DNA from: a virus
Taxonomy: Duplodnaviria > Caudoviricetes
DNA length: 43,329 nucleotides
IMG/VR virus record: IMGVR_UViG_3300016471_000283
Span: 1 to 43,329 of that record
Strand: one strand, 5' to 3'
Shown: piece after piece, positions 1 to 43,329 of the stretch
How the letters are laid out: every line of letters starts with the position of its first letter
How positions within the stretch are numbered: the stretch's first letter is position 1
The notes under the pieces: model-generated
What the model saw: only the letters and a program-made list of their open reading frames with translations
Told to the model about the DNA's origin: nothing
The model's database searches: none
Made by a program: the position numbers and the translations under genes

Positions 1-2
1 TA

Positions 3-326
3 AATTCGGAAATAAGTTTGCTTGCGGCCGCTAGAAAAACAGATTTAAATTCTATTGAGTCAACAACAAATCAAGAGATAAAAATTGTAAGCGTTGATCC
101 ACCAAAACCAAAATCATTATTATTGGAACAACAAAGTCAAAATGTAATATTTTCCCCGATACGCGGTAATATAGAGTTAAAAGTTGTTACTGAAGATGGA
201 ACAAAAACAGATCTTACAAACCAAATTGTAAACAGTGTTGAGTTCCAACGGCAGGTTGTTCGATTGATACAAGAAAAAATGCAAGCACCACAATACAACA
301 ATGTTCCAAATTTGACACAGGTTTGA
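3..326 (+). CDS. C-terminal fragment of an upstream gene (hypothetical, probably structural)
   Basis: The frame is open from the window edge (aat tcg gaa ata agt ttg...) to TGA at 324-326, so the TTG start at 18 in the track is probably not the true start. Confidence 0.6.
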   Translation, partial: NSEISLLAAARKTDLNSIESTTNQEIKIVSVDPPKPKSLLLEQQSQNVIFSPIRGNIELKVVTEDGTKTDLTNQIVNSVEFQRQVVRLIQEKMQAPQYNNVPNLTQV

Positions 327-348
327 TGTGAAAAAAAACTAAGGCAAG

Positions 349-356
349 TATTTATA
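349..356 (+). promoter_or_regulatory. TATTTATA upstream motif (putative phage promoter), followed by TATAAATA at 362-369
   Basis: Same TATTTAT motif precedes seven gene starts in the window; TATAAATA is the T4 late promoter consensus. Confidence 0.5.
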
Positions 357-368
357 GAATGTATAAAT

Positions 369-3300
369 ATGCCATCAAATCTAACTTTTGCCGCAACATC
401 TGTACTTCGGAATAGTTTAATCGGCCGAAATCTGAAACCATACACCAAGCCTGGTGTTTTTGTGTATTCAGTTTCTAATTCGACAAATCAATATGAACCA
501 AATCAATATTCGGTTGTTAATTCACCTGATAATTTGATTGACCAATCACCGTTTTCTGACGGTTTATATCTCGCAAACGAATATGGCCCAGATGGCGGGT
601 ATAACAAAGATATATCAGGATTAATAAATGTTTCACAGACTCAGACAAATAAAGGACAATACGGACCATTTCCGCCATATACAGAGACATTAAAATTGTT
701 TTCTAAAACGTTTCAACGAAAAAATCAAATAAAAAATGAATATTCGCCAAGAGGTGGGTTTATACGTTATTATGACATTGGCGATGTTGTTAAAGTACAA
801 AAAAACACAGTTTATTGGGACCCACCAAGTTTTAGACCCTCAGTATATTCACCGTACAGTGTATTACTTCAGGAATTACCAACAGGGTCAAACGGTACAA
901 TTCTTCAAGACTCGAAACTAGCACAGCTTGGAATTGAATTCTTAAAGAAAGGATATCAACAAAGAATAGAACAAAATATTATTACAGAGACAATTGGTCG
1001 TGTAAATATTTTAAACGGACTACAAAACCCTATTAATTTATCGTTAATTTTGGCCGGAAAAAGACCTATTATTTTTAGGGATTATAAAATAACATCTGGT
1101 GGCTCAAATATAATATCTCAAGGTCAAGACATTGTCCAACGAATTGCTGGGTTTACTTTACCAATATCACCAATTCCTGGTGATTATTTTACAATAGATG
1201 ACGAACAGAGAACAATAAACTCTACACAATCTTTAGAAAACGCAAATAGTACAGGGTTTTTAGGTGGGCTGTTTGGGTTATCTGGGAACAGACCAACATC
1301 ACCGTCTCAATTATTTTTAGATTATACAGGTGAAGGGCAAAGAGCACAACTTACAAATAGTTTAAACTATAATCGTTATAGACCTAAATATAATACTGGT
1401 GGGCGCGGTATATTTTCGGCACTCGGACAGGCAATTTTTGGTGCCACATCTCAAGACCTAGGACAAGGATTTTATTATGTGGGTAGTTCTTACAGAGAAC
1501 CAATTTATCTAAATTCTCCACCTGGAGAGATACCAATTAATGAGTTCGGTGAACAAATTTTAGCACCAGTTTATGGTTCTCAAATACTAAGCAACGAATA
1601 TGAGGGACAAGAACTTTCCGAACGGTTAAATTTTGGTTTGGTTGGAACAAATTATCAGAGTCAAGGAGATATTACTGGAGGCTTTACTTGGATTAATAGT
1701 AAGGTCACACCAAATGCGGGAAAAAGGGTAGGCCCCAAAGGAACTAGTTTATCTGAAGATCCTGACTATTCCGCAATATCAAATCAATTTGTTAATAGTG
1801 AGTCATCCAACGAACGATACCAATTCAGAGTTGGCTCTATTTTGGATGACACACAAAGATTGGTCGAATCTATGCCTCTTGGGGGCAATAGGTTTTCTCA
1901 TGTCGGAAATGCAATAAATCAAACAAGTAAAATTTTTAATGATGGTTATAAACAAATAACTAAAGGATCTAGAGTTACAAGTTTTACTCCAGGACAATTT
2001 AATGTTCCATTAGAATATTGTAGAGTTTTTACTAAAGATATTCCTTACATATCATATTCTGATTTACAAAAATCAGATGGTAATATCAGAAAAGCTTCAT
2101 ATTCAATTCTAGATAAAACATATCAATTAAATATTGCGCCTGAAAAGGGTGGAGACTCAATATTGCGAGGCGATGGTGGGGTAAAAAAATATATGTTTTC
2201 TATAGAAAATTTAGCTTGGAGAACTTCATCACGACCAGGGTTTAGATATCAAGACTTACCAAAATGTGAACAAGGGCCAAATGGTGGAAGAATTATGTGG
2301 TTTCCTCCATATGATTTAGATTTTAGTGAAGATACAAGACCATCATTTAATGAAACAACCTTCTTAGGACGGCCAGAACCAATTTATACCTATAAAAACA
2401 CATCAAGAACTGGAACTTTAAAATGGAAAATACTTGTAGATCATCCATCTATATTAAATCTAGTGACTCAAAAAGTTTTAGCAAATGAGGGGTCAAAAAA
2501 AATTGCAGATCAAGTAATTAACTCGTTCTTTGCTGGTTGCAAAAAATATGATTTATATGAATTAGCATCAATATACAATAATGTTTCACTTTCTGATCTA
2601 CAAGCTTGGCAAGAAATCGTTAATAACCCAAATGCAACACAAGAACAATATCAAGACACTATTAATAACATAAAATCTGACCCAGAAAGCGTAAATATCC
2701 AGACCACTCAAAGTCAAACAGCAACACCATCGTTTAATGAATATGTAAATTTTGGTTTTTATTATGAACATGACATACCAAAACAACAACGACAAGAATT
2801 TCAACCATTGTATGACACTTATGTGTCACAAGCCAATAAAGACAACTATAATGTAAATACGAGACCAAGAACTCAAGCACAACCAGTACAAGATTTTTTT
2901 ACTCAAGTTGTTGAGGGAAATCATAATAAAATAAAAGAGTTTTGTAAAAAATTATATGACTTTTTATCTGAAGATTCAACAGCCACTGTTAAAATCACTC
3001 TTTTCTCTGCGGCGTCATCTCCAGGACTTGAATCATACAATTTACCACTTTCACAGAGACGTAACGAATCCGCGTTAATTTTTTTTCAAAATTATTTAAT
3101 TGATGGTAATAAAACACTTTCAGAATATATTGGTACTAGACTTATAATAAATGGTGTTGCTCGAGGTGAAACTACAGTTGTAAACCCAAAAACTAGTGAT
3201 GGTACTTGTCTAAGTAGTGTCGATTGTTCTCAAACACTTACCGGACTTACACAAATTTATTCAATTAGTGCCATGGCATGTAGAGTTTCTAACATACAAA

Positions 3301-5294
3301 GTATTACTGTAACAACTACACCAATAAATCCAGAACCTACAAATACAGATTCAAATATTGTTTTAACTCAAGATGGTAGAGAAAATCAAACATATGTTAA
3401 ACCAAAACCTAATGTAATCAGTCAACCTGCAAAAGATCTTTATAAAGGAGCTTCAAAAAAATTATTAAGACAATTACTTAATGAATGTGATTATTTTGAA
3501 GTTTTAAAAGAAACTGATTTTTTTGTATACGATTCAATTAAGAACAAACTTAAAAATTTTACACCATCATTTCATTCTGTAACACCTGAAGGATTAAATT
3601 CTAGGTTAACATTTTTACAACAATGTGCTAGACCTGGTGACACAATACCCACAATAGGCCCCGACGGAAAACCGATTGTAAATGATGCACTCAATACGTC
3701 ATTTGGGGCTCCACCAGTACTCGTTCTTAGAGTCGGTGATTTTTATAACACCAAAATAGTTCCAACTGGTTTTAATTTTGTATATGAAAAACTTTACGAT
3801 ATGAATCCTGAAGGAATAGGGTTTCAGCCAATGATAGTTAATGTAACAATGAGTTTCAATTTTTTGGGAGGATCTGGACTTGCAAAACCAATTGAATTAT
3901 TACAAAACGCTTTGTCTTTTAATTATTATGCAAATACAGAAATTTATGATGAAAGAGCAGAATCAACTGACACCTCTTTTAATACACTAGACCAACAAAT
4001 TATAGAAAAAATTCAAAATAAACTACCAACAGTCGGAGTGTCAAACACAAATCAACAATTACAAAACTTGGGAGGAGACACAATTGGTGTGTTATCTCAA
4101 ACAGGTTCAAACCTCTCTGGTATTACTGGTAATATTGATTATACAAATTTTGTGGCACAATTTGTCACATATACACAAACATATTTTACAATAACTATTA
4201 GTTTTTACGAGAAAATATTAAAAAAATATGGATACGGTGTTCTCACTCTTTTAAATACCAAATATTTAGGTAATTTAGGATATCAAAAAGGGGTTTTAAT
4301 TAGAGATCCAGTTTACCTATATGGTAAGCCTTTACTTTATCAATTAAATGTTGACAAGATATTTGAAATTTTATCGGTTTACAATGAAGGTCAAAATTTA
4401 AATATTTTTACTGAGGCCACAGTTGGAACTAGTGGTACTACGTACGGCCCCGGCTTGATGAGCAATCAAGCGGTTACACAAGCACAAAGAGATCTGTTTA
4501 AAGGAAATTATCAAAGATTTTTAGACACATATAGAACAAATTTTATTAATGATTTAACAGATTGGGTCTCACAGTTAGTACAGTTTGAACAAAATTATGT
4601 TTTTGAAATTGATAAAGCAACTTTTCTAGGAAAAAATTTATCTGACGGAAAAATTAATTCAAAAGGAAGTCCTGTAATTTACAATTTTATTGGTGATACA
4701 ACACAACAGACTAAACTTATTAATGACTTACAAACAATATCTGCCGATCTTAATTATTTTATAAATTCACTACATGACGGAAAGTTATACAATGAATTGT
4801 ATTTTCAGTCTGATTTAGAAAAACCTTTAAATGACCCATATTCGTCTTTCATATATTACACGGCCAACGTTTTTGGTTCATCGGCCGCACTTTTAAGTTC
4901 GGCACAACAAGCAGAATATCTAATTCTTTGTAAAATATACACAGATCAAACTTCTCTTTCTAATTTTTTAAGAGAACTTTCTGAAGGATTGTCACCATAT
5001 GTTAGAGATATTGTTTATCGTTACTATGGAACTTTTTTAAAAAACACTTATGATGAATTAACTAGATCTGGTATTGAACTTTTAAACACATACAAACAAA
5101 CAATAGGAAGTGGGTTTGTAAATTTTACACCAACATTTCAACCAAATATGGGGCCTCAAATACAAAGAACAATTAATTTCCAAGAAAATTTTTTTCCAAG
5201 CAATTCACAAAAAACAGAATTAGTTAATTTATATTCGCCAAATAACATCGATCAAAATCCAATAACATTTAATTTAAAAAAGAAATTTAACTAA
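369..5294 (+). CDS. Giant baseplate/tail-tube-initiator-like virion protein (gp48/gp54/CIS-tube type fold) with an internal OmpA-like domain
   Basis: 1641 aa. Motifs RIMWFPPYDLDFSEDTRPSFNETTFLGRPEPIYTYKNTSRTGTLKWKILVD and FGAPPVLVLRVGDFYNTKIV...QPMIVNVTMSFNFLG resemble tube-initiator proteins; lies directly upstream of LysM/gp53-like and hub-like genes. Confidence 0.6.
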   Translation: MPSNLTFAATSVLRNSLIGRNLKPYTKPGVFVYSVSNSTNQYEPNQYSVVNSPDNLIDQSPFSDGLYLANEYGPDGGYNKDISGLINVSQTQTNKGQYGPFPPYTETLKLFSKTFQRKNQIKNEYSPRGGFIRYYDIGDVVKVQKNTVYWDPPSFRPSVYSPYSVLLQELPTGSNGTILQDSKLAQLGIEFLKKGYQQRIEQNIITETIGRVNILNGLQNPINLSLILAGKRPIIFRDYKITSGGSNIISQGQDIVQRIAGFTLPISPIPGDYFTIDDEQRTINSTQSLENANSTGFLGGLFGLSGNRPTSPSQLFLDYTGEGQRAQLTNSLNYNRYRPKYNTGGRGIFSALGQAIFGATSQDLGQGFYYVGSSYREPIYLNSPPGEIPINEFGEQILAPVYGSQILSNEYEGQELSERLNFGLVGTNYQSQGDITGGFTWINSKVTPNAGKRVGPKGTSLSEDPDYSAISNQFVNSESSNERYQFRVGSILDDTQRLVESMPLGGNRFSHVGNAINQTSKIFNDGYKQITKGSRVTSFTPGQFNVPLEYCRVFTKDIPYISYSDLQKSDGNIRKASYSILDKTYQLNIAPEKGGDSILRGDGGVKKYMFSIENLAWRTSSRPGFRYQDLPKCEQGPNGGRIMWFPPYDLDFSEDTRPSFNETTFLGRPEPIYTYKNTSRTGTLKWKILVDHPSILNLVTQKVLANEGSKKIADQVINSFFAGCKKYDLYELASIYNNVSLSDLQAWQEIVNNPNATQEQYQDTINNIKSDPESVNIQTTQSQTATPSFNEYVNFGFYYEHDIPKQQRQEFQPLYDTYVSQANKDNYNVNTRPRTQAQPVQDFFTQVVEGNHNKIKEFCKKLYDFLSEDSTATVKITLFSAASSPGLESYNLPLSQRRNESALIFFQNYLIDGNKTLSEYIGTRLIINGVARGETTVVNPKTSDGTCLSSVDCSQTLTGLTQIYSISAMACRVSNIQSITVTTTPINPEPTNTDSNIVLTQDGRENQTYVKPKPNVISQPAKDLYKGASKKLLRQLLNECDYFEVLKETDFFVYDSIKNKLKNFTPSFHSVTPEGLNSRLTFLQQCARPGDTIPTIGPDGKPIVNDALNTSFGAPPVLVLRVGDFYNTKIVPTGFNFVYEKLYDMNPEGIGFQPMIVNVTMSFNFLGGSGLAKPIELLQNALSFNYYANTEIYDERAESTDTSFNTLDQQIIEKIQNKLPTVGVSNTNQQLQNLGGDTIGVLSQTGSNLSGITGNIDYTNFVAQFVTYTQTYFTITISFYEKILKKYGYGVLTLLNTKYLGNLGYQKGVLIRDPVYLYGKPLLYQLNVDKIFEILSVYNEGQNLNIFTEATVGTSGTTYGPGLMSNQAVTQAQRDLFKGNYQRFLDTYRTNFINDLTDWVSQLVQFEQNYVFEIDKATFLGKNLSDGKINSKGSPVIYNFIGDTTQQTKLINDLQTISADLNYFINSLHDGKLYNELYFQSDLEKPLNDPYSSFIYYTANVFGSSAALLSSAQQAEYLILCKIYTDQTSLSNFLRELSEGLSPYVRDIVYRYYGTFLKNTYDELTRSGIELLNTYKQTIGSGFVNFTPTFQPNMGPQIQRTINFQENFFPSNSQKTELVNLYSPNNIDQNPITFNLKKKFN

Positions 5295-5614
5295 TGGATC
5301 AATATTATAATCGTTATCAAGAATTTTTAATTAATGGTCAACAAACTGTTGTACCATATGTTTCACTTCCATCAAAAGGAACGGATCAAAGATTTATTTA
5401 CAAAGCGTCAGTAAGTAGACTCGACAAAGTTTCACAACAATACTATGACTCACCCTTTTTTGGTTGGCTGATACTTCAAGGTAATCCCCAATTTGGCGGG
5501 CTAGAGTGGAATATACCAGACAATTCAATTATACGTATTCCATTTCCCCTAATAACGTCATTACAAGATTACAAAAATGCGTTAAATAATCATTTTTTAT
5601 ATTATGGCAGATAA
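5294..5614 (+). CDS. Baseplate LysM-like protein (T4 gp53 / P2 gpX type)
   Basis: RLDKVSQQYYDSPFFGWLILQGNP...IPDNSIIRIP matches the gp53/tail-X pattern; TAATG coupling with the upstream gene. Confidence 0.75.
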   Translation: MDQYYNRYQEFLINGQQTVVPYVSLPSKGTDQRFIYKASVSRLDKVSQQYYDSPFFGWLILQGNPQFGGLEWNIPDNSIIRIPFPLITSLQDYKNALNNHFLYYGR

Positions 5615-8600
5615 TTTTTCTAGAACAAATGAAGATGTTTTTGTTGTAAAAGACGTTGATAATATTATCATTGTTGATCCAAATAAAACAATATCTAAGG
5701 ATGGGGTAGTAAGTGAAAGAGGTATTAATCAAGAAAATTTTGTTATGTATGTGAACTTGGAGGCACAAATGTTACCGAGAACTAAGTTAGTTCAAGGACA
5801 AGATCTAGAAAATACAATACAAACTCAAACTTTAGCGTCTATAAATTTTTTAAGACCAGGAGGAAAAACTTTTTTAGACAACACATATGTTGATCAATTT
5901 ACTGGACTGAACACATTAGATGGTAGAGGAATTAATCAACAAAGTGTTGATCAATTTAATAAACCCGATAAGAGTGATGAGTTTTATTTTAAACAAAATA
6001 CACAAAATACACAAGATACTGGACTTTTAGGTATTGAGTCAATTGTCATTAAGAATACTAGATCATTTACGCCAACAGTTGATATGGTTCTTATAGATAG
6101 TATGGGCAGAGCTCTGTTTGAAAAAGGAGAACAATCTGAATATGCGTTTTTTTTCAATCTTCCATACCCTACGTTTTATTTAACCATTAAAGGATATTAT
6201 GGTAAAGCAATTAAATATCAACTTATTCTTACAAAATTTTCAGCGGCTTTTGAGTCAGCAACAGGAAACTATAGAATAAATTTACAATTTTACTCTTATA
6301 AATATACAGTGCTTGCGGAAACACAAATTGGTGCTTTGTTTGCAACACCATTTATGTATACAAATGATTTTAAGATATCTCAGGAAATACCACCAGCGAT
6401 AGCGGCCGCTCAGATTTCGGTTGGGGGTGACAAGACAAATGTAAAAAACGTAAGAACAACCAAAGGAAGACAAATTATATCTGATGTTTATAAAAAGTAC
6501 AAAGCTCTTGGTTTGGTTGATGAAAATTTTCCAGAAGTTACTTTTCCAGAATTAAGAGCACAATTACTTTCATTACAAAAAAACTTAGAATCGTCTTTTG
6601 GTCAAACAGACTTTTCGCCTCTCACGGATTGTGAAGAATATTTTAGTGTTTTGGAAGACTATAGGAGATCAATTACAGATGTTACAGACTCATCAAGTTG
6701 GTTTAGAAAATTTATAGATGAAAAAAAAATATTTGTTCTTAAATCAGAAAATGGTGCGCCTCAAAAACAAGCATATATTTTTAACCAAACAATTAGGTCG
6801 GATAGTCAATCGGCAGAAAACGCTCTTGGCGAGTTAGAAAGAATTGTAACTGAATATGAATCCGCTTTAGCAAAAAATAAAACGTTAGGTTTAGGCGGCA
6901 ATTATAAAATTGGAAATAACGCTCCAACACCAAGTGAAATTAAAGTAATTCAAGAAGTAGACGCGAGAAAAAGTAATGACAAAACAATAGTAAAACCAAA
7001 CAGTTTTGTGGCGCCAACAACACCAGATGGAATTGATTGGGCGGCAACTTTTGAACTAAGAAATAAAAGAAAACCTACAAATGATCTAGAAGTAACCTCA
7101 TTACAGGCAGAAGAACAACAATTTTTTTATACAATATTAGACAATTTAGAAGAAAAGGTAACTTATCCGACATATTGTTTTATTTTTGATGGGCCAGGAC
7201 GATATGAAGATATAATAAATAAATCTTTTGAAGAATTAGATCAGAAAAAAACACAGATTATTGAAAAAATGACTGAGTTTTTATCAAAAAAAATAGAAGG
7301 AACAAACGGTCTTGGGTTTAAACCCACAATGAGAAATGTAATGGCAATTATATTTGCATCAGTTGAAGCTTTTTATAGACTACTCAATTTAGTACATAGA
7401 GAGGCCTGGTCTCAAAGAGATAACACGATTAGAAAATTGGCATGTTACAATGATCAAGTTTCTCCTGATATCAAACAAAATACAAGAGATGTTAATCAAA
7501 ATAGTCAACTTAATCAAATAGTTTATCCTTGGCCATTATATTTAAAACAAGAAGTAGATAAAAGTGGAATAACAAGATATGTGACAATGTATCCTGGTGA
7601 ACAATCTGAAATTTCTAAAACAAGAGCGACCGATTATCAAATTTGGCCAGAAGTACAATTTGTTGAAGAATATATTAGAGGGCTAGCAAAAAGTAATCAA
7701 AGTGAATCTCAACAATCTGGTAATCTAGCCGAAAATGACGTAGGTAGATTGATCAATAGAATTAGTGTTAATGCTATAGACTTTCCAACAACAAATAAAA
7801 TTTTTGCTGATTTACAAGATGTAAAATTTCTTTATGAAATTTATGAAAGAGTTTATTTACAGACATATTGGGATAGACTGTCAAGACCAACAGCACAAAA
7901 CCTAGACGTAATGGACAGTCTTTCACAAATGGAGCTAATAAATATTAGAAAAGCCCTTAATACTTTTGGAAACCCAGGTTTAATAAAAATTCTAAAAAAC
8001 ACAGCGTTTCGAGCGTCTAATTACCTTCAAGTACTTAGAAATATTTCAAATGAAGGAGTTGGTATTTCTTGGCAACAATTTATACGTGGTATATTTACGG
8101 CAGACTATTTGAGAGCTGAAACACAAAAAGACTTTTCAATTTTACCTTCTACGTCAATAAGTTCGGGAGCGCAGTTTTCAAGTGAAGACTCAACAACGCT
8201 AAACAAAGTAGAACAATACGTCAAAAATATTTCATCAGCGTCTCTAGACTTTTTAGATCTATACCCCTTTGTAGACCCTACATGGGTGAGCAATAATCTA
8301 GATAATATTTCAAATCAAACATTAGGGTATAATAATACGACTAAAAGTTTATTTTTGAATTCAAGTTTAAATTTTATAACAAATTTTGAAAAGACGGCGA
8401 ATGTTGATTTAAATAATAATAGACCATTTGTTAATAATTCTTATTTAAGTTATACTCAACCTGAGATCAATTTAGTTTCAAATAGTCAACAAACAAGCCC
8501 TAATACTTCATTTGGATTTAACAAATATTATACTGATAAAATTGAAAAAAATAATTTTTTAATAACTGAAGGTGTTATTTTATACAACGGTAATACAGGA

Positions 8601-11600
8601 CTTTTAACGTCAAATCAAACGGTATCTATGTTTAATACTCCTTTTTTTATTAACTCTTTTATAGAGGGAGTAAAAAATGACAGAGAAGATTCTAAATATC
8701 CATATTTAAAAGCCGCATATCTTTTTATAAATAGCCTACCTTTATCAACATTACGAGAATCATTAAAAAATATAATAGACCCAAAAGATAATTCAAAAAA
8801 TCCAAGTAACGATTATTTATATGCTACTTTAACAAAATTCGGAGCTGTTCATAGATTACCGTATGCTTGGATTATAAAATACGGATCAATTTGGCATAGA
8901 TATAAAAAATATATTGAAACTGGTGAGGACATACTAGACTCTGTTTGGACTAGTGTTGATATTAATAAAATTTATAATCCAATAGCAAATAGTTTACAAC
9001 ATAATTATAGAACCAAGAATTTATTAGGAGATGATATTAGTTTATATGGTCAAACTATTGTTACAACAACAAACACAACAGATGCTATTAAAAGAAAATA
9101 TGTTGGTTTTTATCCAGGTTTAATCAATGATGTTTTATTTTTTTTCACAGGTCAAAATTATTTTTCCGATTATAGTGATAGTAATTTAGACAAGGTGGTT
9201 ACTGAGGGTTTAAATATCGGACTTTCGAAAGCAACAATGAGGTTACCAATAGGATATTCTTTAACACTCGACAATATTAATAAGTCTTTGGATTTTGCAG
9301 GATGGTATACGGCGTTTGATGTTAGAGATTCTGCAAAATTCAATTCAAATGCTAGAGGAAAAACAATTATTTTACCAAGTTTTGGCACTAATTTGAATCA
9401 AGTACAATTTGAATGTTTTGGACTTTTAGGGAGCAGTTTGATACAAACACAAGAAATTTTTGATAATAGAGCCGTTAATGACGGGTCAATTAGATTTTTT
9501 TGGGGGGCGCCTAATTTTGGCTATTTTGATTTAAGTAGTATTACAAAACCAAAATACAATGAATATTTTAATAATATATCACCAAACGAAATTAATTCTA
9601 AATCATTTAATTTAAGAAGCGCCTACTCCAACATCGAAGAACTTTTTGGTGTTTTTAAGACTGAAATTTTGGATTCCTTTGAATTAGAATTTTTAAAATT
9701 TAGTAGATCTTCAAGACAATTAGATGAAACAGATTTAGCCGACACTAATTTAGCAAATAGAACATTTCAACAAATTTTTGCAAATTGTTTAATTGTTGAA
9801 CAAACTGGATTATCAAATAACATATCAGGTACAACTCAAACGGACTATTTGGATTTATTAAGTAATGAACAAGGTAGATCAATTACACAGGCTTTACAAA
9901 AATTTTTAAACTATAATTTGGCTTTTAGGTATGGGAATCCAGGAAACTATGATCGTAGACTGTTTGGTAGTTTTACAACCAATCAAAGAAATAAAGTTTT
10001 TGACGAGTATAAATTTGAGCCTTATGTTCTAGGCACTTTACCAGGAGATGGAGTTAATTTTGATTTTAGCCTTTCTTATTTACAAAACACAGAGGCGTGG
10101 AAAACTTTATTATTATATGTTGGATTTGCAACTAATTCAAATTTAGAATACACCAATGATGGTAGTTTTTTTACGGATTTTTTTATTACAATGAATATTA
10201 AGTTCAATTCTGAAAATATTATAACAGTTGCCCCACTTGTAAAACTTTTTGCAAAACAAAAATTATATGCAACAAACTACAATTATTCTAAGAACGATTT
10301 TATCAATGATGTAAATGAGTTTTTTACTTCGAAAGAAAATTTTTTAAACATAACCTTAAATTCTTTGTTCGATAAACTTCAAAAAGAGTTACCACAAGTA
10401 CAAGAGACAAATACCAAACCGCTTCTATCGGTAATAGATGGATTACCACCAAAATTAGATTTATGGGAGGCATTTAAATCTTTTAACGACAAATGGATTG
10501 CGGGGTCTAATTTTGATGAAAAAATATTATTTCAAGAAATTTTATTTTTAGATAGAGCAAATAGAGATGTTGGAGATGTTTTAATAGATCCTTTTAAACT
10601 TTTGAACTTTATAAATTCATATTCTAGTTTTAACACCAGAGTTATAGATTTTGTAAGTCAAATTTTAGTTGACAATAAATTTTTTATGATGCCAATACCC
10701 GCATACATAAATTGGTGGGGAGATGGCGAAGTACAAAATGGAATTGACCCTAAAGCACAATCAGTTAATGATGTTGCAAATAATTTATTTGGAATATATC
10801 AAAATGTTGATGTAAGATACTCTCAACCAGCCTTTTTATGTTATTATGTTGGAAACCCAAGTGAACATTTGAATTTAAAAACAAACCCAAATTATATGTG
10901 GGGTTCAGACAGTTTTCAACTAGATTCTGACCAAGTTCCATTATCTGTTCCGGCAACAAAAAAAACAGATTGGGCCAATTCTAATCGAGTAGTTGGTTTT
11001 AATGTAGATTTCGGTACACGAAACCAAAACATATTTAGCTCCATTCAATTGGATCAAATAATCGGTGCATCTACAAGTGAATCAAATAGGGTTATTACTG
11101 AAATGGCGGCACAGGCCGGTGGAGCCAGATCTACCTTAGGAAGTGTTAGTTTGTATAATTTGTATAAAACAAGAAGTTATAATGTTAGGGTTGAGGCGTT
11201 GGGATGTGCGCTACTCCAACCAACAATGTATTTTAATCTAAGAAACGTTCCAATGTTTGATGGATCATATCAAATTCAATCAGTCGAACATAGAATTGAG
11301 TCTGGGTCGTTTAAAACTTTTTTTGAGGGTATACGAATTCCATTTTATTCACTCCCACAAATTGATAAACAATTAATATCTATTAATAATAATGTTTTAG
11401 GTGAATTATTAGCATCAATAAGAAGGTTAAAACAAACTAGTGTTAATTCAACAGACGAAACAAACAACAATATTATAATAGCCGACTCAATTCAAGAAAA
11501 TGTAAAATATACAACAACGACACCTATTTTATGTAACAATAGTATTCGGTCAGGAGAAATTCCATATAGAGAATGGATTGGAGGAGAAGGGTTCACCACG

Positions 11601-12170
11601 GGTATAACCTATAGTAATTTCTCAAATATATTAAAACTTAAAACAATAAATGTTTCTCCTAGTAATGTCTCAAAATTGAGAGCGATGGTGTTTTATACCG
11701 CTTATATGAATGGCCATGATGACGCAAAATTTAATACCTATAATTTCGATCTTGGTGGTACACCACTTGCTGGGTTTCAACCTATACCTAACATTAAATA
11801 TGGTGGACTTGATAAGTATTTACAACCAACATACGTGTGTAAACAACTTCCTACAGGATATCGAGTTCCTTTCGCCTCTTTTGAAAGTTTTGAAAAATCA
11901 ATTGATTTTATTATAAATTTATGGTTTACGTCTGAAAGAAGTAATTTGTTTGTAGCAAATGAAAATATTGGATATAATAACAAATGGCGAAACGAAGAAG
12001 ATTATAGAGTAAATATGTTTACGTTATGGTCGTATTATTGGCCTAGAAAAAGATTTCAAACGGTTGAAGATTTTAAAAAATGGTTAAGTAACAATTTAAG
12101 AACTAAAGAACAGTTTATAAAAGCTGGGGATGAGGTTTATCAAAAACTTAAAGAGTTCAAGTTAATTTAA
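5604..12170 (+). CDS. Giant baseplate hub-like protein (gp27/gpD/VgrG-N type) with large insertions
   Basis: 2188 aa. YNVRVEALGCALLQPTMYFNLRNVPMFDGSYQIQSVEHRIESGSFKTFFEGIR is typical of the hub C-terminal barrel; N-terminal LGIESIVIKNTRSFTPTVDMVLID; canonical position after the gp53-like gene. Confidence 0.6.
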   Translation: MADNFSRTNEDVFVVKDVDNIIIVDPNKTISKDGVVSERGINQENFVMYVNLEAQMLPRTKLVQGQDLENTIQTQTLASINFLRPGGKTFLDNTYVDQFTGLNTLDGRGINQQSVDQFNKPDKSDEFYFKQNTQNTQDTGLLGIESIVIKNTRSFTPTVDMVLIDSMGRALFEKGEQSEYAFFFNLPYPTFYLTIKGYYGKAIKYQLILTKFSAAFESATGNYRINLQFYSYKYTVLAETQIGALFATPFMYTNDFKISQEIPPAIAAAQISVGGDKTNVKNVRTTKGRQIISDVYKKYKALGLVDENFPEVTFPELRAQLLSLQKNLESSFGQTDFSPLTDCEEYFSVLEDYRRSITDVTDSSSWFRKFIDEKKIFVLKSENGAPQKQAYIFNQTIRSDSQSAENALGELERIVTEYESALAKNKTLGLGGNYKIGNNAPTPSEIKVIQEVDARKSNDKTIVKPNSFVAPTTPDGIDWAATFELRNKRKPTNDLEVTSLQAEEQQFFYTILDNLEEKVTYPTYCFIFDGPGRYEDIINKSFEELDQKKTQIIEKMTEFLSKKIEGTNGLGFKPTMRNVMAIIFASVEAFYRLLNLVHREAWSQRDNTIRKLACYNDQVSPDIKQNTRDVNQNSQLNQIVYPWPLYLKQEVDKSGITRYVTMYPGEQSEISKTRATDYQIWPEVQFVEEYIRGLAKSNQSESQQSGNLAENDVGRLINRISVNAIDFPTTNKIFADLQDVKFLYEIYERVYLQTYWDRLSRPTAQNLDVMDSLSQMELINIRKALNTFGNPGLIKILKNTAFRASNYLQVLRNISNEGVGISWQQFIRGIFTADYLRAETQKDFSILPSTSISSGAQFSSEDSTTLNKVEQYVKNISSASLDFLDLYPFVDPTWVSNNLDNISNQTLGYNNTTKSLFLNSSLNFITNFEKTANVDLNNNRPFVNNSYLSYTQPEINLVSNSQQTSPNTSFGFNKYYTDKIEKNNFLITEGVILYNGNTGLLTSNQTVSMFNTPFFINSFIEGVKNDREDSKYPYLKAAYLFINSLPLSTLRESLKNIIDPKDNSKNPSNDYLYATLTKFGAVHRLPYAWIIKYGSIWHRYKKYIETGEDILDSVWTSVDINKIYNPIANSLQHNYRTKNLLGDDISLYGQTIVTTTNTTDAIKRKYVGFYPGLINDVLFFFTGQNYFSDYSDSNLDKVVTEGLNIGLSKATMRLPIGYSLTLDNINKSLDFAGWYTAFDVRDSAKFNSNARGKTIILPSFGTNLNQVQFECFGLLGSSLIQTQEIFDNRAVNDGSIRFFWGAPNFGYFDLSSITKPKYNEYFNNISPNEINSKSFNLRSAYSNIEELFGVFKTEILDSFELEFLKFSRSSRQLDETDLADTNLANRTFQQIFANCLIVEQTGLSNNISGTTQTDYLDLLSNEQGRSITQALQKFLNYNLAFRYGNPGNYDRRLFGSFTTNQRNKVFDEYKFEPYVLGTLPGDGVNFDFSLSYLQNTEAWKTLLLYVGFATNSNLEYTNDGSFFTDFFITMNIKFNSENIITVAPLVKLFAKQKLYATNYNYSKNDFINDVNEFFTSKENFLNITLNSLFDKLQKELPQVQETNTKPLLSVIDGLPPKLDLWEAFKSFNDKWIAGSNFDEKILFQEILFLDRANRDVGDVLIDPFKLLNFINSYSSFNTRVIDFVSQILVDNKFFMMPIPAYINWWGDGEVQNGIDPKAQSVNDVANNLFGIYQNVDVRYSQPAFLCYYVGNPSEHLNLKTNPNYMWGSDSFQLDSDQVPLSVPATKKTDWANSNRVVGFNVDFGTRNQNIFSSIQLDQIIGASTSESNRVITEMAAQAGGARSTLGSVSLYNLYKTRSYNVRVEALGCALLQPTMYFNLRNVPMFDGSYQIQSVEHRIESGSFKTFFEGIRIPFYSLPQIDKQLISINNNVLGELLASIRRLKQTSVNSTDETNNNIIIADSIQENVKYTTTTPILCNNSIRSGEIPYREWIGGEGFTTGITYSNFSNILKLKTINVSPSNVSKLRAMVFYTAYMNGHDDAKFNTYNFDLGGTPLAGFQPIPNIKYGGLDKYLQPTYVCKQLPTGYRVPFASFESFEKSIDFIINLWFTSERSNLFVANENIGYNNKWRNEEDYRVNMFTLWSYYWPRKRFQTVEDFKKWLSNNLRTKEQFIKAGDEVYQKLKEFKLI

Positions 12171-12183
12171 TGAGTCAATCATA

Positions 12184-12191
12184 TATTTATA
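12184..12191 (+). promoter_or_regulatory. TATTTATA upstream motif
   Basis: 11 nt before ATG 12203, followed by an A-run. Confidence 0.5.
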
Positions 12192-12202
12192 ATAAAAAAA
12201 AT

Positions 12203-12427
12203 ATGGAATTACAAAATATTTTAGATAATTATTTGGGTAAAAGAACACGTTATACTCAAAAACAAATTACAACTGGTGTTAGTGAAGTTTGTGATTTAGA
12301 TACTGGTGATTGTTATACTGTTAGAGAAAGAGATGGATTAATTGAGAGAGTTGACAATACAATGAGAACTAATAAAAAAATCCAAGTAGAAACATCTCAT
12401 GGAATTAAACAATTATTAAATGGATAA
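12203..12427 (+). CDS. Small hypothetical protein (74 aa)
   Basis: ATG 12203 preferred over 12170 because it follows the TATTTATA motif and an A-rich leader; contains EVCDLDTGDC. Confidence 0.65.
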   Translation: MELQNILDNYLGKRTRYTQKQITTGVSEVCDLDTGDCYTVRERDGLIERVDNTMRTNKKIQVETSHGIKQLLNG

Positions 12428-12430
12428 TAT

Positions 12431-13117
12431 ATGTCTATAGAAAAAAAAATTCTTCAAGAAATTAGACGCCATCATCAAATTAACAAATATGTGATGGAAC
12501 AGGAAACTGCACCTGATGCGGCGGCACCAACTTTAGATCCAAATGCTCCACCCGCTGCAGATCCAATGGCGGCCAGTCAAATACCACCACTTGGTGCTAC
12601 AGATCCTATGCTTCCACAAGAAGCGCCAACACCTGAAGTTATTGATGTATCTCAAGATGACGAAGTTGAAAAAATAGGTTCTGAAGGTCAGACTGAGGAT
12701 ACAGAATCAGGAACCGAGGAGCTCGAGATTACGGATTTAGTAAATACTCAAAAGGATATACAAAGTAAACAAGAAGAATACTTCGACAAGATGTTTAAAC
12801 AATTAGAAACACTTCAATCGAAAGTAGGTGAAATGGATCAGTTAATTGACAAAATCAATTCTTTAGAAATGAAAGTTGAAAAATACAGACCTAAAACCGC
12901 TCAAGAAAAATTAGAATTGAGAAGTTTAGATTCAGGACCATTCAATCAAAAGTTGACAGATTTTTTTGATGAAAAAGAGGAAGACCTTGAAAAGTCAGGA
13001 AAAAATGAATATATTCTGACTTCAGACGAAGTAGAAAACATCGTGCCATCAGAAGTTAAAAAAAGTTTTGACATTACTCTACCAACACCTGACACAAATT
13101 TCAGATCGTATTATTGA
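12431..13117 (+). CDS. Acidic hypothetical protein with Pro/Ala linker and coiled coil
   Basis: 228 aa; P/A/D/E-rich linker then heptad-like KQEEYFDKMFKQLETLQSKVGEMDQLIDKINSLEMKVEK. Confidence 0.75.
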   Translation: MSIEKKILQEIRRHHQINKYVMEQETAPDAAAPTLDPNAPPAADPMAASQIPPLGATDPMLPQEAPTPEVIDVSQDDEVEKIGSEGQTEDTESGTEELEITDLVNTQKDIQSKQEEYFDKMFKQLETLQSKVGEMDQLIDKINSLEMKVEKYRPKTAQEKLELRSLDSGPFNQKLTDFFDEKEEDLEKSGKNEYILTSDEVENIVPSEVKKSFDITLPTPDTNFRSYY

Positions 13118-13141
13118 TTTTTTTAAATATTCACTTATATT
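13114..13141 (+). promoter_or_regulatory. Possible sigma70-like promoter TTGATT-N16-TATATT upstream of the replication block
   Basis: Hexamers at 13114-13119 and 13136-13141; a similar TTGAAA-N16-TATTAT lies at 16092-16119. AT-rich background weakens significance. Confidence 0.3.
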
Positions 13142-13168
13142 AAAAGGGTCACTAAGACCCTTTTTTTT
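13142..13168 (+). terminator. Rho-independent terminator-like hairpin
   Basis: AAAAGGGTC-ACTAA-GACCCTTTT, with the 3' arm running into a T8 tract (13161-13168). Confidence 0.75.
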
Positions 13169-13197
13169 ATTCAAACATTTTAATTATTTTAAACAAC

Positions 13198-14028
13198 ATG
13201 ATGAGTTCATTAGATGCCGTATTGGCACAGTACGAGAAAAACCAATCAGGTGATGGTTTATCTCAAGAGGAAAAAATGAAGAAATACTTCGCTTGTATCC
13301 TCCCACAAAATTCCTCAACAGGACAAAAAAGAGTACGAATTCTCCCTACCAAAGACGGTTCGTCCCCATTCAAAGAAGTTTACTATCATGAACTTCAAGT
13401 CGGTGGAAAATGGGTAAAACTTTACGACCCAGGTAAAAATGATAATGAGAGGTCTCCTTTGAACGAGCTTTACGAAGAGTTGAGGTCTACAGGAAAAGAG
13501 TCAGACAAAGAGTTGGCAAAACAATATAACTCAAGAAAGTTCTATATTGTAAAAGTCATCGATCGTGATGCTGAAGAAGAGGGTGTAAAGTTTTGGAGAT
13601 TCAAACATAATTATAAAAACGATGGTATTCTTGATAAGATTATTCCTATTTGGAGACAAAAAGGTGATGTTACAGATTCTGAGAAAGGTCGAGACTTAAT
13701 TATTGAAATGGTAAAACAAAAAACTCCAGGAGGCAAAGACTATACCGCAATCCAAACCATTATGCATGATGACCCTAGCCCACTACACGCTGATCTAAAA
13801 ATCAAAGAAGAGTGGCTTAAGGATGAGCTTACATGGAATGATGTTTATGTTAAAAAGCCATTAGAATATCTTGAAGCTATTTCTAGAGGAGAAACACCAC
13901 GTTGGGACTCTAACGCCAATAAGTATGTTTATGGAGATTCTTCAGAAACTGAAATTTTAATTGGTGGAAATCAATCCTACGAAGATCCTCAAATAAATTT
14001 AGGCCCAGATGAGGATTTACCATTTTGA
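13198..14028 (+). CDS. Single-stranded DNA-binding protein, T4 gp32-like
   Basis: VRILP...PFKEVYYH...RKFYIVKVIDR...GVKFWRF...GRDLIIE pattern; acidic tail ending DEDLPF; adjacent to UvsX. Confidence 0.8.
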   Translation: MMSSLDAVLAQYEKNQSGDGLSQEEKMKKYFACILPQNSSTGQKRVRILPTKDGSSPFKEVYYHELQVGGKWVKLYDPGKNDNERSPLNELYEELRSTGKESDKELAKQYNSRKFYIVKVIDRDAEEEGVKFWRFKHNYKNDGILDKIIPIWRQKGDVTDSEKGRDLIIEMVKQKTPGGKDYTAIQTIMHDDPSPLHADLKIKEEWLKDELTWNDVYVKKPLEYLEAISRGETPRWDSNANKYVYGDSSETEILIGGNQSYEDPQINLGPDEDLPF

Positions 14029-14074
14029 AAAAAAAATTATTATTTAGTCCACCAAAAATAATTTATTAAAATTT

Positions 14075-15088
14075 ATGGCAATTAAGAAAAAAAATTTTAC
14101 AGAGATAAAGAAAAAATTTTCAACATCTGCTAAATACAAACCTCAAGAGTACTTCGATTTAGGTCGTGAATTTTTGGACGCGGTTGGACTGCCAGGGCCG
14201 GCAATTGGACATATAAACATGTTACTCGGCCACTCTGACACTGGAAAAACCACAGCATTAATTAAAACCGCAATAGATGCTCAAAGAAAAAATATACTAC
14301 CAGTTTTTATTATAACAGAGCAAAAATGGGACTTCGGCCATGCAAGAATGATGGGGTTTGAATGTGAAGAAATTGTTGATAAATCAACAGGAGAAATCGA
14401 TTGGGAAGGCTTCTTTTTATTCAACAACAATTTTTTATACATTGAACAAATCACAGATTACATCAATGAAATTTTGGACGCTCAGGAAAAAGGAGAAATT
14501 GATTATGATTTAGTTTTTCTTTGGGATAGTGTTGGGTCAGTACCATGTAAAATGACTTATGATGGAAAAGGCGGTAAGCAACACAATGCCTCTGTTCTAT
14601 CTGATAAAATTGGTATGGGTATCAACCAAAGAATTTCTGGAACTAGAAAATCCGAATCAAAATTTCAAAACTCGTTGGTCATTGTTGCTCAACCATGGGT
14701 TGAACTTCCTGATAATCCATTTGGACAACCCAAAATCAAGAGTAAAGGAGGTGAGTCTATTTGGTTAAATTCCTCGATTGTATTTTTGTTCGGGAATCAA
14801 AAGGGAGCGGGCACAACTAAAATTACGGCAACCAAAGACAAGAGAACTGTCAAATTTGCATCTCGTACCAAAATTTCAGTATTAAAAAATCATATCAATG
14901 GTTTGGGTTATGAGGATGGTAAAATTATTGTTACACCTCATGGATTTATTTCTGGTAAAGATAGTACTGAAGAAAAAAATTCAGTTGAAAAATACAAAAA
15001 AGAATATGCTGATTATTGGAAAGAAGTTCTTGGTTTAGAAGGTGATTTTATATTGAAAGAAGAAACTGAGATAGATAATGAACAATAG
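14075..15088 (+). CDS. uvsX: RecA/UvsX-like recombinase
   Basis: Walker A GHSDTGKT, Walker B VFLWDSVGS, KGGESIW and VLKNH motifs. Confidence 0.88.
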   Translation: MAIKKKNFTEIKKKFSTSAKYKPQEYFDLGREFLDAVGLPGPAIGHINMLLGHSDTGKTTALIKTAIDAQRKNILPVFIITEQKWDFGHARMMGFECEEIVDKSTGEIDWEGFFLFNNNFLYIEQITDYINEILDAQEKGEIDYDLVFLWDSVGSVPCKMTYDGKGGKQHNASVLSDKIGMGINQRISGTRKSESKFQNSLVIVAQPWVELPDNPFGQPKIKSKGGESIWLNSSIVFLFGNQKGAGTTKITATKDKRTVKFASRTKISVLKNHINGLGYEDGKIIVTPHGFISGKDSTEEKNSVEKYKKEYADYWKEVLGLEGDFILKEETEIDNEQ

Positions 15089-16095
15089 TGAAAACATTAT
15101 TAATTGATGGAGATAATTTATTTAATCTCGGATTCTTTGGTGTCAGAGACTTCTTTGTTGACGGAACACACATCGGTGGATTATACCATTTCATCGACGC
15201 CATTCGTAAACAATTGGATGAACACGATTACGACAAAGTATTTGTCGTTTGGGATGACGAACACAACTCAAGTAGGCGACGAGAAATATACCCTTACTAT
15301 AAGTTAAATCGTAGAGAAAGACTGAATGAGTTTCAAAGAGAATCATTCAACATTCAAAAAAACAAAGTCCAAAATTATTTAGAAGAACTTTTTATAAGAC
15401 AACTTAAAGTTCCATACAATGAGGGTGATGATTTAATTTCTTACTATTGTCTACATGCGGTAAAAGAAACAATTACCATTTTTTCTTCAGATAAAGATTT
15501 ACTTCAACTTTTAAATTCACGAATTAGTGTTTATTCTCCAATCCACAAAAAATATTTTTACGAAGGTGATAAAATAAAACTTGATGAAATAGAAGTTCCT
15601 CATGTTAACTTACTACTTGCTAAAATTTTATTAGGTGATAAATCTGATAATGTTTTTGGAATATTAAACTTCGGTGAAAAAAGTTTGGTTAAATTTTTTC
15701 CAGAGGTATTGGAAAATCCAACAACACTTGAACATATTCTAAATAAAACATCAGAAATATATCAAACTAAAAAATTGAAGGGTTTAGAAAATCTGATGAG
15801 TGGTAGGTGCAAGAATTCGGAAGAGGGAATGGATTTTTTCAATAAAAGAAGAATGATTATGGATTTACATAACCCTATGATAACTGAAGACGCAAAAGAA
15901 TTGGTTAAAGAAAATATTCAAGATAATATCGACCCAGAAGGAAGGGGGTATAAAAATGTTATACGAATGATGACACAAGACGGTTTTTTTAAATATCTTC
16001 CTAAAACAGATGAGGGATTTGTTGAGTTCCTTCGTCCGTTTATGAAACTAACAAGAAAAGAAAAAAGAAAATTCAACAGAGAAGAAAAAATTTGA
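15088..16095 (+). CDS. rnh: 5'-3' exonuclease / T4 RNase H-like flap nuclease
   Basis: TLLIDGDNL, VVWD, YKLNR, EGDDLI, SSDKDLLQL, LGDKSDNVFGI (H3TH) motifs; GTG start overlaps the uvsX TAG. Confidence 0.9.
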   Translation: MKTLLIDGDNLFNLGFFGVRDFFVDGTHIGGLYHFIDAIRKQLDEHDYDKVFVVWDDEHNSSRRREIYPYYKLNRRERLNEFQRESFNIQKNKVQNYLEELFIRQLKVPYNEGDDLISYYCLHAVKETITIFSSDKDLLQLLNSRISVYSPIHKKYFYEGDKIKLDEIEVPHVNLLLAKILLGDKSDNVFGILNFGEKSLVKFFPEVLENPTTLEHILNKTSEIYQTKKLKGLENLMSGRCKNSEEGMDFFNKRRMIMDLHNPMITEDAKELVKENIQDNIDPEGRGYKNVIRMMTQDGFFKYLPKTDEGFVEFLRPFMKLTRKEKRKFNREEKI

Positions 16096-16138
16096 AAAAT
16101 ATAAAAAACCACCTATTATTTAATAAATTTAATAAATT

Positions 16139-16588
16139 ATGAAAGAGCAAGAATTAACAAAATTGGAATTTCTTATTACGTTAAATGACAATATCGTTAT
16201 TCAACGATATTTTAACGTCAAGAGTTATAATCCTATTGCTGAAAAATCTATGGATGTTTATGATTATATGAAATATTTTGTAGAAGAATTTCTAAGAGAA
16301 CAAAAAATGAGAACCACGGTTTATATGATGGATTTAATTGATGAAATTATTGAAGATCCTACAATATTAGAGACATCTATGACCGAAGGTCCCGAAACTT
16401 TTCACTTCAAAATAATAAAAGAAAATACGACAATTTGTCATAGATCATTAGATGCTAAAATTTTTCCACCTAAAATAAGATACACCGTAGACATACGTCA
16501 GCAAGTAAAAAATGTACTTAAAGACCTAACTGACATATTTTCAGGTAAAGAATTTGAGACGAATTATCTCGACTATAGTCTAGTTTGA
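16139..16588 (+). CDS. Hypothetical protein in the replication block
   Basis: 149 aa ORF with A-rich leader between the exonuclease and the helicase. Confidence 0.75.
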   Translation: MKEQELTKLEFLITLNDNIVIQRYFNVKSYNPIAEKSMDVYDYMKYFVEEFLREQKMRTTVYMMDLIDEIIEDPTILETSMTEGPETFHFKIIKENTTICHRSLDAKIFPPKIRYTVDIRQQVKNVLKDLTDIFSGKEFETNYLDYSLV

Positions 16589-16591
16589 TTG

Positions 16592-16599
16592 TATTTATC
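16592..16599 (+). promoter_or_regulatory. TATTTATC upstream motif
   Basis: In the short gap before helicase ATG 16620. Confidence 0.4.
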
Positions 16600-16619
16600 A
16601 GTATACTAATTTAAAATTT

Positions 16620-17999
16620 ATGTCTAGAAACTTTGAATATTTGGGAGAAACATTTCAGTTACAATTAATTAATCAACTAATTGTTGAGAAGGATTTTTCA
16701 CATACAATTCTAGATGTATTAGAACCTACACATTTTGAAAACAAGTATTTTAAAACACTCGTTCAACTAATAAAAGAGTATTATGTTAAGTACGAGTGTT
16801 CACCTTCATTTGAAACACTTTATCAAATTGTTAAAAGTGAATTTCCACAAGAACTCATGTTGAAGATATTGAATGATACAATATCTAAAATTAAAAAAGC
16901 ACCAATTGATGGTCTCGCTTTTGTTCAAGAAAAAACTTTAAAGTTCTGTAAACAACAAGAATTGCAAAAAGCCATTACTAAGTCACAAAAGATATTAGAT
17001 AATGGTGAGTTTGAAAACTATGATAAACTTGAAGAATTAATCAAATCTGCGTTACAAGTTGGTGAAAACAATAAGAATGTTGTTGATGTTTTTAATGACA
17101 TCGACGACCTTCTCAGAGAAGATTTCAGACACCCAATTCCTTTGGGAATACCAGGTATCGACAAATTACTTAAAGGTGGTCTAGCGAAAGGTGAGTTGGG
17201 TGTAATACTAGCCGCCACTGGTGTCGGCAAGTCTAGTTTTTTAACCAAAATTGCCAACAATGCATTTAATTTAGGATTTAATGTACTTCAGATCTTTTTT
17301 GAAGACAATCCAAAAGTAATTCAAAGAAAACATTTCACACTTTGGACAGGGATAGCACCAGATGAGTTACCGAACCACAAAGATGAAGTTATTTCAAGAG
17401 TGGAATATATTAAAAATAATTTCAAAAATAATTTATACATAAAAAAATTGGCGTCAGATTCATATTCTATGATACAAATTAAGAGTATGATCAGAAAGAT
17501 GATTGCCGATGGTAATAAAATTGATATGATTGTTCTTGATTATATTGATTGTGTTGTTCCAGATAAACATTTAGGTGATGAGTGGAAAAGCGAAGGGTCT
17601 GTAATGAGAAGTTATGAGGCTATGTGTCACGAACTTGGAGTAGTAGGATGGACTGCAACTCAAGGAAATCGGAGCAGTATATCCTCTGAGATTGTTACTA
17701 CAGATCAAATGGGTGGATCTATCAAGAAAGCACAAGTTGGTCATGTGATTATTACTGTGGCTAAAACTTTACAACAAAAAGAATCTGGACTTGCAACAAT
17801 TGCGATTACCAAATCAAGAATAGGTAAGGATGGTGTTGTATTTGAAAATTGTAAATTTGATAATGAATTACTTATTATTGATACAGAAAATTCGGTAACT
17901 TTATTAGGATTTGAAGAAAATAAAGAAGAAAGAAAAAGAGACAGAATTAAAGAACTTATGGAACAAAGACAACATAGATTGTCTGAAAACATCAATTAA
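16620..17999 (+). CDS. Replicative SF4 helicase (T4 gp41 / DnaB-like)
   Basis: [20 protein letters not shown] (Walker A), IVLDYID (Walker B), [13 protein letters not shown]. Confidence 0.92.
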
Positions 18000-18019
18000 C
18001 TAAATTAAATTTAAAAACC

Positions 18020-18982
18020 ATGGAAAAGATTTTACAAGAAAATCCGAATCGCTTTGTCCTATTCCCAATTAAACATCAAGATTTATGGAATCTTTATAAA
18101 CAAGCTCAATCTTGTTTTTGGACTGCAGAAGAAATTGATCTACAACAAGATTTAACTGATTGGGAAAAACTAAACGAGGGTGAAAAATACTTTATCAAGA
18201 ATGTATTGGCGTTTTTTGCCGCATCAGATGGGATCGTAAATGAAAACCTTGCTGAAAACTTTGTAAAAGAAGTTCAATATACTGAAGCTAAGTTTTTTTA
18301 TGGGTTTCAAATTATGATGGAAAATGTTCACTCAGAAACATATTCTTTATTAATTGACACATATATTAAAGATAAAGATGAACAAAATAAATTGTTCAAC
18401 GCAATAGAAACTATTCCCGCAGTTAAGAAGAAAGCAGAGTGGGCTCTCAAATGGATTGGATCTTCATCATTTACAGAAAGATTAATTGCGTTCGCGGCGG
18501 TTGAAGGCATATTCTTTTCAGGTTCGTTTTGTTCAATCTTTTGGCTTAAAAGACGTGGACTAATGCCAGGATTAAGTTTTTCTAATGAATTGATATCTCG
18601 AGATGAGGGACTACACACCAATTTTGCGGTTCATCTGTATCGTCATCACATCCAAGATCAACTCTCAAAAGAGAGAGTTTTAGAAATTTTGATGTCCGCA
18701 CTTACAATTGAAAAAGAATTTATAACTGAATCACTTCCAGTCGATTTAATTGGTATGAATTCTAAATTAATGTGTCAGTACTTGGAGTATGTTACTGATA
18801 GATTGTTAGTTGATTTGGGTATTGGTAAAGTTTATAATTCAGAGAACCCATTTGATTTTATGCAAAATATTGCACTAGAAAACAAAACAAACTTTTTTGA
18901 AAAACGAGTATCTGATTATTCTAAAAGAGGAGTGGGGGATGTAATTGAAACCAAAGAAATAAATTTTGAAGAAGATTTTTAA
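18020..18982 (+). CDS. nrdB: Ribonucleotide reductase class Ia beta subunit
   Basis: [21 protein letters not shown] (radical Tyr), [24 protein letters not shown]. Confidence 0.97.
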
Positions 18983-18994
18983 AAATTGAGAGTA

Positions 18995-21900
18995 ATGGAA
19001 GTTGTAAAAAGAGATGGAACAAGAGAATATGTTAGGTTTGAAAAAATTTCATCAAGAATTAAAAAACAAACATATGGTTTAAATGAAGAATATGTTGATT
19101 ACTTTGAAGTATCAAAAAAAGTAATTGCTGGTTTATATGATGGAGTGACAACCGAAGAGCTAGATCGATTGGCCGCGGAAACATCAGCATCACTCGTAAC
19201 TAATCATCCTGATTATTCTACTTTGGCGGCACGTATTGCGATTACGTCGTTGTATAAAAGAGTCGATAAAAGGTTCACTGCTACAGCAGATAAGTTATAT
19301 CATTACATCAATCCTAAAACAGGAGAGAAAGCGGGTATGATTTCAGATGAAGTGTACAAAGTAATTGTTCAACACGGAAAAGAATTGGATGCGATGGTTG
19401 TCCATGATCGTGATTTTAATTTTGATTACTTTGGTTTTAAAACCTTAGAAAAAAGTTATCTACTCAAAATGTTTGGTGAGGCGGCAGAAACACCTCAACA
19501 TTTATACATGAGGGTTGCTGTAGGTATTTGGTTTGATAATTTGGAAATGGTACAAAAAACCTATGATATGTTATCACAAGGGTTATTTACCCATGCAACA
19601 CCTACGTTATTTAATGCTGGAACCAAACGACCACAATTGAGTTCTTGTTTCTTGTTAGATATTGATGATGATTCAATTCCTGGAATTTACAAGACATTAT
19701 CAGATTGTGCGGTGATATCTCAAAATGCTGGAGGTATAGGTGTAAATATTCACAAAATAAGAGCTAAAGGCGCTTATATTAAAGGAACCAATGGATCTTC
19801 AAATGGTATTATCCCTATGTTGAAGGTGTTTAATGAAACTGCCCGGTATGTTGATCAAGGCGGCGGGCGTAGAAAAGGTTCTATTGCGGTATATCTTGAA
19901 CCTTGGCATGCTGATGTATTTGACTTTTTAGACCTTAGAAAAAACCATGGTAAGGAAGAAATGAGAGCTCGTGATTTGTTTTTAGCTATGTGGACACCAA
20001 ACCTATTTATGGAAAGAGTTGAGAGTGATGGACTATGGTCTTTATTTTCACCTGATGAAGTACCTGGTTTGATTGATGCATATGATACACCTGATTCGAA
20101 AGCTTTCACTGAGCTTTATACAAAATACGAACGGGAAGGTAGAGCCATCAAAACTATCAAAGCTCGTGAACTTTGGGAAAAGATTTTGGATTCACAAATC
20201 GAGACTGGTACTCCATATATGTTGTACAAAGATGCGGCCAACTACAAGTCTAATCAAAAAAATTTGGGTACAATCAAATCGTCAAATTTGTGTATAGCAG
20301 GAGACCAAAGGGTTGTGACTTCTCTTGGGTATTTAACAGCGAAAGAACTCAATGAAACTAGTCAAAAGTTGGAATTGTTTAACAATAAAGAAATGGTTTT
20401 ATCATCTGAAATGAAGTTAAGAGCAGAACAGGAAGATGTATACAAAATCATTTTAGAAAATGGGATGGAACATAAAGTGACACCATACCATGGTATTCCA
20501 GTTTTAAAATCTTCTCGTAAAATTGAAAGGGTTGAGTGTAAAGACTTGAGAGTAGGTGACGTGGTTATGGTACAAACGAAGAAAGGTTTATTTGGTACCA
20601 AAGAAATGATAGATGAGGCTTTTTTGTTGGGTATGTATCAATCAGATGGGACACAAAGTGAGGGATCAATTATGTTTGATTTGTGGGAAAATGATTTTGA
20701 TTTAGTCGAGGATATAGAAAATAGACTTCAAAAATTGTATTCTAAATATGAATACAAACCAAGATACTCGAACAAAGGAGGAAAATTCATAGATTGTACT
20801 GTTCCATTTTCACCTGTTAAGAAAAAGAGATTAACAACCGACTTTTTCAAAAAAATTTTTACATTTAACAAAGGATATGTGCCAAGTTGGATTTGGGAAT
20901 CAAATGAAGAAACACAATGGTCATATCTAAAAGGTTTGTTCTATGCCGATGGTTCAGTATTCGTTAGTAAAGCACAAGGTAACCCGATTCAATTGTGTTA
21001 CGCTGATATAAATTTAGATTTTCTCAAAGAGTTACAACTTATTTTTAATAATTTAGGACTTCAATCTTCCATTAGATTACTTACAAAGGGTGGGGATAGA
21101 CTACTACCAAATGGTAAAGGAGGGCAATCAATTTATAAAACCAAAGATTGTTATAGATTAATAATTGGAAATAAAAATGATGCTTTGATATTGAATACGA
21201 AGACTGGATTTTTAGACAGAAAAAATATTATCTTGGATGAAAAAGAATACAGAGATAATACCAAAAAAGGTTATAAAGTTAGATCTATTGAGTATGTAGG
21301 TAAAGAGGATGTCTATTGCCCAACAATCAATAACGATGAACACCTTTTTGTTTCACAAGGAATGTTAACATACAATTGTACTGAAATTCTAGAATATACA
21401 GACAAAAACGAGATTGCGGTTTGTAATTTAGCGTCAGTAGCACTTCCTAAATTTGTGGACATTCCATCAGGAAAAGTACGTGAGAAAAACAAAAAGTTGC
21501 GGACTTACAACTTCCAAAAGTTATATGAAGTTGTTTATCAAATGACAATTAACTTGAATCAAGTAATCGATATAAATTATTATCCTACAATAGAAACAAG
21601 AACTTCAAATTTCAAACATAGACCTATAGGTTTAGGAGTGCAGGGTTTAGCGGACACTTTTGCAATGTTATCCCTACCTTTTGAAAGTCCTGAGGCTCAA
21701 AAATTGAATAGTGAAATATTTGAAACAATTTATTTTGCGGCGTTGTCAGCATCAAAAGATTTGGCAATGAAACATGGTCCATATGAAACATACGAAGGAT
21801 CACCAGCATCATTTGGAAAGTTACAGTTTGATTTGTGGGATGTCAGTATGGAGAATCTTTCTGGTTTATGGGATTGGAGTACATTAAAGTCTCAAATTGA

Positions 21901-22537
21901 AAAACATGGACTTAGAAATTCCTTACTTGTAGCTCCGATGCCTACCGCGAGTACCGCACAAATTCTTGGTAATAACGAATGTTTTGAACCTTTTACAACT
22001 AACCTATACAAAAGAAATGTATTAAGTGGTGAATTTGTAATTATCAATAAACATTTGGTTGAGGATTTGGTTAATCTTGGACTTTGGAACGATAGAATTC
22101 GATTGAAACTATTTGACGGAAATGGGTCAGTCCAAAAGATAGATGAAATACCATCTGAGATCAGAGAAGTTTACAAAACTGTTTGGGAAATGAAGGGTAA
22201 AACTATTTTGGATATGGCTCGAGACAGAGCAATTTTTATTGACCAATCACAATCTCTAAACATCTTTATGCAAGATGTAACTCAGTCTAAGTTATCTTCG
22301 GCACATATGTATGGATGGAAATTAGGATTAAAAACAGGAATGTATTATTTGAGAACAAAGGCTAAAGCTGCGGCGATCAAAGGATTGGGTGTTGATATGT
22401 CAGCGTTGAATACTCTAGAAACACAAGAAAGTTTCAAACCCAAACCACTCGTAAATAATAATTTGACATTGACAGAAGATATGATAAATAAAGTTTGTTC
22501 TTTGGATGAACCAAATTGTTTGACATGTAGTTCTTAG
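18995..22537 (+). CDS. nrdA: Ribonucleotide reductase class Ia alpha subunit, intein-containing
   Basis: ATP cone (VVKRDG), [16 protein letters not shown]|CTEI split by the intein, [18 protein letters not shown]-terminal CLTCSS. ATG 18995 preferred to TTG 18986. Confidence 0.97.
20291..21376 (+). mobile_element. Intein with LAGLIDADG homing endonuclease (362 aa) in nrdA
   Basis: Starts CIAGDQRV, block B VTPYH, LAGLIDADG blocks LLGMYQSDG and LKGLFYADG, ends [10 protein letters not shown] before C+1; removal restores SNLCTEI. Confidence 0.95.
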
Positions 22538-22564
22538 AACTACATCACAAAATTCAAGGTGATA

Positions 22565-22576
22565 TATTTATAAATA
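22565..22576 (+). promoter_or_regulatory. Overlapping TATTTATA/TATAAATA palindrome before the gp25 gene
   Basis: ATATATTTATAAATATAT immediately precedes and overlaps ATG 22578, at the replication-to-structural transition. Confidence 0.5.
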
Positions 22577-22577
22577 T

Positions 22578-23039
22578 ATGGCACAAGGAAAGACATATGG
22601 TATAAGTTTTCCATTTATGGAAAGTATTGAAGGTAAGTATTTGGAGCTAACTGAATATGTTTCTGAAGAAATTCGAACAAATCTTATTCATCTTCTATTA
22701 ACAAGAAGAGGTAGTCGTTATTTTCTTCCAAATTTTGGGACTAGACTATATGAATATTTGTTTCAACCCATGGATGGACCTACATTTTTAGAGATTGAAT
22801 CTGAAATTAAAGATTCTGTACAACAATTTTTACCTAATTTACAAATTACAAATATAATTATTAAAGCGGCGTCTGATGATATGGACGGTATGACATCAAC
22901 AACCGCTGGTAAAGGTGTAAATCTAGAATTAAATATCCCTCATCAAAATGTTTCAGAATACACTGCAAAAATTAGAATTGATTATGCGATATCTAATGAT
23001 ATCTTCAATTCTAAAGATTTTATAATTATTAATATTTAA
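22578..23039 (+). CDS. Baseplate wedge / sheath initiator, T4 gp25-like
   Basis: YGISFPF...IRTNLIHLLLTRRGSRYFLPNFGTRLYEYLFQP. Confidence 0.92.
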   Translation: MAQGKTYGISFPFMESIEGKYLELTEYVSEEIRTNLIHLLLTRRGSRYFLPNFGTRLYEYLFQPMDGPTFLEIESEIKDSVQQFLPNLQITNIIIKAASDDMDGMTSTTAGKGVNLELNIPHQNVSEYTAKIRIDYAISNDIFNSKDFIIINI

Positions 23040-23040
23040 T

Positions 23041-24882
23041 ATGGCTGAAAGAAAAATATCATATACCGCTAGAGATTTTGTAACTATTCGACAAGAATTA
23101 ATTAACTATACTAAGACATATTATCCAGAGTTAATTGATAATTTCAATGACGCTGCAATATTTTCGGTATTTTTGGATTTAAATGCGGCAGTTGCTGACA
23201 ATCTTCATTATAATATTGATAGGAGTATACAAGAAACAGTATTACAATTTGCACAACAACGGTCTTCTATTTATAATATTGCAAGAACCTATGGACTTAA
23301 AATACCTGGTCAGAAACCATCAGTTGCATTAGTTGATTTTTCTATAACAGTACCGGCTTTTGGGGATAAAGAAGACGAGAGATATTTAGGAACTTTAAGA
23401 AGAGGTAGTCAAGTAATAGGCGCTGGTCAAATTTTTGAAACAGTTTATGATATAAATTTTGCGTCACCATTTAATGTAGATGGTATACCTAATCGATTAA
23501 AAATACCAAATTTTGATACAAATAATAATTTAATAAATTATACAATAACAAAAAGAGAAACTGTTGTAAATGGAATAACTAAAGTATACAAAAGAACTAT
23601 TTTACCAAATAATGTAGTACCTTTTTTTAGTTTCTTTTTACCAGAAAAAAATGTTTTGGGGATAACCTCGGTGATTCAAAAACCAGGAACGGCATATTCT
23701 AATATTCCAACAGATCAAGAATTTTTAGGATTACAAGGTAGGTGGTATGAAGTGCCAGCATTAGCTGAAAGTAGAATTTTTGTTGAAGATCCATCTAAGC
23801 CGTCTGATGACCCAGCAATTAAAGTAGGAGTTTACATTGAAACTCAAAATAGATTTATTACTGAATATACGCCTGAAGGTTTTTACAAAATCACTTTTGG
23901 TGGTGGTACAAACACGGCTGACGACCAGCTTAGAGAATTTACCACACTAAATGTGCCTCTTAAAATACAACGTTATCAGAACAATTCATTAGCTTTAGGA
24001 GCAATACCACAGTCTAATACTACATTATTTATTCAGTATAGAATTGGTGGTGGTCTTGCAACAAATTTAGGTGTAAATGTAATTAATCAAATTGGAACTG
24101 TAAATTTTTTTGTAAATGGCCCATCAGAAACAGTGAACAATCAAGTTGTAAATTCTTTAGTATGTAACAACCCTGTTGCGGCAATTGGGGGAGCTGGTTA
24201 TCCATCAACAGAGGAAGTAAGAAATTACGTAACTTTTAATTTTAGTGCACAAAATAGGGCGGTCACAATTCAAGATTATGAATCTGTTTTAAGAAATATG
24301 CCACCACAATTTGGAGCACCAGCAAAAGTTTCTATTACTGAAATTAATAATAAAATAAATGTAAATGTTTTATCTTATAATCAAGATGGAAAATTAGTTT
24401 CAGAAATTTCACAAACATTAAAAAACAATATAGCCGAATATCTCTCAAATTATAGAATGATAAATGACTATATTACAATTGGAAGTGCTCAAGTAATAGA
24501 TATTTCGGTTGACACATCTGTTGTTTTAGACGCTTCACAAAATCAAGGTGTTGTTATTACTAATATAATTGATAAGATCACAACATTTTTTAGTCCAACA
24601 GTTCGTGGAATGGGACAGAACGTTGTACTATCTGAACTTTATAGAATAATTCAGAATGAAAACGGTGTTTTAAGTGTCAACGAAATTTCTATATTTGGAA
24701 AAGTAGGAGGACAATATTCATCATCACAAACTTCAATGCCATACTCAGATCCTGAAACTAAGAGAATATCTTTAGTTGACAATACGATTTTTGCAGAACC
24801 AAACCAAATTTATCAAATTAGATTTCCAAACAGAGATATCACTGTTAGAACAAAAAACTATCAATCTATAATTTTTACCTAA
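23041..24882 (+). CDS. Baseplate wedge subunit, T4 gp6 / baseplate-J-like
   Basis: ISYTARDFVTIRQELINY...YPE...F, YRIGGG, AQNRAVTIQDY; follows gp25. Confidence 0.88.
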   Translation: MAERKISYTARDFVTIRQELINYTKTYYPELIDNFNDAAIFSVFLDLNAAVADNLHYNIDRSIQETVLQFAQQRSSIYNIARTYGLKIPGQKPSVALVDFSITVPAFGDKEDERYLGTLRRGSQVIGAGQIFETVYDINFASPFNVDGIPNRLKIPNFDTNNNLINYTITKRETVVNGITKVYKRTILPNNVVPFFSFFLPEKNVLGITSVIQKPGTAYSNIPTDQEFLGLQGRWYEVPALAESRIFVEDPSKPSDDPAIKVGVYIETQNRFITEYTPEGFYKITFGGGTNTADDQLREFTTLNVPLKIQRYQNNSLALGAIPQSNTTLFIQYRIGGGLATNLGVNVINQIGTVNFFVNGPSETVNNQVVNSLVCNNPVAAIGGAGYPSTEEVRNYVTFNFSAQNRAVTIQDYESVLRNMPPQFGAPAKVSITEINNKINVNVLSYNQDGKLVSEISQTLKNNIAEYLSNYRMINDYITIGSAQVIDISVDTSVVLDASQNQGVVITNIIDKITTFFSPTVRGMGQNVVLSELYRIIQNENGVLSVNEISIFGKVGGQYSSSQTSMPYSDPETKRISLVDNTIFAEPNQIYQIRFPNRDITVRTKNYQSIIFT

Positions 24883-24932
24883 TAATTTGTTTTTTTGAGG
24901 TAAAAACTTCATTTTCAAAATAGTATTAATAC

Positions 24933-24940
24933 TATTTATG
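24933..24940 (+). promoter_or_regulatory. TATTTATG upstream motif
   Basis: 13 nt before ATG 24954. Confidence 0.45.
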
Positions 24941-24953
24941 ATAAAGACATTTT

Positions 24954-27900
24954 ATGTCCAATAATTATAGAATTAAAACTAAAATAGGTGTTGATAGACA
25001 TGTAAATTTACAATTAGATCAAGATTTTGATCAACTGGAAATACTATCATTAAAGATAAGACAAGAAGATGTATATCCAAGATTTTGTTCGGATTATGGC
25101 GTTGTTGCTGGTAGAGTTTTAGTAAATGATGGATATGGAGTCCCAAATGTTAAAATTAGTATATTTGTTCCTTTAGATCAAATAGACCTAAATAATCAAA
25201 TAATAGCAGATTTATATCCATATAAAAATATAACTGATTTAAATGATGATGGTTATAGATATAATTTATTACCATATCAAAAACAACATGGAGGTCATAC
25301 ACCTACAGGTACTTTTCCATCAAAACAAGACATCGTTACCAATCCTGCGCTAGTTGAAATTTATGATAAATATTATAGATTTTGCGTAAAAACAAATGGT
25401 AGTGGTGATTTTATGATAACAGGAGTGCCTTTAGGTGAGTGGCAACTTGTTATGGATTGTGATTTATCTGATATTGGACCATTTTCAGTCTCACCTCAAG
25501 ACTTGGTTGATATAGGATTAGCAACACTAGAACAAATTGATGGAAATAAATTTTCATCGTCAAATAGTTTATCACAATTACCTCAGATTATTAATCAAAT
25601 TCAAACTATACAAATTGATCCATTTTGGGGAGACCCAAACTTATGTCAGATAAAAATAACAAGACAAGATTTTAATTTACAAGATTCAGGCGTAAGAATA
25701 AGACCAACCGCATTGTTTATGGGTTCTTTATTTACTAATGTTGATGAACAAAATATTAGTAAAAGATGTAGACCAACAAAAGGCATTGGAAACTTGTGTA
25801 ATCTCAAATCAGATACAGGCGAAATAATTGCAATAAGACAAACAATTTTTAATGATGATTCTGGTTATCCAATACTCGAACAAGCGTCTTTACCGAATGG
25901 GGGTAAAGTAATTGATGAAGACGGAACATTTTTATTGAATGTTCCTATGAATATGGATTATGTCACAACAAATGAATTTGGTGAACAAATTATTAGTTTA
26001 GATCCCACAATTGGTATACCAACTACAGGAAAATACAGATTTAAGATAAAATATGATCAGCCATCTACATTTGAAAAAAGAGAAATAAGGAGAGGATATT
26101 TTTTAGTGCCAAATATAAAAGAGTATGGATGGACGCAAAACCCGAGTCAAGATCCTGCCTATCAAAAATTGAACAATTCTCAGAACTCTAAAAATTATAA
26201 AATGTTCCAAAGTTCATATTATTTTGGACTTGATTGGAGTGGATATACAAATGGTTTTGATCAAAATGAATTGATTAATAGAGTTAATGAAATAATAAAC
26301 TGTGACGATACTTTTTTTAAAATTAAATTTAATAAAGTTTATACTACCACACAATTAATTGACAATTTTAAAAGTGGAAATCATCAAAGATTTGTTGCAA
26401 TAAAAGATATCTCTGACAACACATGTGAAAGTGAAATAAATAAATTTCCAGCGACTGACGCTAGTTATAAGTTTGATTTTATATTTTTCATTACAAATTT
26501 ATTAATTAGTATTATTAGTTTAATTTTTTTGTTTTTAATTCCAATAACTCATATTATTTCACTTCTTTTAACATTTATTAGAGAGCTTTTGATTCTTATT
26601 ATAGTACCAATCTCACGTCTTGTTTATAGAATATGTAATTTTGCTAGAAAAATTGGTTTTAGAGTAAAATGTAAAAAACCAATGACTGCTAGAGAAATAA
26701 GAAAAAGATTTCCGTCTTTAAAAAAAATTAAAATACCAATCTTAACATATCCAGATTGTGAGGCGTGTGACTGTTCAGGTGAAGATTTAGACAATGGTGA
26801 GGGTTTTGATGATACAAGTTGTAATGCGGATTTGAATGTTTCTACTAATTGGTCAGCACCACCACAACGAGATGAAAACGACAAAAGAGAATACATAGAA
26901 CTAGACAGAATTCAATACATGTGGGCCGGTTGGGGCTATGATGATGTGGAAGAAAGAGGATACCCCTTTCAAGAGAGAATCCCTCATGCATGGAGTAAAG
27001 GACAGGGGTGGAGGTCAGATTGGCGTTATTTTGTAAATTGTTTACCACCTTGGGAAATTTTAAATCAATTTTCTCTCAAAGGAAATTATTTTCTTGAAGG
27101 ATTTAACGCTAGTAAAATTGGTGTCACATTTAATCCTGATTACAATATTGGAAAACAACACTTCGACAATGTCGTTGCACTATTAGTGGATGATCAGTGT
27201 TTTACATCATTATCTGGACAAACTTTACTTTCGTTTCAAAACCCAGTTTTATCTAAAGATATAAATGCGGCAAATGTAATTTCTGGACTTACAATGACCA
27301 ATGGTACTATAGAGGTTTCATATGCTAATTTTAATAATATGCTTCTTCCAGGGTCTACTACGGTTTACAATATAGGTAGTGGAGGAACACCATCATTTAG
27401 TGCTGCTAGTTATTATTTTGCTTCTGACATAGAATATTTTCAAGTCATTACCGGTATGTCTTGGAGTCAATTTTCTAGCATAAATAGAGCAACTTCAAAC
27501 GAATTTAGTTTAGGTGAACGACTTACTAAAAGGTTTACACTATATTACGATCCAGAAGGATTTCAAACCGGGGCGCCTTTTGATGACCCATCCTTGAATA
27601 ATTATTTAAATTATTATAAAGGCGAAGGAGGATTATACATAATATTCATGGTTAGAGGTGTTGATCCGTTTAGCGGAAAACACAAAGTAAAATATGATCT
27701 TTCTAACATTTTTGGCCGTACAACTCCAAATGAAGTTGTTGTCGTTGGTAATTATTATTTAAACATACCAATACAACCAGGAGGACGATGTGTTAGACAT
27801 GATCAATTAACATCTAATAGTCAAGTACAAAATGATGGTAATAATCCAAATGTTAACATAAAAATATATTTTGATTCTTATTTATTTACACCAGGTAATG

Positions 27901-29876
27901 ATTGGCAGTCATATCAAACAGATCTACACTTATATTATTCTTCACTAGATAAAGAACAACTTAATAGGTTTTATCCTGCTGGTGCTAACTTTTCTTTAAA
28001 CACTTTTGAGTTTGCGCCAAACGGACTTTCTGATAGATTGATGACTGTGGCATATCAGGATCAGAATTCGTATTTACAGTGGGGAGAATATATCGAAGGT
28101 GGTTCATGTATTGCATATCAAGATACTCAACTTAGAAGCCCTCAACAAGATAGAGCAAGACCTTGGGCATATTTCGGACCATCTTACATAAACGGATCAT
28201 ATTCAATTCAACCGACGCCATCAAATAGACCATTATTGACAATGAGCGATCGATTTGCTTTGGTGATGAGAACTGATAGATTACCAACTGGTACTGATTT
28301 AGATACTTTATTTAATAATACATTTTCTTTTCAGTGTAGTCAAAATTTAGGTTATTATTTTATATCTGAATTTGGAGGTACTAGTATTATTTTGGGAGAT
28401 TTAATACCAGATGATGTGGATGCGGAATTAATTGATGATGTAATTACTGGTAATACCACACAACAAATTTTGGGAAGCTTAACTTGTCAAGGATTAAGAG
28501 ATTTGGACTGTTATCAATTAAATGGTGGAACAGTAACCGTTTTACCAAAAGAAAATGAGTGTAATACAAATACAAGTCAAAATTTACCAGTTATTACAGA
28601 TGGTTGTTATAGTTTGATAAATGTGCCGTTTTTTTCTTTATTTGGTCGTAACAATGATTTTACCATTTTAAATGAATGGAAACTTAGGTTTAGATCAACA
28701 TTTGCTTTATGTAGAGGTTTGATATCTCAAAATTTTAATAATTCTTGGATAAACGGATCTTTATTTGCGTTTCCTTTTAGTTCTAATATATTTTTTGATA
28801 ATAAAAATAAACCATATATTAGAAAAGAACTTATGTTTACTAATTTAGGCCAACAAGTAGAATATGCATTTTGTGGAGTACAAATTGCATATGAAGAACA
28901 ATCGAGTAATTTTTATTACAGATCAAGTCCATATAGTTTAACAAAAGGTTTCATAGGGTCATCATACAGTTTTTTTAATAGACAATTTAACTCTAAATAT
29001 TTAAAATATCCTACATCAATGGTTGATTTAGGACCTCAATATAGGTGGACTAAAGATGTATATTACTCAGATGAATATTTTGGGTATATTATGGATGAAT
29101 TAGAACCAACCACTTATGCACCTACAGAAAATTTAAATTCTTTATTTGCGTTATCTAGAATTGTAAATGCAAATATATTTTTTTCTGTCGGTATTGCCAA
29201 ATCTCTTTTTTCAAGACCGACAAGAAAAATAGATGGGGATTACGCACAAATGATTCAGATTAATTCTCAATATGGAATAAATCCATTTAATCCTGAAAAT
29301 TACGAAGACACATCAGGGTCAACATCACCAATTTATATTGCGGTTTCACCTAGTATTAGTCAAATTATTGGAACACAAAATACTGTATTTGGAATTTTTT
29401 ACACAGGTAACACTTTTGATAGAGATTTGATTTCACCTAGAAGAATAAATTACACACTAACAGGTAGTGTAGCTGATTTTAAATCAGATATTTTACCACT
29501 TACAAATCAAAAAGTACCTTTTTATTTTTGGCGTAACTTAGGTTATGACACTAGTGTTAATTATAATTTTCCATCATCTATTTTTGGTACAGAAAAAAAT
29601 AACTGGGTAACAGATAAAGATATATTTTCTCCTTATGAATATCAAAGAATTAATAGATTTTACTTTCCTTCATTTAGGGGTGGGAATCAACAAGTTCAAA
29701 ATTCATTTGGGTATGTTTATCAAACAAATCAGACTGGCGGGAATAACCCTAATATAGTTCAAGGAACATCAAATTACGAAACTATAACATCTGGACCGTA
29801 TTATTTCTACTTTGGTATAAAAAACGGCGCAACCGCAATTGATAAATTTAGACAAAAATATATTCCTTCTGAATAA
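24954..29876 (+). CDS. Large putative virion/baseplate-associated protein with N-terminal carboxypeptidase-regulatory-like beta domain and an internal hydrophobic segment
   Basis: 1640 aa; GVVAGRVLVNDGYGVPNVKISIF...KTNGSGDFMITGVPLGEW; about 45-aa hydrophobic stretch; located in the baseplate cluster. Confidence 0.6.
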   Translation: MSNNYRIKTKIGVDRHVNLQLDQDFDQLEILSLKIRQEDVYPRFCSDYGVVAGRVLVNDGYGVPNVKISIFVPLDQIDLNNQIIADLYPYKNITDLNDDGYRYNLLPYQKQHGGHTPTGTFPSKQDIVTNPALVEIYDKYYRFCVKTNGSGDFMITGVPLGEWQLVMDCDLSDIGPFSVSPQDLVDIGLATLEQIDGNKFSSSNSLSQLPQIINQIQTIQIDPFWGDPNLCQIKITRQDFNLQDSGVRIRPTALFMGSLFTNVDEQNISKRCRPTKGIGNLCNLKSDTGEIIAIRQTIFNDDSGYPILEQASLPNGGKVIDEDGTFLLNVPMNMDYVTTNEFGEQIISLDPTIGIPTTGKYRFKIKYDQPSTFEKREIRRGYFLVPNIKEYGWTQNPSQDPAYQKLNNSQNSKNYKMFQSSYYFGLDWSGYTNGFDQNELINRVNEIINCDDTFFKIKFNKVYTTTQLIDNFKSGNHQRFVAIKDISDNTCESEINKFPATDASYKFDFIFFITNLLISIISLIFLFLIPITHIISLLLTFIRELLILIIVPISRLVYRICNFARKIGFRVKCKKPMTAREIRKRFPSLKKIKIPILTYPDCEACDCSGEDLDNGEGFDDTSCNADLNVSTNWSAPPQRDENDKREYIELDRIQYMWAGWGYDDVEERGYPFQERIPHAWSKGQGWRSDWRYFVNCLPPWEILNQFSLKGNYFLEGFNASKIGVTFNPDYNIGKQHFDNVVALLVDDQCFTSLSGQTLLSFQNPVLSKDINAANVISGLTMTNGTIEVSYANFNNMLLPGSTTVYNIGSGGTPSFSAASYYFASDIEYFQVITGMSWSQFSSINRATSNEFSLGERLTKRFTLYYDPEGFQTGAPFDDPSLNNYLNYYKGEGGLYIIFMVRGVDPFSGKHKVKYDLSNIFGRTTPNEVVVVGNYYLNIPIQPGGRCVRHDQLTSNSQVQNDGNNPNVNIKIYFDSYLFTPGNDWQSYQTDLHLYYSSLDKEQLNRFYPAGANFSLNTFEFAPNGLSDRLMTVAYQDQNSYLQWGEYIEGGSCIAYQDTQLRSPQQDRARPWAYFGPSYINGSYSIQPTPSNRPLLTMSDRFALVMRTDRLPTGTDLDTLFNNTFSFQCSQNLGYYFISEFGGTSIILGDLIPDDVDAELIDDVITGNTTQQILGSLTCQGLRDLDCYQLNGGTVTVLPKENECNTNTSQNLPVITDGCYSLINVPFFSLFGRNNDFTILNEWKLRFRSTFALCRGLISQNFNNSWINGSLFAFPFSSNIFFDNKNKPYIRKELMFTNLGQQVEYAFCGVQIAYEEQSSNFYYRSSPYSLTKGFIGSSYSFFNRQFNSKYLKYPTSMVDLGPQYRWTKDVYYSDEYFGYIMDELEPTTYAPTENLNSLFALSRIVNANIFFSVGIAKSLFSRPTRKIDGDYAQMIQINSQYGINPFNPENYEDTSGSTSPIYIAVSPSISQIIGTQNTVFGIFYTGNTFDRDLISPRRINYTLTGSVADFKSDILPLTNQKVPFYFWRNLGYDTSVNYNFPSSIFGTEKNNWVTDKDIFSPYEYQRINRFYFPSFRGGNQQVQNSFGYVYQTNQTGGNNPNIVQGTSNYETITSGPYYFYFGIKNGATAIDKFRQKYIPSE

Positions 29877-29877
29877 T

Positions 29878-31620
29878 ATGGACATTCAAAATTATTTAGT
29901 GGTTAAACCTGATTTGTTGAATGTTTCAGCACCACAAACTGATATTAGTATTAATTTACATTTAACTGAAAGTAAATGTCAAATCACCGAATATGACCAA
30001 ACTTCAAATATTAGTTTATTCGATGTTTTTTACAATGAAAGACAACAATCAACAATTTTTAGGCCTATTATTAAAATATCTTATGTTTATGACAATAATA
30101 TTGTAGGATATTGTTCAAACAATGGGTGGTCTAATTATTTAAATAATTTATATTATATTAAACCTTCAGAATCCATTGTCTCTGGACAATGGAGTGGACT
30201 ACCATCACATCAAGAGTTTGAATTTATAAGAACCGACATAAAAAATACTCAACTAAATAATACAGATTTTTTAGGATTTATAACTAAAAGTTCCTCAACA
30301 TACAATTGGGCGGTCAGACTTTCATACCCTTTTGAAAATGTGTATAATGTTAGAATGTCGTACGACTTCAAACTATCGTCAGCATTTCAATGGGTTGCTA
30401 GTGATGGAATACCATTTATTATATCTATTGGTGTGGACAATGGTTTGCAAATACTTCAATTTAGTTGTCCTGTAAAACACAATCTTTCAGTTGGAAATTA
30501 TGTAGAACTATTACCAAACTTTATTTATAATAGTGGTAATACATATCAAGTTTATAGTTTAGGAAATAACACATATGGTTCTGATGAGTACATATTTAAT
30601 CTTTATAATTTAGGTTATACTGGTAATACTTTTTTTTCTGGTAAAACTGGCACTTTAAGAAAAATTATAGACATTAATAATCCACAAGAGACTAAATCTA
30701 GATATTACATAAGAAAACATAGAATTTTAACTAATGATGAAGACACTATAATAACTAGAAATGGGTTTGAAGAAAATTCATATGCAAATAGAGCCGTTTA
30801 TCAATTATCGGGAGCAACACCTAATGGTGTGGCAAATATTTTTACATACCAAAGCTCATATACTTACAACGCAACATTTGAGAAAGATTTTGACATATCT
30901 AATAGAATAGACAATAATGGCAAACCTATTACAGAAATATTTGTGTCATTTCAGTGGTGTGGATACATGGGATGGCACAATCAATTACAGAGAGGATGGC
31001 AATTTAATATGACAAGTGGAACAACCAATTCATGGTTTAATTTTTCAAATTCTGATTCAATAGAAAGTAACTTAAAAAAATATTACACAAGGACTGAAAG
31101 ATCTTTAAATACTTCACCACTAAATACCTTTCAATTTACAGTAAATTTACCTAAAAAAAGTGGTGATACTATATTTGGTGATTTTTGTGAATATAATGAC
31201 ATAGAACAATTAGAAAGAGTAATATCTCCGTATATGAATAAATTTTCATATAATCAAACTATATTTACGACTGATGTTACGACTAATCAATCAAATCCAG
31301 ATGGATTTTATTATCAAGTACATTTTCCAATTAAAATAAGAATTTTCTCAACATATCTTGAGTCAGCGCCTCAACCTTCTATAAATTCTGTTCCAAATTA
31401 TTCTTTTTTTTCAGAAAATCAAAATGAATGGATTTGGCGAGATTTATATGATTATGGTTTTATAGATGGTGATGGCCGAGGACTTGACATTCCTTTTTTA
31501 AATGATGCACATTATCCATACAATAATATAATTTTTAAATTGTATTCAGATGAGTCATCTTTTGTAATTCCTGATTTTTATCAAATAACGATTGAACCTT
31601 TAAGTGACCCCTGTGAATAA
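29878..31620 (+). CDS. Putative structural protein (580 aa)
   Basis: ATG 29878 lies 1 nt after the upstream TAA; rich in [ST]GxT motifs; structural cluster. Confidence 0.65.
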   Translation: MDIQNYLVVKPDLLNVSAPQTDISINLHLTESKCQITEYDQTSNISLFDVFYNERQQSTIFRPIIKISYVYDNNIVGYCSNNGWSNYLNNLYYIKPSESIVSGQWSGLPSHQEFEFIRTDIKNTQLNNTDFLGFITKSSSTYNWAVRLSYPFENVYNVRMSYDFKLSSAFQWVASDGIPFIISIGVDNGLQILQFSCPVKHNLSVGNYVELLPNFIYNSGNTYQVYSLGNNTYGSDEYIFNLYNLGYTGNTFFSGKTGTLRKIIDINNPQETKSRYYIRKHRILTNDEDTIITRNGFEENSYANRAVYQLSGATPNGVANIFTYQSSYTYNATFEKDFDISNRIDNNGKPITEIFVSFQWCGYMGWHNQLQRGWQFNMTSGTTNSWFNFSNSDSIESNLKKYYTRTERSLNTSPLNTFQFTVNLPKKSGDTIFGDFCEYNDIEQLERVISPYMNKFSYNQTIFTTDVTTNQSNPDGFYYQVHFPIKIRIFSTYLESAPQPSINSVPNYSFFSENQNEWIWRDLYDYGFIDGDGRGLDIPFLNDAHYPYNNIIFKLYSDESSFVIPDFYQITIEPLSDPCE

Positions 31621-32431
31621 AATTCAAGTATTATTTAATAACAGACAAAAAGAGATTGTCATTCCGTTAGAATCTTCTTGGGAGATATACGGACAACAAG
31701 ATGGTATTGAACAATATGAAGCAAATGTAATTGAGGAAATTTTAAATCAAGATCAAGATTTTGAAGTTTCTAGATTTGAACACAAATCATATAATACAAC
31801 GACAAAAGAAGCTACAGCGATACATTATGAATTTTGGCTCTATAATCCATCTTTAATTAATTCAAATCCAATAATACCATCACTATCTGGAACATGGGAA
31901 AACTCATACACGTCTAAATTTTCAAACAATGAAATCTATTTTCAAAGAGCTAAATTTAAAAAATCTTTTTGGAAACTTGATTTTTATGATTCACCTAGTT
32001 CAATTCGACAACAAAATTATATTACAATAATTTTACCAACGCACCAAGGTTTAACAGAGTTAAAACAAATTAGTCTTTTTCAAAATGTTTTATTAAAAAA
32101 ACCAAAATATGTATTAGATTACATTGGAGACAAGGAGGGGTTTTTTATTTATTGGCTCAAAAAACGTAATTATTTAAATATTGATACATTTTATATGTCC
32201 GCAAAATTTTTTAATTCTAATAATGGACAATTTGTTAGAATGTTAAATAGATCTCAAACACAATTAACCAATATCTCAAACCCATTTACTTTTAATCAAG
32301 ATGAGTATTTTTATTACCAAGTAAAATTAGATTATCTAACACAAAAATATCAAGTATTTAGTTTTCCTGGAATTGTTAGAGTTGGAACTGAAACGCAACC
32401 TATAAAATGGTATGAATATGTAAATCCTTAA
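31613..32431 (+). CDS. Putative structural protein
   Basis: GTG start at 31613 (or 31604) overlapping the upstream gene end; long clean ORF. Confidence 0.6.
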   Translation: MNKIQVLFNNRQKEIVIPLESSWEIYGQQDGIEQYEANVIEEILNQDQDFEVSRFEHKSYNTTTKEATAIHYEFWLYNPSLINSNPIIPSLSGTWENSYTSKFSNNEIYFQRAKFKKSFWKLDFYDSPSSIRQQNYITIILPTHQGLTELKQISLFQNVLLKKPKYVLDYIGDKEGFFIYWLKKRNYLNIDTFYMSAKFFNSNNGQFVRMLNRSQTQLTNISNPFTFNQDEYFYYQVKLDYLTQKYQVFSFPGIVRVGTETQPIKWYEYVNP

Positions 32432-32434
32432 CAC

Positions 32435-33535
32435 ATGGAATCTCAAGTTATCAAGATTAACATTTCTCCTGAATTTATTACCACAAACAAGACAATCGTT
32501 CAAGTTTCTGGCGAAACTTATGGAATATATTCGGGCATTACACAAATGTTAACAAGTGGTCCAGATAACACATCATTATTTACAGGTTTTACGTTTCCGA
32601 TTTTACTTACTCAAACTATTGTAGATATAGGATACTATTCAGTATTTGATGGCGCATTGTCACAAATAAATGTTGTAACTAATTTTATTTTTTCATCAAC
32701 AACAAATAATCCATATACTTGGTACATATTTAATACATCTGATTTTGAATTTAAAACTTATTTATCTATATCAAATTATATTGTAGATTGGGGGGATAAC
32801 TCACCAATTGAAGTGGTGTCAGGTTATAGCCCAAATTCAATAGCTCATACGTATCCAACAAATCCAAGTGGTTATACAATCACACTTCAACAAATAAGTA
32901 TATTTGGAATTAATACAATACTTAAACGAATTCAAACTCCGTATCTAATTGTACCAATTTTAGACCCAAAAGGTGAAGCATTTTTTACCCCTATAATTGG
33001 AAATTGGACTGGTACACCTATTTCTTATAATTATATTTTTAGTGGTGACGCAATAAATAATGTACAAGCTCAAGTCACATCCGCGTATACACCAGTTCCG
33101 TTTACAGTAAGTGGGATCACAAAATCAAGACTGACAGAATTATACATATATGGTAGACCACCAAATTATCAAGTTAATACTCCTGTATTCCAAAATGGTA
33201 ATATATTTGGTGTTATTACAGATATAAATGTAGTGTTTACCGCTTACACAATTCAAGATGTTAACTATGTTGATTATGCTGGCAAAGGATTTGGAGACGT
33301 TGGACCGACTCATTATTTTTTAGCTTCAAGAGGACTAACTGCCGATAATTTAGTAGCCGAACCTTTAGTTAAAGATGAATTATTATTAGGGATAGTGTCA
33401 GAACCCGAAGTGCAAGCGGACATTTTTATAGACAGAGGAAAAAATTCTGCATTAGAAAGAGTTCAACGACTTGGAGAGGTAGATGGGATTAGAGATTTGA
33501 CAACATATGGATATGGATTTTTCGACTTTTCTTAA
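32435..33535 (+). CDS. Putative structural protein with PKD-like motif
   Basis: 366 aa; YIVDWGDNSP...IAHTYP...YTITL resembles a PKD/Ig-like beta-sandwich signature. Confidence 0.6.
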   Translation: MESQVIKINISPEFITTNKTIVQVSGETYGIYSGITQMLTSGPDNTSLFTGFTFPILLTQTIVDIGYYSVFDGALSQINVVTNFIFSSTTNNPYTWYIFNTSDFEFKTYLSISNYIVDWGDNSPIEVVSGYSPNSIAHTYPTNPSGYTITLQQISIFGINTILKRIQTPYLIVPILDPKGEAFFTPIIGNWTGTPISYNYIFSGDAINNVQAQVTSAYTPVPFTVSGITKSRLTELYIYGRPPNYQVNTPVFQNGNIFGVITDINVVFTAYTIQDVNYVDYAGKGFGDVGPTHYFLASRGLTADNLVAEPLVKDELLLGIVSEPEVQADIFIDRGKNSALERVQRLGEVDGIRDLTTYGYGFFDFS

Positions 33536-33548
33536 ATTAAATTTTTGA

Positions 33549-33556
33549 TATTTATA
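33549..33556 (+). promoter_or_regulatory. TATTTATA upstream motif
   Basis: 13 nt before ATG 33570, followed by an A-run. Confidence 0.5.
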
Positions 33557-33569
33557 AAAAAAAAACAAA

Positions 33570-34478
33570 ATGGCAATAGGAACATATGGAACAATACGAC
33601 CAGCGGATTGTTCTCCAGAGGATGTGGAAATCCTCATGAATTATACACCATCTAGAGATGTGACTAATGATTTTGTACTTACAAAATTAGATGCTAGTCA
33701 AATTTTAAGACCATATTTTAACAATAATCAAACTGGTGGAAATACAAATGAAATATTAGGCGGCTTATACAATTTAAGATTACCGTCTCAAACATTTACA
33801 CAACTTGGAATTTATACGTTATACATTAGACCAGCACAAATTAGAACAACAATTACAGATTGTAATGTTTTATCGGCGTTACCAAATGTTAAAGGTATTA
33901 TAATTGACCTTTCTAATGTGCCTTCTCAGTTTGTTAACAAATTTCAAGCACAAGGATTAGTCGGGTTTAGAGTTGAGTATTTAGATAATACTGGAAGTAA
34001 AATTCCAAATTTTTTTCGTATAGTTACATCTAATTTTTTTTGTGAAGCAATTGTTCAAAATTTAACTAATACTTCACAAAAAGCAATTCGATACCGCTAT
34101 AGTGAAGGTCAAACAAATTTGGTATTTTGTACGTTATCTCCGAGTGCATCTCCGAGCAATAATCCTGCGGCGACACCATTCATAGGTCAACCAGGACAAA
34201 CTATAATTTTTTCAAATACATTTTTTAATCCTTTGACTGTTGAGATACAAGTCACACAATATGATTTAGAAACATTAAATATTGCTTTTTATGGAAATCA
34301 AACTAAATCTATGGAAGATGGTATCTATACGATTTATGATTCACAAAATAATATCTATTCTCAATTCAATCTGTATGAGATTAAAGACGAATTTGATAAT
34401 CCGTTATATGAAGTAAAACAAAATAGAGGTGAAAATATTGATTTTAGTAAATCATTTCAATTAATTGCGGCTCAATAA
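33570..34478 (+). CDS. Putative baseplate/structural protein (302 aa)
   Basis: Clean ORF with upstream motif, immediately before the gp7/gpI-like gene. Confidence 0.65.
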   Translation: MAIGTYGTIRPADCSPEDVEILMNYTPSRDVTNDFVLTKLDASQILRPYFNNNQTGGNTNEILGGLYNLRLPSQTFTQLGIYTLYIRPAQIRTTITDCNVLSALPNVKGIIIDLSNVPSQFVNKFQAQGLVGFRVEYLDNTGSKIPNFFRIVTSNFFCEAIVQNLTNTSQKAIRYRYSEGQTNLVFCTLSPSASPSNNPAATPFIGQPGQTIIFSNTFFNPLTVEIQVTQYDLETLNIAFYGNQTKSMEDGIYTIYDSQNNIYSQFNLYEIKDEFDNPLYEVKQNRGENIDFSKSFQLIAAQ

Positions 34479-34482
34479 ATAA

Positions 34483-37400
34483 ATGATTAGGAGATTTTTT
34501 AGAACAAACGGAGCTTCAGGAGCTGACACGCCATTTGATAACCTTGTTGGTTTACAAACGGTCACTGGAGGAGGTCTAACTCAAGGTAATTTTCAATTTG
34601 ATGTTTCTTTATCCGAAAAAAATAATAGAACGTTTAATATTGGAGTTTTTAGTGAACCAATATCTTTAGATAGTTTAGGACTTATATCTATTGATGAGTC
34701 TAGAGAATTACAGTCTAAAGAATATCAAGTTTTTCCAAATATTGATCTTTCATTAGTTACAAATTTTACATTATATGGTTCATTAAAAAAACGTCTAGAA
34801 GTTTCTATTCAAAAAATATTAGGACATTTTCCAGCTGGAATTGTCATTAATTTTTATAATTTGGATTTAACAACTGGTAATACCGCATATAATATTTCAT
34901 ACAATGTCGAGTCCGATCTTACAACTTTTACAATAAATGTTGAAAAAATACAAAATCCATTTTCTATAGATTTTACTTCAAGATCTAGAATAAATTTACA
35001 AAATAGAGAAACTGATTTTTCACCAATCAGAGATTTAACAAACAGATTTAGAGATTATGTTTTAATTGTCAATTCAACTTCATATACGGTAATAGATTTT
35101 AAGCCTTCAAATAATTTATTTTCAGGTACTCTGATTATTAAAGTTTTAGGTAGACCATTTTATGATACTGTTACTATTTCAAATCTAATAATTCGACCAA
35201 ATGATTTGATTGTTGAAAAAATATTTTCTGAAGAGTTTGACGAAGTAACTCAATTTTTATTAAATAGATTAGTACTTCCAAAATACACAGCAAATTTTGT
35301 TTTACCAGTAGAAGGTAATAATGGAGTTGTAGGATTAGAAACACAAAGTGTTACATTTCCACTTGATGGTTCTTGGAATTTAGATATAAGAACAAACAAT
35401 TTTACAAATTATTTAGAACTTTTGAATAAAATTGGAGAACAATTTGACCAATTTAAAACTAATCTAATAACTAGATTTTTAACTACTAATGCTTTTTTAG
35501 AATTTGATACATCAGAGCAAAAGGTGTTTAAAATACTTCAAATATATGGTAGGAGCTTCGATCAAATAAAATTGTATATTAGCGCGTTAGCTAACATGAC
35601 AAATGTTCAATATCAGTTAGGTAGTACAATTCCTGACGAGTTACTTAAGTATTTGGCTGAAACTTTAGGGTGGAAAATCAATATATCACCAATTGTCCAA
35701 AATGAATATTTGGAATCAACATTATCAACTACAACAGATAGCCAATATGAAGGGTATTCTCGCGAACTAACAGAAAATGAAATCAATTATCAATTTTATC
35801 AAAATTTAATTATTAATTCGGCATATTTGTACAAATCTAAGGGGACTAGAAAATGTATTGAATTTTTATTAAGATTTTTAGGAATACCAGAGGCCATTAC
35901 GGAATTTAACGAATTTGTCTATGTTGTTGATCAAAAAATTGATATGAGTCAATTTTATAATCAACTCTATGATATTACTGGAGGAACTTATGTTCAAGAA
36001 GTTACAGTTCCAGTAACAGATGATGTTTATCAATTATTTGGAGTATCTTACACAGGATTTAATTCATCTACAATTGTTAATTCAGTAAGTGTAAATTTTG
36101 ATAACTACGCGGTTGACGAGTTTGGTTATCCCTACGCTCCAGTAGAAACCGATGAATATTATTTTGAAAAAGGTTCTGGTTGGTTTGAATCAACTCCACA
36201 ACATAGAAGCCCTGAAATAGTAATTTCTACTACGTCAGTTTTTACTGGTTCTAGTCCTTTTGTACAAACAGAGTTACAACCTTTTTCTTATGGACAAGAA
36301 TATTTTTCACAATGGAGATCTTTTCCTTATATGAATTTAGGATTTAATTTAAAATTAGTTAGAGATAACAAAAAATCGTGGCAACCTTCAGTTTTAAGGA
36401 AAAACTCTGATGGTGGTTTTAATGCTTATTACATTGTACAAAATGATAAATTAATAATAAATCTTAAAAATATAGAAATTTTTTTAAATCCTGGACAAGG
36501 TCTTTTATATGATGTTTGGTATATGTCAAGGAATTTTAACTACCCAATTCCTAATTCAGGTATGACCCCAGCTTATCCTAGTTTGGGGAGTTATAATTGG
36601 AGTTTTATTAATCCTGAGGCAAATAAAAAAACATTTTTTGAATTTCAAATAGATTTTATACGTTCTACAATTAATGTGAGAGATAGGTGGTTTAGTTCTG
36701 ACGGTAAAACAAGTGGGTATTCGTCTTTATTAAATATTTTTTATAATTTTTTACAATCTCAAGAAAATGTCGGTGTTTCTAATTTTAATTTTAATTATCA
36801 AAAACTTATAGAATATACTGAGGGAATTGGGTCTAATTGGGTAAGAGTTATTGAACAATTTATTCCCGCGACCACAATTTGGCAAACAGGTATTAGATTT
36901 GAAAATTCACATATGCAAAGACAAAAATATTTATGGAGAAAACAACAACAATGTTATTTAGTTCCAATTTATGTGACTCCACCACCACCTAGTAACACTA
37001 GAACTCCTAGTAGTTCTCCAAATATAACCCCAACTCCTAGTAAAACTAGAGCTCCTAGCAGTTCTCCAAATCCAACTCCCGCATTTACTCCAACTCCTAG
37101 TAAAACTAGAGCTCCTGGTACTTCTCCAAATCCAACTCCCGCATTTACTCCAACTCCTAGTAAAACTAGAGCTCCTGGTAGTTCTCCAAATCCAACCCCT
37201 ACACCTACCCCTACTAAAAATGTTGGATCTGTAATAACGTGTACAATAGGTACTATATCTGGGTGTATTGGAAATATAGTCGAGTTACCAGTAACAATTC
37301 AAACGAATATTGGTATTGGAGCAATTAGTTTAGCGATTGATTTTGATAGTGCAAAGTTAAGAGGATTTAGTCCTGTTGGAAACCCACCAGAACCATCAAT

Positions 37401-37701
37401 AACCTCTTTAAGTCCTCTATTAGCTGGAGCTGGGATTGCCAATGTAACCACATTTACTGGACAAGTACCAAATCCGCCATTTAATGCAACAACTCGAACC
37501 CAATTTAGATTTGCGTGGTCTAGTTTAACAGCATTTCAACAGAATGGTATATTATTTAAAATTAGATTTCAAATTTTAGCCGTAGGAAATCATATTGTAA
37601 AATTTGATACAGCAACTGGAGGAAACTGTGAGATTACAGATATAGATGCAATAGTTCAACCAACAACATTTATAAATGGAAGTGTAACATCAAATTGTTA
37701 G
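34483..37701 (+). CDS. Baseplate wedge protein (T4 gp7 / P2 gpI-like) with Pro/Thr linker and C-terminal cohesin-like domain
   Basis: IPDELLKYLAETLGW and AYLYKSKGTRKCIEFLLRFLG are gpI/gp7-type motifs; the last about 155 aa resemble a cohesin. Confidence 0.7.
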   Translation: MIRRFFRTNGASGADTPFDNLVGLQTVTGGGLTQGNFQFDVSLSEKNNRTFNIGVFSEPISLDSLGLISIDESRELQSKEYQVFPNIDLSLVTNFTLYGSLKKRLEVSIQKILGHFPAGIVINFYNLDLTTGNTAYNISYNVESDLTTFTINVEKIQNPFSIDFTSRSRINLQNRETDFSPIRDLTNRFRDYVLIVNSTSYTVIDFKPSNNLFSGTLIIKVLGRPFYDTVTISNLIIRPNDLIVEKIFSEEFDEVTQFLLNRLVLPKYTANFVLPVEGNNGVVGLETQSVTFPLDGSWNLDIRTNNFTNYLELLNKIGEQFDQFKTNLITRFLTTNAFLEFDTSEQKVFKILQIYGRSFDQIKLYISALANMTNVQYQLGSTIPDELLKYLAETLGWKINISPIVQNEYLESTLSTTTDSQYEGYSRELTENEINYQFYQNLIINSAYLYKSKGTRKCIEFLLRFLGIPEAITEFNEFVYVVDQKIDMSQFYNQLYDITGGTYVQEVTVPVTDDVYQLFGVSYTGFNSSTIVNSVSVNFDNYAVDEFGYPYAPVETDEYYFEKGSGWFESTPQHRSPEIVISTTSVFTGSSPFVQTELQPFSYGQEYFSQWRSFPYMNLGFNLKLVRDNKKSWQPSVLRKNSDGGFNAYYIVQNDKLIINLKNIEIFLNPGQGLLYDVWYMSRNFNYPIPNSGMTPAYPSLGSYNWSFINPEANKKTFFEFQIDFIRSTINVRDRWFSSDGKTSGYSSLLNIFYNFLQSQENVGVSNFNFNYQKLIEYTEGIGSNWVRVIEQFIPATTIWQTGIRFENSHMQRQKYLWRKQQQCYLVPIYVTPPPPSNTRTPSSSPNITPTPSKTRAPSSSPNPTPAFTPTPSKTRAPGTSPNPTPAFTPTPSKTRAPGSSPNPTPTPTPTKNVGSVITCTIGTISGCIGNIVELPVTIQTNIGIGAISLAIDFDSAKLRGFSPVGNPPEPSITSLSPLLAGAGIANVTTFTGQVPNPPFNATTRTQFRFAWSSLTAFQQNGILFKIRFQILAVGNHIVKFDTATGGNCEITDIDAIVQPTTFINGSVTSNC
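37030..37200 (+). repeat. 60-bp coding tandem repeat (about 3 copies; PTPSKTRAPxSSPNPTPAFT)
   Basis: Lines 37021, 37081 and 37141 align in register; a degenerate shorter copy lies at about 36985-37029. Confidence 0.95.
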
Positions 37702-37710
37702 ATACTAAAT

Positions 37711-38211
37711 ATGAGAATTGTAAATCCAAATAATAGAGTTTTTGTTTTAAACTATAACAGTGTAGTTTCTGGACAATTATTTTCGTTTAATTGTAATTAT
37801 CAATATGTAACTACAAATATATTTCCTTGGTCAAGGACTTCATCTAGTGTAACATCTTTTTCAGATATTCTTTTTATTTTATTAAATAATTATCTTATAG
37901 AACAAGAAATAGTTTTAAATGATTGTTTGACAAGTTCTTTAGTATCGTTTTGGTATGTCGATGTTTCAATAAACAATACTAGATTAGTCCATTTTCCATT
38001 TTTTAATGGTTATGGAACACAACAAGTACCTAATGACAATCTATGGAGATCTGCAGTAAATTCTGCGTTATCAGAATTACTGAATTTTAATTATTATTAT
38101 TTTTTTGTTGGTGATGTTGTAACTATTTATAATCTTTTGTGCCCTAATACACAAAATTTAATAAGTGTTGATATTAATATAGGAATAAATTTTATAATTG
38201 AATGTAATTAA
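37711..38211 (+). CDS. Hypothetical structural protein (166 aa), in frame with the upstream gene
   Basis: TAG ATA CTA AAT ATG junction; shares motifs with a domain of the next ORF. Confidence 0.65.
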   Translation: MRIVNPNNRVFVLNYNSVVSGQLFSFNCNYQYVTTNIFPWSRTSSSVTSFSDILFILLNNYLIEQEIVLNDCLTSSLVSFWYVDVSINNTRLVHFPFFNGYGTQQVPNDNLWRSAVNSALSELLNFNYYYFFVGDVVTIYNLLCPNTQNLISVDINIGINFIIECN

Positions 38212-38214
38212 AAT

Positions 38215-41200
38215 ATGGCGGCACCACTAACACTTTCATATTCTGTCACAGGAACTTGTCAAAATGTAAACCCCGGGTCTGTTCAAATTTATGCTAGTGG
38301 GGGAATAGAACCATATTTTTACACTTGGTTAGATCCGTTACAATTTACTAGTTCTTTTGTTACAGGATTAGGATCTGGGGTTTATAACGTATTAGTAAAT
38401 GATAGTGCCGCCCCAGTAAATAATTCTATTTATTTAAGTGTTTCTGTATCAAGTGGAATATGTTTAAGTTTGGTTACATCTGCAAATACAACTTGTGGCG
38501 ATTCAAATGGTTTTATAGTTGTTTCAGCAAAAACCGATTACACTCAGATTAATTATTTTCTTATAGATAATAATAATAATAATAATATTATATCTTCACT
38601 TGAAAATAATCAATTTATTGCAACATTTGATAATTTAAGTGCTGGGACATATACCGTATTAGCAAAAAGTTTGGCAGGTTGTTCTGCTAAAACAGAAACA
38701 ATTATTATAAATTCAGGTAAAACTATAAATTTTGGTTTTTATACTGTAAATAATACTTCTTGTGATTTGAATTCTATTGGTAAAATTTTTATTACAGGTC
38801 TTACAGGTAATGGTCCATTTATTTATAATTGGAGTAATGGTTTTACTGGGTCATCAATAACAGGATTAACTGAGGGGGTATATGGTTGTACTGTAACAAG
38901 TGCGGATAATTGTGTTTTAACTAAAACAACTTCTGTAGGGTTAGAACCCTCATTAGGCCTAGGATTTTGGAGCGCATTAACAACACCAACGTGTTTCAAT
39001 AATGATGGATCTCTTGTATTAAAAATAACAGGTGGAACGGGTCCTTATTATTATTCGGCCTCGAATAGTAATATTATAATCTCTTACGATCAAACACAAA
39101 CATTTACAAACTTACCTGAAGGAATATTCACTGTAAATGTCACAGATGCTACATTTTGTAAACAAATTTTTTCTACAAATATTGATAATTTAAATACAAT
39201 AAATAATGTAACTTTTATAGTTAATGATTCTTTTTGTAGTTTGACTAATGGATCAATAATAATTCAAATATTCGGCGGGACACCACCATTTACTTATACA
39301 TTATCAGGGGTTAATAGTTCAGAAATTGTTACAACTAACAGTGTTGAATATAGTTTTAATAATTTGAGTTCAGGCGATTATAATATTACTGTTACAAATA
39401 TAGGGTTATGTACTTATACAAAAAATTTTACAGTTTTAACTCAGAATAAATTTACACATAATATTAATGTAATTGCCACTACTTGTGGAAACAATAATGG
39501 TATTTTGACAATAGATATAAGTTCTGGTGGTACACCACCATATATGTATGAACTTTCTAATGGATTTGCAACTCAAACTCCACAAACAATTTATTCTTTT
39601 TCTAATTTATCTTCTGGACCATATTTTTATAGTGTCACTGATGTTGATGGTTGTCGACAACAAGGTAGTATTTTTATTTCTGCGTCCGAAATGGTTAATT
39701 TTGAACTTTATTCAGTTCCTTGTTTATCTGGTAATAATGGCTCAATAACAGTTTTAATAAGTAGTGGATCTCCGCCATTTATATTTAATTGGTCAAACAA
39801 TGTAATAGATAATCCACAACAAATTTATGTTACTGGTTTAACCGCTGACACATATTCATTATTGATAATAGATGTAAATGGGTGTAGTTATTCTGCAACA
39901 ACAGTAGTTGATTGTTTTGATATTATATCAACATATCAAGTATATGGTATGGCCCAAAATAATTTTTCATATATTTCTAATTCTAGAAGAGGAATGTTAG
40001 AGATGTTAAATCAAGGTTACGCTAATTTAACATCAGGATTAGGTGGTTGCTTACTGAGTGCAACTACATTTACAATACAAAGTCAAATACAAGATACTTT
40101 AATATCTAACTTATTTTTTACAGGAGCTTCGTTATTACAAATTCCTAGTGATACTCAGTGGTATGATGCTGTTTATAGTCTTTTTTCACCATATGCTAAA
40201 GTATTAACTATAAATCAACAAACAACTAATTTAACAATTGAGATACCAAATAATCCTCCGAATCCTGTATTTACTGTTAATTTATTAATTGACTATGTAA
40301 TAAATTGTTTTTCAACACCAACACCGACTAACACACCATCTTTTACACCGACTAACACACCATCTTTTACACCGACTAAAACAACCACTATAACACCTAC
40401 AAGTAGTTTTGGTAATTTACCAACTAATACCGTCACACCATCACAAACTGTTTCTATTTCTAATACAATTACACCAACAATTACACCAACAATTACACCA
40501 ACAATTACCAACACAATAACTCAAACAATTACAAATACTAAAACAGGAACACCAACTATAACTAATAGTCAAACACCGACACTTTCACTGACTTGTTTAG
40601 GTGTCACAGTTAACTGTTATGAATATTTATTAAGTAATATTGGATACGCATCAACCACTTATCAATATAAAGATTGTTCAAATACAACTCAAATTATAAC
40701 AATACTTAGTAATAATTATAGTGTAATTTGTGCCATCCCAAATACAATTTCAAGAATATCTGGAGCGGTTACACCATTCCCTGAAATAATTGATGGTGGT
40801 ACTACTTGTGGTTCTGTGTGTTTACCTATTACACCAACACCAACAAATACAATAGGGATTACACCAACACCAACAAAAACATTAACTAATACGCCTTCAA
40901 ACACGTTAACTAACACACAAACACCAACAAATACTTATACTCCTACTGAAACACCAACAAATACACAAACACCAACAAATACTTATACTCCTACTGAAAC
41001 ACCAACAAATACACAAACACCAACAAATACTTATACTCCTACTGAAACACCAACAAATACACAAACACCAACAAATACTTATACACCATCTAACACTGTA
41101 ACAAATACAAATACACAAACACCAACAAACACTATAACACCAACGACAACAAGTTCGATAACTCCGACACCAACTAACACTATAACAAATACTGTAACAA

Positions 41201-41475
41201 CCACTGTAACAAAAACAAGTGTTACTTCTTATAGCTATAGTAATTTAGGTACTGGTGGTGGTGATATTGAGGCTTGTGGCGAAAGCGGTAATACATTTTA
41301 TGGAATAAGATCGTCATTTGCTAATCTTCAGGAGAATGACATACTTTATATTGACTCTAATTTGACCACACCGGCGGTTGGATTCACTTATGTGTCAGAT
41401 AGTTCTATCTATTACGAGGTTAATGGTACTACTGGGTCAATTGTAGGGATCCAGGCTATGTGTACATTATTTTAA
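38215..41475 (+). CDS. SprB-repeat and Thr/Pro mucin-like putative fibre/adhesin
   Basis: Repeated C...NGSI.I...GG..PY.Y.W/L...NL..G.Y.V.VTD..GC units over about 570 aa, then long TPT repeats and a small C-terminal domain. Confidence 0.75.
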   Translation: MAAPLTLSYSVTGTCQNVNPGSVQIYASGGIEPYFYTWLDPLQFTSSFVTGLGSGVYNVLVNDSAAPVNNSIYLSVSVSSGICLSLVTSANTTCGDSNGFIVVSAKTDYTQINYFLIDNNNNNNIISSLENNQFIATFDNLSAGTYTVLAKSLAGCSAKTETIIINSGKTINFGFYTVNNTSCDLNSIGKIFITGLTGNGPFIYNWSNGFTGSSITGLTEGVYGCTVTSADNCVLTKTTSVGLEPSLGLGFWSALTTPTCFNNDGSLVLKITGGTGPYYYSASNSNIIISYDQTQTFTNLPEGIFTVNVTDATFCKQIFSTNIDNLNTINNVTFIVNDSFCSLTNGSIIIQIFGGTPPFTYTLSGVNSSEIVTTNSVEYSFNNLSSGDYNITVTNIGLCTYTKNFTVLTQNKFTHNINVIATTCGNNNGILTIDISSGGTPPYMYELSNGFATQTPQTIYSFSNLSSGPYFYSVTDVDGCRQQGSIFISASEMVNFELYSVPCLSGNNGSITVLISSGSPPFIFNWSNNVIDNPQQIYVTGLTADTYSLLIIDVNGCSYSATTVVDCFDIISTYQVYGMAQNNFSYISNSRRGMLEMLNQGYANLTSGLGGCLLSATTFTIQSQIQDTLISNLFFTGASLLQIPSDTQWYDAVYSLFSPYAKVLTINQQTTNLTIEIPNNPPNPVFTVNLLIDYVINCFSTPTPTNTPSFTPTNTPSFTPTKTTTITPTSSFGNLPTNTVTPSQTVSISNTITPTITPTITPTITNTITQTITNTKTGTPTITNSQTPTLSLTCLGVTVNCYEYLLSNIGYASTTYQYKDCSNTTQIITILSNNYSVICAIPNTISRISGAVTPFPEIIDGGTTCGSVCLPITPTPTNTIGITPTPTKTLTNTPSNTLTNTQTPTNTYTPTETPTNTQTPTNTYTPTETPTNTQTPTNTYTPTETPTNTQTPTNTYTPSNTVTNTNTQTPTNTITPTTTSSITPTPTNTITNTVTTTVTKTSVTSYSYSNLGTGGGDIEACGESGNTFYGIRSSFANLQENDILYIDSNLTTPAVGFTYVSDSSIYYEVNGTTGSIVGIQAMCTLF
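40321..40379 (+). repeat. 24-bp coding tandem repeat (about 2.5 copies; TPTNTPSF)
   Basis: acaccgactaacacaccatctttt repeated exactly. Confidence 0.85.
40465..40508 (+). repeat. 12-bp coding tandem repeat (acaattacacca, about 3.7 copies; TITP)
   Basis: Direct inspection. Confidence 0.85.
40921..41084 (+). repeat. 48-bp perfect coding tandem repeat (about 3.4 copies; TPTNTYTPTETPTNTQ)
   Basis: Units start at 40921, 40969, 41017 and 41065 (partial). Confidence 0.95.
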
Positions 41476-41480
41476 ATAAT

Positions 41481-42452
41481 ATGGCATTAATTGAAATATC
41501 ATCAATAACTGGAAATTCACCTTATCAGTTATTTGTTTCCGATGTTTATGGAAACAATGAAACTTTTATTGCGTCTTTTTCGGGGGCAGTTCCACCTTCT
41601 CAATATTTTACGTTACCATCTTTATTTGATACAGCCCCTATTGTGTTAATTAAGGTGATAGACTCTAGTGGGTGTATAACATATCATCAAGCAAGTTGTC
41701 AAGTTATTGTACCGTCACCTACCTTAACACAAACTGTCGGGTTTACACCAACACCAACACTTTCTATTACCCCTATTGTCACAAACTCAACCACACCTCC
41801 TATAACACCAACAATTACACCTACAAATAGTATTACACCAAGTGTAACAATCACTCCAACTGTTACCCCTACACCTTCAACTGTATTCATGTATGCGTAT
41901 TTGTTTATAGAACCATTCTCAGGATCAACCGACATTGGTGACTATATGGCAAATGTGGGTAGTGGTTTCTATGGATTCACAAATGGTTTTGGACCAGACA
42001 CTTCATCACCAAATCAATTTAATATTGATATGAATGAATATGTATCGTATAGTGGTTGGACAAACAACTTCCCTTCTGTCAGAAGTCAATTAATACCAAT
42101 ATCATCAGGAGGTTTAGATTCATTTGGTAATGCAAAAATAGCATACAACTTCACAACACATGAGGTTCCGATTGGAACTGTCGAAGGTCTAGCATGGTAC
42201 ACTTGGATAATTATGACTGGTGATACGGGCGGCGGAATACTTAGATCAATTGGATATACGACAGAAGGAAACCCAAATTCATTAACAAATGTGTTTATGG
42301 ACTCCACAATTTACAATAATACATTTACATATACAGGATCAACTATACCTATTGGGACTTATAGGGTTTATACTACTTGGGCGTCAACACCATTTCAAAT
42401 TGATAATTCATCAACAAATATTTTCTTCAAAGGTGACAAAGTATCCTTCTAA
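41481..42452 (+). CDS. Putative virion appendage protein: two domains joined by a Thr/Pro linker
   Basis: ATG 41481 after the upstream TAA (preferred to 41460); TPT linker at about 41715-41880. Confidence 0.7.
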   Translation: MALIEISSITGNSPYQLFVSDVYGNNETFIASFSGAVPPSQYFTLPSLFDTAPIVLIKVIDSSGCITYHQASCQVIVPSPTLTQTVGFTPTPTLSITPIVTNSTTPPITPTITPTNSITPSVTITPTVTPTPSTVFMYAYLFIEPFSGSTDIGDYMANVGSGFYGFTNGFGPDTSSPNQFNIDMNEYVSYSGWTNNFPSVRSQLIPISSGGLDSFGNAKIAYNFTTHEVPIGTVEGLAWYTWIIMTGDTGGGILRSIGYTTEGNPNSLTNVFMDSTIYNNTFTYTGSTIPIGTYRVYTTWASTPFQIDNSSTNIFFKGDKVSF

Positions 42453-42457
42453 AGTAG

Positions 42458-42465
42458 TATTTATC
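42458..42465 (+). promoter_or_regulatory. TATTTATC upstream motif
   Basis: 4 nt before ATG 42470. Confidence 0.45.
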
Positions 42466-42469
42466 AAAA

Positions 42470-43329
42470 ATGAGTTCTTTATCCTATAATAACCCAAATA
42501 CTCCTTATAAAGTAGGAGTCCAAAGTTCTATTCCATCGACTTCAACGATAGGTACAACATTTAGTGTTTTTGACACTGGTGGTTATATGGAATTTTATAA
42601 TTTATCAGATTTAGTATGGCAATATACTGGTGGTACGGGACAAATAACAGGGGCTACAATCCCAATTAATTTTATAAAAGGTAATGGCACGGCTATAAAT
42701 CCAGATTACTTAGTTTTGAATTCAGACAACATTTCAACAGGTAGAAGACGACTAGGAATGTTGGCCTATGTACAAGAAACAGGATTAATATATCAATTCA
42801 CCATACCAAATTATGATTCATTATGGTCAGCAATAACTGGCTTGACAGGATCATCAGCAATAACGGTAACCGATTTTGCAACAATTGTTCGTGCTAATTC
42901 TCAACCAAGTATTGATTTTATCAATGCATGGACGGGATCTTCGATTGATGGTTATGATGCCCCATGGAGTGGTGCTACTTGGAGAGTATTACCAGGTTCT
43001 TATGCCACAATAACAGGTGGTACTTATTTTTCAGCAACATCGATTCTTGAATTGTATAACACAACTGGTGGCACTGTATCAATACCCGTTGAAGGTATAG
43101 CGGGTACTGCAGGAAGTTCAGGCTCAAGTGGAACAAGTGGATCTTCAGGAAGTTCAGGATCATCAGGATCGAGTGGTTCTTCGGGATCTAGTGGAACGAG
43201 TGGTTCATCAGGAAGTTCAGGAACATCAGGGTCAAGTGGAACAAGTGGTTCATCGGGAAGTTCAGGAATATCAGGTTCATCAGGATCTAGTGGAACGAGT
43301 GGTTCATCGGGAAGTTCAGGAACATCAGG
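42470..43329 (+). CDS. Collagen-like (Gly-Ser-Ser/Gly-Thr-Ser) putative tail fibre, truncated by the window end; absent from the ORF track
   Basis: Manual translation MSSLSYNNPNTPYKVG...SDNISTGRRRLGMLAYVQE...VEGIAGTAGSSGSSGTSGSS... shows no stop before the window end. Confidence 0.88.
   Translation, partial: MSSLSYNNPNTPYKVGVQSSIPSTSTIGTTFSVFDTGGYMEFYNLSDLVWQYTGGTGQITGATIPINFIKGNGTAINPDYLVLNSDNISTGRRRLGMLAYVQETGLIYQFTIPNYDSLWSAITGLTGSSAITVTDFATIVRANSQPSIDFINAWTGSSIDGYDAPWSGATWRVLPGSYATITGGTYFSATSILELYNTTGGTVSIPVEGIAGTAGSSGSSGTSGSSGSSGSSGSSGSSGSSGTSGSSGSSGTSGSSGTSGSSGSSGISGSSGSSGTSGSSGSSGTS
43094..43329 (+). repeat. 9-bp-period Gly-X-Y coding repeat (about 26 triplets, continuing past the edge)
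   Basis: GGN codon every third codon, with X and Y almost all Ser or Thr and varied synonymous codons. Confidence 0.92.

What the first reader, a model, noticed from the sequence alone, without database searches (positions are those of the whole stretch)
24954..43329. [S/T]-G-x-T motif strongly enriched in virion proteins: candidate sequon for a phage virion modification (glycosylation) system
Seen: hand counts of [ST]GxT give about 7 in 24954 (SGYT, SGQT, SGLT, SGGT, TGNT x2, SGST), 6 in 29878 (SGNT, TGNT, SGKT, SGAT, SGTT, SGDT), 5 in 32435 (SGET, SGIT x2, TGFT, SGYT), 3 in 34483, 7 in 38215, 4 in 41481, 6 in the first about 205 aa of 42470, and 5 more in the two giant upstream baseplate proteins. 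In roughly 3000 aa of SSB/UvsX/RNase H/helicase/RNR I found only one, the UvsX Walker A. The motif recurs in apparently unrelated folds with a free x position, as a sequon would. A rough composition estimate predicts fewer than one per 350-600 aa protein. The GSS/GTS collagen is a polymer of the related SGx[ST]. Inference: a phage-encoded enzyme, such as a glycosyltransferase, may decorate exposed virion proteins at this motif. No such enzyme lies in this window.
Basis: partly seen in the sequence, partly recalled or inferred. Interest (0 to 1): 0.82.

Follow-up and report, generated by a model that had tools for sequence, protein, structure and literature searches.

The report
Ser/Thr-Gly-x-Thr tag on phage virion proteins
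The presumed outer particle proteins of this uncultured large phage and its relatives carry the four-residue word Ser/Thr-Gly-x-Thr four to eleven times more often than chance, while a sister lineage with the same genes shows no excess, so it is likely an attachment tag read by a phage sugar-adding enzyme, though no sugar has been measured.

Summary
The motif is real. All counts were confirmed: 44 sites against 9.9 expected in the virion-module proteins, the top two of about 49,000 patterns. It is a protein-level signal and family-wide: eight matched orthologues give 59/8.8, 42/8.1, 49/7.2 and 70/6.4, but 4/4.8 in a syntenic sister clade. Bacterial proteins of the same PKD fold give 71/72.6, so fold does not explain it. 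Sites turn over, S/T and G/A interchange, and they sit in inserted sheath domains, none in the tube-facing core. Two distant cultured relatives carry a different tag, [ST]GS. Best reading (about 0.6): an O-glycosylation tag read by phage glycosyltransferases. Two candidates are in 5 of 5 near-complete genomes and absent from the sister-clade fragments: GT60 (a peptide GlcNAc transferase family) and a PF13712 GT2. Neither is proven; phage XacN1 has GT60 without the tag. The collagen claim fails (0 sites), and the replication-protein control has no power (1 vs 1.3). No chemistry exists. I found nothing in print, but this scan reported the same motif earlier on other DNA.

The parts
24954..29876 (+). 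1640-aa unannotated protein after the baseplate wedge; 7 [ST]GxT sites (residues 429, 754, 777, 809, 1165, 1454, 1484)
   Evidence: 7 vs 1.12; no Pfam or PHROG hit
29878..31620 (+). 580-aa unannotated protein; 6 sites (219, 248, 254, 311, 380, 428)
   Evidence: 6 vs 0.37; orthologue holds 13 in G070 and 1 in clade C
32435..33535 (+). 366-aa protein with a PKD/Ig-like domain; 5 sites (25, 33, 50, 145, 226) plus the Ala variants at 211 and 269
   Evidence: model, mean pLDDT 55; PKD-like matches
34483..37701 (+). 1072-aa protein with a Thr-Pro stalk; 3 sites (131, 499, 692), not significant alone
   Evidence: orthologues hold 4-13
38215..41475 (+). 1086-aa SprB-repeat protein with a Thr-Pro stalk; 7 sites, several in SprB-type repeat context and possibly fold-determined
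   Evidence: (PF13573, 5 stretches, best 258-285)
41460..42452 (+). 330-aa protein with a Thr-Pro stalk; 4 sites (154, 198, 253, 292 counted from the GTG at 41460)
   Evidence: 4 vs 1.05
42470..43329 (+). collagen-fibre protein cut by the window end; 6 sites in the first 202 aa, none in the GSS/GTS collagen tract
369..5294 (+). 1641-aa upstream protein of the virion module; 3 sites, not significant alone
5604..12170 (+). 2188-aa upstream protein of the virion module; 3 sites, not significant alone
22578..24882 (+). gp25 and gp6-like baseplate wedge genes: inner baseplate proteins with 0 sites (internal contrast, low power)

Best explanation
[S/T]-G-x-T (Ala tolerated for Gly in one subclade) is a short tag scattered over the presumed outward-facing domains of about 10-12 particle proteins of this jumbo-phage family, and it is likely an acceptor signal read by a soluble phage-encoded glycosyltransferase that would give the particle a sugar coat. 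Shown: the enrichment, its protein-level nature, its lineage specificity, its turnover, its place in inserted sheath domains, and the glycosyltransferase genes in relatives. Inferred: the first Ser/Thr is the acceptor (S and T are used about equally, 162 to 189) and the near-fixed Thr at +3 is a recognition residue; the core GT60 enzyme would prime with GlcNAc and the core PF13712 GT2, whose C-terminal partner domain varies, would add the next sugar, with accessory islands varying the outer glycan. The order of these two enzymes is close to even odds, and GT60 may serve only the Thr-Pro stalks.
For: Enrichment 44 vs 9.9; codons like background, 43 of 44 distinct 12-mers. Genome-wide 138/54.2, 139/70.4, 103/30.7, 135/41.7, 128/57.8, with 10-12 significant proteins each against 0-1 in 5 of 5 control phages. 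Matched orthologues 59/8.8, 42/8.1, 49/7.2, 70/6.4 vs clade C 4/4.8; 8 bacterial PKD-repeat proteins 71/72.6. Homologues of 32435: 97 vs 11.8 in 23 non-redundant sequences, with S/T and G/A swaps and site gain and loss; up to 14 sites per 400 aa in distant homologues. Thr+3 is kept 0.90 when the [ST][GA] head is kept and 0.45 when lost; controls at +2 and +4 give 0.85/0.78 and 0.46/0.44 (pairs not independent). In 32 sheaths 147 vs 36.4 (local composition) in residues 111-350 and 0 in both core segments; the core is what matches T4 gp18 by sequence. Sites fall in loops (3), strands (2) and junctions (7) of the model. Distant relatives immuto and Mel-JY01 carry another tag, [ST]GS (116/46.2, 101/36.5), and share a GT4 gene absent from their tag-less sister LR756508. 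G001 encodes GT60, GT2, GT4, GT9, GT10, GT11, GT25, GT61 and Fringe-like genes. GT60 and PF13712 are each in 5 of 5 records at least 90% complete and in none of the clade C fragments searched. GT60 enzymes initiate O-GlcNAc on mucin-type domains (PMC8724618, passages).
Against: No chemistry, no cultured member. XacN1 has GT60 (46% identity) and Thr-Pro tracts but no excess of the tag (84/65.6). GT60 was absent from all 69 PolB loci, many motif-positive with the slot intact, so an empty slot in clade C is weak evidence. Clade C is known only from fragments of 7-21% completeness and gives a single contrast on an unresolved trichotomy. PF13712 homologues in bacteria have no tagged neighbours (193/142 over 80 loci, the one strong case being a contig of this phage family). 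Non-virion proteins are not depleted of the word (27/26.6 in G001). Control phages show a background of 1.3-1.7-fold. Solvent exposure was not computed. The -1 hydrophobic bias also fits a strand-to-turn preference.
Confidence: 0.6

Rival explanations
1. The word is a modification tag, but the writer is a host enzyme or the adduct is not a sugar (phosphate, acyl, methyl); clade C lost it on moving to another host or habitat.
For: No single phage gene is proven to track the tag; one clade C record is titled marine metagenome; a host enzyme that methylates a phage tail protein is in print (PMC13445384, search listing only).
Against: The family keeps two tag-concordant glycosyltransferases as core genes and large glycan islands; the [ST]GS lineage shows a parallel phage-gene concordance; the Bacteroidota host sequon D-(S/T) (recalled) is not enriched (72 vs 86.6).
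Confidence: 0.14
2. The word is an unmodified docking motif for a phage decoration protein, chaperone or fibre that binds many sites on the particle.
For: Lineage specificity, turnover and outer location fit any reader protein.
Against: Sites lie in strands, turns and junctions and in dense clusters a few residues apart; free S/T exchange points to the hydroxyl; no candidate binder was sought or found.
Confidence: 0.12
3. The word is a structural preference (ST-turn or hairpin cap) of Ser/Thr/Gly-rich beta domains, amplified by repeats such as SprB.
For: Background of 1.3-1.7 in control phages; several 38215 sites lie in SprB-type repeats; hydrophobic -1 residue; a few sites are nearly invariant.
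Against: Same genes and folds in clade C show 4/4.8, bacterial PKD repeats 71/72.6; orthologous sheaths carry [ST]GxT, [ST]GS or neither by lineage; 27 vs 6.9 remains without the SprB and collagen proteins; the reversed word is 28 vs 36.4 in the outer sheath region.
Confidence: 0.1
4. A DNA-level repeat or codon artefact produces the word.
For: None found.
Against: Both Ser codon boxes and all Thr and Gly codons are used; 43 of 44 12-mers differ; 52 hits on the coding strand against 10 on the other.
Confidence: 0.01

Closest known systems
Virion glycosylation of mycobacteriophages (Freeman et al. 2023; paper not held; seen only as cited in PMC12619734 and PMC10877033, passages)
   Same: Phage-encoded glycosyltransferases modifying particle proteins.
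   Different: The citing paper places those glycans at the C-termini of capsid and tail tube. Here a four-residue word is dispersed over 10-12 proteins, the tube orthologue has no site, and no glycan is shown.
GT60 polypeptide alpha-GlcNAc transferases of Dictyostelium and Trypanosoma (PMC8724618, passages)
   Same: The family's core enzyme scores 218 bits on PF11397; Thr-rich stalks resemble mucin-type acceptors.
   Different: Known acceptors are mucin domains or Skp1 hydroxyproline; no [ST]GxT rule appears in the passages seen; XacN1 has the gene without the tag.
Aah/TibC autotransporter heptosyltransferases (PMC4358343, passages)
   Same: Soluble bacterial protein O-glycosyltransferases modifying Ser in Ser-Gly-type turns at many sites; G001 has a member above the TIGR04414 cut-off.
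   Different: Ser only in TibA; the phage homologue is in 2 of 4 near-complete genomes and in Mel-JY01, which lacks this tag.
Xanthomonas phage XacN1 virion glycoproteins (PMC5852040, passages; its supplementary figure was not seen)
   Same: A cultured jumbo myovirus with a GT60 gene (ORF334) and at least two reported glycoproteins.
   Different: No [ST]GxT excess (84/65.6); rich in Thr-Pro tracts; sites not mapped in the passages seen.
Moraphages (PMC12619734; abstract, introduction, first methods part and passages seen)
   Same: Uncultured aquatic jumbo phages up to 307 kb, predicted Bacteroidota hosts, four core glycosyltransferase groups; G001 and G002 are 295-297 kb.
   Different: Identity with this family was not tested by sequence; the passages seen describe no motif.

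Membership tests
Phage-encoded virion glycosylation systems (mycobacteriophage type) | Phage genome encodes glycosyltransferases | tested here: met
   In near-complete relatives; the window's own 43-kb contig has none.
Phage-encoded virion glycosylation systems (mycobacteriophage type) | Glycans chemically shown on virion proteins | not testable with these tools
   No cultured member; needs mass spectrometry.
Phage-encoded virion glycosylation systems (mycobacteriophage type) | Loss of the phage enzyme removes the modification | tested here: inconclusive
   Only a natural contrast: clade C lacks the tag and, in fragments, GT60 and PF13712.
Sequon-like short linear motif | Excess over composition in unrelated folds, with free x | tested here: met
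Sequon-like short linear motif | Independent of fold; sites gained and lost as a unit | tested here: met
   clade C 4/4.8, PKD 71/72.6; coupling
Sequon-like short linear motif | Sites are solvent exposed | tested here: inconclusive
   Confined to inserted sheath domains; accessibility not computed; outward position of the insertions is from recalled T4 gp18 architecture.
GT60 peptide GlcNAc-transferase system | GT60 gene present wherever the tag is | tested here: met
   5 of 5 records at least 90% complete; G079 lacks it, but its gap covers the place where G002 carries the gene.
GT60 peptide GlcNAc-transferase system | Tag present wherever GT60 is | tested here: not met
   XacN1 84/65.6, 1 marginal protein; G050 has no virion genes in the record.
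Aah/TibC (BAHT) heptosylation | TIGR04414 gene tracks the tag | tested here: not met
   2 of 4 near-complete tagged genomes; present in Mel-JY01.
Moraphages | Marker-gene clade with the 25 published genomes | not tested
   Their sequences were not fetched; resemblance in size, habitat and core genes only.

The most novel reading that the evidence does not exclude
Large aquatic T4-like phages write lineage-specific short sequons into their whole particle surface ([ST]GxT here, [ST]GS in immuto and Mel-JY01), each read by its own soluble phage glycosyltransferase, giving a programmable, cytoplasmic, lipid-carrier-free glycan coat that can be gained, lost and swapped; the enzyme-tag pairs would be new site-specific glycoengineering tools.
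Probability: 0.45. Interest if true: 0.88.

Novelty: new variant of a known kind. Interest (0 to 1): 0.7.

Why it matters
Phage virion glycosylation is established for few phages and, in the papers I could see, at few sites. A defined four-residue acceptor written across head, sheath, baseplate and fibres of an abundant uncultured family would make glycan-coated particles a common trait, predict modification sites from sequence alone, and supply a soluble enzyme with a short portable tag. The cultured relative immuto, with its own [ST]GS tag, makes the principle testable now.

Tried and rejected
Aah/TibC as writer: patchy and present in Mel-JY01. The three core glycosyltransferases at G001 86644, 94644 and 95699: kept at 45-50% identity in tag-less clade C, so not sufficient. 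Empty GT60 slot in clade C: first read as a natural knockout, weakened. G079 as a GT60-free tagged genome: uninformative. G050, an unrelated record with a 74%-identical GT60: no virion genes. Bacterial PF13712 neighbours: no tag. A substitute motif in clade C: none stood out in about 8,000 aa per lineage. Searching loci for P0144 gave only weak unrelated hits; the P0224 search returned tagged relatives, not its own lineage. Extending clade C coverage failed (the 236-kb metagenome contig L443 could not be searched whole). The 32435 model is poor (mean pLDDT 55). PDB sequence searches gave nothing useful for GT60 or the GT-B enzymes and only one weak uncharacterised match for PF13712. Literature searches listed no paper describing this motif; others were background searches. 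Complex prediction and read mapping were not used.

Full report
Setting. The window is a whole 43-kb virus contig, about 31% G+C, with replication genes, gp25 and a baseplate wedge, followed by mostly unannotated large genes ending in SprB-repeat, Thr-Pro-stalk and collagen proteins. The nearest cultured phages by the wedge protein are about 26% identical (Flavobacterium phage immuto, Mel-JY01). IMG/VR holds many close relatives, including near-complete genomes of 295-322 kb. The family resembles the published moraphages in size, habitat and core glycosyltransferases (PMC12619734, passages); identity was not tested.

Observation. All counts were reproduced. Three proteins are individually strong, two marginal and four not significant. 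Pooled after removing low-complexity tracts, the count is 44 against 9.9, and SG.T and TG.T are the two best of about 49,200 patterns. Without the SprB, stalk and collagen proteins it is 27 against 6.9. Codon use at the sites is ordinary. Two side claims fail: the replication control expects only 1.3 sites, and the collagen tract has no [ST]GxT.

Family-wide and lineage-specific. Whole records give 138/54.2 (G001), 139/70.4 (G002), 103/30.7 (G003, 44% complete), 135/41.7 (G070) and 128/57.8 (G079). Proteins with at least 3 sites and p under 0.02 number 11, 12, 12, 10 and 11, against 1, 1, 0, 1 and 0 in XacN1, immuto, Mel-JY01, XbC2 and the first 260 of 484 kb of LR756508. Those controls still show 1.3-1.7-fold genome-wide, so a small background exists. 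Carriers include the sheath; capsid counts are small (2-4); tube, wedge and terminase orthologues have none. A profile search with the 32435 family returned distant homologues with up to 14 sites, and a few with 0-1. One of the latter led to clade C, with the same gene order and a 56-57% identical wedge. Eight matched orthologues give 59/8.8, 42/8.1, 49/7.2 and 70/6.4 in four tagged genomes and 4/4.8 in clade C; eight bacterial PKD-repeat proteins hit by the same profile give 71/72.6. A 20-row wedge tree supports clades A (window), B and C but leaves their order open (identical starts were dereplicated from 36 rows), so loss in C and gain in A+B cannot be told apart.

How the sites evolve and where they sit. 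In 23 non-redundant homologues of 32435 there are 97 sites against 11.8, with S/T and G/A exchange at the same column and columns gained and lost. Thr+3 is kept far more often when the head is kept (0.90 vs 0.45; sheath 0.73 vs 0.26) than Thr at +2 or +4 (pairwise counts, not independent events). Position -1 favours Ile, Tyr, Leu; Lys and Arg are depleted nearby (351 sites). The Ala variant is common in clade A (sheath outer region 103 vs 23.4) and absent in G070 (16 vs 20.0). In 32 sheaths the Gly form gives 147 vs 36.4 in residues 111-350, 32 vs 11.1 in 351-700, and 0 in 1-110 and 701-1064; the reversed word gives 28 vs 36.4 in the outer region but 32 vs 11.1 in the middle one. The C-terminal core is the part matching T4 gp18 by sequence, and the model matches sheath structures (T4 gp18M Z 10.9, rmsd 5.1, 230 aligned). 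That the insertions face outward is from recalled gp18 architecture. Twelve sites of the G001 model fall in loops (3), strands (2) and junctions (7). In five capsid proteins 19 of 21 [ST][GA]xT sites lie in residues 114-343, between the conserved blocks that match T4 gp23 (numbering not aligned).

A second tag. Immuto and Mel-JY01, first used as controls, carry [ST]GS at 116/46.2 and 101/36.5 in 10 and 11 proteins, including the sheath. They share a GT4-GT4-GT2 cluster; the GT4 tested is absent from their tag-less sister LR756508 and from XacN1 and XbC2. Orthologous sheaths thus carry one word, another, or none according to lineage, which a fold preference does not explain.

The enzyme. G001 encodes a large set of glycosyltransferases and sugar genes (125 of its 322 ORFs scanned). 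Rejected as sufficient: Aah/TibC and the three core enzymes retained in clade C. Two remain. GT60 is in 5 of 5 records at least 90% complete (14 of 31 searched), absent from clade C fragments that cover both places where relatives carry it, and belongs to a family that primes mucin-type O-GlcNAc (PMC8724618). Against it, XacN1 has GT60, Thr-Pro tracts and reported glycoproteins (PMC5852040) but no tag, and the PolB-side slot is often empty in tagged genomes (0 of 69 loci). For it, G070 keeps GT60 with the densest tag and only one Thr-Pro-rich protein. The PF13712 GT2 domain is in 5 of 5 plus G079 (18 of 38 searched), in 0 of 6 named control records and 0 of 6 clade C fragments, and has no match among 50,697 phage records; its C-terminal partner varies. 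Its second known location is not covered in clade C, and bacterial homologues sit in ordinary glycan clusters.

Verdict. A real, fold-independent, lineage-specific surface word, most likely a glycosylation tag (0.6), with the writer narrowed to two genes but unproven. Searches listed no paper on it; subscription papers, the Freeman paper and supplements (including the XacN1 glycoprotein figure) were not seen. The scan has noted the same motif on other DNA several times; those notes are not counted as evidence.

Noticed in passing
MW353175 (immuto, L158-L165) and PP395634 (Mel-JY01, L166-L175): A different dispersed tag, hydrophobic-[ST]-G-S, in 10-11 virion-region proteins including the sheath (7 vs 1.3; 4 vs 0.9), with a shared GT4-GT4-GT2 cluster whose tested GT4 is absent from tag-less LR756508. 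Both phages are cultured.
   Followed up: partly
G001:281666-283957 (L095:1666-3957): Phage-encoded GT4 fused to an Aah/TibC-type heptosyltransferase above the TIGR04414 cut-off, with a second partial copy beside it; also in G049, G052 and Mel-JY01.
   Followed up: partly
AP018399 XacN1 222135-223508; also Xoo-sp13, CM1, RAS14: The only 4 of 50,697 phage records with a GT60 match; XacN1 has 14 proteins rich in Thr-Pro tracts, plausible acceptors for its reported glycoproteins.
   Followed up: partly
window 34483-37701, 38215-41475, 41460-42452: Mucin-like Thr-Pro stalks, a second likely acceptor class; present in clades A and B, absent from clade C fragments, which have poly-Thr proteins beside another glycan cluster.
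   Followed up: partly
window 18986-22537: Ribonucleotide reductase large subunit carries an intein with a LAGLIDADG domain; the G003 orthologue is about 820 aa, and G001, G002 and G079 use a different, shorter enzyme at this place.
   Followed up: no
G050 (L455-L465): A 219-kb record rated 88% complete with a GT60 74% identical to G002's but no recognisable virion genes in my comparison.
   Followed up: partly
L557: A contig of this phage family (core GT-B, PF13712, 11 sites in a 314-aa protein) filed within an archaeal genome bin.
   Followed up: no
G064:81378-82592: The core GT-B orthologue has one internal TAA stop.
   Followed up: no
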